From Promethearchaeota archaeon (GTDB taxonomy: Archaea > Asgardarchaeota > Lokiarchaeia > Sigyniarchaeales > SOKP01), in assembly GCA_019057795.1 (NCBI GenBank), contig JAHLWS010000060.1:1-64000 (forward strand): DNA of 64,000 bases, in the 5' to 3' direction. Numbering within the stretch: the first letter of the stretch is position 1; every line of letters begins with the position of its first letter. The translations under genes were made by a program, and so were the position numbers. The notes below the pieces were generated by a model. It made no database searches. It was not told the DNA's origin and was given only the letters and a program-made list of their open reading frames with translations. Of the stretch, positions 1-64,000 are shown piece after piece.

Positions 1-183
1 GTGCATAGCATACATAGTTTTATCGACGTCCTTAGTAAAGGTATATACAGCTTCGTTAATTGCAATAGTAATTGGATCAAAATCAGCACTAACAGCAACC
101 GTCATTCTCAATCCTTCGACAGGATAAAGCGTTCCATGAGGCGGTTGCCGTAAAAGGATAACTACATTTTTCTCTTCTGCCAT
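1..183 (-). CDS. DsrF/TusC-like (DsrE family) protein, runs off the window start
   Basis: Not in ORF track. Manual translation from ATG at 183: MAEEKNVVILLRQPPHGTLYPVEGLRMTVAVSADFDPITIAINEAVYTF...; xPHG...EGLR pattern typical of DsrF/TusC; GGTGA SD upstream; follows a DsrE-like gene. Confidence 0.7.
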   Translation of the reverse strand, partial: MAEEKNVVILLRQPPHGTLYPVEGLRMTVAVSADFDPITIAINEAVYTFTKDVDKTMYAMH

Positions 184-194
184 TTTTTTTCACC

Positions 195-557
195 TTAACA
201 AATTACTATAAGTTTATCTGTTTCTTCTATAATCTTCGCGAGATCAGGTGTACCTGCTCGCTTCACGTCGCCGCATTCCTTTGTCAAACAGTTTTTCATA
301 GTACCTCTGACTAAAAGACATAGATTACATAATCTGACGGTGGCTCCTTTATTTAATATCTCTCTAAACCCTTCTTCGATGTTAAAGATACCTTCAATTT
401 TCTTCTGCTTATCTAAGACAGCGTTAACGGCGTCCATATAGCAAAAGATGCGTACATCAGTTCCTTTATCTAATGCAGCGTTGGATATCTTAACAACTGT
501 TTCAGCAGCTTGCGTTTGGTAAGGTCCATCAAAAAAAAGGATCCCTAATCGAGCCAT
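195..557 (-). CDS. DsrE/TusD-like sulfur relay protein
   Basis: GPY motif, FCYMDAV strand and conserved Cys in LCNLC...RG; operonic with yeeE and tusA. Confidence 0.8.
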   Translation of the reverse strand: MARLGILFFDGPYQTQAAETVVKISNAALDKGTDVRIFCYMDAVNAVLDKQKKIEGIFNIEEGFREILNKGATVRLCNLCLLVRGTMKNCLTKECGDVKRAGTPDLAKIIEETDKLIVIC

Positions 558-579
558 TTTTTTTTCTCAACTCCAAATC

Positions 580-1653
580 TTATTCTTTGTCTCCTCTCAT
601 GAAGAGAAGATAAGCCATTATCCAAGAACCAAACATTATACAGGCTCCTGTTATAATACTATGTAATGAAAGCTGTGGAACACCGCCTAGAATGTTAGTA
701 ATGTTACATCCCATAGCTGTTACAGCGCCAAAACCCATTAAAATTCCGCCAATCAATTGTTTTAATAAAGTTAATCCATCTTTTGGAACTCTAATTTTAA
801 ATTCGCCACCAATATAAGCACTAATGAAAGATCCAAGGATAGCACCAACAATTATAAAACCAGCCCACGCAACAGCATCTCCGGTAGTAAGCCACAAACT
901 TAAATCCATCCATCCTCCAGTAATACCTAACACTCCGCCAGCAGGAATGGGATCACCAAGAGCACTAACGACATACGCAACAGTTCCGATTATCCCAATA
1001 ACGATTCCAGTAACCCACCAAGGATAAGCTTTTTTAAATATTGATTCAACAGCGTTGTCAAATTTTATTAAAGCCTCGCCTTCTGTTCTCTTTTTAAGCG
1101 CAGGTAATCCCCAGAAATAAAACGTTAATGCAGCACCGACAATTCCTAAGATAAGCATAAAAATCGGCGTAAAAGCTCCAAATTCTCCAAAAAGCGTAAG
1201 TCCTGTACTTGGTGTTGTATTTGGTCCAATTACTGTAGCTTGTAAAGCGTTTTTAACTTCAACTAAAACGCCAAATTTAGTCATTAAAGCTCCGAGTGTT
1301 AATCCAAAACCAGCTACGAGAGATCCCACCATACCTTCTCCGACTCGATATGTAGTCCCGCTAGCACATCCCGCTGCAAGAACCATTCCAATACCAAATA
1401 CTAGACCTCCGACAACCGCACCCCATATTTTAAAAGTATTTGGAGCTAACTGAATTACTCCAGCTAAAGCAAATATAGCGAAACCGATCATCAAAGTTAT
1501 CAAGGCGATAACTACTGCTTTTGCCAATTTAAACTCTTTCAATAGTATTATGTCTCTGAAGGCAGAATTCATACAGAATCTTCCACGTTGCAACACGAAA
1601 CCAAATAGGACTCCAACTATAAGCCCACCTATTAAAGCATACATAAAATCCAT
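580..1653 (-). CDS. YeeE/YedE family thiosulfate/sulfur (selenium) transporter
   Basis: Polytopic membrane protein with the three conserved Cys motifs QRGRFC, LAAGCASG and AMGCNI. Confidence 0.9.
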   Translation of the reverse strand: MDFMYALIGGLIVGVLFGFVLQRGRFCMNSAFRDIILLKEFKLAKAVVIALITLMIGFAIFALAGVIQLAPNTFKIWGAVVGGLVFGIGMVLAAGCASGTTYRVGEGMVGSLVAGFGLTLGALMTKFGVLVEVKNALQATVIGPNTTPSTGLTLFGEFGAFTPIFMLILGIVGAALTFYFWGLPALKKRTEGEALIKFDNAVESIFKKAYPWWVTGIVIGIIGTVAYVVSALGDPIPAGGVLGITGGWMDLSLWLTTGDAVAWAGFIIVGAILGSFISAYIGGEFKIRVPKDGLTLLKQLIGGILMGFGAVTAMGCNITNILGGVPQLSLHSIITGACIMFGSWIMAYLLFMRGDKE

Positions 1654-1665
1654 TTTTTTTTCACC

Positions 1666-1899
1666 TTATTTTATTTGAATCAGGATTCTCCACGCCGAAG
1701 TCCCTGTTTTTTCGTTAGAAAGAACTTTGTGGCCTAAGGATTCCATTGTCTCAGGAATCCTCTCAGCAGAGAGAGGATAATCGACTAGAATCTCGAGAAC
1801 TTCTCCTGATTTCATTTTCTTAACTTTTCTTTTACTTTTTACGTCTGGATAAGGGCAAACCTCGCCCGAAACATCCAAAGTTTCAGTAATGTCAACCAT
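1666..1899 (-). CDS. tusA: TusA/SirA (YeeD/YedF-like) sulfur carrier
   Basis: LDVSGEVCPYP motif, 77 aa. Confidence 0.9.
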   Translation of the reverse strand: MVDITETLDVSGEVCPYPDVKSKRKVKKMKSGEVLEILVDYPLSAERIPETMESLGHKVLSNEKTGTSAWRILIQIK

Positions 1900-1930
1900 T
1901 TTTTTTTACCTAGTTTTTTTTTTTTTATGT

Positions 1931-2225
1931 GAATAAATATTCATTCGATTAAAAATCGATAGTTCTAATTATATAATACTCAATTTAAATTTAATTAATC
2001 ATTATTCAGAAAAAGGAAAATTTTATATTTGAGCTTTTCTTAGAGAAAAAGTCAATTTTTTTGTCCAATTATACTCATTTTTCTAAAAAATGCTATCAAA
2101 TTCCTAAATAATAATAACAAATTTGTAAAAAAGCGATCAAATAAAATTCATAAGAATGAGTATTCAAAATAAATCTTTTTGCTAATTAACCCATACTAAA
2201 AATATTCGATATTGAATGATCATTC
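1931..2225. promoter_or_regulatory. Three GAAT-N4-ATTC palindromes in the divergent tusA/vhuG intergenic region; candidate operators
   Basis: gaataaatattc 1931-1942, gaatgagtattc 2154-2165, gaatgatcattc 2214-2225. Confidence 0.45.
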
Positions 2226-2366
2226 TAAATCAATCATAGAACTATAACAAAATTTTTACTCTAAAGCGAAGAAAAACCGAACTTTTTTTATTAATTTATG
2301 ATTAAATAATCACAACTAATATTTTATAAATCAAAAATCATAAATAAAAACTATAAATGATAAAAA

Positions 2367-3683
2367 ATGGCAGTTAAAGTAGCTTTTATGCAAAGTTCAG
2401 ATTGTTGGGGGTGCCATCAATCCTTATTAAATGCACATTTGGGATTGTTGAAAATACTTCCAGCACTCGATATCGTTTATTGGCCAGCTGTCGTTGACTT
2501 CAAGCACGATTCGCTAACAGCACGACCAGACGGAGATATACTAGTAGGTTTTGTTGAAGGCAGTATGAGAACCAATGCAGACATAGAAAACGCTAAGTTA
2601 ATGAGAGCAAAATGTCAACTTATTATTGCCTTCGGCTCGTGTGCGTGTTATGGAAATGTTCATGGATTAGCCAATCAATGGGACATTCAAGAAGCAATCA
2701 CTAGGAAGTTTACAGAAGCAGAATCCATTACTAACGAGAATCCTATGGAACCAAAAGAACACATGCCTGGTTTTGCCAGTAAAATAGTTCCTCTTGACGA
2801 AATAATAGCAGTGGATGTTTTCATGGCGGGATGTCCTCCTAAACCTGAAGCCATATTTTCAGCAGTTGAATTTTTACTTGGACAAAAACCACAACCTATG
2901 AGTGAAACTGCGTTCTGCAACGATTGTTCTCTAGACAATGAAAATTGTCTTTTAGAGAAAGGTACATTATGTTTTGGCCCCATTACGAGTTCAGGGTGTA
3001 CTTTAAAATGTACTGACGACGGAAATCCATGCGTTGGATGCTTAGGACCTGCAAAATCAGTATCCTTTAGAGTAGGTAAATTGGCACAGATGACAGAGAA
3101 CCTTGAACAAATCAGTTCAGGAGATAAAAAGAATTTATACGAGTTCTTAACGCTTTTCCTTAACGTACCACTAATGGCGGGTTTTGATCTTGCTGGAGAT
3201 ATATTACAGCAAGTTAAAAAAACAGGAGAAACTCAAACTACATTAGCTAATCTCCCAAATGAAACTGGAAATATCGCAACAAAGATTATGGCATTTTTGA
3301 AAAATCATAGAGAATTTACAGAGATTTCTACTGTGTGCGATACTTGTCCACGAATAATTGGGAGTAAGTCTCAAATGACAAAAGTAAAGCGTGATTACGA
3401 AGGACTTCCTAACATGGAGGATTGCTTAATCGAGCAAGGATATCTCTGCGCAGGACCTATAACAAGAGCTGGATGTGGTGGATTGTGTCTAAAAGTCAAT
3501 GCGCCTTGTTCTGGTTGCTATGGCCAAACGGCTTGGAATGTTGACCAAATTGAACGATATGTCGATATAGTAAAGAAAGGTTATAATGTAGCTTTATCAA
3601 AAGAAGAATTTCTTGTCCAGATAAAAGATAAGCTAGGCTTCGCTGAGAAGTTTACGTTAGCGACTAATAAAAATTATAGATAA
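2367..3683 (+). CDS. vhuG: F420-non-reducing [NiFe(Se)] hydrogenase small subunit (VhuG/MvhG) with duplicated C-terminal Fe-S module
   Basis: CWGC, VEGS, GSCACYG and GCPP motifs; two copies of CxxC...CL.E.G.LC.GPIT..GC...C.....PC.GC.G. Confidence 0.9.
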   Translation: MAVKVAFMQSSDCWGCHQSLLNAHLGLLKILPALDIVYWPAVVDFKHDSLTARPDGDILVGFVEGSMRTNADIENAKLMRAKCQLIIAFGSCACYGNVHGLANQWDIQEAITRKFTEAESITNENPMEPKEHMPGFASKIVPLDEIIAVDVFMAGCPPKPEAIFSAVEFLLGQKPQPMSETAFCNDCSLDNENCLLEKGTLCFGPITSSGCTLKCTDDGNPCVGCLGPAKSVSFRVGKLAQMTENLEQISSGDKKNLYEFLTLFLNVPLMAGFDLAGDILQQVKKTGETQTTLANLPNETGNIATKIMAFLKNHREFTEISTVCDTCPRIIGSKSQMTKVKRDYEGLPNMEDCLIEQGYLCAGPITRAGCGGLCLKVNAPCSGCYGQTAWNVDQIERYVDIVKKGYNVALSKEEFLVQIKDKLGFAEKFTLATNKNYR

Positions 3684-3698
3684 ATAGGTGGAAAAAAA

Positions 3699-5003
3699 AT
3701 GGTAAAAGAAATAATAGTTGAACCAGTCACTCGATTAGAAGGCCATGGAGGATTAAGAATTGTTATTGGAGACGATGGCAAGGTAAAGGACGCCCAATTT
3801 AATATCACTTCAACGAGATTTTTTGAGAAATTCTGTGAGGGCAGATATTGCGAGCATGTACCAAGGATTACTCCAAGAATTTGTGGAATATGTCCTATCC
3901 CTCATCACTTAGCTCCAACCAAAGCGGTTGAAGACGCTTGGGGTGTAGAAATTCCAACTCCTGCTTTAAAACTTAGACAATTGTTAATGAATGCGAAGCA
4001 ATATTCATCCCATATGTTGCACTTTTACGCGTTGGCAGCACCAGATTTCCTCTTAGGACCTTTCGCAGACCCCGCGTTAAGGAATGTCGTTCATGTGATA
4101 AATAAGATGCCCGATGTTGGGGCAATGGCATTGAAGATGATGGATTTCGGACAAAAATTGTGCGCTGAAATCGGTGGAAAATCAGTTCACCCCGTTTCTG
4201 CAATTGTAGGCGGGATGAAAAAACCAATGGATGAAACTGCAAGGGATAAATTTTTAAAAATGATTCCTGAGCAAGTTGATTTCATGTTGAAGACAGTTGA
4301 TATTGCCCTAAAAGTTATAACTGATTATTGGGATGTCGTTGCTAATGTAGGTGTTGTGCCAACTTATTATCTTGGTATGACAAAAAACGGCGTACATGAT
4401 ATTTACGAAGGCGACCTTAGAATAGTAACTCCAGATGGAAAAAAGATCGATTATGATGTTCATGATTATCTGGATGTTATAGGGGAACACATTCCTGATC
4501 ATTCTTACGCTACCCACACGTATTATAAACCAGCAGGGTATCCCGATGGCATTTATCGAGCCAATACTCTGGCAATGACGAATTGCGCTGATAAAATGGC
4601 AACGCCTTTAGCTGACGATGCTTTAAAGGCAATGAAAGCCAAAATCGGCGATGTGTCGCATCATACATTTGCTTATCATTGGGCGCGAATTATTGAAGCT
4701 GTAGAAGCAATTGAATTAATCGCACAATATCTTGAAGACCCTGACATAGTAAATCCTGATTGCAAGACTTTAGATGTCGAACCGCGAGAAGGTAGCGGTG
4801 TTGGTGTTGTGGAAGCCCCCAGAGGTATATTGTTGTATAATATCTGGTCTGACGATCAAGGAATTTGTAAGAAGTTAAATCTTCTAGTGGCAACGAATCA
4901 TAATATCGCTGGAATCGAGAAGACTTTAATGCACGTTGCTAAACAAGTGTTCGAAGATAAAGCATTGGAAGGATTAAAATTACCAGACCCTTGGATTAAA
5001 TAA
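3699..5003 (+). CDS. vhuA: [NiFe(Se)] hydrogenase large subunit, N-terminal part (VhuA); lacks the C-terminal L2 motif
   Basis: EPVTRLEGHG, L1 motif RICGICP and EAPRG; ends at LPDPWIK with no DPCxxC, as in split VhuA/VhuU enzymes. Confidence 0.92.
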   Translation: MVKEIIVEPVTRLEGHGGLRIVIGDDGKVKDAQFNITSTRFFEKFCEGRYCEHVPRITPRICGICPIPHHLAPTKAVEDAWGVEIPTPALKLRQLLMNAKQYSSHMLHFYALAAPDFLLGPFADPALRNVVHVINKMPDVGAMALKMMDFGQKLCAEIGGKSVHPVSAIVGGMKKPMDETARDKFLKMIPEQVDFMLKTVDIALKVITDYWDVVANVGVVPTYYLGMTKNGVHDIYEGDLRIVTPDGKKIDYDVHDYLDVIGEHIPDHSYATHTYYKPAGYPDGIYRANTLAMTNCADKMATPLADDALKAMKAKIGDVSHHTFAYHWARIIEAVEAIELIAQYLEDPDIVNPDCKTLDVEPREGSGVGVVEAPRGILLYNIWSDDQGICKKLNLLVATNHNIAGIEKTLMHVAKQVFEDKALEGLKLPDPWIK

Positions 5004-5030
5004 AAAAAAAAGGAAACTGTGATAAAAAAA

Positions 5031-5183
5031 ATGAGCGAAGAAATTCCGGAAGGAGTAGTAAATATCTTAGAAATGATAGTCCGTTGTTTTGATTGCTGAC
5101 TATCGTGTGCCGCCCATATTACTGTAGTAAAAGAGGACGGCGAAGAGATTTACTCTCGCAGGTTAAATGTTGGCTTAGGATGA
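5031..5183 (+). CDS. vhuU: VhuU selenoprotein: C-terminal peptide of the hydrogenase large subunit, Sec at TGA 5097-5099
   Basis: Not in ORF track. Manual translation MSEEIPEGVVNILEMIVRCFDC-U-LSCAAHITVVKEDGEEIYSRRLNVGLG*. The TGA sits at the first ligand of the L2 motif (DP[C/U]xxCxxH) missing from VhuA. Confidence 0.9.
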
Positions 5184-5241
5184 ATATCCAATAAAAATAA
5201 TAGATTGGATATAACTGCCCCTTGCCTGGGGTTAAAGCCAA
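5170..5241 (+). promoter_or_regulatory. Candidate SECIS element for vhuU
   Basis: AUGA (5180-5183) followed by a perfect 9-bp stem ATATCCAAT (5184-5192)/ATTGGATAT (5204-5212) with an A-rich loop; lower helix GGC(TT)AG/CTGCC or TTGGCTT/AAGCCAA. Confidence 0.6.
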
Positions 5242-5282
5242 TTAAATGTTTTAAATAAAAACGAACGAAAAAATGGAAAAAA

Positions 5283-5798
5283 GTGAAAAAAATGACAATA
5301 GATTTTGAATTTAGAAAGCAAGTTATGGATTATCATATCGGGTCTGATTTGATTAAATATTGCTATCAATGTAGTCGCTGTTCAGACAATTGTCCAATTA
5401 CTAATGTAACGACAGACTTCTATACGACTACAGGATACAACCCAAGAGCTAACATTTTAAAAGCATTGTTAGGATACAAAGATGCGATATTTTCTGAAGA
5501 TCCTTTAGCAATTTGGGGCTGCACAGTTTGCGATACATGCGACGAGGTTTGCCCGCAGAGCATAGAATTGACAGAAATCTTTACTTTCTTAAAAAACGAG
5601 TCCACTAAACAAGGAAATGCGCCTGAATTTATTTATTTACAAGCGAGAGCAATTTTTGATAGTGCAAAAGCAATACCTTCCCAACCTGCTATAGAACGCA
5701 GACGAGAACAATTAGGTCTACCGGCTGTTGCCGCACCAGATGTAAGCGAATTACAAACTTTATTAAAAAATATAGGAGCAGATAAAAAGCTTAAATAG
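5283..5798 (+). CDS. hdrC: Heterodisulfide reductase subunit C (likely start ATG 5292)
   Basis: Two ferredoxin motifs, CYQCSRCSDNCP and CTVCDTCDEVCP; directly upstream of hdrB. Confidence 0.88.
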   Translation: MKKMTIDFEFRKQVMDYHIGSDLIKYCYQCSRCSDNCPITNVTTDFYTTTGYNPRANILKALLGYKDAIFSEDPLAIWGCTVCDTCDEVCPQSIELTEIFTFLKNESTKQGNAPEFIYLQARAIFDSAKAIPSQPAIERRREQLGLPAVAAPDVSELQTLLKNIGADKKLK

Positions 5799-5803
5799 GA
5801 GGA

Positions 5804-6685
5804 ATGATGAAAATGACAGAATATAAGATGTTTGAGGGTTGTACGATCGGAAACCGCATTCCATTTATAGAAGCCGCTTCCAGAAAAGTTTTTGATAAGG
5901 TTGGAATTGAGACATCACAAACGAACTTTTCTTGTTGCCCAGACCCAACGGGCATGAAATCGTTTGATAACGACGCTTGGTTAGCAATCGGTGCAAGAAA
6001 TTTATGTTTAGCGGAAGCTGAAGGAAAAGACATAATTTCTCTTTGTAATGGTTGTGCCAACACGCTTAGAGGTGTTCAACATCAATTAAAGCACGATTCA
6101 TGGAAAATGGATAAGGTCAATAAAGAGCTCGCTAAGATCGGGAAAGAATATAAAGGCACAATAGACATTAAGCATTTTGTTGATGTGTTGAGCGATAAAT
6201 TAGATCAGGTCAAAGGAGCGATAACTAAGCCACTTGATGGTCTAAAAGTTGCTGTCCATCCTGGGTGTCATTATATGCGACCCGCCGAGTGGATGGAATC
6301 AGACGACCCCATGAGGCCAACAACGCTAAAAAAGCTCGTAGAAGCAAGCGGAGCAACGGTTGTTGATTACGGAGAGGAAATCTTATGCTGCGGAAGTGCT
6401 GTGACTAACGCTTACGAGGAACACGGTTTTGCTAACTTAAAGATTAAGATGGACGCCATCAAAAAATCTGGCGCAGACGTGATTGCTGTAAATTGCCCTG
6501 CGTGTTACCAACAATTCGACACGAGACAACGAGATTTAGGTAAGAAATACGAAACTGAATACGCAATTCCCGTAATGTATATCACAGAGCTTTACGCGTT
6601 AGCGATGGGTTTCACTCCAGACGAGATCGGTTTAAAGTTTCACAGAACTCGCATGAAATCCACATTAGAAAAACTTGGATTATAA
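5804..6685 (+). CDS. hdrB: Heterodisulfide reductase subunit B
   Basis: Two CCG domains: GC..CCPDP..CNGC and GCH..CCG..CPAC. Confidence 0.92.
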   Translation: MMKMTEYKMFEGCTIGNRIPFIEAASRKVFDKVGIETSQTNFSCCPDPTGMKSFDNDAWLAIGARNLCLAEAEGKDIISLCNGCANTLRGVQHQLKHDSWKMDKVNKELAKIGKEYKGTIDIKHFVDVLSDKLDQVKGAITKPLDGLKVAVHPGCHYMRPAEWMESDDPMRPTTLKKLVEASGATVVDYGEEILCCGSAVTNAYEEHGFANLKIKMDAIKKSGADVIAVNCPACYQQFDTRQRDLGKKYETEYAIPVMYITELYALAMGFTPDEIGLKFHRTRMKSTLEKLGL

Positions 6686-6722
6686 CTAACAAATTTATAA
6701 CTTTATTTTTTTATTATTTTTT
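6599..6722 (+). repeat. hdrB 3' end plus T-rich terminator, copy 1 of a direct repeat (copy 2 at 8332-8455)
   Basis: Direct sequence comparison; offset 1733 bp in the coding part. Confidence 0.92.
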
Positions 6723-6837
6723 ACAATATTTTTTCTCTTAATTTTAAATTTACTTTAATAATAATATAGAGTTCTTCTCAAGAAGCAGCTCAAAATAGCG
6801 GAGCTAAATACCTTTTTATTATATCCTTTTATCAGAA

Positions 6838-7791
6838 TTAATTTCGTATAAACTCTGCAGCTTCTCTAACTAAATCATCAGCTTGATCTGAATTGCCAGT
6901 ATCATCAATGAAAGCGTGATTAGCATTCTTATATAGAATAAATTTTACGTTATTATCTGCCTCATCTAATTTTTTAGCGTAATCCAAAGAAGTTTTATAT
7001 AACATGTCTTGATCGCCTACTGCAATTAAAGCATCGGGTAAATTAGTAAAATCTTTAGCCATAGCAGGAGATATATAGGGATCTGATGAATCCGCCTTAC
7101 CTTTAAAATATAAACTAATCATTACACGCATTACTTTCTCCATACTGGCTGAAAGCGGTGAATTCTCATCTGTATCGCCATTATTGTCTAAGGTAGTTGC
7201 TGGATAGATAAGAATTTGTTTTGCGATTTTAAATTCTTTTCTATCTTTAGCCATGAAGGTCAATACTGCTGAAAAATTACCACCTGCACTATCGCCCGAA
7301 ACAATAATTTGATTTTCGTCTATATTTAGTTCGGATTTATTCTCTACAGCCCATTTTACTGCCGAATAACTGTCTTCTAATCCTTCTGGATAAGGATGTT
7401 CTGGAGCAAGGTGATATTCTACAGATATAACCACACAATCAGCTTGATCACAAACACCTTTACAATAATCTTCTACAGCTTCTATAGTTCCGCCTATCCA
7501 ACCACCACCATGGAAAAATACCATTAGAGGCCTCTTAATATTTTCTTCTGGTTTGTAGATTCTTATCCGTAAATCATTTTTATAACCCGAAATAATTTTA
7601 TCTTCTGATATAATCGTTCGCGTAGTAATGTCTTTACTATCACCGCCCATCATAGCCCTAATTTTTGTTATATTTTTCTTAAGAAGGAATTTTACCAAAA
7701 ATGAGGGTAATTTTGCCATTTTTTCCATTTTTGAAAGATCCATTGGTTCTTCTGTTTGTTTTCCTGGTAATTCTTTTTCTACATATTCCAT
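6838..7791 (-). CDS. Alpha/beta hydrolase, HSL family esterase/lipase
   Basis: HGGGW oxyanion hole, GDSAGG nucleophile elbow, D...H triad (GDQD, NHAF). Confidence 0.92.
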   Translation of the reverse strand: MEYVEKELPGKQTEEPMDLSKMEKMAKLPSFLVKFLLKKNITKIRAMMGGDSKDITTRTIISEDKIISGYKNDLRIRIYKPEENIKRPLMVFFHGGGWIGGTIEAVEDYCKGVCDQADCVVISVEYHLAPEHPYPEGLEDSYSAVKWAVENKSELNIDENQIIVSGDSAGGNFSAVLTFMAKDRKEFKIAKQILIYPATTLDNNGDTDENSPLSASMEKVMRVMISLYFKGKADSSDPYISPAMAKDFTNLPDALIAVGDQDMLYKTSLDYAKKLDEADNNVKFILYKNANHAFIDDTGNSDQADDLVREAAEFIRN

Positions 7792-7957
7792 TTTATTCTC
7801 ATCATCATTCCTTTTATTTATTTTTACTATTTATAAGTTAAACCATGATTAAATTTAAATACTGGGTCTTTTGAATCATATGAAATTTATAAATCAATAA
7901 CTTTATTTTTTTCTAATTTTATGGTTTTAACACCTTAAAAAAGGATTTAAAGAGAAA

Positions 7958-8130
7958 TTAAGTTAAATAATGTATTTTGATTGATAACGGAAGTTCTCGT
8001 GAAGATGATCCAGCCCAAATTGTAAAAAAGCCAGATTCGATTTTGAATTTATGATCGTGTTCCGAATAGAATTCAAATGCTGATTCATCTAATATTATTG
8101 AAACAGATTGTTTCTATGATTCTGATGTTA
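7958..8130 (-). pseudogene. 3' remnant resembling the C-terminal Fn3-like domain of a GH3 beta-glucosidase
   Basis: Minus-strand translation SE*KQSVSIILDESAFEFYSEHDHKFKIESGFFTIWAGSSSRELPLSIKIHYLT*; the (E.G.F.I..GSSSR.L) ending is typical of GH3. Confidence 0.6.
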
Positions 8131-8331
8131 AATAGCTTTTCATATCAAATAATTATCAGTGGCACTATGCTTGGAAGTGGAGCATTATTTATTGTACTTT
8201 TCGGAAGCCTTCTTAATGGCTTAATCTTTGGATTCCTTGCGTTTTTCTTAACTAAGAAATAATTTCTCCTTTTTTTTCTTTAATAATAACTTTCTTAAAA
8301 TCCTCCCTCTTGTTACTTAAAAGTTATAGAA

Positions 8332-8455
8332 TTAGCGATGGGTTTCACTCCAGACGAGATCGGCTTGAAATTTCACAGAACTCGCATGAAATCCACGTTA
8401 GAAAAACTTGGTTTATAAACCAATTTATAACTTTATTTTTTTATTATTTTTTTTT
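8332..8455 (+). pseudogene. Orphan duplicate of the hdrB 3' end (28 codons plus stop and terminator)
   Basis: Encodes LAMGFTPDEIGLKFHRTRMKSTLEKLGL*, identical to the HdrB C-terminus, with 5 synonymous substitutions. Confidence 0.9.
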
Positions 8456-8519
8456 ATTAAATACCTTTTTTCCTTTACTTAGGTCCGATAATTTATAAAA
8501 AAGATGAAATTTATTAATA

Positions 8520-9200
8520 TTAGATCAAAAATCCTTTAAGGACTAAAAGAGCCCCTATATCGAAAATAATCAACGCTAAAATCTCAATCACAATTATTGA
8601 GAACAGTCCCCCTGTTAAATTGATAAAAAGCCCTAAAATAAATAAAATTACCCCTGACGAAAACCATGTTATTCTATTTTTAGTTTCGCCGTCCATTTTT
8701 CTAGTTATTAATATATAAGCATAAGCAGCATATCCGGCTAATAATATCCGAATGGTATTCACAAAAATTAACAAACCGGGAGGAGTATGGGTATTGACTA
8801 TACCAAGAGCATAATCATCCATATCTAAATACGGAGGAAATATAAAATATCCAATACTCATGACAAAGAATAAAATTAGCATGGTTCCAAGATACTTCAT
8901 GCTCATGGCAATCTTGGTATGTTTTTCTAAGACGAACAAGGTCATTATGAGGGAAATTGAATTAAAATTGAAAAAGATTTGGGCTGTTATCATAAGCGGA
9001 ATAATAATATCCGTATTATTTAAAATTAAATGGTAAATAGTATAGATTATAAATCCTAAGGATGAGGATATAAAGTATACGGCAAACCATCTGTTCAACA
9101 AGTCACTTTTGTTTAAAAAAACAACCCGTAATCCTATAATTAGTGCGATAACGGCTGTGATTATTGTCGTGATTATTTTTAGTATATTTAAAGGATCCAA
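8520..9200 (-). CDS. Hypothetical ~7-TM membrane protein
   Basis: About seven hydrophobic segments in 226 aa; TTG start. Confidence 0.7.
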   Translation of the reverse strand: MDPLNILKIITTIITAVIALIIGLRVVFLNKSDLLNRWFAVYFISSSLGFIIYTIYHLILNNTDIIIPLMITAQIFFNFNSISLIMTLFVLEKHTKIAMSMKYLGTMLILFFVMSIGYFIFPPYLDMDDYALGIVNTHTPPGLLIFVNTIRILLAGYAAYAYILITRKMDGETKNRITWFSSGVILFILGLFINLTGGLFSIIVIEILALIIFDIGALLVLKGFLI

Positions 9201-9469
9201 ATTATACTAACCTAAATTATTTTTTTTATAGTTATTTGGCGCATATAATATATATAACTTTCTTTTCGATTATCATGCAATTATTGATATTGTTTTTTCT
9301 TAATATTTGCGTTATATTTTTAGTGTCTGTCAAAGGTTCAAATCGCAAATATTAAAAATAGTGGTGGTGATTAATTATTTGCAAATTATTTCTTCGAGTG
9401 AAGAAGTATAAATTAGGTATAAAATATAAATAAATTATCTTAATGAGATATATTAGGAGTAGAGATTAA

Positions 9470-10252
9470 ATGATATCGTTCGATAAAGAGAGGTCCCCGC
9501 CCTGGTTTTTTCAATTCATCGAGAATTATTCGCATATAATGTTAGATTTGCGATTCAACACGGATAATGTGATGGTAGAAATGTTAAACTTTTCGTTAGA
9601 TTTAGAATTTCAGGGATTTGAAGGCTTAATTTTTTACATTTACAAACCAAACTCAAATAAAATCGAGTTCGACATTCTCGACCACAGAACTGTGTTCAAT
9701 AGCACAATAAAGAATTTGCATATTGACATTAAAGATTATACCTCTTCAGACTCGCTAGATTTTATCCTTATCCCTTTTGGGCACTTCAAGGAAGACCATA
9801 AGTTCATTCCAGTAATACACAGCGGAAATGTAGAATCAAATTATCAGATATTTACTTGGTCTCCGTCGTTACTTTTTAAAAACATTAAATCGATAATTAA
9901 AATTGCAAATACTTACGACGAAATAGTGCCGCTAGCGTATTTAGAGCGATACTACTATCAATTTAATAGCTCGTTTAAAGGAAATAAAACGGAATTTCTT
10001 TTCAGTCTTATTAATATCCTTGTTAGTCTTGAGGATATGCCCGATATTGAACCTTTAGTCTCTAAGATAAAAGAGTTAATCACAAAAACTAACGAGCTTT
10101 TATTTGAATTGTGCCAAAGATCAATTCCCTTAGAAATGAATAGCCTTCTCAAAGAATTAGAGCGGTTGAAATTCAATGTTGACAATTTATCTAAAGAAGA
10201 AATCTTTAATTGGCTCGACGACCTGTTAAATTTTTATGCGGATAAGGTTTAA
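9470..10252 (+). CDS. Hypothetical protein
   Basis: 260-aa ORF with AGGAG SD upstream; no recognisable motif. Confidence 0.65.
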   Translation: MISFDKERSPPWFFQFIENYSHIMLDLRFNTDNVMVEMLNFSLDLEFQGFEGLIFYIYKPNSNKIEFDILDHRTVFNSTIKNLHIDIKDYTSSDSLDFILIPFGHFKEDHKFIPVIHSGNVESNYQIFTWSPSLLFKNIKSIIKIANTYDEIVPLAYLERYYYQFNSSFKGNKTEFLFSLINILVSLEDMPDIEPLVSKIKELITKTNELLFELCQRSIPLEMNSLLKELERLKFNVDNLSKEEIFNWLDDLLNFYADKV

Positions 10253-10335
10253 ACGACTTTATTGTTTTCATGGATGACTACTATGTCATAACTCTGCTAA
10301 GATTTATTAATAAAAAGAAGAAAAATTTTCTTATC

Positions 10336-10890
10336 TTATTTTTTAATTTTTTCTATAACAAGGAGAATTAACGCTACTAAGAGGAAAATTGCTCCAACAA
10401 TCAAGAAACCAAATTTTATCGTCGCAGAAAGTGACGCAATTAAAGGGACGAACGATGCAAACTCGGAGCCTTCGTTAAGCATGATGAGTAGATTTATATT
10501 TTCCATAATGTCAAAAATTCCGGCGATAATTGGCGTTAAGCTCATGTAAAGGCCAATATTTAGCATATTATCGTTCAATTTTCTCGAAATGAGTAAAATC
10601 AATGCGAAAAGAGGTACTGTGTAACCAACGATATAAAGAAAGTCCCAGTACACTCCCGCCGCTTGCGCTGTCATTTCTTCGGTGCCCCAAAAATCAAAGA
10701 TCGTTAATATTTGCTCTTCAGTCCAAGCAAATTCAAAGTCTAAGATACCATACATACCTCCTGAATATGCCAACGGTCCAAAAATCAGAATGTTAATTGT
10801 AAGAAGAATGACAATTCCTATAGCCGCTACTATTAATAGAATTAAATCGCTCGGATATTTTTTTAAATTTTCTAATTTTTCTAAAAACAT
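10336..10890 (-). CDS. Hypothetical 4-TM membrane protein
   Basis: Four hydrophobic helices; DFLY and FDIMEN motifs. Confidence 0.7.
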   Translation of the reverse strand: MFLEKLENLKKYPSDLILLIVAAIGIVILLTINILIFGPLAYSGGMYGILDFEFAWTEEQILTIFDFWGTEEMTAQAAGVYWDFLYIVGYTVPLFALILLISRKLNDNMLNIGLYMSLTPIIAGIFDIMENINLLIMLNEGSEFASFVPLIASLSATIKFGFLIVGAIFLLVALILLVIEKIKK

Positions 10891-11073
10891 ATTATTTCAC
10901 GTTTTAAAACCTAAAATTTAACTAACGAAAGTTATGATAATAAATTAAATTTAAGTTTAATATATAATAAATTCTAACCTTCATTTAAAAAATAAACAAT
11001 TATATAATCATTAATTATTTTTAGGTTCTAATATTAGGAAAATTAGATATATTCATTCTAAAATTGTAAAATT

Positions 11074-11322
11074 ATGTGTCTCGCTATCCCTGGAAAAATT
11101 ATTCAGATTAACATCGAAAAAAGTTCCGCTTTGGTAGACTTTGACGGAATACAGCAAAACGTTATAACTGCTTTAATTTTAAACCCGGAAGTTGGAAAGT
11201 ATGTAATCGTACACGCAGGGTACGCCATCGAACAAATTAACGAAAAAGACGCACTTGAAGCGATTGAGCAGTGGAAAGAGATTGCCGAGGATCAGAACCT
11301 TAACTTATCCGATATTATGTAA
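11074..11322 (+). CDS. hypC: Hydrogenase maturation chaperone HypC
   Basis: MCLAIPGKI N-terminus and VIVHAGYAI. Confidence 0.95.
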   Translation: MCLAIPGKIIQINIEKSSALVDFDGIQQNVITALILNPEVGKYVIVHAGYAIEQINEKDALEAIEQWKEIAEDQNLNLSDIM

Positions 11323-11340
11323 TTAATTCTAAATTCTGTG

Positions 11341-12144
11341 CTATAAATCAAATAACTCGATTTTGAGCTGCTTTAATTTGTCAAATAGCTTTTTAATAGC
11401 GCCAATAGCCTTTGAATCTGGATTAAAATCTAAAGGGGAGGCTCCATTCAAATCAGCTTTTCCGATTTCGGAGTCGAAAAGAATTGAGTGATATAATGGA
11501 ACTTTCCAATCTCTAATACGATCGTTGATAACACTTAATTGAGATTCATCAATCACTTTGTTAACAATAAGATAGATGTTAATTACGCCTAATTTTCTCG
11601 ATAATTCTATTATTTTAGAGCAAAGGTCTAAAGATTTCTGAGAAGGTTCAGCTATTACCAGCATGACATCGATTCCTTTAGCAGTGCCACGACCTAAATG
11701 TTCTAAACCCGCTTCGAAATCAACGATTACTACTTCGTCTCTTTTTACAAGCAAGTTAAATAATAAAGTCCTGATCAAAGCATTTTCGGGGCATAAGCAA
11801 CCTGAGGCGGGTTCTACAATTCCTCCTAATACAAGCAATTGTAACCCGTTTGGACCAGTGACTTTAAATTTATCAGGAATATCGGACACATTTGGAGTTA
11901 TGTTATAAACGCCTGGACCAGCACCCTTAACAACCGTACGTTCCTCAATCATTTTTTTCATTTCTGAAATCGGGACAATCTTTGATTTGACCGTTTCACT
12001 TATTCCTAAAGTATAGCTTAAATTCATCGCTGAATCGTTATCAATAGCTAAAACTTTAAACCCATCTATAGCAAAAAGTCGTGCTAAAGTTCCAGCGATT
12101 AAAGTCTTACCAACACCGCCTTTACCGGCTACTGCGATTTTAAT
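11341..12144 (-). CDS. cooC: CooC-type nickel-insertion ATPase; true 5' end lies upstream of the listed ORF, apparent ATT start at 12144
   Basis: Frame extends 39 codons upstream of 12027 to (I)KIAVAGKGGVGKT (deviant Walker A); GCLCP metal site; DFEAGLEHLGRG. Confidence 0.85.
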   Translation of the reverse strand: MKIAVAGKGGVGKTLIAGTLARLFAIDGFKVLAIDNDSAMNLSYTLGISETVKSKIVPISEMKKMIEERTVVKGAGPGVYNITPNVSDIPDKFKVTGPNGLQLLVLGGIVEPASGCLCPENALIRTLLFNLLVKRDEVVIVDFEAGLEHLGRGTAKGIDVMLVIAEPSQKSLDLCSKIIELSRKLGVINIYLIVNKVIDESQLSVINDRIRDWKVPLYHSILFDSEIGKADLNGASPLDFNPDSKAIGAIKKLFDKLKQLKIELFDL

Positions 12145-12320
12145 TCTAAATCTACCTTTTTATTAATTATTTGGTTTGTTTTAATTATTTTTTAACTGAA
12201 ATTAAATTTTTAGGTTAAGTTTAGTAATAATCTGTAGAGGATTGTTTATCTTAGATAAAAAATTTGACTAATAATTTATGGTATATTAGTTTATGAGGAG
12301 TCAAAATAGAATTATAAGAT

Positions 12321-12581
12321 TTAACAATTCTTACCCATATTTTGCATTCTTTTTGATATTTTCATCATTTCGTTAAAGATCTTCTCGTTATCTTTCGGAT
12401 TTTTAGAAACGATTAGTTTTTCATTTAAATCTTTTATTTTCATTGTTAATTCTGTAAATTCCTTAGGTGGTTTTAGTTGGTAATGATGAATTAATTCGCC
12501 ATTATCTTTGAATTCAATATAAACCCATTTATTATCTTTTTGGGACCAATTCCACCTGTTATGCGTTAATTCTCTTGCCAT
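12321..12581 (-). CDS. Hypothetical protein
   Basis: 86-aa ORF with coding-like composition; its 3' end is duplicated at 13226-13270. Confidence 0.65.
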   Translation of the reverse strand: MARELTHNRWNWSQKDNKWVYIEFKDNGELIHHYQLKPPKEFTELTMKIKDLNEKLIVSKNPKDNEKIFNEMMKISKRMQNMGKNC

Positions 12582-12798
12582 TCAATTTTTCACAATTTTT
12601 CTAAAATAAATTAGCATAGATAGTAATCAAATATCTATTAGCTAAAACCTTGTTATTGTTATTATTTTATACGAAGAGATATTTATTGTTTTTTAAAAAA
12701 TATATTAACGAGTTATTAAGAAACAACGAAAAAATTAAAATTGAAAGGTTTTAAAATTACTAGTTTTAACAATTTAATTTCGCCATTATCTTTAAATT

Positions 12799-13140
12799 TC
12801 AAACGAAAAATCTAAAGAAATTACCCGCTACAAGTAAACCGATTATCCCAACTATTATAATAAGTATTAATTCACCTAGACAACCTGGTCCTCTCAACCA
12901 GATAGATTTTTTCTTCTGGGATAGAATTGAATGGTCTCCTAAAACTAAATACGATTTAGGTTTAATCACATTTTGATTTTTAAGCATTTTTTGCTTATCT
13001 TCCTCCGACATATCTATCCATTTTCTTATCATTATCATAGAAACTCCCTGCTCGGTAGCTATATCTTGAATACTTTTCCCTAATTCATAATACTGGTGTT
13101 TTAACCAATCTGAATTCTTATAATCATCTTTTACCTTCAC
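12799..13140 (-). CDS. HTH-domain protein with C-terminal TM helix
   Basis: WLKHQYYELGKSIQDIATEQGVS...IRKW HTH pattern; hydrophobic C-terminus; GGTGA SD upstream. Confidence 0.65.
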   Translation of the reverse strand: MKVKDDYKNSDWLKHQYYELGKSIQDIATEQGVSMIMIRKWIDMSEEDKQKMLKNQNVIKPKSYLVLGDHSILSQKKKSIWLRGPGCLGELILIIIVGIIGLLVAGNFFRFFV

Positions 13141-13268
13141 TTTCTCACCTTTTTTTAATTATATTATTACTTTCAGTAAAAAGTGCTAAATATAATGAAA
13201 TGAAATATAAGATTATTTTAAAGATAGATTTAACAATTCTTACCCATATTTTGAATTCTTTTTGATAT

Positions 13269-14678
13269 TTAACAATTTAATTTCGAGAGCATTTCTATAG
13301 CAGCTTCCCGAACGTCAATGTCCTTATCTCTTTGAAGTGCTTTCAACATATCTATCTTTTCATTATTCTCAAAATTCTGTAAAGCTTTAATGAGGTATAA
13401 CTTTACGATCCAATCGTCGTCTTTAACTAGTCCTTTGAAAGCGTCAAAAACTTTAGGTCCTTTTATGAAGCTTAATACTTTTATAGCGTATGTTTTTAAA
13501 TCTCTATTGCTTTTACTTAAATCTTCGACAAGCTGGGCTACAATCAGATCCTTAGAATCATTTGTCATTTGTTTATACATTTTAAAGAAAAGAGTAGGTG
13601 GAAAGTTTTCAAAAACAATCTGGTCTGGTATTATAACGGGTTCTATATTATCAAATACCTGATCTTCACGAACTTTTAATTCTACTATCAAATCGCTTAA
13701 TTGTTTGTTAGAGTTTTCGAACTTTTGGTATTTAACATTTAAATTTTCTAATTCTTCGTCTCTTTCTGAAATTTTCTTAAGAAACTCTTCAATTTTTTGC
13801 TTTAAGCTTTCTATAATGGATACATTCGTATTTATAATATCTTTTAACTCGGTATTTTCTACTTCTAAACGTAATAAATTGCCCTTTAATTCTTTTAAAT
13901 TATCGCCGATTTCAACGCCTTCTGGAGACGCTTGTTCATGAAATTTTACGGTTTCTTCTATTTTCTGTTGTAAATAATTAACCTTTTCGTGATATTGATC
14001 GTTGTCAAAAGTTAACTGGTCGACAATTTTATTTACCTCATCTAATTCGTGGATGTATTGAGTTTTAGCCTCATCATTCTCTTGTAGATTCGTTTTAAGC
14101 TTTTCTATTTCTTGCTTTAACGATTCAATTTGAACGCGACTAATCCCGTTTTCTTCGGTTAATTGAAAAATCAGTTTTTTCGCATTTATTAAATCTTGAT
14201 TTTCTTCTCCAATATCTCCTTCTTTAAATACGAGTTTTTCTTGCAATTCTTTTATTTTGGTGTTCAAATTCTCGATTTTAAGGCGATTAGTCTCGTTTTC
14301 TTCAGTCAATTGCACAATAACTTTGTTTGAGTAAATTAATTCTTCATTATCTTCGTTAAAATTTTGAGCGTTTTCAAATTCCTTCGATATTTCCGCAATA
14401 GTTTGTTGTAGGATTTCAATATCTTTTTCCTTTTTGATAATTTCTTGTCTTTGGTTCGTGACTAACTCTTTTAACACGATTATATCTTCCGGAATATTGT
14501 TTTCTTTGAATTCAGAAAGTTTAGATTTTTGGTTTTGTATTATTGTTTTTTGCTCATCAATAGTAAAGTTCAATCGCTGCACTTCTTCTTTTAGACGACT
14601 TATAATGGTTTCTAAATCGGAGTGAGTTTGATTTGTGTAATCAACTGAATCTATTAAATCCTTTAATTCTTTACTCAT
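13269..14678 (-). CDS. Long coiled-coil protein with C-terminal HEAT-like repeats
   Basis: Heptad-rich E/K/Q/L region of about 340 aa; C-terminal D.D..V(R/K)..A...L repeats. Confidence 0.75.
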   Translation of the reverse strand: MSKELKDLIDSVDYTNQTHSDLETIISRLKEEVQRLNFTIDEQKTIIQNQKSKLSEFKENNIPEDIIVLKELVTNQRQEIIKKEKDIEILQQTIAEISKEFENAQNFNEDNEELIYSNKVIVQLTEENETNRLKIENLNTKIKELQEKLVFKEGDIGEENQDLINAKKLIFQLTEENGISRVQIESLKQEIEKLKTNLQENDEAKTQYIHELDEVNKIVDQLTFDNDQYHEKVNYLQQKIEETVKFHEQASPEGVEIGDNLKELKGNLLRLEVENTELKDIINTNVSIIESLKQKIEEFLKKISERDEELENLNVKYQKFENSNKQLSDLIVELKVREDQVFDNIEPVIIPDQIVFENFPPTLFFKMYKQMTNDSKDLIVAQLVEDLSKSNRDLKTYAIKVLSFIKGPKVFDAFKGLVKDDDWIVKLYLIKALQNFENNEKIDMLKALQRDKDIDVREAAIEMLSKLNC

Positions 14679-14895
14679 TTTAATAGCGTATTAATGTTCT
14701 AATTTGAATTATTAATAAAGGTTTTAGCTAATAAATCTTCACATATTTTAGCTAAATACTATATTTTGATAATGAAACTTGAGATAATAAATCTTTATTG
14801 ACTCCTACATGAAAAATTTTAAATTATTGGAAATTATTTAATACGTTATATATAATCGGAAATAAGTAAATAAAATAGATTTATAGTGAAAGAAT

Positions 14896-15726
14896 ATGTC
14901 ACAAGATATGCCAAAAGTATTTAAACCTCGACTAATCAAAGAAGACGATTTATACGGAGAAAAAACGGGATATAGATTAAACATCTTAAGACCAAATGTA
15001 TACCAATTTTACTCGACGATGGCTGGGTGCCATGTTTTCTTAATAATTGGCGATGATCTAAATGTTTTAATTGATACAGGTATTATTACTAAATTTAATA
15101 GCTTTAACTATTTGCTCACCACAGAAATTGGTTTGAAAATCGAGGATATAGACATAGTTATCAATACTCACGCACATTTCGATCATATTAGTTCTAATGC
15201 TTATTTCCAATGTCCCATTGCTGCGCATCGATGGGCTGCGGTTAAAATACAACACAGCGATGAATTAATAACTAAAGGGAAAAAATGGGGCGTCGATTTA
15301 ACCGACATGAGGATTAATTTATGGTTGGAAGATAGAAACATAATCGATTTAGGAAACACATTCTTGAAAGTAATCGAAACACCTGGGCATACTTCGGGTT
15401 GTATCTGTCTTTATGAGCCCTATAAAAATTATCTCTTTTCTGGTGATACATTGTTTAAAGGTGCTATATCCAATATTTACGAATCAGGGTCAATCTCAGA
15501 ATACATAAACTCGCTGCAAATATTGAACACTTTAAAGATAGATAGCTTCTATCCTAGCCATGGAAATTGCGTAATCGGTTTTGAATTAGTATCTCAAGAG
15601 ATAGAAAATTCTATAGAAAATGCAAAAATGGAACTAAACGCGTATATTAACAGGATTAAGAGTAAATCTTTAGAAAAAGCTAGACCGCCTCCTTCCCTCT
15701 ATAACAGGGAAGAAGAAGATCTTTAA
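14896..15726 (+). CDS. MBL-fold metallo-hydrolase
   Basis: THAHFDH, TPGHT, SGDTLF and PSHG motifs. Confidence 0.9.
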   Translation: MSQDMPKVFKPRLIKEDDLYGEKTGYRLNILRPNVYQFYSTMAGCHVFLIIGDDLNVLIDTGIITKFNSFNYLLTTEIGLKIEDIDIVINTHAHFDHISSNAYFQCPIAAHRWAAVKIQHSDELITKGKKWGVDLTDMRINLWLEDRNIIDLGNTFLKVIETPGHTSGCICLYEPYKNYLFSGDTLFKGAISNIYESGSISEYINSLQILNTLKIDSFYPSHGNCVIGFELVSQEIENSIENAKMELNAYINRIKSKSLEKARPPPSLYNREEEDL

Positions 15727-15731
15727 TTATT

Positions 15732-16352
15732 TTAAATAGGACTGACCTCGATTTCGACTTTTGCGCCGCAATATTGACAATTTTTCAATTTTTTATTAAA
15801 AACATCCCCACAAGTTTTACATATTTGTAGATTTCTCTTGATTATCTTTTTAACAACAAATAAAAACGCTTCTTCAACATTTTCTCCAGTTTTCGAAGAG
15901 GTACTTGTAATTTCTGTAAACCAGTCATATTTTTGACAAAATTCAGTAGCATCTTTTTTAGAAACCTCCCTTACGCTTTTTAAATCGATCTTAGTAGCTA
16001 TAATTTGTTTGACAATATTGGAATGCGCGTTTCCATCAATAATTCTCACCCAATTATCAATATCATCTAATGATTCTTTATTTGTAGTATCAAATAAAAT
16101 AAATGCTGCTGAAGCTCCATTAGCATACGCAGGAAATAAGGTGCGATATTTTTCTTCGCCAGCAAAATCCCATATATTTAAATCTAAGGAAATATCCTTA
16201 TGAGGCCCCTTTACAGTGATACTTTTTCTTTTAAAATCAACTCCTATTGTTGCTTTCATATCTTCTTTAAAAATATTATCACATAAACGGGCAATTAAGG
16301 AAGATTTGCCAACATCTTTAGCCCCAGCAATTATGATTTTATATTTTAGCAA
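15732..16352 (-). CDS. Rab-like small GTPase with C-terminal zinc ribbon
   Basis: G1 GAKDVGKSS, ATIGVDF, G3 WDFAGEE, G4 TKID, G5 SSKTGENV; CxxC-x10-CxxC tail. Confidence 0.9.
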   Translation of the reverse strand: MLKYKIIIAGAKDVGKSSLIARLCDNIFKEDMKATIGVDFKRKSITVKGPHKDISLDLNIWDFAGEEKYRTLFPAYANGASAAFILFDTTNKESLDDIDNWVRIIDGNAHSNIVKQIIATKIDLKSVREVSKKDATEFCQKYDWFTEITSTSSKTGENVEEAFLFVVKKIIKRNLQICKTCGDVFNKKLKNCQYCGAKVEIEVSPI

Positions 16353-16501
16353 ATTAAAATCTCCTTTCTTAAACCTATATTAAATTATTAGGAAGATGTT
16401 ATTAATAGATTTTTATCTTAATGAGTAGCCATTCATAAAAAGTGATTTTTGACATTAAGAACTTTAAAACAAAATGAAAAAAAATGAACTAAATTATAAT
16501 T

Positions 16502-16978
16502 TTAAATAATTTCAATTTTTTGAATTTTATCTCCCTTCTGAATGGAATCAACCATTTTCTGATCTTCGGAACCTATTATTGCTCCAATTATGGTATGTTT
16601 ATTATTTAAATGTGGCGTAGGAACGTGAGTTATGAAAAATTGGGACCCATTTGTGTTTTTTCCCGCATTTGCCATTGCTAAGATACCAGGTTTATCAAAA
16701 GTTCTCCCCGATTTAAACTCGTCAGAAAAGGGGTAAGATATGTCTTTTCCTTGAAATGGAAAAGAATTTATTCCCTTTTGTTTTGGTCCGTGCATTCCTG
16801 TACCCGTTGGACATCCTCCTTGTATCATAAAGTCTTGAATTACGCGATGAAATGTCAATCCATTGTAATAACCTCGCTTAGCTAAGTATAAAAAGCTCGC
16901 AACAGCGAGGGGAGCGTCATCGTCAAACATCAAAAGATTTATAGTTCCTTTAGTAGTAATTAATTTTATTTTAGTCAT
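16502..16978 (-). CDS. Cyclophilin-type peptidyl-prolyl isomerase
   Basis: FHRVIQDFMIQGG, AMANAGKNTNGSQFFIT and HLNNKHT. Confidence 0.95.
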   Translation of the reverse strand: MTKIKLITTKGTINLLMFDDDAPLAVASFLYLAKRGYYNGLTFHRVIQDFMIQGGCPTGTGMHGPKQKGINSFPFQGKDISYPFSDEFKSGRTFDKPGILAMANAGKNTNGSQFFITHVPTPHLNNKHTIIGAIIGSEDQKMVDSIQKGDKIQKIEII

Positions 16979-17132
16979 AATATTTGTTTTAGTGCGTTAT
17001 TACTAAAAAATATTTATTAAAAAATACTATAGAAACCTCATATTAAACTATCTAAAATATAAAAACTTTAAAATTAATAGCTATAAAACACTTTTGTAAT
17101 TAAACTTAAAATCATTTAGCGTCAATGCAAAA

Positions 17133-19304
17133 ATGAACGATACTTCCGATATTTCTTATTTTTTCAACCCTAAAAGCATTGCAGTTATAGGAGCCAGTGC
17201 TACGCTTGGTAAAGTAGGTTATAATGTTTTAAGAAATATCATCGAATCAAAGTATTCTGGAAAAATTTTTCCTATTAATCCAAAAACTAAAGAAATATTG
17301 GGATATAAGGCTTATAAGAGCGTTTTAGATATACCAGAGGATATTGACATCGCATTATTTGTTATTCCTAGTAAGTTTGTTAATTCCATCGCAGAAGAAT
17401 GTGGAAAGAAAGGAATAAAGGGTTTAGTTATTATCACCGCCGGTTTTAAAGAGATCGGGGGCGAAGGAATAACTCGTGAACAAGAGCTAATTAAAGTTGC
17501 AAATAAGTATGACATGAGAATTATTGGTCCAAATTGTTTGGGATTTATAGGGACGTCTTACAATGGTTCGTTTGCAGCTAACACTCCCAAAAAGGGACAC
17601 ATCGCTATGATTTCTCAATCTGGTGCCTTTCTCACATCGTTTATGGACTTCTCAATGGATCAAGCTTTTGGCTTTTCTTGCAATATAAGTTTAGGAAATA
17701 AAGCAGATATGGACGAAGTTGATTTCATTGAATATTTAGCGAATGATGATAATACATCTGTAATTTTATGCTATTTAGAAAGCATAGAAGAAGGAGAAAA
17801 GTTCCTAAGAGTTGTATCTAAAGCAGCAAGGAAAAAACCAATTGTTATATTGAAAGCTGGAGTTAGCGAAGCTGGAGCTAGGGCCGCTTCAAGTCACACT
17901 GGAGCGTTAGCAGGTTCTGACATAGCATACGATTTGGCTTTTCACAAATGTGGCGTTTTAAGAGCAAAAACAATTTCTGATCTTTTTGATTACGGAGAAA
18001 TCTTTTTATTTCAACCGATCCCTAATAAAAACTCCTTTGCGATCATAACTAATGCAGGTGGTCCAGGAATAATAGCTACTGACGCATTTGAACGCGAAGA
18101 GCTAAGATTTGCTCAATTTACCGAACCAATATTGCATATGTTGCGAAATAATTTACCAGCAGAAGCAGCAATATTTAATCCGGTTGATATAATTGGAGAT
18201 GCTACTCCAGATAGGTATGAATTTACTATAAAAACCATTTTTGGTTTAAATAATGATAACAGCCATGAAACAGTAAAAGAAGAAGACATTACAACATATG
18301 GGGCCCTTATCATAATGAGCCCACAAGCGCAAACGCGCCCATACGATGTGGCCAAATTAGTGACCGAAATATCGTCAAAACATTTACAGAATAAGCCAAT
18401 TGTATGTACCCTTTTAGGAGGAGTTTCCATGGTCGAAGCAACCAAATATTTAAAGCAACATCGTATTCCTTGCTATCCTTTCCCAGAGAGAGCTGCTCAA
18501 TCCCTTAAAGCATTAGTCAAATATAACCAATTTTTAAATAAAACTGCTCTTGATGCTATAGAAATTCCAAAGTATGATGTTCAAAAAGAAAAAGTTAAAG
18601 AGATATTTAATAACGTAAGAAACGATGAGAGAACGGTTCTTTTAAGCTACGAGACAAGCGAAGTTTTTGAATGTTACGGTATTCGTTCTCCAAAGTCAAG
18701 ATTAGCAAAAACGCCCAGAGAGGCTATGTCATACCAAAAAGAAATTGGAAATTCAGTAATGAAAATCTCAAGCCCACAAATAATGCATAAAACGGATGTT
18801 GGAGGGATAATTTTAAACATCGATACTCCTGAGAAAGCTTTTGAAGCGTTCATTCAAATAGTTGATAATGCAAAAAAGTTTGGTCCACAAAATGTTAAAA
18901 TTTATGGCGTAGAAATACAAGAAATGGTAAATTTTGAACAAGAAAAGAAAGTTAACGAGTTAATTATTGGCATGTCGCGAGATGCCCAATTTGGACCGTT
19001 GCTAATGATTGGATCTGGTGGAATTTATGCCAATTTTCTTAAAGATGTTTCCTTTGCTTTATCTTATAAGTTTACAAGGGATAACGCAGCAAAAATGCTT
19101 CAAAAAACAAAGATCTTTAGTCTTCTACAAGGAGTACGCGGTGAAAGCTCGTCAGACATCGAATCAATAATTGAAGTTCTATTACGCCTTTCACAATTAG
19201 TTAATGACTTCCCGGATATAATGGAATTAGACATCAACCCCCTTTTAAGTTTTATTAAAGGTTATTCAGCGGTAGATCTTAAAATCACAATATCACGAGA
19301 ATGA
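17133..19304 (+). CDS. ADP-forming acetyl/acyl-CoA synthetase, alpha-beta fusion
   Basis: CoA-binding IAVIGAS, GPNCLG, SQSGA, phospho-His motif SSHTGALAG, ATP-grasp HKTDVGG and ELDINP. Confidence 0.9.
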   Translation: MNDTSDISYFFNPKSIAVIGASATLGKVGYNVLRNIIESKYSGKIFPINPKTKEILGYKAYKSVLDIPEDIDIALFVIPSKFVNSIAEECGKKGIKGLVIITAGFKEIGGEGITREQELIKVANKYDMRIIGPNCLGFIGTSYNGSFAANTPKKGHIAMISQSGAFLTSFMDFSMDQAFGFSCNISLGNKADMDEVDFIEYLANDDNTSVILCYLESIEEGEKFLRVVSKAARKKPIVILKAGVSEAGARAASSHTGALAGSDIAYDLAFHKCGVLRAKTISDLFDYGEIFLFQPIPNKNSFAIITNAGGPGIIATDAFEREELRFAQFTEPILHMLRNNLPAEAAIFNPVDIIGDATPDRYEFTIKTIFGLNNDNSHETVKEEDITTYGALIIMSPQAQTRPYDVAKLVTEISSKHLQNKPIVCTLLGGVSMVEATKYLKQHRIPCYPFPERAAQSLKALVKYNQFLNKTALDAIEIPKYDVQKEKVKEIFNNVRNDERTVLLSYETSEVFECYGIRSPKSRLAKTPREAMSYQKEIGNSVMKISSPQIMHKTDVGGIILNIDTPEKAFEAFIQIVDNAKKFGPQNVKIYGVEIQEMVNFEQEKKVNELIIGMSRDAQFGPLLMIGSGGIYANFLKDVSFALSYKFTRDNAAKMLQKTKIFSLLQGVRGESSSDIESIIEVLLRLSQLVNDFPDIMELDINPLLSFIKGYSAVDLKITISRE

Positions 19305-19345
19305 AATATCAGAAAATATAAAAAATTAATAATATATAATAAAAT

Positions 19346-20434
19346 TTGAAAAGAAAAAAGGAATCAAAGATGGTAAAATCAATATATTTATGTTCATTGC
19401 GAGAACATGTTGGAAAAAGCCTTTTATCGATTGGAATCATGTCAAAGTTACAAGAAGATGGTAAAAAAGTAGCTTATTTTAAACCAATCGGCATTCCTAA
19501 AGGAGCTTTTTCGGATAAAGCTGATAGAGACGTTGGATTTATTCAAAATACAATTTTTAAAACTACCTTACCTTACGATATTATTAGCCCTGTATCAATT
19601 CCAGATTGTTATTACATCGATTTAATCGATGAAACTAAAAAAGAAGACAATCTCCAAATAATTAAAAACGCGTATGCTGAGTTGAGTAAATTATACGATT
19701 ACATCATTATCGAAGGAGCGCCAAGTATAAAAAAATACATCCGAGTTGGGTTGGACGATATTACAGTTGCCCAAACTCTTGGAATCGACGAATTAGTTTT
19801 TATCCAAGCAGAATCGTCCGATAAATGCATTGATAATTTGTTTTTTGCGAAGAAGTATTTTGAATTTAGAAATATGAATATAAAAGGAGTTATTTTTAAC
19901 AAGATTGACTACGATTATAAAGCGCGGATTGAAGAACTAAAGGAAAATCATATTGAGCGTTATAATATTCCTATAATTGGTCTCATTGAAAAGAGTTTAG
20001 AGTTATTATCCCCACGGGTCTCAGAGCTAATGGAAGCCATTGGTGGTGAACTTATAAATCAATCGACAATTGAAGGGTTAAATTCTATTGTAGAGACATA
20101 CCTTATAATTGCAATGAATGTTCAAGCCGCTTTAAAATACATGCGCTCAGTAAAAAAAGTAGTAGTAATCACAGGTGGAGACCGTACAGATATTGTTTTA
20201 GCAGCCATTGAAGAAAATGTTTTGGCGTTAATCTTGACAGGTTTTATACAACCAGACGCTAAAGTAATATACGCTGCAAACGAGAAAAAGATACCTATAA
20301 TCTTAAGTCCATCTGACACCTACACAACAATAAGGAACATGGAACGCGTAAGGCCCGGAATTCAAGAGGAGGAAATTAATCTTGTCTTAGAACTAGTTAA
20401 AAAGCATTTAGATTGGGACCTTTTGTTAAAATAA
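19346..20434 (+). CDS. Pta N-terminal-like protein (BioD-like P-loop plus DRTGG domain); likely start ATG 19370
   Basis: GKS..., YFKPIG, IIIEG and ITGGDRTD; no PTA catalytic domain. Confidence 0.85.
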   Translation: MKRKKESKMVKSIYLCSLREHVGKSLLSIGIMSKLQEDGKKVAYFKPIGIPKGAFSDKADRDVGFIQNTIFKTTLPYDIISPVSIPDCYYIDLIDETKKEDNLQIIKNAYAELSKLYDYIIIEGAPSIKKYIRVGLDDITVAQTLGIDELVFIQAESSDKCIDNLFFAKKYFEFRNMNIKGVIFNKIDYDYKARIEELKENHIERYNIPIIGLIEKSLELLSPRVSELMEAIGGELINQSTIEGLNSIVETYLIIAMNVQAALKYMRSVKKVVVITGGDRTDIVLAAIEENVLALILTGFIQPDAKVIYAANEKKIPIILSPSDTYTTIRNMERVRPGIQEEEINLVLELVKKHLDWDLLLK

Positions 20435-20522
20435 TTGCCCGTTTAATTTTTTATTACAATAATAACTATTACATTAAACATAATACCAATAGGAAAGGAG
20501 ATATCAGTTTATCTTCTCTTTT

Positions 20523-21136
20523 TTATTTTTCTTTCTTGCTTTTTGAACGAAATTCAATGTCCACTATAAGATTTGGGAGGTCATATTTTTTTAATTTATT
20601 TCTAATAGCTTCAAAACCAGAACACTGACCCCATTTAAATTGAGACTCACATTTTTTGCATGTATTATATAACCCATATGCGTGGTAAACATTTAAAAAA
20701 GTGAGGAGAGTACTAAAAACTAACAGAAAGATTATAGAATTTGTAAAAACTGGAAAATTCAGAGAGAAAATCCCCCAAAATATCAAAGCTGAACCAAATC
20801 CGATAAATATTTTTTGAATAATTTTTATTATTTTAATTCTTGTTGCTCCTGTAAAACTTAGAAAAAAAAAGTTGACATAAACAGAATGCCAAAAATTATT
20901 AAATAATTTGAAGGAATTGATTCGTTTAGTTTAAAAACTCCCATAATTATTATCGCTATGAACGAAGTAGGATATCCAATAAAACACCCAATGCAAAATT
21001 CATGTTTGCGAAGTTTTATTGCGTGTCCCTTGAAATTCTCGCATTCCGGGTGGTGCCTAAGAAAAAATGAACCAAAGCTTTTAATAACTAAGAAAGTTTC
21101 TAACAACTTGCTCCTTTTTTTCTCTTTACCTTTCAT
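20523..21136 (-). pseudogene. Cys/His-containing membrane protein split by a frameshift in a 9-nt homopolymer (20862-20870)
   Basis: ORFs 20858..21136 and 20523..20786 join into ...MSTFF(F)LSFTGATRIKIIKIIQKIFIGFGSALIFWG... when the run length changes; HHPEC, CIGC and CKKC..C motifs. Confidence 0.7.
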
Positions 21137-21592
21137 TATCTCGATAAGTAAATTTAATCGTTAGAAATTAATTACAAAAGATATGTGATACATCTTATAA
21201 AACCATGTCTTAGTTCAAAAAAAAAAATTGTTCTCATCAAATTTAGCGTGAAGTAGCAAGGTTAAAACGCTAACCTAAATCGATTGTAAAATTACTAAAA
21301 ACAATCATTACTTAATAAAATTGTTGAATTTTAGTCAAAAAAAAACTTAAAAATCACATAAAAGTTATATAAATGACTTTTTTATTTATAGATGATTTAT
21401 ACTTTTAGTGCATACCAACATTATTTATCAAAAAAAGTTATCGATATTGATAATGCAATTTCCGTTTTCGGTCCTTCAACTTTCCGAAATGATTCCCATA
21501 ATTATTGAAAATGTACGGAAAAAGTCATGATTTAAATATGAAAAATCATATTTCTATCATAGAAACATAAAAAAAAATTGTTTTGATGAAAA

Positions 21593-21862
21593 ATGGCATT
21601 AAAAGTAAATGAAAGAAATATTGACGATGTATTTGATGGAGAATATAAAAAAATAAGAGAATCTTTATCAGGTTTAAAAGAGATTTTTAAAATTAATCTT
21701 TTAGAGAATAATATATATTATCAATGCGCTACCGATAATCTGGAATCCATACATGAAACTATAATCAGTCTATTAAAACATATGTACTCACCTCGAGAAG
21801 TGAGAATGAGGTTGCGAGAGATTGAATATGACGAGCTTGAAGCCCAAGAAAGCTACATTTAA
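21593..21862 (+). CDS. Hypothetical protein
   Basis: 89-aa ORF; no motif recognised. Confidence 0.6.
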   Translation: MALKVNERNIDDVFDGEYKKIRESLSGLKEIFKINLLENNIYYQCATDNLESIHETIISLLKHMYSPREVRMRLREIEYDELEAQESYI

Positions 21863-21983
21863 CAGTATTCCTTTTTTAATCGTTTATTAAAAATATTTGT
21901 GTGCTTTTCGTCAAAACTGTTACTTATTATTACGAAATTACGAAATCTTTATTTTAATAAAATAAGTTTGTATTTTATTATTT

Positions 21984-23384
21984 CTAAATTGAATTTAATT
22001 CCCAAATATCGAGAGAATTCACTTTCACTTTTCCTCCTGTTGTAAAAAGATCAATAGCAAACGGTAAGTTGCTTTTGGAAATGATTTGACCTGTAATACA
22101 TTCACGATGGTTTGCAAAAACTTCGATAATCGAATTGTCAATAAAGATATGCAAGTTCAATTTCTTACTATTATTTTCAAGAATGAAATTAACTTTATCT
22201 TTGCCAGACCATAATACATTATTTGATTGGTCATACCCGATTGATTCAGCTTGAATTATTGATTTAGAATTAAATAATTGAATTCCAAAAGACTTTGCAT
22301 CAAGTAATTCAAACTCTATTGCGATTTCTAAATGTTTACTTCGAATATTTTTTAAAATCTCCTTAGAATTTTGAGAAATCACGAGGTTGCTAAATTTATA
22401 ATGCTTTTTCCTCAATTTTTCGAGCTCAGGTAATGGGGCGTATCTTAACTTGTTATCTGGACCTAAGCTCAGTATCCGTGGTAAGGACAAACAACCGTTC
22501 CATCCTTTAATGTCTGTAGCACGAATCCATGCCCATAAGATTGTTCTATTATGTGGGTCCTTCATTACATTGGTTGCGTAGAACAAACGACCGTGATCTA
22601 AAGCGTACCACTGATTTGGAGTAAAGGAATTATTATTGTAGTCTCCTACAGCGTAGATTACTTTATTATGGGGGGATACAATAAGTATGTATTTATCCTT
22701 GATTGGAAAGAAATTTGGACATTCCCAATTCTTACCCTTCTTCCTATCTTCGATACATAATGGACCAATAAACTCCCAAGTGTAGAAGTCTGACGATTTA
22801 TAAAGTAGAACTATAGGTCTTCTTGGATTAATTAAATGTCCTCCTAAAACAGCGTACCATTCGTTACTTTCTTTCCATACAAAAGGATCCCGCCAATCTC
22901 TCACATCTAATTTCTTATGAATTTCTTGGGTCAATACTGGATTATTTTCGTATTTTTGCCAAGATACCATGTCATCTGAGCTTGTAGCAATCCATTGTTC
23001 GGCTTCAGTAGCGGGTGGTTTACTAGGTCCTATACTAGTATACAATATTGTTGGTGTGTTGTCAATAACGATACAACTTCCGGAAAAACAGTGAGTCTCA
23101 CCTTTATCTACAGAGGGAATCAATGCTATTGGTAAATGCTCCCATTGAACTAAATCTTTACTTTTGGCGTGACCCCAATGAACATTTCCCCATTGCGCTC
23201 CATAAGGGTTATGTTGATAAAAAATGTGATATTCTCCTTTATAGTAAATGGGACCGTTTGGATCGTTCATCCAATTAGCTGGGGCGATAAAATGATATTT
23301 TGGCCTTAAAGGACAATCTTCTTCTCTTAAACGAGCGTTCTTATACATTTCTAAATAAGGCTTTTTTTCGTTATTTTTATCCAT
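21984..23384 (-). CDS. GH32 beta-fructofuranosidase/invertase-like glycosidase
   Basis: WMNDPNG, FSGS, RDP and WECP catalytic motifs. Confidence 0.95.
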   Translation of the reverse strand: MDKNNEKKPYLEMYKNARLREEDCPLRPKYHFIAPANWMNDPNGPIYYKGEYHIFYQHNPYGAQWGNVHWGHAKSKDLVQWEHLPIALIPSVDKGETHCFSGSCIVIDNTPTILYTSIGPSKPPATEAEQWIATSSDDMVSWQKYENNPVLTQEIHKKLDVRDWRDPFVWKESNEWYAVLGGHLINPRRPIVLLYKSSDFYTWEFIGPLCIEDRKKGKNWECPNFFPIKDKYILIVSPHNKVIYAVGDYNNNSFTPNQWYALDHGRLFYATNVMKDPHNRTILWAWIRATDIKGWNGCLSLPRILSLGPDNKLRYAPLPELEKLRKKHYKFSNLVISQNSKEILKNIRSKHLEIAIEFELLDAKSFGIQLFNSKSIIQAESIGYDQSNNVLWSGKDKVNFILENNSKKLNLHIFIDNSIIEVFANHRECITGQIISKSNLPFAIDLFTTGGKVKVNSLDIWELNSI

Positions 23385-23450
23385 TAATAAAACTAAAATT
23401 TTGAAAATATTTTTAATTTTCTAAATGAATTCTTTTTCTCAGAAATATTA

Positions 23451-24581
23451 GGTAGGTCCATTCATGATAGCAGTGAGCTCTTAAATGATTATCTCCTGAG
23501 CAGGAGGAGAGGAAGACCAAGGACTTTCTCGGACGGAAGGAGGAAGCGCTTAGTGCCTCATCAAACCGAAGTAAACAAGTATCTCCGTAAGATTGGATTT
23601 AAGAAAGCGCAGAAGATCTTGCGCGAGTGCATGGATGGGCAGCTTTTAGATGCTCTGGAAAGAGGCCTCATCTCAGAGAAGGTTAATGTGCTCATTGACT
23701 TCACTGAACATCCTTATTATGGAAAAAGAGAGGATACAATGATCAAAGGAACGAGTCGGGCGAAGGGCACGAAGAAGATGCGTCATTACTTAGGCTTCTC
23801 GATTCTTTCACGCAACACTCATCTTTATGTAGGACTGGAGCAAGTGGCATCAGGACAATCTAAAATACCCATCATCTTGAAATTTCTCGAACACTTACTT
23901 AATCTGGGATTCAAGTTAGGATATGTATTGATGGATAGAGAATTCTATAGAGTTGTGTTATTAAATGGAATTAAGGCAATGAAGGGAGAGGTCATTATTC
24001 CTGCCAAAAAATACAAAAAGATCAAGCAGTTTCTTACCGATTATCTTGAGGGAACGCATGGTCGGGTGCGGAAATACACGCTTTCTAGTAAAGCGGCTGC
24101 GACATACCAATTTTCCCAACATGTTTATGTGATAATAAAAGCAAAAAATCAATTCACTCTTCAAGGGGTCAAGCGGGACTACCAAGCTAAAAGGATATCC
24201 TTAGACGATGCTCGGAAGCGATTGTTTATAATAATGACTACCGAAAAACCTCGAGGCAAGACAAGCTCTTGGGCGTCCCGCACGGCACTATTTTATCGAA
24301 AACGTTGGTTCATTGAAACGGGATTTTCCGACTTAAATCGAATTAATCGCCGTTGGAAGTCGAACTACGATAATGTGCGCTACTTGGACATGTTGGTGCG
24401 GCTTCTTCTTTATAATTCTTGGAAAATGAATAGGAAAATGATCCAAAAATCGGAAATAAAAGGGAGAAAGAAAAGAGCATGGACGCTCAATCGAAACCAG
24501 GATGCTTTAATAAGTTCTTATCTTTCTGATTTAAAAAATCAATAGTTTAATCAAGAATTTTCAGAATATTGTCGGTGTAAG
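23451..24581 (+). mobile_element. IS remnant (IS4/ISH3-like DDE transposase), 5'-truncated
   Basis: GC-richer segment. ORF 23553..24545 has IDFT, MDREF and Y-2-R-3-E (YRKRWFIETGF); frame is open upstream with no ATG; no paired TIR seen. End coordinates are approximate. Confidence 0.75.
23553..24545 (+). CDS. DDE transposase (probably N-terminally truncated)
   Basis: DDE triad and YREK-like motif. Confidence 0.85.
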   Translation: MPHQTEVNKYLRKIGFKKAQKILRECMDGQLLDALERGLISEKVNVLIDFTEHPYYGKREDTMIKGTSRAKGTKKMRHYLGFSILSRNTHLYVGLEQVASGQSKIPIILKFLEHLLNLGFKLGYVLMDREFYRVVLLNGIKAMKGEVIIPAKKYKKIKQFLTDYLEGTHGRVRKYTLSSKAAATYQFSQHVYVIIKAKNQFTLQGVKRDYQAKRISLDDARKRLFIIMTTEKPRGKTSSWASRTALFYRKRWFIETGFSDLNRINRRWKSNYDNVRYLDMLVRLLLYNSWKMNRKMIQKSEIKGRKKRAWTLNRNQDALISSYLSDLKNQ

Positions 24582-24670
24582 GCATAAACAAAAAGAATAA
24601 AAAAAAAATAAATACTTAAATACTCAATATAAAAAAAAGGAGTTAATTCTATCTTAATTACCTTCAATGT

Positions 24671-25090
24671 TTAGATCAGAAGAGCCACTAATACTATACC
24701 AAGAATGATACCTAGTACGATCCCTACTAATATTGCGATTAAAAAAAGGACGATTTGTACAACTATAACAAAAATGATTGACTCACCAAATTCTTTTTTA
24801 TAAACAATCTTAACTACAATGGCTCCAATAATAATGGCAAGTACTAATTCGAGGAGACCAAATAGAAAACCTGCTCCAAACAAGTACTCAACTAGTAAAC
24901 TAATTGGAATACCTGTTATTAGCCAAATTATATTGACTATGAATGCTGTTGAGAGAGAATCGTCCCATTCTTTTTTCTTGGCGTACCACCGCGTCACATA
25001 TGTACCAACTATAAAGATTATAATTGCTAAAATAATGACTGTAGTAAACGCAATAATTTCAACAAGTTGAAATAACATGTTTATCATCAA
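24671..25090 (-). CDS. Hypothetical 4-TM membrane protein
   Basis: Almost entirely hydrophobic, 139 aa. Confidence 0.7.
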   Translation of the reverse strand: MMINMLFQLVEIIAFTTVIILAIIIFIVGTYVTRWYAKKKEWDDSLSTAFIVNIIWLITGIPISLLVEYLFGAGFLFGLLELVLAIIIGAIVVKIVYKKEFGESIIFVIVVQIVLFLIAILVGIVLGIILGIVLVALLI

Positions 25091-25346
25091 ATTTTTGGTA
25101 ATTAAAGTATAATTTGGTCTGATTATATATAAATGTATACCTTTAATGCATTTTCCCCTAATGTATAATTAGAAGGTGACAAATTACATCTATATCTACA
25201 TTTTCACCTCAGTTTGAGCAAATTCTTACCCAAGTTAATTAATATTTAGTAAAGTAGATAGTCGGTTTCTAAGTAATTATCGCTTAATATTCTACGCTCA
25301 ACTACTCATAGATTTTATATATAAATGATTGTTGATTTTCTAAAAT

Positions 25347-26795
25347 ATGAGAATTTTCTTAGTAATTTTTGATACTTTAAGAAAAGACCACACGGGACGG
25401 ACTTATGGAAACGATTGGATAAAAACTCCGAATTTTGACTCGTTTTGCAAGGATAGTATTGTATATGATAAGGCCTATCCTGAATCGCTAGCTACTATTC
25501 CGGTTCGTAGAGCGATACACACGGGCATTAGAACGTTTCCATTTAATCATAAGCGGCCCAAATTACGCACAGACGATATCGTTCATTTAAACGGCTGGGA
25601 CCCTATACCTCCACATCACAGGCATTTATCCGAATATTTAAACAGCGAGGCTTTTCTAACGTCTTTTATCACGAGTACATATCATCAATTTAAACCAAAC
25701 ATGAATTTTCATTTAGGTTATGACCAATGGAATTGGATAAGAGGTCATGAAGACGACAAATATAGAGCTAGAATAAGGAACGGTAAAACAGAAATGAAAC
25801 GATTACTTAAATTGCATATCGTAAAAAAAAACGCTATAATAAAATTACTGCAAAAAAGAATATTAAAAGCGTATTTCTCTAATGTTCAAGAGCGAAGGTC
25901 AGAAGAAGATTACTTCCCAGCTAAAACCTTTAAAAAAGCAATTGAATTCGTTAAAGACACCTTAGATTTTAAAAAAGTTTTTTGTCTTATTGATGAGTTC
26001 GATCCTCACGAACCGTGGGATCCTCCGCAAAAATATCTTGATTTGTATTTAGAAAAAGGCTATACAGGAAAAAGAATTATAACCCCTGCTTATATGGAAA
26101 GTGTTGATTATCTTTCCAAAGAAGAGTTAAACTTCATGAGGGCTAGTTATGCTGGAGAAGTTTCTCTATGCGATAATTGGTTCGGTTATTTCGTTAACGA
26201 GTTAAAGGAGTTAGAAATTTACGACGATTCATTGATAATCTTTATTAGTGATCATGGGCATAGTATAGGCGAACACAATGCTACGGGAAAACTGCCCATG
26301 TTTATGTATCCTGAATTAGTAGACCTTCCTTTTATGATTAAACCACCAGGAGGAATTAATGGTCCAAAAAAAATTAGGAAACCTTACGTGTATAATTTCG
26401 ACATATTACCAACCATTTTTGGGTTTTTAAATAAAGATAAACCTAAAGAATTTGAAGGCATAGATTTATCGATTTTTGTTGATGAGGAAGATCAGAATTT
26501 AGATGGTCGGAGTTATATCACATGTGGATTCGATGTGTGTACATTATACAAGGACGATAATTACGCTTTAATTACCTCAAATAACAGAAAACATCAAAAA
26601 TTATATGATTTGAGGAATGATCCTGAATGGAATATGAACATTGCTAACGAAAATCCAGAAATATGTAATGATGCTTTTAATAAAATTAAACTCGATGCAA
26701 AAGGCGATCTTCCACTTGTTAGTAGATTTGAATTCGAGAGTTTAAAAGATTGGTATCTTCAAAAAAGCACGTTCTCTCATAAAAGTCAAAACTAA
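25347..26795 (+). CDS. Sulfatase-like alkaline phosphatase superfamily hydrolase
   Basis: FDTLRKDH, TPNFD, TIPVR..HTG, DPHEPWDPP and SDHG. Confidence 0.85.
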   Translation: MRIFLVIFDTLRKDHTGRTYGNDWIKTPNFDSFCKDSIVYDKAYPESLATIPVRRAIHTGIRTFPFNHKRPKLRTDDIVHLNGWDPIPPHHRHLSEYLNSEAFLTSFITSTYHQFKPNMNFHLGYDQWNWIRGHEDDKYRARIRNGKTEMKRLLKLHIVKKNAIIKLLQKRILKAYFSNVQERRSEEDYFPAKTFKKAIEFVKDTLDFKKVFCLIDEFDPHEPWDPPQKYLDLYLEKGYTGKRIITPAYMESVDYLSKEELNFMRASYAGEVSLCDNWFGYFVNELKELEIYDDSLIIFISDHGHSIGEHNATGKLPMFMYPELVDLPFMIKPPGGINGPKKIRKPYVYNFDILPTIFGFLNKDKPKEFEGIDLSIFVDEEDQNLDGRSYITCGFDVCTLYKDDNYALITSNNRKHQKLYDLRNDPEWNMNIANENPEICNDAFNKIKLDAKGDLPLVSRFEFESLKDWYLQKSTFSHKSQN

Positions 26796-26872
26796 CCTTT
26801 TTATTTTCCTAAATAATTTTTTTTATTATACACCGGCTCCTTGTGCAAAGTCTATTAAAACTGATCGATCTT

Positions 26873-27490
26873 TCAAATTTTTATATATTCTCCTAAGTCT
26901 TTTCTAAATTTTCCATAAAATATACCATATACAAAATTTGAAATTCCCCCCAGAGCAATATCAATAAACAGTAATATTAAAATTAGATTTTGATTGCCAA
27001 TTGTAAAAATAGGTGATATTATCAATAGAACTACAAATAAACTTAAAGTGCAGATTGCCTCAGATAAAAGCCAAACTCTAAGAATTTTTCCGTTGTATTT
27101 ATTAATAATGGCTATGATGAGTTTTATAGCTCCTAAAATCATAACATAAAATATAACTACTATAGTTATCGTATTAATATCGTTAAAAATGTTAATAACC
27201 CGAAGCATTGCCAGTAAAAACCATAGAACGCCATAGAACATTATGAGTGCACCTGTTAATTCTTCAAATTTGCCAACTTTTGTTTTACAGTAATAGCTAA
27301 AATACCCATTATTATAAACAGAAAAAGCTTGAATCATAAACATCCCTAAAAAAACTGCTAGTTTAATATTAATACTGAGAACTTCGGAAGGACTAGATAA
27401 CGCAATAAATCCAATAGATATTGTGATTATTCCAATAAAAAAGGGTGTAGATTTTTTATATTTTTTTTTTTTTCTTTTTTCTTCATTCAT
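26873..27490 (-). CDS. Hypothetical 6-TM membrane protein
   Basis: Six hydrophobic segments, loosely HdeD/DUF308-like. Confidence 0.65.
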   Translation of the reverse strand: MNEEKRKKKKYKKSTPFFIGIITISIGFIALSSPSEVLSINIKLAVFLGMFMIQAFSVYNNGYFSYYCKTKVGKFEELTGALIMFYGVLWFLLAMLRVINIFNDINTITIVVIFYVMILGAIKLIIAIINKYNGKILRVWLLSEAICTLSLFVVLLIISPIFTIGNQNLILILLFIDIALGGISNFVYGIFYGKFRKDLGEYIKI

Positions 27491-27659
27491 TAGACTTTGT
27501 CCTAAATTTTATTAATATTTTAATCCTATTTAATTATTTAAAATAGTTTCTTGTTTTATTTATACTTATCAACGAGGACTAATTCTTTTAAATTATATTA
27601 TAATTATTTAAAATCAGAATTAAATGTAATCGAATAATTATTGAAGTAAATTTAATAAT

Positions 27660-27770
27660 CTATATAGGTTTTGGAACGACCTTTCCATTATCTACAACGA
27701 AAGGATTAGTTTTTACTACAATATTTTTGAACCATTTTTCGACAAAAGAAGGTTTTCTTAAATTAGAAGG
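27660..27770 (-). pseudogene. Probable 3' remnant of an unknown gene at an insertion junction
   Basis: 36 open codons PSNLRKPSFVEKWFKNIVVKTNPFVVDNGKVVPKPI* abutting the repeat boundary at 27771. Confidence 0.4.
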
Positions 27771-28067
27771 CAGAATTTAGATGGCCAGAGTTATATCACA
27801 TGTGGATTTGATGTGTGTACATTATACAAGGACGATAATTACGCGTTAATTACTTCAAATAACAGAAAATATCAAAAATTATACGATTTGAGGAACAATC
27901 CTGAATGGAATATGAACATTGCTAACGAAAATCCAGAAACATGCGATGATGCTTTTGAAAAAATAAAACTCGATGCAAAAGGCTATCTTCCACTGGTAAG
28001 CAGGTTTGAATTCGAGAGCTTAAAAGATTGGTATCTTCAAAAAAGCACATTTTCTGATAAAGGTTAA
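27771..28067 (+). pseudogene. Orphan duplicate of the sulfatase-like gene 3' end (matches 26493-26783)
   Basis: About 290-bp direct repeat at offset 1278, roughly 90% identical by eye; ORF 27813..28067 matches the C-terminus of 25347..26795. Confidence 0.92.
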
Positions 28068-28140
28068 TTTCTTACAATTTCGTTACCATCAAAAACTATG
28101 TAAAAATATTGAAATATCCTCTTAGATTTAAAAGAATGTA

Positions 28141-29397
28141 ATGATTAAAAAAGGATTTTTTACTAAACTTGACGAGCAATTTTCTTTACGGATATCTACA
28201 GGCAGCAACGAAGAATTTATTAAAATTCTGGAGCTTAATATTGCAGTTCACGGAGAAGAGATTAAAGAATACATTGAAAGAATATACAAAGAACATCCTA
28301 AAAAGAAAGATATACTATGGTTTTATATTGAAGATAATAGTACGGGTCAAATTATATCTTCGCTTACTTTATTGCCGCTTGAATGGCAGTTTGAAGAAAA
28401 ATTATTATCCATTTGTGAGATGGGTTTTGTAGGTACTTTAAAAGAATATCGTGGAAAGGGATTAATTGATAAATTGAATGAATTCTACGAACGAGTTATG
28501 ATGGAGAGGGGCTATCTTTTATCCTGTCTCAGAGGAATTCCTTACTATTATAGACGATTTGGGTACGAATTCGTATTATCTTTAGACGAAAGATTCTCAC
28601 TTTCGCCAAATCAAATTCCATCTATGGAGTTAAGTCACATAGATATTAGGAAAGCTTCGCGTAAAGATATAGGTTATATCCAAAATCAATATAATTCAAA
28701 TAGTAATAACTTCTTAATCTCTAACAATTTCGATACAGAGAGCTTTTACTTCAAATTTATGAACGATTCCTTCAATAATAACAAATTATCGGCATATATT
28801 ATCGAAGAAAACGGAAAACCAGAAGGTTATTTCTTAATTGGCATGTCTTTCGACAACGAAGTAAATACTATCATTACTTCACAGTTATCCCATCCTCAGA
28901 TGATAAAAATCTTGCAACATCTAAATGAACTCTCTAAAAATGAAAAGGATTTGATTCTGAATGTCGCCGAATTTTCTGAATTCGGGAAATATCTTTTTTC
29001 TATGGGAAAATTACAATCAAATTATGGTTGGCAGATAAAAATACCTGATCTAAAGCGGTTTTTTGAATCGATCAAGGTTGTACTTGAAAATAGAGTTGAA
29101 AAATCAAAATTTAATAATTTATCTAAAACGGTAATAATCAGCAACTATAAGCAATCAATCGAGTTAATGTTTAATAAAGGTAAAATTGAAGCTATCAAGA
29201 TCGAGAGTGGTTATCCTGATGCAGAGAAATGTGATGTCCGAATACCAGGAGCATTGTTATTAAAATTACTTCTTGGCGATAGAACTGTAGACGAAATAAA
29301 TCATATTGTTAAAGATGCGAGAATAAATCCCTCATCAAAAAAATTAATTGAAATACTCTTTCCAAAAGTTAATTCGATTCCAGATACGTATTATTGA
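28141..29397 (+). CDS. GNAT acetyltransferase, Eis-like
   Basis: VGTLKEYRGKGL acetyl-CoA motif and YYRRFGYE; 418 aa. Confidence 0.85.
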   Translation: MIKKGFFTKLDEQFSLRISTGSNEEFIKILELNIAVHGEEIKEYIERIYKEHPKKKDILWFYIEDNSTGQIISSLTLLPLEWQFEEKLLSICEMGFVGTLKEYRGKGLIDKLNEFYERVMMERGYLLSCLRGIPYYYRRFGYEFVLSLDERFSLSPNQIPSMELSHIDIRKASRKDIGYIQNQYNSNSNNFLISNNFDTESFYFKFMNDSFNNNKLSAYIIEENGKPEGYFLIGMSFDNEVNTIITSQLSHPQMIKILQHLNELSKNEKDLILNVAEFSEFGKYLFSMGKLQSNYGWQIKIPDLKRFFESIKVVLENRVEKSKFNNLSKTVIISNYKQSIELMFNKGKIEAIKIESGYPDAEKCDVRIPGALLLKLLLGDRTVDEINHIVKDARINPSSKKLIEILFPKVNSIPDTYY

Positions 29398-29477
29398 GAA
29401 TTTAAATAATTAAGAAAAATAAAAAAAAAAGTTGTTATAATTTTACTTATAATAAATTAAAGAGAATACTATTACTA

Positions 29478-29972
29478 TTATTTGTCTGGAGCCTTTCTAC
29501 CTAACCATTTTTCGTAAAACATGTCGATATCTGGCAAGAAATTGAATATGGTCGGATACCCTGGTGGTACAGATTCTGTATCAAGTAACGCCAAGCAACC
29601 TGGGCAAAAGTACTCTCTAAGCTCCTCCCACTCAGGATCGCTCGTCATATATTTTGGATACAGTTCTTCTAATGCTTCATATGTATCTCTTACTCGTACT
29701 CTACACTTGGTTTTCCAATTTTCTCGATAATCTCCAAATTCAAAGCCACAGTCGCATTTGACAATCCTATTTCCGTCCTTTGAGACAATGTAGAGATGTT
29801 CGTGAAGTGGAAGTAAAATTTTCTCTGCCCAAGGTACTTTCTCTTGCAATATCTCTAAAATCGCATCGAATCTATTTGGATCTTTTCTACCGCTAATTAT
29901 AGGTTTAAGTTCGTTCCACGTTAAATCTCCGTTAATCATTCTTGCTAATGTCTTTTTATCTTCGTTTACCAT
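29478..29972 (-). CDS. acxC: Acetone carboxylase gamma subunit
   Basis: CDCG.EFGDYRENWK and REYFCPGC zinc site; PPGYP...FLPD. Confidence 0.9.
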   Translation of the reverse strand: MVNEDKKTLARMINGDLTWNELKPIISGRKDPNRFDAILEILQEKVPWAEKILLPLHEHLYIVSKDGNRIVKCDCGFEFGDYRENWKTKCRVRVRDTYEALEELYPKYMTSDPEWEELREYFCPGCLALLDTESVPPGYPTIFNFLPDIDMFYEKWLGRKAPDK

Positions 29973-32189
29973 TTATTTCACCTCCATTTGAAAATCTTCA
30001 GGAAGTTTCCAAAACTCCTTGAATTCTCGAGCCCAGTTAGTAGATAATGCGATACTTTCTGAATACATTCTAGTTGCCGCTTCACCCAGCTTTTTTTCAG
30101 TTATCTTTTTTCTCTCTATCTCCCAATATTCTCCGAATGGCAGAGATTTTTCCCTTCTTTCATTTTTTAACTCCTGTTGACGTGCTTTTGTAGCACTTTC
30201 GTCTAATTTCCATTCCTCTTTCACTTCGTCGTATTCCGCTACAACACCATACACGTTATAAACTATATCTTTAGTATATATTCCGTCGTTTAAATCTTGC
30301 TCAACTCGTTCTGGCTTCCTTTCTAATGGATCTCCATATCCTGGACCTCCACTCATAGCGAAATGGACAAGGTCGTAATTCTCTAAAATTATAGGGTATA
30401 TCGAACAATAAGGTTTTCTTGTTATGTCTGCCTTTAAGTATTTCTCGAATTGTCCATTTCTAGGGTCTGGATCTCCTAACGGGTAATCCGCTTGCTGTTG
30501 AATAATTTCTTTCATATTTGTATTTTTCGCGTAAAGTCGATAACCCGTACCGTGAGGATAACCTCCATGCATCCCACCACTTCCATGAAAGCATAAACCT
30601 TCTTTGGCTCCAAAAAAGTCTACTTCTCTTGAATACGCTATCATAGCTATTCCCTCGTAATTCGCGCCACCTCTATACTTCCCGTGCCCAGGACTATTAG
30701 GTTTTACTCTCCTCGCTAGATAAGGAATGCCTCCTTGAAACAATTCCCAGGTTTCTACATCTCCAAGATCAGCTTCTGGATTCCACATCGCATATCCCCA
30801 GTTTAATCCGTCTCTTACAGCACTAGCGCCTAAACCTTGACCACTGATTTCGAAGGTCGAAAGAGACCATCTTTCCCCTTTTAAAGGGCCCGAAGAATAA
30901 AAACCACCACCCTGAATTGCATCCCCCGTAAATCCGTAACCTGGTACTACTTCTTCTCTAAATCCCCGAGAAAATAATCCATAAGAAATACTTTTCATCA
31001 TCCCTGTATACGCAGGGATCAGATTACCCCAGGGGCTCTGGTATGAAAGATATGGATCACCTGGATTGCACCAAGTTCCTAATGGATATTCCTTCTCAAC
31101 AGCAAAATAGGCTCCATCGTTTACTTTGTCTCCATATATTAATATCTGGGTTAATAAAACCCATTGACCGCCCTCCATTGCTCCTTTACCGCAATTCATT
31201 GGATTTGGTCCGGAACCACTTGCTCCGTCAAATGTAAGAGAAATTCCCCCTTCCTCACCAATAACGATTTCAATTGGCATATTGCTTATTTTATCAATTT
31301 TAGCTCTTGGTTGCCACGCTTCGTTTTTAAAAGCGATGTCAAAAAACGACGCTGCCCTATACCTTCCCGGAATTAAACGTTCTTTTACTCTCTCTAAAAC
31401 TATTAGCCTTCCTTCTTCTATTGCTTCTCTCATAAATCGTTTGTAGTAATCAATCCCTTCTGTCTTTATAAAATCTAAGACAGCGTCTCGAATCATTAAA
31501 TTGCCAGCCATTCTACATTTTTCGTCTAATTCCCAATACATGGGTGTCCTTACGGCTCTTTTAGCGTTAATCATATGGTCTTTCCAAATTTTGTCATTAG
31601 AACCTATTTTTCTACAAGTGTAATAAATTCCGTCGTCAAAACGTTGAATTGCAGAAACTAAATCGTGTCCTGGGGTAATACCGCCAGCATCTATTTGATG
31701 AGTTACTCCACCGGCCCAACCTATTAATTCGTTCTCCCAATAAATAGGGATAAGCGTCTGAACATCTGTCGTATGAACGTTCCCACAATTGGGATCGTTG
31801 TTTAAAAATATATCTCCAAGATTAATACCGGGATCATCCTCGTAATCTTCTCTAATCATAAACTTTATCGCTTCGCTCATCGTGTGAACGTGTACTAATA
31901 TACCTGTTGAAACTACTATGGAATCTCCCTCCGGCGTATATAATGCAAAGCACAATTCACCTATCTCTTTGACAATTGGTGAAGCAGCTACATGTAAAGC
32001 CGTTTCCCTTGCAGATACTAAAGCACCCCTTAAACTAGCATAAGATCGTTCGTATCTAAAAGGATCTTTTTCTTTTAGGCTTAACTTCTCTATTCCATAG
32101 TATCGTTTTGTTTTCTCAATGAGTTCTTCGCTTTCGTTCAGCATTTCTTTAAGAGATTTTCCATTCCATCCTAAAGGATTTTTTGACAT
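29973..32189 (-). CDS. acxB: Acetone carboxylase alpha subunit (hydantoinase B family)
   Basis: ARETA...AASPIV...GELCF, NNDP..GNVH..D, GGVTH, WNPEADLGD and GGPGYGDPLER. Confidence 0.88.
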   Translation of the reverse strand: MSKNPLGWNGKSLKEMLNESEELIEKTKRYYGIEKLSLKEKDPFRYERSYASLRGALVSARETALHVAASPIVKEIGELCFALYTPEGDSIVVSTGILVHVHTMSEAIKFMIREDYEDDPGINLGDIFLNNDPNCGNVHTTDVQTLIPIYWENELIGWAGGVTHQIDAGGITPGHDLVSAIQRFDDGIYYTCRKIGSNDKIWKDHMINAKRAVRTPMYWELDEKCRMAGNLMIRDAVLDFIKTEGIDYYKRFMREAIEEGRLIVLERVKERLIPGRYRAASFFDIAFKNEAWQPRAKIDKISNMPIEIVIGEEGGISLTFDGASGSGPNPMNCGKGAMEGGQWVLLTQILIYGDKVNDGAYFAVEKEYPLGTWCNPGDPYLSYQSPWGNLIPAYTGMMKSISYGLFSRGFREEVVPGYGFTGDAIQGGGFYSSGPLKGERWSLSTFEISGQGLGASAVRDGLNWGYAMWNPEADLGDVETWELFQGGIPYLARRVKPNSPGHGKYRGGANYEGIAMIAYSREVDFFGAKEGLCFHGSGGMHGGYPHGTGYRLYAKNTNMKEIIQQQADYPLGDPDPRNGQFEKYLKADITRKPYCSIYPIILENYDLVHFAMSGGPGYGDPLERKPERVEQDLNDGIYTKDIVYNVYGVVAEYDEVKEEWKLDESATKARQQELKNERREKSLPFGEYWEIERKKITEKKLGEAATRMYSESIALSTNWAREFKEFWKLPEDFQMEVK

Positions 32190-34333
32190 TATTTTTTAGA
32201 CACCTCCATGTGAAATATTCTATGCTTATCAAGTTTTACTCGGAAACCTGGAGGAACTACTAAGGTTGTTGCTGGGGCTTCAATAACTGCAGGACCGTCA
32301 ATTTGATTACCTGATTTAAGTAATTCCATTTCCCAAAGATTTGCTTCGTGCCACTCTTTTCCCCAAAAAATATCTCGCCTTCCTTTGGAAGCTTCATCGT
32401 CAGGTCTTTCACTTTTTAATTCGTGATCAGGAAGTATTGGTTTTGGTACAGGCACTATCCCCGTTGCTATAGCTTTTGTAATATGATAGCCTAGATGTGG
32501 ACTTTTTGTTCCTCTTCGATATATTTGTTCAAAAAGATCATCGTATCTTTTAGCTATTTCTTTTAAATCTTTTAAGTCAATAACATCGGAAGGCGATTCT
32601 ACTTCTAAATCGTCAAACATTCCAAAATATTGTATTCGAAGAGTTGGCTTGAATTCCATTTCGTTAGGGTCTCTTCCTTCTTTTTCGAATTCTTTTGCGA
32701 TTCTTTTCTTCAATTCTCCCCATGTTGCATTCAACATCATAGTTACTGCTTGATCTAAACGTCCATCTGGAGTAACTACCAAGTCTACTGATTTTTCGTA
32801 ACGATAGGAATGGTCTGCGCAAGCACATCCGAAAGCTGAAAAAGCAGGTGCCCACTCTGGTATTAGAATATCTTGGAATCGTAAATCTTTAGCATATCCT
32901 GCTACATGAAGCGGACCTGCACCTCCAAAAGACATTAAAGTATAATTTTCTGGTCTGAAGCCAAGACCTTGAATCATGCCCAAAAGATGGTTTTTCATAT
33001 TGATTTCGATCAAATCTAAAGCACCTCTAGCTGTCACGTAAGGGTCTGCATTTAGAGGTTCTGCAAGTTGGTTTTCTATATATTTTAAAGCACGCTCCTT
33101 ATTCAAAGGGATTTTACCGCCTAAAAAGTAATCTGGATTAAAGTATCCTAAAATTATGCTGCAGTCCGTCATTGTTACTGTCTCAACTCCAGAGGTTTCG
33201 TTACAAACTCCGATTAGATATCCCGCACTTTCAGGACCAAATTCTAATCTGCCCGAAATATTATTATAGCGAACATACATGCCTGTTCCAGCAGCAATTG
33301 AATCTAAAGCAATCATAGGGATGTTTAAGATAAACCTTCCCAAACTCGATTCCCATTTTGTAGGTACGTATCTTTCCATGAGAAGCCCAACGTCAAAACT
33401 CGTTCCTCCGACATCAGAAGAAACCAAATTTTTTATTCCGTATTCTTTAGCTATAAATTTTGTACCAATCATACCGCCTACAGGACCTGAAACCATAGTT
33501 GGGATGAGTGATTTATGGTACGGAGAAATTGTACCTCCGTAAGAGGTCATAATTCTGAGTGGAGCTGGTACTCCTTTTTCTTTTAAACTTTCAGCAATTT
33601 TAATTAATTGAGTTCTAGAAGGCTCTGCTGCGTATTGTTCAATAATTAACGAGTTCAATCTTGGAGTTTCTCCTCGAACTGGATTGTGCTCGCAAGATAA
33701 AATTACAGGGATATCAATTCCTCTTTTCTTCATTAATTTTTTAGCAGACCGACCTACAGCTTTTTCATGACGAGGGTTCATATACGAACACAATAAGCAG
33801 ACGCAGATACTATCGACTTTCATATCAAGTAATTTTTCAACTGCTTCAGTTACATCCTTCTTATAAAGAGGTATTAGTTCTTCCCCCCAAAAATTAATCC
33901 TTCCCCGAACTCCTTTAATTTGCTTTCTCGGGACAAGTGGTTCAGGATGCTCGTGTTCCCGAGCATGTAAGCGACCTGCATAGTCAAGCCAAATCCAGCA
34001 TTGCAGGGCCCTTCCTAACCTGTGTAGGTCTTCAAAACCAGCATTAACAATTACTCCTATATTACTATTACCTTCTCGTTCTAAGAGTCGATTAAGCATA
34101 GCTGTGCCAGAATAAACCAGAGCATCAACTGTACCACTAGAAGATTCCAGCGTGGAGTTCCATTGAGATAATGAATCTGTAATTGAGTTCAAAATACCTT
34201 CCGATTCATTTTGTGGGGTTGTTTGAGCTTTCCCAACCTTAAATCTTCCGTGTTCATCAATAATAAAGGAATCAGTCATCGTTCCTCCTGTATCAAGAGC
34301 AATAGCTTTTAAATTCTTATTTTGAGTATTCAT
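32189..34333 (-). CDS. acxA: Acetone carboxylase beta subunit (hydantoinase A family)
   Basis: DTGGTMTD, KAQTTP, SGPVGG, DVGGTSFD, GGAGPLH and FSAFG. Confidence 0.88.
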   Translation of the reverse strand: MNTQNKNLKAIALDTGGTMTDSFIIDEHGRFKVGKAQTTPQNESEGILNSITDSLSQWNSTLESSSGTVDALVYSGTAMLNRLLEREGNSNIGVIVNAGFEDLHRLGRALQCWIWLDYAGRLHAREHEHPEPLVPRKQIKGVRGRINFWGEELIPLYKKDVTEAVEKLLDMKVDSICVCLLCSYMNPRHEKAVGRSAKKLMKKRGIDIPVILSCEHNPVRGETPRLNSLIIEQYAAEPSRTQLIKIAESLKEKGVPAPLRIMTSYGGTISPYHKSLIPTMVSGPVGGMIGTKFIAKEYGIKNLVSSDVGGTSFDVGLLMERYVPTKWESSLGRFILNIPMIALDSIAAGTGMYVRYNNISGRLEFGPESAGYLIGVCNETSGVETVTMTDCSIILGYFNPDYFLGGKIPLNKERALKYIENQLAEPLNADPYVTARGALDLIEINMKNHLLGMIQGLGFRPENYTLMSFGGAGPLHVAGYAKDLRFQDILIPEWAPAFSAFGCACADHSYRYEKSVDLVVTPDGRLDQAVTMMLNATWGELKKRIAKEFEKEGRDPNEMEFKPTLRIQYFGMFDDLEVESPSDVIDLKDLKEIAKRYDDLFEQIYRRGTKSPHLGYHITKAIATGIVPVPKPILPDHELKSERPDDEASKGRRDIFWGKEWHEANLWEMELLKSGNQIDGPAVIEAPATTLVVPPGFRVKLDKHRIFHMEVSKK

Positions 34334-34610
34334 TTTTGATATATTTCTCCCTTTTTTTTTTTTAATTATATTTGATGTTATACAACATTTATTTTCTTCT
34401 AGAATTTATAAAATTATTTATAATGCAAAATCAAAATGGTTATTATTCAATTAGAATAACATTTTAAATTTATCAATAATGAAGGAATAAGTCATCAACC
34501 AAAGTTTTAAAATATAATATTTATTTCATAATTCTTTTCTTTGAAGTTAATAAAACTTATTACAAAATTTTCTCTAATACTCTTTAAATAAATTAGATTT
34601 TTTTAAAATT

Positions 34611-35600
34611 TTGATTGAAACGGTAGAAAGTTCTGATAAATTAAAGGGAAGGTTCCTTAGTATCGATGTGTTCAGAGGTTTAGCCGTAGTTCTAATGGTT
34701 ATCGTCAATACTTTAGCGATTTACGAGAATGTGCCAGCTTGGAGCAAACACGCTGGAGATTTTGGTTTAACATACGTAGATTTAATTGCTCCTTTTTTCG
34801 TTTTTATGCTAGCGCTTAATATGAATATTTCTTACCAAAAACGCAAGGAAAAATTTGGTAGAAAAAAAGCTATGCTAAGATATATTCGCAGGTTTTTTAT
34901 TTTCATTGGAATTGGCTTTTTTTTAACTCTGTATATCGGACCTGATGGGTTTTATTTTCGGTGGGGCACATTTCAAGTTCTAGGGATGTCAGGATTGTTA
35001 TTATTACCTTTAATCGAACTAAAACCCTTTTTAAAATTATCGTTTGCTGTTATAATTATGATCCTCCATCAACTTATTCTATTTACGCCTTTAAGTTTAA
35101 TAATTTATGAATCGATCGAGGGAGGAATCTTAGGAGCACTTTCTTGGGGCTCAATGATGGTATTTTCTTCCTTTTTAGCAGAAGCTTTAATCAATGGTAA
35201 AGATAAAGTTAAAAGTTATTTCTTATTTGGTGGTTTAATTTGCGTTGTACTTGGCTTCGGTTTTGGTTTTATTTTGGGAATAAGTAGGGCTTATATCTCA
35301 TTGCCCTATATTATAGTCAGTGTAGGAATTTCTTCCTTAATTTATTATCTATTGTATTATATTTTCGAAGTTTGGGCGAATAATCACGAATTTGTGAAAA
35401 AAGAAAAGTTTTTTAGCGTTGTTGGAAAAAATGCGTTCATGTTATATCTAATCCATGTCGTTATTGTTTATAGTATATATCAGATTATTCCATTGAACAT
35501 CTCTAGCGTAATAATTTTCTCAATAAGCTTTGTTAACGTTGCTATTATTTGGTTAATTGCGTTTTTGATGAATAGAGTCGAAATGTTTATTGTTGTTTAA
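34611..35600 (+). CDS. HGSNAT-like (DUF1624/DUF5009) membrane acyltransferase
   Basis: RFLSIDVFRGLAV..M..VN, H...GLT..DL..PFF.F. Confidence 0.82.
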   Translation: MIETVESSDKLKGRFLSIDVFRGLAVVLMVIVNTLAIYENVPAWSKHAGDFGLTYVDLIAPFFVFMLALNMNISYQKRKEKFGRKKAMLRYIRRFFIFIGIGFFLTLYIGPDGFYFRWGTFQVLGMSGLLLLPLIELKPFLKLSFAVIIMILHQLILFTPLSLIIYESIEGGILGALSWGSMMVFSSFLAEALINGKDKVKSYFLFGGLICVVLGFGFGFILGISRAYISLPYIIVSVGISSLIYYLLYYIFEVWANNHEFVKKEKFFSVVGKNAFMLYLIHVVIVYSIYQIIPLNISSVIIFSISFVNVAIIWLIAFLMNRVEMFIVV

Positions 35601-35642
35601 TTTTAAAGTAATTATTACTTATTAATAGTAGAACGCTCCAAG

Positions 35643-36830
35643 TTAAAAATATTCTTTTAATCGAAACCACCTATACGATCTAATCCCCTGCGTTACTTCA
35701 TTTAATTTTTCTCTCATCAATTTTAATAATAAATGCGTGGGATAGTACTTTAATAGAGCATTAACTTGATTAAAAATAACCCATCTTAATTTCAGCGTGT
35801 ATTGAAACTCCGAATAAAGATATTTAGTTAATAAATGTAAATAGAATGTGGTAGATTTTTTTACATTTTGTAAATTTTTTAAAATTGCGTAAGAGGCGAA
35901 TTCAGCGGTTTTTTGTGAGTAATAGATTCCCTCACCCCAAAACGGGTCAGCAATACCCGCTGCATCACCTATTAAAATTACTTTATTTTTATAAATAGGA
36001 GTGACCTTGAAATTTCCATAGGGGATTGGGTGCCCATATATTTCGGAAACAACTTCTGGATTTATACCCAACGCAGATATGAAATTGTGCAACGCCTTTT
36101 TGAAAAAGCCTTTATTTTTTCTAATGAGACCTCCAACGCCAAGAATTACTTTATCTTTATTTGGAAACAACCAATTATATCCATATTTTAAAAACCCAAA
36201 CGAAATCATAGGATAATTAAAAAGGTCTTTATCTAAATCCTTTCTGTCAATAAAACACTCAAGTCCTGTAGCTAAATTATAATTCCATTGTTCTTTTCTA
36301 ATTATTCGATTACGGATAAATTCTTGCTTTACTATACTATTAGCTCCATCAGCGCCTATGATAAAATTTGATTTAAATTTATCACCTTTCGATAAACTTA
36401 CTTCACAAGCGTCTAGATTTACCTTATCTACTTTATCTCCTTCGATTACATCTACACCTGCTTCTTTCGCCTTGTTCAAAAGGAAATTGTCATATACTAC
36501 TCTATCCACTAAGTAAAAAGGAAACTGGGAACTATTACTTGACATAATCCTTTCTACTTTATAATTAATTTCAAAACGATCCGTAACATAATTTATAATA
36601 TGCTTATCCAGAAGTGATTCCACCGTCTCGCCGAACACTCTCTTTAAAAGCTTAAAGGTTTTAAAGGTAAGGATGCCTCCACATAGTTTTTGTCGAGGAA
36701 ATATATCTTTATCGATTATCTGTACATTGAGTCCGAGTCTCTTTAACAAATAACCCGCAGTAGATCCACCTGGACCTCCACCAACTATGGTAACATCGTA
36801 ATCAACACTTTGTTGAGATATTTTATTCAC
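35643..36830 (-). CDS. Geranylgeranyl reductase family FAD oxidoreductase
   Basis: VGGGPGG, FPR.KLCGG, IGADG, GYNWLFP and GDAAG..DPFWGEGI. Confidence 0.9.
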   Translation of the reverse strand: MNKISQQSVDYDVTIVGGGPGGSTAGYLLKRLGLNVQIIDKDIFPRQKLCGGILTFKTFKLLKRVFGETVESLLDKHIINYVTDRFEINYKVERIMSSNSSQFPFYLVDRVVYDNFLLNKAKEAGVDVIEGDKVDKVNLDACEVSLSKGDKFKSNFIIGADGANSIVKQEFIRNRIIRKEQWNYNLATGLECFIDRKDLDKDLFNYPMISFGFLKYGYNWLFPNKDKVILGVGGLIRKNKGFFKKALHNFISALGINPEVVSEIYGHPIPYGNFKVTPIYKNKVILIGDAAGIADPFWGEGIYYSQKTAEFASYAILKNLQNVKKSTTFYLHLLTKYLYSEFQYTLKLRWVIFNQVNALLKYYPTHLLLKLMREKLNEVTQGIRSYRWFRLKEYF

Positions 36831-37077
36831 CTAATTTATTTGAAATGACTTCTATTCTTTATCCTATAAAAATAAAAATATGATCAATAGTTAACATGTT
36901 TTTTTATTTATAGTTTTAAGTTTTAATTTAAAGTAAATTAATTTAAAGATAAATTTAGGCATTGTATATTTTCATAGATAAAGCTTAAAAACTAAAATTA
37001 CATATAAAATCATTGTAAGAAGTTCAATTGAAACGATATTTTTAGCAATAATATTGAACTACTAAATTAATGAGATC

Positions 37078-37386
37078 ATGAGTATGTTAGAAAAACAGTT
37101 TCTACTATTTAAAATAGACGAAGAAAATGAAGATTTCGAGGCAATAGAAATTGAAGTTAGCCCCACACATGCTCTATTAGACTCAAATTATATTTACATA
37201 ATTGTGGTTCCAATAGATAAGGAGATTATGATTTGGCATGGCAGCAATGCAACTATAAGAATGAAGTTTATAGCAACTCAAAAAGCACCAACAATACGAG
37301 ACAAATACGGAGTCGATTTTAAAATTTCAGCTGTAGAACAAGGAGAGGAATCTTCTGGATTCAAAGAAATAGTAGGTTTAGAATGA
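37078..37386 (+). CDS. Single-domain gelsolin-like protein
   Basis: LDS..IYII.....I.IWHGS.A and EQGEES..F gelsolin-repeat signature. Confidence 0.8.
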   Translation: MSMLEKQFLLFKIDEENEDFEAIEIEVSPTHALLDSNYIYIIVVPIDKEIMIWHGSNATIRMKFIATQKAPTIRDKYGVDFKISAVEQGEESSGFKEIVGLE

Positions 37387-37676
37387 AGTTAATTGAAGTT
37401 TCTATAATAATTATTAATACTAAATTAAAAGTTTAAGCCATAATATGTAGATGTAATTCTAAATATTATTAATGTATGTCAAAACTTTCGTGAAATTAAT
37501 CTTTCACGAATAATACTTTTTTTAAGTTTATTTGTGTATCCAATTTTTTTTTAATAAAAATTTAAATACAAGTTTTTTCGCCATATATTTAATGCTTAAA
37601 TGACATTCTTACCCTTTTGAAAAAGCTTAAAGAACATTTTGATAAGAAAGACCTAAATAGTTAAAATAAATATAAA

Positions 37677-38558
37677 GTGAGGAATATCGTAAATAAAACG
37701 AAAGCTTCAAAAAGAAGATTTAAAAAAGCAGAAGATATAATAAAAAAAGAAATAGAAAAGTCAAAGAATTACCTTAATATTGCTGGTGTGATTATTTTAG
37801 CTCTTGATACAGAAGGTAATATTATGTTACTAAATAAAAAAGGTCATAGAATACTTCAATACAACGAAGGAGAATTAATAGGAAGAAATTGGTTTAAAAC
37901 ATGCCTTCCTAAACGATATAGAGAAAATACTTATGAAACTTTCAATAAATTAATACAAGGCCAACTTGAACTCACAGAGTTTTACGAAAACCCCATATTG
38001 ACCAAAAATGGAGATGAAAGAATAATTGCTTGGCATAACTCTTTATTATTTGACAGTAATGGAAATGTAATTGGAACATTAAGTTCAGGAGAAGACATCA
38101 CCGAGCGCAAAAGAGCAGAGGAAAATTTAAAAGATTCTGAAGAAAAATATCGATATTTATTTGATAGCGCCCAAGTTGGGTTATATTGGTCAAAAATTAG
38201 TGATGGTAACTTTTTAGAATGTAATGATACTTTTGCCAAATTATTTGGATATGATACGCGAGAGGAATTTTTAGCAAATTATAATGCTATTGAGCATTAC
38301 CTTGATCCAAATGCGCGGAGTGAACTATTAGAAGAAATCCGTGACAATAAAGAAATTAAGAATTATGAAATACATGTCACCAAAAGAGATGGTACTCCAA
38401 TTTGGGTGAGTATATCTGCTCGAATGTTTGAAAATGAAAACCGTATTGAAGGTGCTGCTATTGATATCACCGAACGCAAGATAGCAGAGAGGGAACTGCA
38501 ACTTGAGCGAGATAACTTCATAAATATTTTAAATTCAACGAGGGAAAAGGGAGTATAA
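37677..38558 (+). pseudogene. Tandem PAS/PAC sensor protein, apparently C-terminally truncated
   Basis: Two PAS-PAC units (SSGEDITERK, AIDITERK). Ends at the start of a third unit (FINILNS) with no output domain and overlaps a convergent fragment. Confidence 0.65.
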
Positions 38559-38727
38559 CTAAGGTTTCTGGAATAAGTCCTCCTTCTCCTGAAAGAACAG
38601 TAATTGTTTTAATTCCTATATAAAGTCTATCAGATTGGGGTATATCTCCTAATAAAACTACAGGATTAGGACCAACCTCCTCGTTCATCTCAGTGTATAA
38701 AATTCCATTAATTAGTTCTGTCTCCAT
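38518..38727 (-). pseudogene. N-terminal fragment of a longin/uDENN-like domain protein
   Basis: GPNP...KTI...GE...ILPFP pattern shared with the N-domains of 47109..48632 and 60766..62178, but it stops after 69 aa. Confidence 0.6.
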
Positions 38728-38880
38728 TTTAGCGTGATATTAAAGTGATTATTATCAATTAATTTTTACTTGATTTCTTAATATAGTTATGATTGAAAAA
38801 TATAAATATTAACGGTTTTCAATTTTAATATTGATAGAGTTATGAGTTAATAACTTTTTTTAATGAGCAATTCAAAAAAG

Positions 38881-38981
38881 TGGGAAAGGAGGGAATTGAA
38901 CCCCCGATCGCTCAGTTCCGAACCGAGATTTACGCTGAGATCAAAGGATCTCAGAATCATACCAAGCTAGACCACCTTCCC
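38881..38981 (-). tRNA. tRNA-Pro(CGG) with a 27-nt intron at position 25/26 (38929-38955)
   Basis: Acceptor GGGAAGG/CTTTCCC+A, D loop AGCTTGGTA, anticodon arm CTCGG-TTCGGAA-CTGAG, T arm GGGGG-TTCAATT-CCCTC. Intron removal gives 74 nt; CCA is not encoded. Confidence 0.92.
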
Positions 38982-39067
38982 AGCGCCAATCTTAGCTATA
39001 ATTGAAATTGAGGATTAATTAGGTAATAATAATGAAAAAGAATTATAATTAAGGTATCCTAATGTTA

Positions 39068-39349
39068 TTAATCTTTAATATTTTCAAGCAAGGAAATTAT
39101 CCGGTATATTGTTGTACGACTATGAAAGGGAATATTAGCATCTTGTGCTAAATCATTAATCATATACATAACATTACTTGCAAGAACCGCAGGTGTATCG
39201 TCATCTCGTTGTAATTCGTCAATTCCTTTTTGAGCGACACGTTTTATATTTCTCGGTACGCCTCGGTCGTTAATCATTCCATTTAAAAGAAACTCAACAT
39301 TTTTAAAAGTTTCAAGTATATCTTCAGTAAATTCCTTTCCTCTTGGCAA
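39068..39349 (-). CDS. UPF0147 family protein
   Basis: DRGVPRNIKR and DANIPFHSRT motifs. Confidence 0.85.
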   Translation of the reverse strand: MPRGKEFTEDILETFKNVEFLLNGMINDRGVPRNIKRVAQKGIDELQRDDDTPAVLASNVMYMINDLAQDANIPFHSRTTIYRIISLLENIKD

Positions 39350-39492
39350 AATAACTCACCAATTTTTTTATTTTAAGCGTAAATTTAATTAGAAAAACTC
39401 AGATACTTAACTTTTTTAAATATTAATTGAAATTTAATTTTTTTGATTTTAAGAAATAGTTTAAATAAATGTTTTAAATTATTATTCAAAGA

Positions 39493-42402
39493 TCAAAATA
39501 TTCCAAATTCTCGTATTTTTTTCGTAAGTTTTGGGAATAACTCTTCTAGCTCTTCGATTTGTTTGTTGAATTTGTTGTATAGTTGATTAAAAGTTTTAAT
39601 TTCACCTAGATTAAGTTCTTTAATAAAATCATATGAAATTTCAGATACCTCTTTAAAAGTATTATCAAATTTTTCGGTGATTTCTTTTAATTCCTTATCA
39701 ATTGCTTTTCTTTGTTTTCGCAACATATTTCTTAATTTTCCCCGGGGAGTTCTAATCTTTTCAATTAGGACATCACATTTATCTAAAAATTGATATGTTT
39801 TCGCTCTGCTTTCTTCAGATAATTTCGCTTCAATTATTTCAGTTCTCCAAGTATTAATTCTCCCACGCGCATATGTATCAAAATTTAAAGAAATGGAATC
39901 AATCCCTTCGCGTACTAAAAATCTGAGAAATTCTGGGTCATCGCTTGGAGCCTGCCCACATATTCCCACCTTTTTATTTCTTTCGTGAGCAATTTTAATA
40001 AGATGGCTAATTGCTCTCCTTATTGCTTCACTGTTAGTAATATAGTTAAATTGTTTTGCAATAGGAATTAATTTTTGATTATCTCTACCCGCACCATATA
40101 TTAATTGGGTCAAATCGTTTGAGCCTATAGAAAAACCATCGAAATAATCACAGAATATGTCCGCAAGAAAAATATTTGAAGGGATCTCTGCCATACAGTA
40201 TAGTTGCAATCCATCTTTTCCTCTAACCAAATCTTCGTTTTCCATTATTTGTTGAATGTGTTGCGCCTCTTCAGGCGTCCTACAGAATGGAATCATCGGA
40301 ATAATATTTGTTAAACCCCATTCTCGAGCTTTGGCGATTGCACGTAGTTCTAATATAAAAGCATTTTGGAAATCATTGGATACATAACGAGAAGCACCTC
40401 GAAAGCCTAGCATAGGATTATTTTCATCGCTTTCGTAAATCCAACCCCCAAGAAGGTTCCTATACTCGTTTGTTTTAAAATCAGAGAGTCTTACTACACA
40501 CGGGGCAATGCTCCCGTCTCTTAATTTTTTCCAAACCCCCGCAGCTATAGTTGCAATACCTTCCGCTAATTTTTCTACATAAAAGTCTTCTTTGTCGGAA
40601 TAACCAATAGTTGATTCTCTTATTTTATCTATCGTTTGTTTTAATTTTCTAATTTCTTGATTGAAGGGATCTTTACGATGTAAATCGCTTTTCTTAATGT
40701 TTTCAATCCTTTTTCTTTGTTCCAATAAGACATCATATCTCATTACTAAAGCGTCAAAATCTATTAACGCATTTGGGTGAATTTGAATCTCGTCGTTAAT
40801 TATAAATTCTAACCTTGCTAAACCGGTGCCATCAGGATACTTTCCGGAAGATAAAGCACCCTTAGGAATTCCTAAGTTAACTAAAACTTGGGTTTTTGTG
40901 CTTGGAAGTTGTGCGAATTCGATCGTATCGAAATCGTATTCTACTTCTTTAAGCCAGATTCGAGGTTCTCCTTCGCTGCAATCGATGGTAACGCTTTCGA
41001 GACCATCACGTTGTTTTTCTTTAATAATTTCGACGATATTATCTGCTCCTACTATCGATGCGATATTTAATTCTCTGGAGACGATCGCTGCGTGACATGT
41101 CGGGCCACCTCGTTCAGTTATCACGCCTCCTAAGTTTTGCATATACGATGTCCAATCAGGGTTAGTCTCTTCGGTGATTAAAATATCTCCTTCTTCTAGT
41201 AAATGAGCGTTGTTAATTGTTTCGATTACTTTGACTTTACCATAACCAATTCGACGTCCTATTGCAGTTCCTGAATTTTCAACCAAATAACCGTCTTCAG
41301 TTAATTTTTTAGGATTTTCTAATAAATAAAAGATTTCCTCAGTATCTCCTTTTTGTGAGTGGACCGTTTCAGGCCGTGCTTGAACGATGTAAATCTTGCC
41401 ATTATTTCCTAAAGCCCATTCTATATCCATTGGTTGGTTGTAATGACTTCTAATTTTGATGGCATATCTTGCTAAAATTTTGACTTGCTCTTCATTTAAA
41501 CAATATTGTTTTTGTCTTTCTAATTCAACAGGGAGGGTCATTGTACCGCCTTTCTGTTTGTCAAAAATCATTATTTGTTCCTTTTTTACTAAATCCTTAC
41601 TAATTATCGGTAAATTTGGATCGTGTTTAAAGACAATGAACTCATCTCCTTTTTCTATTCCTTGAACGATAAGTTCTCCAAGCCCCCAAGTGCCTCTAAT
41701 AGTTATTACGTTAGGGTTTCCCGAATCGGGGTCTTCTGTAAACATAACGCCCGATGTTTTTACTCCTTCCAACCCTCCAGCAATCTCTTGCACGCCAACG
41801 CTAAGTTTAACGGAAAAGTGGTCAAAACCAGCTCTCTCTCGATACATAGTTGCTCTTGTCGTAAAAACGGAAGCCATATCTTTAAGTACATATTCTAAAA
41901 TTTGATTTTCTCCCGAAATATTGAGGTGCGTATCTTGTTGACCCGCAAACGAGGCATCAGGTAAATCCTCTGCTGTCGCTGAGCTTCTAATGGCAAAGGT
42001 GCTTTCACCTCCAATTCGCTCGATCAATTTATGGTAAGCTTCTATTATCTCATCAGCTAAACTATCTGGAATTTTAGCTTGTTCTATTACATACCGGATG
42101 TTGGCACAAAATTTATCGACTTTTTGAATGGATTTGATATCTTCTTTTTTAAGCTCTTTAGAAATCTTGTTGATATCCCGCTTAATATATTCTTTTAGAG
42201 TTATCTCCTCGTCTTTAATTCTAAAATAATTAGTTTCTAGAATGTAATCGTAAGCTTTAGCGGTGACGGCAAAACCAAGCGGAACTGGAATACCAAACGA
42301 TAAAAGTTCTCCTAAGGACGCGTTTTTTCCACCGACAATATCTACGTCATTTTTTCTTATATCATCAAAAAATTTAATGTATCGAAAATCATATTCAGTC
42401 AT
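39493..42402 (-). CDS. ppsA: Phosphoenolpyruvate synthase (pyruvate,water dikinase)
   Basis: GGKNASLGE, RSSATAEDLPDASFAGQQ, phospho-His GGPTCHAAIVSRE, ENNPMLGFRG, SIGSNDLTQ and CGQAPSD. Confidence 0.95.
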   Translation of the reverse strand: MTEYDFRYIKFFDDIRKNDVDIVGGKNASLGELLSFGIPVPLGFAVTAKAYDYILETNYFRIKDEEITLKEYIKRDINKISKELKKEDIKSIQKVDKFCANIRYVIEQAKIPDSLADEIIEAYHKLIERIGGESTFAIRSSATAEDLPDASFAGQQDTHLNISGENQILEYVLKDMASVFTTRATMYRERAGFDHFSVKLSVGVQEIAGGLEGVKTSGVMFTEDPDSGNPNVITIRGTWGLGELIVQGIEKGDEFIVFKHDPNLPIISKDLVKKEQIMIFDKQKGGTMTLPVELERQKQYCLNEEQVKILARYAIKIRSHYNQPMDIEWALGNNGKIYIVQARPETVHSQKGDTEEIFYLLENPKKLTEDGYLVENSGTAIGRRIGYGKVKVIETINNAHLLEEGDILITEETNPDWTSYMQNLGGVITERGGPTCHAAIVSRELNIASIVGADNIVEIIKEKQRDGLESVTIDCSEGEPRIWLKEVEYDFDTIEFAQLPSTKTQVLVNLGIPKGALSSGKYPDGTGLARLEFIINDEIQIHPNALIDFDALVMRYDVLLEQRKRIENIKKSDLHRKDPFNQEIRKLKQTIDKIRESTIGYSDKEDFYVEKLAEGIATIAAGVWKKLRDGSIAPCVVRLSDFKTNEYRNLLGGWIYESDENNPMLGFRGASRYVSNDFQNAFILELRAIAKAREWGLTNIIPMIPFCRTPEEAQHIQQIMENEDLVRGKDGLQLYCMAEIPSNIFLADIFCDYFDGFSIGSNDLTQLIYGAGRDNQKLIPIAKQFNYITNSEAIRRAISHLIKIAHERNKKVGICGQAPSDDPEFLRFLVREGIDSISLNFDTYARGRINTWRTEIIEAKLSEESRAKTYQFLDKCDVLIEKIRTPRGKLRNMLRKQRKAIDKELKEITEKFDNTFKEVSEISYDFIKELNLGEIKTFNQLYNKFNKQIEELEELFPKLTKKIREFGIF

Positions 42403-42560
42403 AGCTAACTTATATTAGGTTAATTCTTATATTAATTTATTTTAAGTTTTTGATGCTTAATAAAATTATAAATAAATTGTACTAGTTAAAAAGGCTGTTT
42501 TTTATTTTAAAAAGTAAAATTAGTATGGCATACCATAAAAGTATGGTATTTCATAATTAA

Positions 42561-43079
42561 CTAATTTAATTCTTTTTTAAAAATTTTAAAATCTGGTTTT
42601 GAATATAAACAAAAAACAACTTCCTCAATTTGAGTTTCTCCAGATAAGTATTCTTTCGCAGTAGAAATCATTATTTTAGCACATTTCTCTATAGGATACC
42701 CAAAAATACCCGTGGATATCGCTGGAAACGCGATGTTTCTTAATTCGTGCTCATCCATCAATTTAAGGCTATTTATTATGGTATTCTTCAATTTTTCATC
42801 TTCATTGCCCTCACCCATACGCGGCCCAATAGCATGAATAACATGTTTAGCTTTTAAGTTTCCCCCGGTCGTTATAACTGCCCCACCTACGAAATGTCCT
42901 CCGATTTTGTTGCATTCTTCTTGAATTAAAGGCCCTCCTTTACGTCTTATGGCTCCAGCGACTCCGCCTCCCATAATTAATTGGGCGTTTGCAGCGTTCA
43001 CGATAACATCAGTGTTTAATTCTGTAATATCTCCTTGAACTAACTTTATTTTAGAATTGCTAATAGTAATTTCATTCAT
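42561..43079 (-). CDS. Macro domain protein (ADP-ribose binding/hydrolase)
   Basis: GDIT, IVNAAN..L..GGGVAGAI and FPAISTGIFGYP. Confidence 0.95.
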   Translation of the reverse strand: MNEITISNSKIKLVQGDITELNTDVIVNAANAQLIMGGGVAGAIRRKGGPLIQEECNKIGGHFVGGAVITTGGNLKAKHVIHAIGPRMGEGNEDEKLKNTIINSLKLMDEHELRNIAFPAISTGIFGYPIEKCAKIMISTAKEYLSGETQIEEVVFCLYSKPDFKIFKKELN

Positions 43080-43124
43080 AATCTCTTATTTCAAATTGCT
43101 AATTTGATAATAAAAACAAAAGAA

Positions 43125-43865
43125 TTAATCAGGTTGAGGTTCTTTCTCCTTTTTTAGAATTTCATCGAGTTTTGCTCGATCCTCGTCGCTCATTTTGCTC
43201 ATTGCTTCCATGTTTTGCCGCATTAAGTCCATCATAACTTTTTGTGAAATTATCTGGCTCAATACAGGTAAAGATATTCTCATTCGAGTTAGCTCGTAAA
43301 ACATATGTTTTGCCGTTTCCCTCATCTCCTTTAGATCTTCTTTACTCATACCTTCTTCTCCAATACCAGGGCAATCTACATCAACGACCGTAAAGTTCTT
43401 TCCGTCAAATTCTAACGGATATGTTCTGCAACTCAAAGGACGGTTATCGTAGACTAAACATTGTTTTTGGTCTTTATTGTATAACGGGCATTTTTCCTCT
43501 AATAAATCTTCGATCGGGACGTTTCCAAAGGGGTCTCTCGGAGTTTTTTCTTCTCCTTCTTTCGGAGAAGGTGGTAAAGGTTTAAAGATCAAATCTATTC
43601 CGCCATCTGGTTTGTGATATATGTCTAAATATGGTAAGAAATTAGCAACTACTCCATTTTTAGCCCATAGTTCAATATCCCAAAATGTTATTGGTATTGG
43701 TCCACGAGTTAAACAACAATTATCACACCGGGTGCATTTAAAAGTAAATTTTGCTTTGGTTTCTTCAGTTGCGATTTTTTCAGTTGTTTCTTCTTTTTCT
43801 TGCTCCTTTTCAGCAATTACTTCATTTTCATCGATATTTTCTTTTTTTTCATTACTTTCTTCCAA
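43125..43865 (-). CDS. YkgJ family CxxCxxCC cysteine-cluster protein
   Basis: CTRCDNCC, CPLY, CLVYDNRPLSCRTYP and CPGIG. Confidence 0.9.
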   Translation of the reverse strand: MEESNEKKENIDENEVIAEKEQEKEETTEKIATEETKAKFTFKCTRCDNCCLTRGPIPITFWDIELWAKNGVVANFLPYLDIYHKPDGGIDLIFKPLPPSPKEGEEKTPRDPFGNVPIEDLLEEKCPLYNKDQKQCLVYDNRPLSCRTYPLEFDGKNFTVVDVDCPGIGEEGMSKEDLKEMRETAKHMFYELTRMRISLPVLSQIISQKVMMDLMRQNMEAMSKMSDEDRAKLDEILKKEKEPQPD

Positions 43866-44221
43866 TTTAAATCTCCCTTTTTTTTTTTAAATTTAGTTTT
43901 TTATAATTACTCAACAATAAAAATAAAGCCTTGAAAAAAAATTCTATCATTTTTTTTTATTTTTTTTGAAATATCCCCAATCATCCAATTTTCAAGCCTA
44001 TATTGAAAATAAAGCTCAAAATCTCGTAAAAATGATTAGAGAATGTCTTTAGTATGTATTATATTTAAATAGATTTCTTAACGATTATGTAAGCTTATTT
44101 AAAGCGCGAATATAAAGAAATTAACAAATAATCTTAAATATAATTGACATTTAAATTTTGTAATAAGTCTTTTTAGAACTAATCAATTATATGTATTAAT
44201 CATTTTTAGATTCGGGTTGCT

Positions 44222-45301
44222 ATGAAAACTTTTTTTCACAATAAATATGTTATATGGTTGCTATTTTCAATAATTCTGATTTTAGGCTTCTTTTTTGGTT
44301 TATTAATACCAATTATTAAGCCTGAAGTTAATAGCGTCATGTTATTAGTTCTAACTCTTGCACTGTTTTTATTTCAATCCCTTTTCATTTTAAAATTTAT
44401 TAGCGCCGGTTTTGAAAACCGAAGAAAAATTGGAGTTTTATTACTACATTTTTTTAACTTATTATTTTCAGTAGTTATAGGGCTTTCGATTTCTTTAATG
44501 GAATCTACTTCAAAATATAATTTTGGCTTAGTTATGATACCTTTACTTGTAGTCTTAAGCTATATTATAACTGACAAATATGATAAAACCGGTAAAGAAG
44601 TTAGATACGAACAAGAATTAGAAGAAGGAACGAAGTCAAATAAGCCCGTTATAGAGTTTGAAAACAAAAAGTATATATTTTCAATTAATTCGCTCGTAAT
44701 TTTAGCTTTTGGAACTCCAATATTGGCTTATCTAATATATTTGTTTTTTGACACGGAACCCCAGTATTGGTTGCATGAAATCGTAGTTAAGCAAACAATA
44801 TATCTTCTTAATTTATTTTTTGATATGGGAGTAAGTGCTAATTATTCGCCAACAGGTACACACCATTGGAGCTTTGATTTCGTAGGTGGCAATATTAATG
44901 GTGATCCGTTAGGTAGTATTTCTTTTGAAACCTTTTGCACAGGAGTGCAGGCAATTTGTGTTTTTGCAGGGATCATTATATGTACTCCCCATTCTCAAGA
45001 TAGAGAAACTAATAAAGATATTATCTGGAGAAAAACAAAATCGTTAATAATTTCGTCGTTGATCTTTTATGTGGTAAATATTATTCGCATGTTAATTCAG
45101 TTAGAGTTATATTATCTCGGATATCCCTGGGATAGCATTCACGTTTCAATTAGCGCTGCAAGTTCTTTTGTCGCAGCTATCATTATTCTCTTATTACACA
45201 AGTGGATCCCTGAACTCATTATATCTATCATATATATTGGCACTTTACTTAGTAAGAGATTTAAACTCTTGAAAGAACCTAAAAAAGATAAAAATAATTA
45301 A
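44222..45301 (+). CDS. Archaeosortase (exosortase family; archaeosortase H-like)
   Basis: Multi-TM protein with catalytic Cys (FETFCTGVQ), N..R (VNIIR) and a downstream His (SIH). Confidence 0.82.
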   Translation: MKTFFHNKYVIWLLFSIILILGFFFGLLIPIIKPEVNSVMLLVLTLALFLFQSLFILKFISAGFENRRKIGVLLLHFFNLLFSVVIGLSISLMESTSKYNFGLVMIPLLVVLSYIITDKYDKTGKEVRYEQELEEGTKSNKPVIEFENKKYIFSINSLVILAFGTPILAYLIYLFFDTEPQYWLHEIVVKQTIYLLNLFFDMGVSANYSPTGTHHWSFDFVGGNINGDPLGSISFETFCTGVQAICVFAGIIICTPHSQDRETNKDIIWRKTKSLIISSLIFYVVNIIRMLIQLELYYLGYPWDSIHVSISAASSFVAAIIILLLHKWIPELIISIIYIGTLLSKRFKLLKEPKKDKNN

Positions 45302-45332
45302 AATATAACATTAGTTCAATAAATAATCTGTA

Positions 45333-46244
45333 ATGTTTATTATGCTAAATTTTGAAAAAGAACAAAAAATTATTGAAATTGGAACGACTCGAATCGGAGG
45401 ACAGCCAGGCGAAAACCCTGTTGTAATGATTGCCACCGTTTTTTACGCCAATCACGCTGCTTTGTTGGACGAGAAAAAAGGTGAAATCGATAAGAAGCTT
45501 GTCGAACAAGAGTTGAACGAATTTTCCGAAATTATCGAAGAAACGGGAATGCAAGGGATAGTAGATGTAGTTGGGGGCTATCCAGATGCTTTATTAAAAG
45601 AATGTGAATATGTCGCTGATGTCGTTGATTACCCTTTCTTAGTTGACGGATTAAACGACGCTTCGCGCATTCCGACAATGGAGGGACTTAAAGAAATTGG
45701 TTTATTGGATAGAGCTATTTTAAACAGTATCGACGACGCTACAAGCGAAGAGAGTTTAAATAAATTAAAAGAAATTGGAGTAAAGCACGCGGTTTTATTA
45801 ACTTTTGGAAACAGATACATATTTCCTCAGGCAAAATTAGATTTTCTTAAGAACGAATTAATAGCAAAGGCTCAAAGAGCTAACATTGAAAACATCATGA
45901 TTGATACCGCAGTGTTAGACTTACCTTCGATTGCGATTAATGTTGAGACAACAAGGTTAGTAAAAACTGAATTAGGATTACCCGTAGGATTCGCTCCCGC
46001 AAACGCAATTTATGGGTGGAACTTCGTTAAAAAATACGGCGATTCGGCTAGATGTGGTGGTATTGCGTCATTAATGGCATATTGCGTTAACGCTGGAAGC
46101 GATTTTGTGTTATTTGGTCCGGTCAAGTTTGCTAAGTGTATTATTCCCGCCATGTCTCTCATTTCAGGAATTAATTCGTATTATCGAAAAAGAATTCTAC
46201 GGAAAAAGATTTCAGATCGGACCCCATTGAAACACATATTTTAA
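45333..46244 (+). CDS. mtrH: MtrH/MtgA-like methyl-pterin:corrinoid methyltransferase
   Basis: FEKEQKI.EIG...IGGQPGENP, RAILNSI, P.G.APAN and DFVLFGP. Confidence 0.82.
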   Translation: MFIMLNFEKEQKIIEIGTTRIGGQPGENPVVMIATVFYANHAALLDEKKGEIDKKLVEQELNEFSEIIEETGMQGIVDVVGGYPDALLKECEYVADVVDYPFLVDGLNDASRIPTMEGLKEIGLLDRAILNSIDDATSEESLNKLKEIGVKHAVLLTFGNRYIFPQAKLDFLKNELIAKAQRANIENIMIDTAVLDLPSIAINVETTRLVKTELGLPVGFAPANAIYGWNFVKKYGDSARCGGIASLMAYCVNAGSDFVLFGPVKFAKCIIPAMSLISGINSYYRKRILRKKISDRTPLKHIF

Positions 46245-46347
46245 GAGATTTATTATTTTTGTAAATTGAAAGAATTACCTTTTTTTCTTTAGTATTTTAA
46301 ATAAAAATAAGCCTATTTATTGTAAAAAGAAGTTCTACGAAATCAGA

Positions 46348-46632
46348 ATGAAAACATTTGAAGAATTAACCGATTTAGAGAGATCTATTTTACTAATTTG
46401 GGGAAAGGAATTAAATTTTAGTACAACAACCCATCGTCAAATAGAAAAGATAAACAAAAGAATAGATGCTATTCTGCCTGAAATTATCCATAAAGATAAA
46501 AAAAGAATAAATAAAACACTAATAAATAGTGGATTTATTGTCAAGCATCCTACAGGAAGGAGTAAAACATATCAATTAAGTCCTTACGGGTTAAGATGTT
46601 GTAATATTGTAAAGCGTGAAAATGATATTTAA
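46348..46632 (+). CDS. Small basic protein, possible winged helix
   Basis: L..SGFI...PTGRSKTYQLSPYG wing-like pattern. Confidence 0.55.
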   Translation: MKTFEELTDLERSILLIWGKELNFSTTTHRQIEKINKRIDAILPEIIHKDKKRINKTLINSGFIVKHPTGRSKTYQLSPYGLRCCNIVKRENDI

Positions 46633-46807
46633 TGAGGAGATTAATATTTTAAATACGAATAACACCATACAAAATATTTTTTATCGGATAACATTTAAAT
46701 ATAAATTTTATTATATTTATAGATTGAGAATCAAATATATATATATTATAAATATCAGAAATTATTTGAAATGTTCATTTAATTTAGGTTTGGAGGAAAA
46801 TTAAAAA

Positions 46808-47089
46808 ATGGATATGCTAAAATTAGCAAATCAAGTGAGGAGGAAAAAGGCTCAAGATAATAAATGGTTTCTATATGAGTTTATCGATAAAACACCTGGT
46901 TTAACAGTTTACGAGATGAGCAAAAAACTCAACTGGACTATTGGAAAATTAAATTATTACGTACAGAAACTAGTAAAAGATGGAATGATTTATAACTCTG
47001 ATGAAGTGGTTAATGGTAGAAATCAGAAAAGATACACTGGAAAAACTGTGAAAGAATTTATTAACTGGGATGAATTTAACAAAAAATAA
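46808..47089 (+). CDS. Winged-helix DNA-binding protein
   Basis: PGLTVYEMSKKLNWTIGKLNYYVQKLVKDGMI; GGAGG SD upstream. Confidence 0.8.
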   Translation: MDMLKLANQVRRKKAQDNKWFLYEFIDKTPGLTVYEMSKKLNWTIGKLNYYVQKLVKDGMIYNSDEVVNGRNQKRYTGKTVKEFINWDEFNKK

Positions 47090-47108
47090 ACTTTTATTAC
47101 TTTAAATT

Positions 47109-48632
47109 TTAAGAGATATACCTTATTAGTAAATCTTGTGTACGGTCAAGAAAATCTTGAATGTTTTGGTTAATTTTCTCTTTTGTGCTCTCGTTGTCTA
47201 ATAAGAAAAGAATGAACATATCGTAATGTAAAACCTTAATTTTCTTAAACAAAATAACTGAGTTTGAAACTTTAAATACCACTTCGCCCTTCTCTGCAGC
47301 TTTATATTTTGAAAATATTTTAAACAACATGGCAAATTGTGGAGCTACAACCTCAAATATGTTTAATAAATCCTCAGATTTTTGCATTTTTGTGATTTTC
47401 ATTGCCTCAGGAGTATAAAATTCAGCCAATACTAATCCATCGTTGCTTAACAAGAGCGCCAAACACGCGTTAGTTTTTGACGAAAATATATGAAGGTTAT
47501 GTTCGATCAAGTCTCTGTTTGGACTTAATTTGGCTATACCTGAAGAAAAAGCTCTTAAAATAGTAAAGATTTGAAATACACTTGTTATGTAAATTTCAGG
47601 ACTTTTGTCTAAAGAGATTTTAGCTAACTTATTTTTTATTACTTTTAAATAATTTTTAATTTCTTTAGAATCAATTATGTCGGGGTCTCCTTTCGATAAA
47701 ATGTAGATAATTGGAGTTGCCTGTTCTAGTTGAGCTAATGCTTTTTTTATATTTTTAAGATATTCAAAACTTTCTTCAAATCGGGCTTTATTTTTTATAT
47801 CAATGAAATAGAAAAGCAAATCTGCTTCGAATAAATAGATCTGGGCTTTATTAAGATATTTTTCGTGGTATGCTTTTTGACCACCTAAGTCCCACAGAAA
47901 AATTGTAGCCCCTAGTGCTTCTATTGAACTTACATCTGCCCCCCTCGTAGGTTTTAATCCAATCAATTTTGAAAATTTTCTATCTATTGAAAGCAAAAAG
48001 CTCGTCTTCCCACTATCGTCAAGGCCCGCGAATAAAATTTTCATTTTTCTTTGCGATGTAATAGGCGTTACTGGAGTTTTTTCAATTGTGATTATTTTTT
48101 TTAAAAGGCTCTTAAAATAACGTTTTACTTGCTCTTGTGGTTGGAACTCTTCAGCAATTATTTTATCAAACTGGTTAAAGAAATCGATAACAATATTTTT
48201 TAATCGATTGATGTTGTTATACAAGAATCCTCTTTGATTCTCGTCTACTAATATGCAGAAAGCAGTTGCCAAAGGAGCTTCATCAAATTTTACTTCAACA
48301 AAATGAAAAAATGTAAGTGCTGTTAAATGAAAATCTGGAAATGGGATAACTCCAAAGTATTGGTATTGCTTTAGCAAAGCGGAGTCTTTATTAAATAACG
48401 TCCCGTCCCCGAGGAGAAGGCTTAAGGTTTTAATTGAGATTTGCGTATAATCTCTTAAAGACATTTTAAGCCCTTTTCCAACTAATTTTTCTTTATTTTC
48501 AACTCCCAAAGCTTTCTCCTTAATTGGTTTAGGGAACATATAAATTGGTTGAGGACCTAATTTGTCGTAGGCGCAAAACACTAGTCCTTTGACCAAAGAA
48601 AACTCAATTAAATCATCCATTACATAGAACAT
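47109..48632 (-). CDS. Longin/uDENN-like + Arf/Rag-like GTPase + roadblock-like fusion protein
   Basis: GLDDSGKTS, PTRG, WDLGGQ and SKGD; C-domain LLSNDGLVLA; N-domain GPQP...FGVIPFPD. Confidence 0.8.
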   Translation of the reverse strand: MFYVMDDLIEFSLVKGLVFCAYDKLGPQPIYMFPKPIKEKALGVENKEKLVGKGLKMSLRDYTQISIKTLSLLLGDGTLFNKDSALLKQYQYFGVIPFPDFHLTALTFFHFVEVKFDEAPLATAFCILVDENQRGFLYNNINRLKNIVIDFFNQFDKIIAEEFQPQEQVKRYFKSLLKKIITIEKTPVTPITSQRKMKILFAGLDDSGKTSFLLSIDRKFSKLIGLKPTRGADVSSIEALGATIFLWDLGGQKAYHEKYLNKAQIYLFEADLLFYFIDIKNKARFEESFEYLKNIKKALAQLEQATPIIYILSKGDPDIIDSKEIKNYLKVIKNKLAKISLDKSPEIYITSVFQIFTILRAFSSGIAKLSPNRDLIEHNLHIFSSKTNACLALLLSNDGLVLAEFYTPEAMKITKMQKSEDLLNIFEVVAPQFAMLFKIFSKYKAAEKGEVVFKVSNSVILFKKIKVLHYDMFILFLLDNESTKEKINQNIQDFLDRTQDLLIRYIS

Positions 48633-48709
48633 TCTGGAATATTATTTTTTAATAATAAAGGTAGGAAAGTTAATTATTTAATAATAATAGATTTTTTACT
48701 AGAACACTA

Positions 48710-49657
48710 ATGTTAAAAAAAATTGCTGAATGTATTAAGAATAATAGCAACATAATTGAAAAAAAAAGCATTGATCCAGTAGTTCAATTCATAAATTTAA
48801 ATTCTTTTAAAAGTTCTCGTATTTTTTCAGACATAGGGGAAGATTCTGCCGCAATTAAGAACGATAATGGGTTGTACACATTAGTAACAACGGATCGGAT
48901 TAAAACTACTTTTATAGAGAAGTTTCCATTTGGCGCTGGCTTTAGTTCCATCTTGGTTGGAGTAGATGATATTTATGCGTGTGGAGGGACGCCATTAGCG
49001 GCAAGCTTGATAATCTCCTTTAAAGAACAAAAGATTGGGCAAAAAATTATTGAAGGTGTGTGCGCTGGCTCGAAAAAATTTAATGTTCCTATAATTCGGG
49101 GTCACACGAATATGAAAAAGCATTACGAACTAAGTACAGCATTAATTGGTGAAATCAAAAAAGAAGATTATATATCTGCAAAAAATGCACAACCAAACGA
49201 TAATGTCATTTTAGCTGTAGACTTTGAAGGTCGAATCGGGAGAGCAAGCAATTTACATTGGGATACAACTACGTTTAAGGATTCTGAAATAGTTTTGAAT
49301 AAAAGAAAATCTATGAATGTTATTGGTCAAGAACATCTTGCCAATTCGTCAAAGGATATATCTAACGGAGGCGTGTTTGGAACTATTTTACAACTAATTC
49401 AATATTCTGAAGTTGGCGCGGAAATAAATATTGAAAAGATTGTTATTCCTCCAAAATTAATAGAGAAGGGGTATGATTTGGAGACTTACATTAAAATGTT
49501 TTTAACCACTTCATATATTTTAACCGCTCCTGATGAAAAGTCTCAACAAATAATCAAAATTTTTAAAGACCATAATGTGTCCGCAAATTTGATTGGAAAA
49601 ATTACTAAAAAAGCGGGATTAAAAATAAATAATGGTAAAGAATCTTTAGATGTTTAA
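48710..49657 (+). CDS. AIR synthase-related (PurM/ThiL/HypE fold) protein, sll0787/methanogenesis marker 2-like
   Basis: IGEDSAAI, VDDIYACGGTP, RGHT and SKDISNGG. Confidence 0.8.
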   Translation: MLKKIAECIKNNSNIIEKKSIDPVVQFINLNSFKSSRIFSDIGEDSAAIKNDNGLYTLVTTDRIKTTFIEKFPFGAGFSSILVGVDDIYACGGTPLAASLIISFKEQKIGQKIIEGVCAGSKKFNVPIIRGHTNMKKHYELSTALIGEIKKEDYISAKNAQPNDNVILAVDFEGRIGRASNLHWDTTTFKDSEIVLNKRKSMNVIGQEHLANSSKDISNGGVFGTILQLIQYSEVGAEINIEKIVIPPKLIEKGYDLETYIKMFLTTSYILTAPDEKSQQIIKIFKDHNVSANLIGKITKKAGLKINNGKESLDV

Positions 49658-49730
49658 TCTAATCGATAAGAAGTAAGCTACGAGAAGCGCTATATATCCC
49701 ACATTAAACGATAATTCTCGTTATTAACCT

Positions 49731-49928
49731 TTATTTAAGATTTGACAGGCTAAAAATCTGTTTCGGAATAAAGGTATTACATCTCGGACATTGATAAATC
49801 TCTTTTATATCTTTAGGTATATGAGGAACTTGTTCCATGATATGTCCACAAGTGGGACAGTAAATTGAAGAATTCTTTCGATGTGGGGCTATAAAAATAC
49901 TTGGTTTTAATCTATGTTTTGTTTCCAT
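49731..49928 (-). CDS. Small zinc-ribbon protein
   Basis: CPTCG...YQCPRC. Confidence 0.6.
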   Translation of the reverse strand: METKHRLKPSIFIAPHRKNSSIYCPTCGHIMEQVPHIPKDIKEIYQCPRCNTFIPKQIFSLSNLK

Positions 49929-50122
49929 ATAATATTATTATGATTTCGAACATTTAAGTTTTTACTTTCGATCATCAAGTGATCATTATGCAAAGTCTGA
50001 TGATCAATAAGCTCATTTTGAAAATAAATAATTTATTGGATACTTATCTTTCTAAAAAAATAAAAAAATAAAAATAGTCGAGCAATATAAGGAATTATAA
50101 AAAAAAAATATATTGAAATACA

Positions 50123-50683
50123 ATGAGTTTTAACTTCAAAAATAGAATTAAGGCAACTGTTTCTGTAATTGGTACTAGCCAAATCGATTCAAAAACGGAG
50201 GAATTAGCTATTGAATTAGGAAGATTGCTCGCTATAAACAATTTTGCTGTTGCGTGCGGAGGGCTATCTGGAGTTATGGAAGCTGTTTGCAAAGGAGCGA
50301 AACAAGAAGGGGGCTTCACGATAGGAATAATTCCTTTTAAAGATAAACATTTAGCAAATAAATATGTTGATGTTGTTATTCCAGTTCCGTTTTCTCAAGC
50401 GCGAAATATAGTTGTGGTGCTTAGTGGCGACGCAGTAGTCGCGATAGGTGGGAAAGCTGGCACCTTATCAGAAATATGTTTCGCTTGGATATACGAGAAA
50501 CCAATCGTCGCGCTAACTGGCGTAGTAGAAGGTTGGTCCTCTAAAATGGCAGGTAAAAAAATCGACGATAGAAGAAGTGATACGATATACGGAGCAAAAA
50601 CAGCTCAAGAAGCGGTTGAGAAATTAAACCAACTTTTTGAAAATGGGCCTAATACTAAGTACGGCATGCCAAATGAGTTTTAA
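50123..50683 (+). CDS. LOG-family nucleotide-binding protein (TIGR00725-like)
   Basis: CGGLSGVMEA, ARN and GG..GTLSE. Confidence 0.9.
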   Translation: MSFNFKNRIKATVSVIGTSQIDSKTEELAIELGRLLAINNFAVACGGLSGVMEAVCKGAKQEGGFTIGIIPFKDKHLANKYVDVVIPVPFSQARNIVVVLSGDAVVAIGGKAGTLSEICFAWIYEKPIVALTGVVEGWSSKMAGKKIDDRRSDTIYGAKTAQEAVEKLNQLFENGPNTKYGMPNEF

Positions 50684-50728
50684 AAAAGTTAAGCTCGTGA
50701 ATAAAATATTTGATAAGATATTTTTGAT

Positions 50729-50995
50729 GTGTTAAGAATGGTAAAAATTAGTGGAGGAGATGGTTTTTCTTTTAAAGAAGCTATAAAAATCTCAGATTGC
50801 AGTAATATCGAAGGCGTGGAACAGGAATACATTGAAGTTCGAAAAAGGTTCGGTAATTATCAATTAATTAGGCAGAGTTTACAAGACAAAAGTGGAAGAA
50901 TGTACGATGTATTGGAATTGAAATTGGAAGATGGTCGCGAAATTACTTTCTATTTCGATATTACAGACTTTTTCGGAAAGGGGTTTGAATTTTAA
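50729..50995 (+). CDS. Hypothetical protein
   Basis: GGDG.S...AI, QSL, YDVL and YFDITDFFGK; coding-like. Confidence 0.7.
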   Translation: MLRMVKISGGDGFSFKEAIKISDCSNIEGVEQEYIEVRKRFGNYQLIRQSLQDKSGRMYDVLELKLEDGREITFYFDITDFFGKGFEF

Positions 50996-51081
50996 TATAA
51001 AGCAAAAAAATTATTACCATATTTTTAGAATATCCCTTATTAGTCATAATCTTTATATGATTCATAAATTAAATATTAAGT

Positions 51082-51906
51082 ATGAGATCAAATCAGATTA
51101 TGAAGAAATATTCCCTAACGTTCTTTTTCATAATATCCTACTTAATAATGATTATTCCTGTTATTATTAGAGTGTTCGCTCCTCAAGTTATACCGATAGC
51201 ACTTTTCTGGATTTTGACTATTTGGAGTCCTACATTTTCTGCTATTATCGTGTCCGGATTAATCGGTGGTTGGGCAGAGATCAAAAAGCTATTTGGAGGT
51301 TTTTTAAGATGGAAAGTAGGAATTAAATGGTATATTGCTGGTTTTTTTCTTATGGTTGGTCCGCTGATTTTTAGTGGATTTTATATTCTATTTGGAGGTT
51401 CAGTGCCAGGACCAGTTCCAGGATTAACAATACCAATAATTCTTTCTAATTTGCTTTTCACTTTGGTTTCGGGCCCCTTAAGTGAAGAGGCAGGTTGGCG
51501 TGGATTTGCTTTACCAAAACTTCAATCAAAATTTAATGCAGTTTCCTCAAGCTTAATTCTAGGAGTTATATGGGCATGTTGGCACATTCCACTATACTTT
51601 ATCGAAGATCGGATCCCATTCTACATTTTTATATTCCTTGTGTTAGTCATTTCGTTTTTAATGACTTGGGGGTATAACAATACGAAAGGGAGTCTAATAA
51701 TCACGATTATCTTCCACTTTAGCTTTAATTTTAACGGAGCATTTATTACAGGATTATTTGGATTATTGCCTACGATGATATTCTATATAGGTGGAGGTGT
51801 TATGATCGGAATATATTTAATAGCGGTTGTAGTTTATGCTGGTCCCGAAAAACTTTCCCGCAAACCGGATTCAGAAATGCCTTATATCAAATTTAAAGAG
51901 GAATAA
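51082..51906 (+). CDS. CPBP (Abi/CAAX Rce1-like) intramembrane protease
   Basis: EEAGWRG, WACWH and H...N motifs. Confidence 0.92.
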   Translation: MRSNQIMKKYSLTFFFIISYLIMIIPVIIRVFAPQVIPIALFWILTIWSPTFSAIIVSGLIGGWAEIKKLFGGFLRWKVGIKWYIAGFFLMVGPLIFSGFYILFGGSVPGPVPGLTIPIILSNLLFTLVSGPLSEEAGWRGFALPKLQSKFNAVSSSLILGVIWACWHIPLYFIEDRIPFYIFIFLVLVISFLMTWGYNNTKGSLIITIIFHFSFNFNGAFITGLFGLLPTMIFYIGGGVMIGIYLIAVVVYAGPEKLSRKPDSEMPYIKFKEE

Positions 51907-52101
51907 AGTATAAACTAGTTTCAAAGCTTATGAACCCTCAATTCCTCTACTATAACCGGTTTAGTTTAATGAAATAAATAGTTGAAATTTAGCAACATAA
52001 TCGAAATATCGCTTTTCATTTTTAAAAAATGCTAAAGATTTTAATATTTAAGTTAAGGATAATTTTATAAGAATGTTTGATATCTTATAGAATATAAGAA
52101 T

Positions 52102-53091
52102 ATGGTTGTGAGATTTCAATTGACAATTCAATATTTATCAAAAGATAAAAAAGTTAAAAAGGAAGCTATAGCGTCACCTAGTAAAATTTTATTTACGGGT
52201 CTCGATAACGCAGGCAAAACAACAATTATTTATGCAATACAGAGGGAATTTTCGAAAATCGCGTTTCTAAAGCCAACAAGAGGTGCCCAAAGAAGGATTT
52301 TTGAATTTCTAGGTCGAGAAATAGCTGAATGGGACCTTGGAGGTCAATTTAGCTATAGAATAGCTTATTTAAAGAATCCAGGAAAGTATTTCGATGACAC
52401 TGAGATTGCAGTTTATGTAATAGATGTTCAAAATCACGCAAGAATGCCCGAGGCTATCAGTTATTTTAAAGACGTAGTAGAGCAATTTAAAAAGCTGGAA
52501 ATAGAGCCGAGCATCTATGTGTTTTTCCATAAATACGATCCTGCGTTAAGACGAAACGCTTTAAACGAAATGAAGGCCCTTGAAATAGAATTAAAAGAAA
52601 AAATAAAAAGTGTGGTAGATTATAAGAAAATCTTTTATTACAATACTTCAATCTACGATTTACCCACTATCATTAAAGCCATGTCTGAAATTCTTTTAAA
52701 TATATACCCTAAATCGGAATTAATTGAAAAAACAATCGTAGAATTTGGCAAAAAGACTTATTCTGAAGGTGTTGTTTTACTAGACGACAATAGTCTTATC
52801 GTAGGTAGTTATTACAAAGACGAGGAAACAAAGAATCTCCTCAGCGCTTCAACTCCCTATTTTTTAACCCTTAACGATAGCTTTGTTTTTACTAAAGCTC
52901 AACCAAGCCGCGAAGAAGAGGAAAATCACATGATTGTGCAAAGATATGGAAAGAATTTCATCTTCAAGCAGCTTTCTTTAAAAGACGACTCTACTCCGTA
53001 TTATTTACTTATGCTTAAACAAGATCCAAATATTAACAAAGAGGATTTTGATTGTTTTTCTAATTTATTAACAGAGATCCTATATAGTTAA
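52102..53091 (+). CDS. Arf/Rag-like GTPase with C-terminal roadblock-like domain
   Basis: GLDNAGKTT, PTRG, WDLGGQ, HKYD and TSI; C-domain VVLLDDNSLIVG. Confidence 0.85.
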   Translation: MVVRFQLTIQYLSKDKKVKKEAIASPSKILFTGLDNAGKTTIIYAIQREFSKIAFLKPTRGAQRRIFEFLGREIAEWDLGGQFSYRIAYLKNPGKYFDDTEIAVYVIDVQNHARMPEAISYFKDVVEQFKKLEIEPSIYVFFHKYDPALRRNALNEMKALEIELKEKIKSVVDYKKIFYYNTSIYDLPTIIKAMSEILLNIYPKSELIEKTIVEFGKKTYSEGVVLLDDNSLIVGSYYKDEETKNLLSASTPYFLTLNDSFVFTKAQPSREEEENHMIVQRYGKNFIFKQLSLKDDSTPYYLLMLKQDPNINKEDFDCFSNLLTEILYS

Positions 53092-53221
53092 CTCCTTTTA
53101 TTTTTAATTTGCTTTAGCTAACATTAATAAAATTGAATTTTTATACTTATAATTAGATAAAAACTTTATATATATGCGATAAAATTTCTGATTTTAAAAA
53201 CTGATAAAAGAGATAATCCCA

Positions 53222-54238
53222 ATGATCATTTGTTCTAATTGTGGTGCGACCAATAACGAGGAGAGCGGTCATATTTGTAGAAAATGCGGCGCTCTGCTCC
53301 CAACTTCCCACAGAACTCCAAGAATTAGACTTGCTCATAGTAAAAAGGATAAAAAAGAAGTAAAACCTCAGAAAAGAACTCCTGATGAGAAAAAAGTTTC
53401 TAAACCTAAACTAGATCATTTAGACTTACAAGAGATCCCAAAACCCGAAAAATTAAACGAAGTTGAGGATGTTCTTATTGAAACCCAAACCTCCTTCGAA
53501 TACGAAGATGTCGAAGAGTTCGTAGAAAGCGAACTGGAAGATGATGAAGAAGATACAGACGCTTTAAAAGAAATTACGCCTCAACCTTATAAAGGATCAA
53601 TTATTGCGGATAAAGGAGTTTTCGGACCATCCCGACAAGTTAGGAGACGTGCTGATACAAAATCACGGGTCGCTTCAAAAACAACCGTATCCCCATCTGA
53701 AAAGGAGTCTGTGCTTTTAAAGCAAAAGCAACTAGAAGAAGATATGTCAAAGGTATTGTCATTTTTATCTAAAAAAATAACAGTTAAGCCGTTAGAATCT
53801 ATAAAAAAACAAAAACAAGGTATTCAAGAGAAACCAGAAAAAAAAATACCTCCTTCCAGCATGAACGAAATTTTAAAGGATTTATTGAAGCTGGACCTAC
53901 ATATTGAAGCCTCCGCAATTATTAAAGGTGATGGTACGATTCTCGCTTCAGCAATTTCATCAAGAATTTCAGAAACTTTATTTGCAACAATTGGTCAGAA
54001 TTTATCCATGATTGGAGATGATATTATCAAGGGCTTAAGCGCTGGAACCTTGTTGAACATTTCCATAAGGGGAACTGATGGAGTTTTAGACCTCGCGCCC
54101 ATTGGTTCAAAAAAATCATTTGGAGATGACATGATTTTAATAATTCTTTCACATCCTCGCGTTAAATCAGGAATAATATATTTTGCTGTTAGTATCGTGA
54201 AAAAACAAGTAAAACAATATTTAGGATTATTAAAATAG
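53222..54238 (+). CDS. Zinc ribbon + charged linker + roadblock/LC7 domain protein
   Basis: CSNCG...CRKCG at the N-terminus; IEASAIIKGDGTILASA roadblock pattern at the C-terminus. Confidence 0.8.
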   Translation: MIICSNCGATNNEESGHICRKCGALLPTSHRTPRIRLAHSKKDKKEVKPQKRTPDEKKVSKPKLDHLDLQEIPKPEKLNEVEDVLIETQTSFEYEDVEEFVESELEDDEEDTDALKEITPQPYKGSIIADKGVFGPSRQVRRRADTKSRVASKTTVSPSEKESVLLKQKQLEEDMSKVLSFLSKKITVKPLESIKKQKQGIQEKPEKKIPPSSMNEILKDLLKLDLHIEASAIIKGDGTILASAISSRISETLFATIGQNLSMIGDDIIKGLSAGTLLNISIRGTDGVLDLAPIGSKKSFGDDMILIILSHPRVKSGIIYFAVSIVKKQVKQYLGLLK

Positions 54239-54261
54239 ATATACACTATCCTAATCTTATC

Positions 54262-55059
54262 TTATACTAACTGTTTTTGAACGATAACTCTATTAACTTC
54301 GATAGTTTTAAAATATTGTAAATTGATTCTTAATTCTTGCAAAAACGAATTAAAATTATCTATTCCTACTAATGGAACGTAATTTTCGTTAATTCTGATC
54401 CAATTTGATTCTAACGTAACCATAACGGGAATTAAGATAAATGGTAACCTTTTTCGAAAGTTAAATTTCATTCCTAATAGGTTCTGTATTAATTTTGATA
54501 GAATTTCAGGATTCTTTTTCAAAGCTATTACTCTTTGATATTGCAAATTTGCCGCTTTATTCATTGCACTGTAAGAATCTTTGCGTTTCCACTGCTTAGC
54601 ATCTATTACCAATATATAACTTTGATAAATGCCAATTACATCGATCTCATATCTTTTTTGAGATGTTTCATATTTGAGCTCAGATTTATCTGAAAACCTA
54701 AAATTTTTGGTTGTTTTATAATTGTTTTGAGATAAAATCTCTTTGATTAAAGCTTCAAAACCGTCGCTGTTTAATAGATATGACAATTGATTAATGTCTA
54801 ACTCTAAAAAATGAAGGCATCTCGTAATAAACACGATTTTATTTACTACTATGTAATGAACATAGTTTCCTTTCTGAATTGAGATAAAATCAAACTTATC
54901 TAAGAAATCGCGGAGTTCAAAATCGCTAAAATTTTTGAAAAATTCAATTTCTGATATCTCAAACCATATTTCGGTTACAGCTGAATCCGTGTCTTTTAAT
55001 AAGTTGTAAATCTCTAAGAAAAAACTCTTTATCGACGGCGAAGAATAAACCCTAGACAT
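54262..55059 (-). CDS. PD-(D/E)xK nuclease-like protein
   Basis: FE......L, EIDVIG and IDAKQW motifs. Confidence 0.75.
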   Translation of the reverse strand: MSRVYSSPSIKSFFLEIYNLLKDTDSAVTEIWFEISEIEFFKNFSDFELRDFLDKFDFISIQKGNYVHYIVVNKIVFITRCLHFLELDINQLSYLLNSDGFEALIKEILSQNNYKTTKNFRFSDKSELKYETSQKRYEIDVIGIYQSYILVIDAKQWKRKDSYSAMNKAANLQYQRVIALKKNPEILSKLIQNLLGMKFNFRKRLPFILIPVMVTLESNWIRINENYVPLVGIDNFNSFLQELRINLQYFKTIEVNRVIVQKQLV

Positions 55060-55101
55060 AATGTAAGTTAAGTTGATGCTTTTAATAAAGAAAGGAGAGT
55101 A

Positions 55102-55172
55102 ATGATATAATGATTAATAAAAAAGGTTAAGTACTAAGTATTTTAAAAAAATAAAACAAAAAGGGAAAAAAA
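55102..55172. repeat. About 70-bp direct repeat (downstream/terminator region); second copy about 58007-58077
   Basis: atgatataatgattaataaaaaaggttaagtactaagtatttt... present at both sites. Confidence 0.9.
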
Positions 55173-55178
55173 TAGAAT

Positions 55179-56420
55179 TTAAGATTTCTTTAGTTTTTTA
55201 CTTACAAGGATTGTAACGACGGAAAGAATGCCAATTAGAACGAATAGATTATATCCCGGGATTTTAAACTCAGGTCCATCGTCCCAAATCGGGAAATTGT
55301 CTTGAGAACTTGCCGTACCTGTAATATCATATGAAGTATCTCCTATACCGTCATCGTTAGCATCAACCCCAGGATAATCTGACCAATAATTACCTATTGT
55401 TCCATTATCCCATTGGTTATTATTCCCATTATCTTCAGCATTAGCGTCAAGATTATTAATAAATGTATTATTAAATATTAGATTATCATGGCCACCAGCA
55501 TGTATCAAAATTCCAGCTGTATTGTTAAATATTGTGTTTCCCGATATCGTGTTATTATTACCATAAAATAATTCTATCCCCACTTCTCCGTTGGAATTTA
55601 CATTGTTTCCCGAAATGGTATTATTATTAAAGTCTCCTAAATACATTCCCATTCTTGAGTTCCCTGTAATGTTGTTAAGGGATAGAATATTATTATTACC
55701 ACTTAATTCAATGCCATATAGTCCAGTTCCATAGCCACCATTGTTGCATGCGGTGTTTCTTGAAACATTGTTATTATCACCACCAATACTTATACCCACA
55801 ACTTTGTTATAACTCGCGATGTTTTCTGAAATGATGCTATAATTTCCCCCTAAACCCATTCCACTATTATTGTTATGATTTGCTGTGTTTTTGACAAAGG
55901 TGTTATTATCACCAATCATACTCATACCCGTATCGCTGTTATAACTTACGGTGTTTTCCGAAATGATGCAATTATTACAATCTTCTACCTGTATACCATA
56001 GTCGTTATAACTTGCATTATTTCCCGTAACGATGTTGTTATCACATGAATATATGTCTATTCCAATAAATGAATTATAAACCGTACAATTTTCAACCTTG
56101 AAATATACGCTTGAAAATTGAATCCAGATGCCAGTTCCCGAGCCTCCACCATCTATCACCAAGTCTTCTATGACATAAGGATCGGAATAGGTACCAGAGC
56201 CTGTGCATATTCCCGCAGTCACGGCATCAGTCCAATTATTGTAGATATGAATTTTTCCCGATACTTTAGAGATTTTCAAATTTTCGTCGTTAAAGTTAAT
56301 GACATTGCTGAAATCCGACTCTTTATTAACCGCAGTAAAAATAGGATTACTGTTAATTATGAGTAAGGATGCGAAAACGATTCCAATCGTAACACAAATT
56401 ATTTTATTTTTTCTTATCAT
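55179..56420 (-). CDS. NosD/CASH beta-helix surface protein with IPGY-TM-basic sorting signal
   Basis: Signal peptide, Asn-rich GI.L....NN.I.GN repeats, GNYWSDY.GVDANDDGIGD and IPGYNLFVLIGILSVVTILVSKKLKKS. Confidence 0.88.
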   Translation of the reverse strand: MIRKNKIICVTIGIVFASLLIINSNPIFTAVNKESDFSNVINFNDENLKISKVSGKIHIYNNWTDAVTAGICTGSGTYSDPYVIEDLVIDGGGSGTGIWIQFSSVYFKVENCTVYNSFIGIDIYSCDNNIVTGNNASYNDYGIQVEDCNNCIISENTVSYNSDTGMSMIGDNNTFVKNTANHNNNSGMGLGGNYSIISENIASYNKVVGISIGGDNNNVSRNTACNNGGYGTGLYGIELSGNNNILSLNNITGNSRMGMYLGDFNNNTISGNNVNSNGEVGIELFYGNNNTISGNTIFNNTAGILIHAGGHDNLIFNNTFINNLDANAEDNGNNNQWDNGTIGNYWSDYPGVDANDDGIGDTSYDITGTASSQDNFPIWDDGPEFKIPGYNLFVLIGILSVVTILVSKKLKKS

Positions 56421-56455
56421 TTTATTTCACCTAAAATTTTTGTTATTTAATCATT

Positions 56456-57775
56456 TCAATAAGATTTCTTTATTTTCTTACTTAAAACGATTGCTACAAT
56501 GGGTAGGATGCCAAGAAGAACGTATAGATTATATCCCGGGATTTTAAACTCAGGTCCATCGTCCCAAATCGGGAAATTGTCTTGAGAACTTGCCGCACCT
56601 GTAATATCATATGGAGTATCTCCTATACCGTCATCGTTAGCATCAACTCCAGGATAATCTGACCAATAATTTCCTAATGTACTACTATTCCAATTGTTAT
56701 TATTCCCATTATCTTCAGCATTAGCGTCAATATTATTAATAAACGTATTATTAAACACTAGATTATCAGAACAACCAGCGGATATCAATACTCCCGTGCC
56801 CGTGTTATCAATTATTTGATTTCCTTCAATAATATTTAGTCCACTCTGTCCATCAAGGAGAAAACCATAGTTGTTATATTTTACGAAATTTCTGGTAATG
56901 TTATTGGATAATGCGTTAGGGCCCGAATCGGAATTCCATAAATGTATACCATATCCCGAATTATTCACGACGTAATTTCCTGAAATTGTGTTGTTTGGTG
57001 TTCTCACAGAGATACCTTGGCTATTATAACTACAATTATTAGATAATACTAAGTTATTTGTACTGCTGGCTTGCATGTGTATTCCAAGCCATCCATTGAA
57101 ACTAACAGTATTATTAACAATTTCATTATAAGAACTATTAGGGTCTAAACTAATTCCCTTATTCCCATTATTATTGACAGTATTTTCCATAATGTAATTA
57201 TTACTACTCTCCATTAGATTCATGCCACATTCTGTATTACTATTAATAATATTCCCTTGAATGGTATTATTCTCACAAATTCCATCAAAAGTTATTCCTT
57301 CCCCATTAAATGAGCAATTGTTATTAATTAATTGTCCATTCTTTGTGTTGCTTAATAGAATACCGAACATATCCCGGATACTTCCCGAATCGTAGAGGGT
57401 ACAATTTTTAATCATAAAGTACACATTGGAATTTTCAATTACGATGCAACTATCCGAACCGCCATCTATTACGAAATCCTCTATGACATAAGGGGAAGAA
57501 TATGTACCATCACCGGTACATTTACCCGCCGCCTTAGTAGCAATCCAATTAAAACTTGGATTATCATCATCAATATAAATTGGTCCCGATATTTTTGAGA
57601 GTTTCAAATTTTGGTTGTCGAAATTTTCTGAATATTTATCGTTTATTCCCGCATTAAAACTGAGATAATTGGAAATTGTAGGTGATAAAGCGAATATGAT
57701 TCCCAGCGTGATTAAAATCAGTATTATTGATTTTGCACTTGATTTCATTTGAATTACTTTTCTTCGCATTTTCAT
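56456..57775 (-). CDS. NosD/CASH beta-helix surface protein with IPGY-TM-basic sorting signal
   Basis: Paralog of 55179..56420 with the same architecture. Confidence 0.88.
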   Translation of the reverse strand: MKMRRKVIQMKSSAKSIILILITLGIIFALSPTISNYLSFNAGINDKYSENFDNQNLKLSKISGPIYIDDDNPSFNWIATKAAGKCTGDGTYSSPYVIEDFVIDGGSDSCIVIENSNVYFMIKNCTLYDSGSIRDMFGILLSNTKNGQLINNNCSFNGEGITFDGICENNTIQGNIINSNTECGMNLMESSNNYIMENTVNNNGNKGISLDPNSSYNEIVNNTVSFNGWLGIHMQASSTNNLVLSNNCSYNSQGISVRTPNNTISGNYVVNNSGYGIHLWNSDSGPNALSNNITRNFVKYNNYGFLLDGQSGLNIIEGNQIIDNTGTGVLISAGCSDNLVFNNTFINNIDANAEDNGNNNNWNSSTLGNYWSDYPGVDANDDGIGDTPYDITGAASSQDNFPIWDDGPEFKIPGYNLYVLLGILPIVAIVLSKKIKKSY

Positions 57776-58019
57776 TTACCTTCTTTTTTTATCAAATTTC
57801 ATTATCAATTATAATTATATTTATTGATAACGATCAAATTTCTATTGTTGATTATGGAATATAAAGATTATGCTGAAATTAACCAGTAAATTTTTACTTT
57901 TACCGGTAAAGTAGGTAATAATTAGGTTAATATCCTTTATATACATTTTAGTCTATTAGGGAACAAATCAATTAATATTTTTGCCAATTAGGTTTAGTGG
58001 GTAATCATGATATAATGAT
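57710..58019. repeat. About 310-bp direct repeat (gene 5' end plus upstream region); second copy 59382-59691
   Basis: Near-identical sequence at offset 1672. Confidence 0.92.
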
Positions 58020-58082
58020 TAATAAAAAAGGTTAAGTACTAAGTATTTTTGAAAAATAAAACAAAAAGGAAAAAAATTATTT

Positions 58083-59447
58083 TTAATATTTCTTCAGTTT
58101 TTTACTTAAAGTGATTGATACAACTGATAGAATGCCAAGTAGAACGAATAGATTATATCCCGGGATTTTAAATTCAGCTCCATCGTCCCAAATCGGGAAA
58201 TTGTCTTGAGAACCTGCAGAACCATTAATAGTATATGGAGTATCTCCTATACCGTCATCGTTAGCATCAACCCCAGGATAATCTGACCAATAATTACCTA
58301 TTGTTCCATTATCCCATTGGTTATTTGTTCCTTCATCATAACCATTATTAACTAAATTCCCTTCAATCGTGTTACTGAATATAATATTATTTTTGCTGTC
58401 AGGTCCTAATTGAATTCCAGATTCGTCATTAAAGCCTATAGTGTTTCCTGAAATAAAATTATTACTGCTTGTTATTATAATCCCGTTTCCATTATTAGTT
58501 ATAATATTATCTAAAAAGGTTTGATTGTCATGGTATACTTCTATTCCGATAGCGGAACTATCATTAACGTAATTGGCTATCACTGTGTTATTATGACTTT
58601 GCTCAACAAAACATATTCCCCATGTATTATTGTTAACAAAATTTTTTGAAATCCAATTATTATTACTGCTCCCATGGAAACCTATCCCATCGCCACTAGA
58701 GTGCTTAACGGTATTATTAAAAATTATTGTATAATTTGTATTACCTAGACCAATTCCGCCACCATTATTTAACATTATATTTCCTGAAACAATATTATTA
58801 TCTGTCTCTAATAAACTGATCCCCACTTCCCCGTTGTGATTTGCAGTGTTTCCCGAAATAGTATTATTATAGCTATTAGCTATAATTAGCCCATTATCAA
58901 TGCTCTTGCTTATGATGTTTCCAGAGATGGTGTTATTATCACTAGATTCTAAGTATATACCAATATAGTTGTCATGAATAATATTGTCAATTAATTGCCC
59001 ATTATCAACATCTATTGCAAGTTTGATTCCTGTATCATCCCAATTATTTCCTGAATTGTAAAGAGTACAATTTTCAATATTGAAATACACATCGGAATTT
59101 TGTATCCAGATACAACTTCCCGAGCCTCCGCCATCTATTACCAAATCTTCAATAACATAAGGATCGGAAAATGTGCCTGAACCTGTACACCATGAATAAA
59201 TACTCTCTGTAGCAGACCAATTATTGTCAATGTGAATCTTTCCCGAAACTGCTGAGAGTTTCAAATTTTCGGTATCTAAATTAATATCATCGCTATATTC
59301 TGCCCTTTTGCTGCTATTGCCCGTAATAAAACTAAGATTAGTGGTAATTACAGGTGAGAAAGCGAACATGATTCCTAACACGATTAAAATCAATATTATT
59401 GATTTTGCCTTTGATTTCATTTTAACTACTTTTCTTCGCATTTTCAT
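58083..59447 (-). CDS. NosD/CASH beta-helix surface protein with IPGY-TM-basic sorting signal
   Basis: Paralog of 55179..56420 with the same architecture. Confidence 0.88.
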   Translation of the reverse strand: MKMRRKVVKMKSKAKSIILILIVLGIMFAFSPVITTNLSFITGNSSKRAEYSDDINLDTENLKLSAVSGKIHIDNNWSATESIYSWCTGSGTFSDPYVIEDLVIDGGGSGSCIWIQNSDVYFNIENCTLYNSGNNWDDTGIKLAIDVDNGQLIDNIIHDNYIGIYLESSDNNTISGNIISKSIDNGLIIANSYNNTISGNTANHNGEVGISLLETDNNIVSGNIMLNNGGGIGLGNTNYTIIFNNTVKHSSGDGIGFHGSSNNNWISKNFVNNNTWGICFVEQSHNNTVIANYVNDSSAIGIEVYHDNQTFLDNIITNNGNGIIITSSNNFISGNTIGFNDESGIQLGPDSKNNIIFSNTIEGNLVNNGYDEGTNNQWDNGTIGNYWSDYPGVDANDDGIGDTPYTINGSAGSQDNFPIWDDGAEFKIPGYNLFVLLGILSVVSITLSKKLKKY

Positions 59448-59783
59448 TTACCTTCTTTTTTTATCAAATTTCATTATCAATTATAATTATATTTATTGAT
59501 AACGATCAAATTTCTATTGTTGATTATGGAATATAAAGATTATTCTGAAATTAACCAGTAAATTTTTACTTTTACCGGTAAAGTAGGTAATAATTAGGTT
59601 AATTTCATTTATATTCGTTTCAACCTATTAGGGAACAAATCAATTAATATTTTTGCCAATTAGGTTTAACGGGTAATCATGATATAATGATCAAAGCGTC
59701 GTGTTGTAAAGAAAGTGGTATAAAATGGGATAAATTAAACATAAGTTTTAAAGAACAATTTGATTGATTAATATGTATAAAAA

Positions 59784-60020
59784 ATGAAAAATTTAGATAA
59801 ATGGTTTTTATTAAGTTGGAAGAAAGTAGCAATAATTATTATAGCTTGGATTGCTTCTGTTGTTCTACATAATCTTGTTTATGCCATCTTTTCTGATTAT
59901 TTTAATGCGACGATCGGTGGAGACGAGCCTTTTTTCTTTTTGATTGCTATATTTGTAATTCCAACTTATATAGTAGTTTCAATTATCTATACAATAATAA
60001 ATAAATTAAAAACTCCATAG
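59784..60020 (+). CDS. Small 2-TM membrane protein
   Basis: Two hydrophobic helices; HN and EPFFF motifs. Confidence 0.7.
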   Translation: MKNLDKWFLLSWKKVAIIIIAWIASVVLHNLVYAIFSDYFNATIGGDEPFFFLIAIFVIPTYIVVSIIYTIINKLKTP

Positions 60021-60042
60021 ATACCATCCAATAATCTCTATA

Positions 60043-60468
60043 TTATTCAGAAATGTTTGAATTCTCGATTAACTTTTTAACTTCATTGAATTCCTCAATA
60101 ACCCAAGTATAAATAAATTCTTTTAATTCAGCAATATTGTCGCTTTCAGATATTTTATCCTTTAAATCATTGTAAGGAAATCCAATTCTCGTATTCTGTA
60201 GGCGGGCAATTTCAAATCCAAACTTCAATAAAGAATAACTAACAAGCTCTCTTATGAGGGGTGCTGTTAGTATTTTAAGATTTGATGAGGTTACAAAACG
60301 AAAAACATCAAGAGTTACTTTTTCAGCGTCTTGTTCTGAAAGCTCGGTTTCTTTTCGTAATGAATTATATATACGGATAGGTTCAAATCTTTTTTTTTTA
60401 ATTACTCCGGATTCTTTATCCTTGTATAACACTTCAGGTAAGGAATGAACGATTTTATTTTCAAACAT
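60043..60468 (-). CDS. Stand-alone ATP-cone domain protein
   Basis: F....I..SL..ET...LTAPLIRELV...L...G......TRIG.P, resembling the NrdD N-terminus. Confidence 0.75.
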   Translation of the reverse strand: MFENKIVHSLPEVLYKDKESGVIKKKRFEPIRIYNSLRKETELSEQDAEKVTLDVFRFVTSSNLKILTAPLIRELVSYSLLKFGFEIARLQNTRIGFPYNDLKDKISESDNIAELKEFIYTWVIEEFNEVKKLIENSNISE

Positions 60469-60765
60469 AATAAAAAGTTAATTGTCTAAATAATAATTAT
60501 TAAAAGAAAGTAATTATTTTAAAAAATTTTTATTTATCTTTTATTAAATCTTGTTAAAAACATTTTTTTTTATTTAAGGGTCTCGTCTTTATAGAATATA
60601 AGGTATGTTATAGAAAAATTATTTTTAATCTTGAAAATATTGATATATTAGAATTGATTTAGAAGAATTAAGAAAAATAAATATTTATCTTTTGATTTAA
60701 TAATAGCCTTACTTTGCCTAATATCTTTTAAATCTTGATGATAATCGAAAAAACTTCAAATAATT

Positions 60766-62178
60766 ATGTCGAAACCAAAAACAGAGATCATAAAGTCAAT
60801 TGTTTTAAGTGTGTTTGACGACGATGGTCCAACTCCAAAAATATATTGGCCAAGTAATATGGACGAATCTTCGCGATTATTAATTGCAATGAAAACGATT
60901 AGCTTACTTATGGGCGATTCAATATATCAAAATAGTACATCTACAGAAGAAGTAAACTATTTTGGAATATTACCCTTTCCTGATTTAAAGTTTAATGGAT
61001 TAACTTACTTTTTTCTAATTTATGATCCAAAAGCAAGAGGAAATGCTAAAGCGGCTACAATAACTGTGTTAATAAACGAGGAAGATAGGGTTTTTTTCTA
61101 CGAAAATATGAAATATTTAAGAGTAATTATCGATAGTGCCGCCTCAAAAGTTCAATTAACAAAATCTTTAGAAGAAAATGAAGTTATCATAAATGAATTA
61201 AGAGAAGAATTGTTAGAATTTACAAGTGAAATAAAAGACCCATTTTCTTTAAAACGACAAATCAAAATTTTATTTACCGGTTTAGACAAGGCAGGTAAAA
61301 CGGTTTTTCTTCTGGCGGTTCAAAAGCGATATTCTGAGATTATTAAAGCGTTACCGACCAAAGGAGTAGCAAGAACGGAAGAAAAGATATTTGAAGAACA
61401 AAACTCGACTATATCAATTTGGGATCTAGGTGGGCAAAAGCAATATCGCGAAAAGTTTCTCGAACAACGCAAGATTTACTTATATAACGTAGATTTACTC
61501 TTTTACATTATAGACATTCAAGATTCCGAAAGGATTGCAGAAGCAATAGAATTATTTAAAAAAGTAACAGATTCTCTACTAGAGTTAGACGAATTTCCTC
61601 CGATCGTTGTATGTCTAAATAAATACGACCCTGATATACAGAAGTCAAAAGAAATTAAAAATAATCTAAAAACTTTAAACGAAGAAATTAGTAAGATTTC
61701 TGGAGGGTTTTTCGTTAAAATTTTTGAAACCTCGATTTTTGACCATTGGTCTTTGATATCTGCTTACTCTTACGGACTTTCACAACTCAGTCCAAATAGA
61801 GAGTTGTTCGAAAACCAATTGAAACATTTCGCTAAGAAAATAAATTCTGATGCAATACTTCTGCTCAATGAAAACGGAATAATTTTGTCAAACTTTTCTA
61901 AAACAGGCATTTCCGAAAAGGTTTTTGAAATTTCGGCGCCGCATTTCCAGACGCTCTACAAAACATTTAAGGAATTTAAGTTACTAAAACAAGATTTCTT
62001 AATTTCTTCAGGAATAACAAACCAATCTAAAAAAATAATATTTAAAAAGATCCCCGTTGAAAAATACAATCTATATTTGTTACTCTTTATGGAAAAGGAT
62101 TTAAATCTAGAAAAAATCGATAAGAATTTACCAAAATTCTCTAAAAATCTTAAGGATTTAATTCACACCTATATTTAA
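60766..62178 (+). CDS. Longin/uDENN-like + Arf/Rag-like GTPase + roadblock-like fusion protein
   Basis: GLDKAGKTV, PTKG, WDLGGQ, NKYD and ETSI; C-domain LLNENGIILS; paralog of 47109..48632. Confidence 0.82.
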   Translation: MSKPKTEIIKSIVLSVFDDDGPTPKIYWPSNMDESSRLLIAMKTISLLMGDSIYQNSTSTEEVNYFGILPFPDLKFNGLTYFFLIYDPKARGNAKAATITVLINEEDRVFFYENMKYLRVIIDSAASKVQLTKSLEENEVIINELREELLEFTSEIKDPFSLKRQIKILFTGLDKAGKTVFLLAVQKRYSEIIKALPTKGVARTEEKIFEEQNSTISIWDLGGQKQYREKFLEQRKIYLYNVDLLFYIIDIQDSERIAEAIELFKKVTDSLLELDEFPPIVVCLNKYDPDIQKSKEIKNNLKTLNEEISKISGGFFVKIFETSIFDHWSLISAYSYGLSQLSPNRELFENQLKHFAKKINSDAILLLNENGIILSNFSKTGISEKVFEISAPHFQTLYKTFKEFKLLKQDFLISSGITNQSKKIIFKKIPVEKYNLYLLLFMEKDLNLEKIDKNLPKFSKNLKDLIHTYI

Positions 62179-62197
62179 GAGCTTAATAAAAAAAAAA

Positions 62198-63412
62198 TTA
62201 ATAGGTAAGATATTCTTTTCTCTTTTTTTTGCTTGATCTAATTAAAAAAACTATCCCGATTATTACAATCCCTAATATAGAGCTAATTATTATAATAATG
62301 AGAAGATCTGGGGAATTAAAATTTGTCTCTAATACAGTTATTTTTACATCGTAATTAAAAGTGTAAGCGTCGTGGTCGTATGCTACTGGTGACGGAATGT
62401 GTGGGAACTCTGAAATGTAATCATATCCCGGTGATGCCCCCGGCATAAAAAACCAAGCGCCGATATTTAAATTTAACCTTAGATAATCGCTTTTTTTGTA
62501 GTAGTTTGGGTTTTGTGGTTCGCAAGCAATCCATCCAATTTCGGGAATATAATATTCGACCCAAGCGTGACCTAAAAGGGTTGAAGTTCCATTTGAACTA
62601 GCTTGAAAATTAAAGACTTGTCCGACTGTCGGTTGAAGATTTGAATCTGCTGATATCAAATATCCGGTTACTTTTCTGGCGGGAATCCCTTGAATTCTCA
62701 ACAAAGTAATCATTAAAGTAGAATACTCGCTACAATCACCTAATTTATTGTCATACGCCCAAGATGCGCCTTTCTCTAAAGCGGGAAGACTTTCAGAGTA
62801 AGTAAGATAATCCGAAACCCAGCTGCTAATTTTTTGAGCCTTTTCGAGCGGATTATCACTAGGATCAACGATACTATTTGACGCAGCAATTAGATCGGGG
62901 TCGTCTCGCTCGTAATATTCTTCCGTATTGTTACAATATAAATCAAACATTTCGTCAGAAGTATTATAAGTTCCGATGTCTGAATCAAAAATAGAGCCAA
63001 ATGTTACCTCGCTAAGTTTTATCTTATATTTTTGACTTAAAATAATAGTATCAGAAGTAACGCTACTTAGAGTAGCGTTAAATAAATCGTAAGTGTTATT
63101 GAATTTATCTAGCGAACCCATAATTAGAGAATCGGTTCCCGTTATTGAATTGTATAACAGGTTAGATTCTTGATATGGGGGACAATATTGGGTAACCGTC
63201 GAATTCGGTTGTCGATCGTTTAATCGTGCGACTTTAAAATAATAAGTCTGCGGAGATATTCGAGTATGTGTAAAGGTGTAGTTAAGTTCTACTTGATATG
63301 TAACGCTTTTACTAACTTCATAATTAGAGATGCCTTCAGCTGAAGCAATTGACATTAAGTTCATTGGAAAAAGAAAGATTAACAATAAAAATGCTATTTT
63401 ATGAGTTTTCAT
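62198..63412 (-). CDS. Secreted transglutaminase-like protein with C-terminal TM anchor
   Basis: Signal peptide, GDCSEYS, GIPAR and HAWVE..IPEIGW; TM plus basic tail. Confidence 0.88.
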   Translation of the reverse strand: MKTHKIAFLLLIFLFPMNLMSIASAEGISNYEVSKSVTYQVELNYTFTHTRISPQTYYFKVARLNDRQPNSTVTQYCPPYQESNLLYNSITGTDSLIMGSLDKFNNTYDLFNATLSSVTSDTIILSQKYKIKLSEVTFGSIFDSDIGTYNTSDEMFDLYCNNTEEYYERDDPDLIAASNSIVDPSDNPLEKAQKISSWVSDYLTYSESLPALEKGASWAYDNKLGDCSEYSTLMITLLRIQGIPARKVTGYLISADSNLQPTVGQVFNFQASSNGTSTLLGHAWVEYYIPEIGWIACEPQNPNYYKKSDYLRLNLNIGAWFFMPGASPGYDYISEFPHIPSPVAYDHDAYTFNYDVKITVLETNFNSPDLLIIIIISSILGIVIIGIVFLIRSSKKKRKEYLTY

Positions 63413-63582
63413 ATCTATTTACCTTTTTAATTTATTCTTAAAAATTCTTATAAAGAGTATAAAATTATCTATTTTTATTTTTACTGATATTCTTACTAAA
63501 GAAATAGATTATTAAGAAAGGATTTTTACTACTTTAGTATATTTTTTAAAAAAATTTGTTAATCTGTTAAGGGGAAAATACT

Positions 63583-64000
63583 ATTATCTATAAGATTTTT
63601 TTAATTGATTCCGACAATGGGATCTCAATACTAGAAGCTACGTTTAAAGAACTAAAAAAAGATAAAATACCTAACGGTGTCATACCGGGTTTCTTCAAAG
63701 AAATAAACGATATTATTGATGTAATCCAAGCTGCTATGGTTAAGGGAAAAAATGGAAACGAAATTATTAGAATTGTCGAATCTGAAAACTCTACCATTAT
63801 TATTATTTATCATCCCCTTTCAAGAATCCTATTTTGTTCAATTTCTGACGCAGATGATGATATAGATAAATTAATTGAAGTAAATAAAAAAATCACTAAC
63901 AGATTTTGGAAAAAACACCAATCAGATATAAAAATCTTTAGAACAACTTCAGAAAAATCTAGATTTCAAACGATTATTGCTGATATCGAAAATTTGACCC
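63583..64000 (+). CDS. Longin-like domain protein, apparent ATT start, runs to the window end
   Basis: Not in ORF track. (I)IYKIFLIDSDNGISILEATF...GFFKEINDII...LFCSISDADDD...I.NRF; in-frame TAA at 63568-63570. Confidence 0.65.
   Translation, partial: MIYKIFLIDSDNGISILEATFKELKKDKIPNGVIPGFFKEINDIIDVIQAAMVKGKNGNEIIRIVESENSTIIIIYHPLSRILFCSISDADDDIDKLIEVNKKITNRFWKKHQSDIKIFRTTSEKSRFQTIIADIENLT

Follow-up and report, generated by a model that had tools for sequence, protein, structure and literature searches.

In a 64,000-nt stretch of a lokiarchaeal genome (Promethearchaeota archaeon; Lokiarchaeia; SOKP01; GCA_019057795.1, JAHLWS010000060.1, positions 1 to 64,000; hereafter the window), three resident genes each retain an intact 3' end that is followed by accessory cargo and then by an orphan copy of the same end, with no recombinase or nuclease detected in cis. 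The copies have a two-allele origin, relatives carry the same sites empty or occupied by other cargo, and the architecture recurs genome-wide. These data support, as the best reading and one we regard as probable if only narrowly so, a model where homologous crossover in a core gene is combined with an illegitimate join and the process is repeated over time. All support for the pattern comes from metagenome assemblies, the same-genus genomes examined being without exception multi-contig.

Table 1. Features of the three loci (window positions)
Locus	Feature	Position	Strand	Source
hdrB	hdrB-like anchor gene, 293 aa, two CCG domains, intact	5804..6685	+	
hdrB	Terminus copy 1: last 87 coding nt plus 37-nt post-stop T-rich segment 'a'	6599..6722	+	
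hdrB	Segment 'b', alignable to G005 sequence downstream of hdrB	6723..6755	+	
hdrB	Cargo 1: Abhydrolase_3 esterase, 317 aa	6838..7791	-	Pfam
hdrB	Terminus copy 2: post-stop segment 'a', possibly plus last few codons	~7866..7922	+	
hdrB	3' stub, putative GH3 beta-glucosidase gene	7955..8110	-	family by eye
hdrB	3' stub, 55 codons plus stop, of 169-aa membrane-protein gene	8095..8262	+	
hdrB	Terminus copy 3: orphan, 87 nt plus 'a'	8332..8452	+	
hdrB	226-aa membrane-protein gene, variable region	8520..9200	-	
Middle	Resident 86-aa gene, own 3' end at 12317-12361	12317..12581	-	
Middle	17-nt orphan of 469-aa gene end, stop included	12767..12783	-	
Middle	485-bp insert	12784..13268	-	
Middle	113-aa gene, HTH plus membrane anchor, inside insert	12799-13140	-	
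Middle	45-nt stub, 3' end of an 86-aa gene, inside insert	~13226-13268	-	
Middle	469-aa coiled-coil/HEAT gene, anchor; last 17 nt = 13269-13285	13269..14678	-	
Sulfatase	Sulfatase-family anchor gene, 482 aa	25347..26795	+	
Sulfatase	Intact repeat copy, gene's last few codons altered	26493-26789	+	
Sulfatase	Cargo 3: membrane protein, 205 aa	26873..27490	-	
Sulfatase	37-codon open tail ending in stop	27663..27773	-	
Sulfatase	Orphan sulfatase tail, 297 nt	27771..28067	+	
Sulfatase	GNAT acetyltransferase gene, native downstream neighbour	28141..29397	+	

An earlier note on this DNA had correctly placed three tail-repeat loci in the window, with the anchor gene kept intact, but had read hdrB as one capture. 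The hdrB and sulfatase repeats each flank one opposite-strand gene. At hdrB, three termini stand in series, the shorter second copy at ~7866-7922 being absent from that note, and the array records several events. Copies 1 and 3 (6599-6722 and 8332-8452) align over 124 nt at 92.7% identity, extending about 37 nt past the stop, and their 5 differences are all synonymous (5/5). The intact tail, which is the end of the working gene, is closest to that of metagenome contig L107, the sole relative with the esterase block, and the orphan is closer than copy 1 to six of the seven esterase-free relatives. L107 itself carries the first tail, the esterase and the second terminus, which leads directly into native downstream sequence. 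The esterase occurs in 1 of 39 same-genus genomes searched, and a search of genome contigs and metagenome contigs returned only L107 and, in a different context, G092. Upstream of it and in the same orientation lies a stub (7955-8110) corresponding to some 52 aa at the C-terminus of a 686-aa G013 protein, putatively of GH3 type as judged by eye only; this stub, the one at 8095-8262 and a third behind the sulfatase gene (27663-27773) bear out the earlier description of neighbour-gene remnants at the joints. No donor layout was found in which hdrB is followed by the esterase and a complete GH3 gene. Beyond the orphan, the 226-aa membrane-protein gene is present in G002, G008 and G014 and absent from G005, G009 and L107, and sliding identity along hdrA-hdrB reveals mosaicism with no breakpoint attributable to the insert. 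The short ORF at 8310-8498 is the hdrB orphan tail and not a gene.

The order of genes at this locus bears on Campbell-type insertion-duplication, by which a small circle carrying a gene tail and cargo would enter through a single homologous crossover in the resident tail, thereby duplicating it, and would be excised by the reverse crossover. Such a route needs no enzyme beyond host recombination and yields the same topology of tail, cargo and tail; each cargo gene does carry a 3' stub of a former upstream neighbour, as circles that keep one repeat would lead one to expect, and the esterase-then-GH3 order of G135 is a circular permutation of the stub-then-esterase order found here, which a circular intermediate fits better than our preferred reading does. 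However, integration of a circle predicts two chimeric copies, but at hdrB the orphan resembles the native sequence throughout and it is with L107 that the intact tail groups. The available homology (17-124 nt at 91-93% identity) is very short for a host recombinase, the first formation of the circle junction is left unexplained, and no circular form has been observed. We regard a circular intermediate as unlikely, while placing it ahead of the other alternatives.

At the middle locus, the 45-nt repeat behind the earlier note's entry at 12.3-13.3 kb does exist (12317-12361 and 13226-13270, 98% identity, with the upstream orphan copy abutting the stop of the 469-aa gene), but its geometry and anchor had been misassigned. 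The anchor is the 469-aa gene with its 17-nt orphan, and the 45-nt repeat is a stub carried within the insert. An exact 17-nt direct repeat (12767-12783 and 13269-13285), identical to the last 17 nt of the 469-aa gene, borders the 485-bp insert; the interval 12784-13268 is missing from five same-genus genomes and from contig L107, the repeat is single-copy at these empty sites, and the orphan adjoins native downstream sequence just as the end of the 469-aa gene does in all six relatives. A homing-nuclease DNA-binding relic was considered for the 113-aa HTH gene and rejected, since in other species its HTH forms the N-terminal part of TPR/zinc-ribbon and WD40 proteins.

At the sulfatase locus the two tails (26493-26789 and 27771-28067) align over 297 nt at 91% identity, and the orphan adjoins the GNAT gene exactly like the single tail of the empty-site genome G107. 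The open tail at 27663-27773 is probably what remains of the 3' end of a gene that once lay upstream of the cargo. No parent gene was found for it, nor a donor in which the sulfatase gene precedes the membrane gene with that upstream neighbour at full length. Trees and identity matrices of the 297-nt tails were uninformative, all pairs lying at 86-94%. The block 26879-27624 is 94-99% identical to a segment of G153 that lies at another, unrelated locus free of any repeat, so that homology anchoring is not the sole route. The short ORF at 27813-28067 corresponds to the sulfatase orphan tail rather than to a gene.

The recurrence claimed in the earlier note extends well beyond these loci. Genome-wide, short near repeats comprise 124 direct versus 7 inverted cases, a direct-repeat pattern far above chance, and the same hotspots are used in other species (G014, G099). 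By position, about 23 repeat loci are associated with the 3' end of a gene and about 10 with the 5' end, the roughly 2:1 enrichment in the direction anticipated, while the notion of a single accessory gene per site proved too narrow, inserts holding 1-6 genes each. The cargo at 20 loci is ordinary (transporters, hydrolases, toxin-antitoxin pairs), with a homing-type nuclease at 1 of the 20, and cargo genes are single-copy in this genome, on which ground their interpretation as multicopy mobile elements was rejected. The 3' boundary of the repeats falls at the stop codon or terminator, where donor-recipient homology ends, and the 5' boundary is sharp and locus-specific, inspection of the joins revealing hardly any shared sequence or none; such sharp, motif-free junctions fit the combination of a one-sided anchor and an illegitimate join that had been put forward.

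Tail pairs at 19 loci (590 codons) feature 89 synonymous versus 90 non-synonymous differences (pN/pS 0.26), a synonymous share of 50% against the 20% expected (p 3e-18), confirming the suspected synonymous bias. This concentration of changes at synonymous sites shows that the copies are alleles from diverged lineages. The copies are 7-9% diverged with a pS of 0.25, which equals the between-species distance in this genus and indicates donors that differ at the species level, rather than the conspecific donors of the earlier note. Local tandem duplication of a tail with subsequent neutral decay of one copy, though the simplest source of direct repeats, is hardly credible against these numbers: neutral decay does not produce so strong a synonymous bias, on account of which we reject duplication in situ, and the genes enclosed by the two copies are foreign to close relatives.

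Anchor genes are colinear with their counterparts in relatives as far as the insert, at 80-93% identity; empty sites are found in G005, G009 and G107, and G014 and G099 carry other cargo with independent orphans of different 5' boundaries at the same hotspots, where relatives' inserts comprise OsmC, ParE-type toxin-antitoxin and hydrolase genes. Assembly artefact, in which co-assembly of strains stitched haplotypes in tandem and created false duplications, has in its favour that the genome was binned from a metagenome, in 87 contigs and with 7.5% contamination. In addition, near-repeat density seems lower both in 400 kb sampled from a 528-kb contig of the same genus and in a closed genome belonging to another family, 400 kb of which yielded no 3'-type case. 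Nevertheless, no sequence is common to the stub-to-orphan junctions and the gene body, so that a k-mer graph cannot make these junctions without spanning reads; the assembly has no Ns and little redundancy between contigs (~50 kb), and the same architecture with different boundaries is present in the separately assembled G014, G099 and G008 of other species as well as in a JGI contig. We give this explanation very little credence.

Consistent with the earlier observation that no recombinase lies in or beside the inserts, no integrase or transposase was found in or near them. Only four to five tyrosine recombinases are encoded in the genome, none of them in the window, PF00589 matches being confined to contigs C56, C82, C22, C78 and C40 with none on C60. 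For TnpB, the window contains a single weak match, at 49773, away from the three loci. By inspection, no shared recombination motif was seen at orphan boundaries across ~25 loci and no attC-like shared site at cassette borders, with no IntI nearby, and reading the ends of the middle-locus insert and of the membrane-gene cassette disclosed no inverted termini. Repeats range from 17 to 297 nt, in contrast to the fixed-length target duplication expected of a transposon, and those at the ends are exact over 17 nt at the middle locus and long and 7-9% diverged at the other two. These results weigh on the idea of integrative-element remnants, or mini-elements moved in trans by an integrase, that target gene 3' ends with a tail copy in the attachment site. 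Such elements typically integrate at gene 3' ends and duplicate the tail. One repeat copy at C82:121518-124171 lies within a tyrosine-recombinase gene, and the exact 17-nt repeat of the middle locus, single-copy at empty sites, may just as well represent the core of an attachment site or a duplicated target. At hdrB and the sulfatase gene, by contrast, the repeats are diverged over their full length with synonymous differences and lack an identical core, the junctions share no motif, and the inserts of ordinary genes have no element backbone. Integrative elements are, in our estimation, a very improbable source of the pattern.

Scans of the genome for HNH, HNH_3 and LAGLIDADG_3 gave no match within window positions 1-30000, and Pfam detected neither a nuclease nor a nuclease remnant at the three window loci or at 19 of the 20 genome-wide loci. 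The remaining locus is a two-gene HNH_3 module (C78:153818-157818) with the same tail layout. It lends some weight to repair of homing-type breaks, in which modular nucleases, encoded elsewhere or formerly within the cassettes, would cut the tails of core genes, and repair from diverged alleles would load arbitrary neighbours behind a resistant tail, nuclease-free loci being hitch-hikers or relics left after nuclease loss. The layout matches the model for yeast WHO elements, where every event installs a new 3' end and shifts the earlier tails further downstream (PMC7282813). Set against this are the near-complete absence of nucleases from the loci scanned, the kinship of the HTH of the 113-aa protein with TPR and WD40 proteins rather than nucleases, and the nature of the relatives' hotspot inserts, leading us to consider nuclease-driven capture improbable, both as an account of these loci and in this general modular form.

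Under the crossover-and-illegitimate-join reading that we prefer, diverged DNA of the same genus would enter the cell carrying the tail of a conserved gene and whatever follows it in the donor. One side would be integrated by homologous recombination within the conserved gene and the other by illegitimate joining inside or just behind the resident tail, such that the incoming tail completes the gene and the resident tail, displaced downstream, stays as an untranslated orphan beside its native neighbour, with donor genes broken at the far end of the fragment persisting as stubs. Repetition at one gene would build an array of termini, the newest adjoining the gene, as with the three at hdrB, and a finished unit of new tail, cargo and old tail could spread among relatives by ordinary homologous recombination. 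From the scars we infer in which order the events took place, that anchoring was one-sided and how DNA entered the cells; natural transformation as the uptake route is pure assumption. Short, diverged repeats may be those that persist, since recombination between long, identical ones would remove the cargo. Against the same reading stands the roughly 2:1 excess of 3' over 5' ends, which a symmetric mechanism leaves unexplained.

If real, the arrangement of intact tail, cargo and diverged orphan tail would provide a signature of recent gene gain in uncultivated Asgard genomes, and one that tells which flank is native. It would imply that homologous recombination works between lineages ~8% apart, and would bear on the build-up of the unusually large, fluid Loki-type genomes as well as on the debate over recombination and gene flow at the boundary between prokaryotes and eukaryotes. 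The C78 case ties ordinary accessory-gene hotspots to a homing-nuclease cassette layout within the same genome; should capture by break and repair be true, selfish nucleases would drive the flow of ordinary accessory genes between species of Asgard archaea. For annotation, short ORFs such as those at 8310-8498 and 27813-28067 call for caution, being orphan tails.

Toxin loci of bacteria and homing elements of yeasts already provide examples of such a scar, which here marks ordinary cargo without recombinase or nuclease. Campbell-type insertion-duplication of circular DNA is a standard genetic tool in Streptococcus and Bacillus and likewise leaves the homologous segment as a direct repeat on both sides of the insert, but it needs a circular donor and usually longer, near-identical homology than the 17-124 nt at 91-93% seen here. 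Integrons have reportedly been found in archaea, and their cassettes resemble these inserts in being compact, often single-gene, placed at a fixed hotspot, commonly of toxin-antitoxin content and pushed back as they age; unlike integrons, these loci have no IntI gene or shared attC-like site, and the repeat is the host gene's own tail, different at each locus. In bacterial homology-facilitated illegitimate recombination, recipient DNA is usually deleted, whereas here the recipient tail is retained and the process is deduced from scars alone. Both nonetheless pair a homologous anchor on one side with an illegitimate joint on the other, where shared sequence is slight or absent, trapping foreign DNA without a dedicated recombinase, and in bacteria capable of transformation the process has been shown by experiments with natural transformation (de Vries and Wackernagel 2002; Prudhomme et al. 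2002; Meier and Wackernagel 2003, as cited in PMC5361080). The WHO homing elements at FBA1 of Torulaspora and Lachancea yeasts also place a replacement gene end beside cargo and orphan the original end downstream, where the previous 3' end and older cargo shift and decay while the orphan gives homology for spread (Coughlan et al. 2020, PMC7282813); WHO elements, and the mobile endonuclease ORFs of fungal mitochondria grouped with them, encode the nuclease, which is undetectable at 19 of 20 loci and at the three window loci here. Finally, at Rhs, CDI and T6SS loci, displacement of C-terminal ends or effectors has been proposed to occur via homology-facilitated illegitimate recombination (Jackson et al. 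2009; Kirchberger et al. 2017, PMC5361080), and there too the conserved 5' part of the gene serves as anchor, the new 3' end brings an attached gene, the old end is orphaned downstream and arrays form by repetition without an integrase. The displaced tails of those systems are toxin domains and their cargo immunity genes, kept by selection, whereas in this Asgard archaeon the anchors are housekeeping or metabolic genes, both tails belong to the same protein and the cargo is arbitrary.

The site 3' of hdrB is a hypervariable hotspot. Two relatives' genomes (G005 and G009) carry the 260-aa gene (window 9293 onward) almost directly after hdrB, and four others (G002, G008, G011 and G014) hold 3.4-10 kb of different, mosaic cassettes there, G014 with its own orphan hdrB tail (a stranded second copy of the gene end) behind an OsmC-like gene and with a different 5' boundary. 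In the present genome the elements run in the order first tail, esterase, second terminus, two stubs, third tail and 226-aa membrane gene. The most informative relative for this locus is L107, a JGI metagenome contig with ~92% identity over window 1973-14739, in which hdrB, its first tail and the esterase are followed by a second copy of the hdrB post-stop segment that continues directly into native downstream sequence as in G009, window ~7912-9340 being absent. Because L107 has this second post-stop segment after the esterase, window ~7866-7922 is a third copy of the hdrB terminus. The intact tail, that of the working gene, has its nearest relative in L107, and the orphan is closer than the intact tail to six of the seven relatives without the esterase. 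Among the 39 same-genus genomes searched, only G092 has the esterase, in another context and with homology limited to the ORF. As to the stubs, the G013 protein matched by the first is a putative GH3-type beta-glucosidase, judging from its sequence.

Features at the hdrB and sulfatase loci (window coordinates)
Feature	Position	Strand	Remark
hdrB-like anchor gene	5804-6685		CCG domains
hdrB terminal segment, 124 nt	6599-6722		87 coding nt and ~37 nt post-stop
Abhydrolase_3 esterase, between hdrB tail copies	6838-7791	minus	
3' stub	7955-8110	minus	matches the C-terminus (~52 aa) of a 686-aa G013 protein
3' stub	8095-8262	plus	matches the 55-residue C-terminus of a membrane protein (169 aa)
Recurring copy of hdrB tail	8332-8452		92.7% identity to 6599-6722
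Sulfatase-family gene	25347-26795		final 297 nt repeated
205-aa membrane-protein gene, between sulfatase tails	26873-27490	minus	
Open 37-codon tail, 3' stub at joint	27663-27773	minus	
Orphan sulfatase tail	27771-28067		91% identity to intact tail

L107, although the closest contig, differs from the present genome by several gene-content changes inside 15 kb; in reverse complement, its positions 1-3138 place ~3 kb upstream of window 1973 with no match in this genome, and past window 14739 it goes on into sequence found here on contig C24. Within the hdr operon, at the hdrC/hdrB boundary (window 5459-5858), identity to G005 falls to 80-82%, against 90-97% on the upstream and 86-93% on the downstream side, and that to G011 and G002 is not lowered but rises through 5659-5858, a profile suggestive of a recombination tract in the operon.

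At the sulfatase locus, G107 shows the empty site, its sole sulfatase tail adjoining the GNAT gene exactly like the orphan in the present genome. A cassette of ParE-type toxin-antitoxin plus hydrolase, or its remains, lies directly after the sulfatase stop in G105 and G005, with no orphan sulfatase tail behind it, and G099 has this cassette together with a 332-nt sulfatase orphan. The cargo block between our two tails (26879-27624) is 94-99% identical to a copy in G153 located 13 nt past the stop of an 865-aa gene, a site whose empty counterpart is C65:149087-149091 in the present genome; no repeat flanks the G153 insertion. For the 37-codon tail at the joint no parent gene was detected. Two ORFs, at 8310-8498 (62 codons) and 27813-28067 (84 codons), are the orphan hdrB and sulfatase tails read from internal starts and would be false gene calls.

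At the middle one of the three 3' ends for which the earlier note had claimed gene capture (12.3-13.3 kb), the 45-nt repeat that it reported exists (12317-12361 and 13226-13270, 98% identity), but its assignment is not borne out, the repeat being a stub brought in with the cargo. Window 12784-13268 (485 bp) is missing in G105, G153, G009, G107, G005 and L107. It comprises a 113-aa gene (HTH plus membrane anchor) together with the 45-nt stub, which derives from the tail of an 86-aa gene. On both sides of this insert stands an exact 17-nt direct repeat, the 3' end of the 469-aa gene with the stop codon included. Since the insert edges repeat an end that is single-copy in relatives, the anchor is the 469-aa gene and the orphan measures 17 nt. 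Together, this exact repeat and the relocation of the membrane-gene cassette with no repeat at all show that a single route may not account for every case. The 113-aa protein (12799-13140) has an HTH N-domain that in G012, G049 and G047 forms the N-terminal part of TPR/zinc-ribbon and WD40 proteins, and a truncated or co-opted regulatory module is a possible reading of the short gene. Nearby, a further hotspot for insertions behind a gene's 3' end lies at window ~12185-12239, with ~1.3 kb of extra DNA in G099 between the 86-aa gene and a 228-aa ATPase-like gene.

Self-comparison of the genome for near repeats of 30-500 nt, with identity of 80% or more and 200-6000 nt between copies, returned 124 direct versus 7 inverted pairs. 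A repeat copy lies across a gene stop at ~23 loci and across a gene start at ~10 (binomial p ~0.035), a rough count because it is based on an ad hoc, simple longest-ORF gene call, and in most 3'-type cases the orphan follows the intact gene on its downstream side. The orphans have sharp boundaries, with no motif in common. Comparing intact with orphan tails at 19 loci (590 codons) gives 89 synonymous and 90 non-synonymous changes (pS 0.25, pN/pS 0.26), a synonymous share of 50% versus 20% expected (p 3e-18). This synonymous excess, with the pS value, indicates that the tail copies accumulated their differences as functional alleles of distinct lineages about a species apart. Elsewhere in the window (55102-59447), beyond the range of the three loci, three tandem minus-strand genes of 413, 439 and 454 aa have 265-340-nt 3' ends in common (85-89% identity), which resembles an array of paralogs or cassettes whose tails are conserved.

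The source is a metagenome bin of 87 contigs (4.95 Mb, 31% G+C, zero Ns) with only ~50 kb of between-contig redundancy. Because the junctions have no sequence in common with the body of the gene, spanning reads would have been needed for a k-mer graph to produce them. The same layout is found in other species' genomes, presumably separate assemblies (G014, G099, L107 and G008). The pattern is not uniform: against two 3'-type cases within 400 kb of a 411-kb contig in G008, density appears lower in G017, with one case in 400 kb, and in a closed genome from a different family, with none in 400 kb. Window 1-130 is identical to C62:66215-66344, a contig-end overlap of the kind usual in k-mer graph assembly, which suggests that C60 (the contig whose bases 1-64000 make up the window) lies next to C62.

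Across 20 loci of the genome, the cargo includes an ABC transporter operon, two MFS transporters and one CitMHS transporter; nitronate monooxygenase and acyl-CoA dehydrogenase; two alpha/beta hydrolases and two PEMT-type methyltransferases; a histidine kinase and a response regulator; one LRR protein; four MNT-HEPN pairs and one MazE-PIN pair; one HNH_3 two-gene nuclease module; and several proteins of unknown function. Toxin-antitoxin pairs are frequent between duplicated tails (L089, L096, L098, L102 and L105 in this genome), with ParE-type cargo behind the sulfatase gene in G099 and G105. Tyrosine recombinases number only 4-5 in the genome, with none on C60, and the window's only TnpB-type match is weak and distant from the loci. 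One copy of a 162-nt direct repeat (85% identity) at C82:121518-124171 falls within a 304-306-aa tyrosine-recombinase gene, and the repeat may mark an integrated element with its attachment site in its own integrase gene.

Overall, sequential gene-end displacement best explains the scars. A homologous crossover within a conserved gene would be combined with an illegitimate joint at the fragment's far end, leaving the resident tail stranded downstream, and the whole unit could later spread through homologous recombination. A circular intermediate, nuclease-triggered repair and mini-elements mobilised in trans are possible alternatives. No description of such gene-end displacement in Asgard archaea was found in the literature searched. 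The same displacement logic has been proposed for the orphan arrays of Rhs, CDI and T6SS systems (PMC5361080), and is at work in the WHO elements of yeast, where a nuclease takes part and drives the displacement (PMC7282813).
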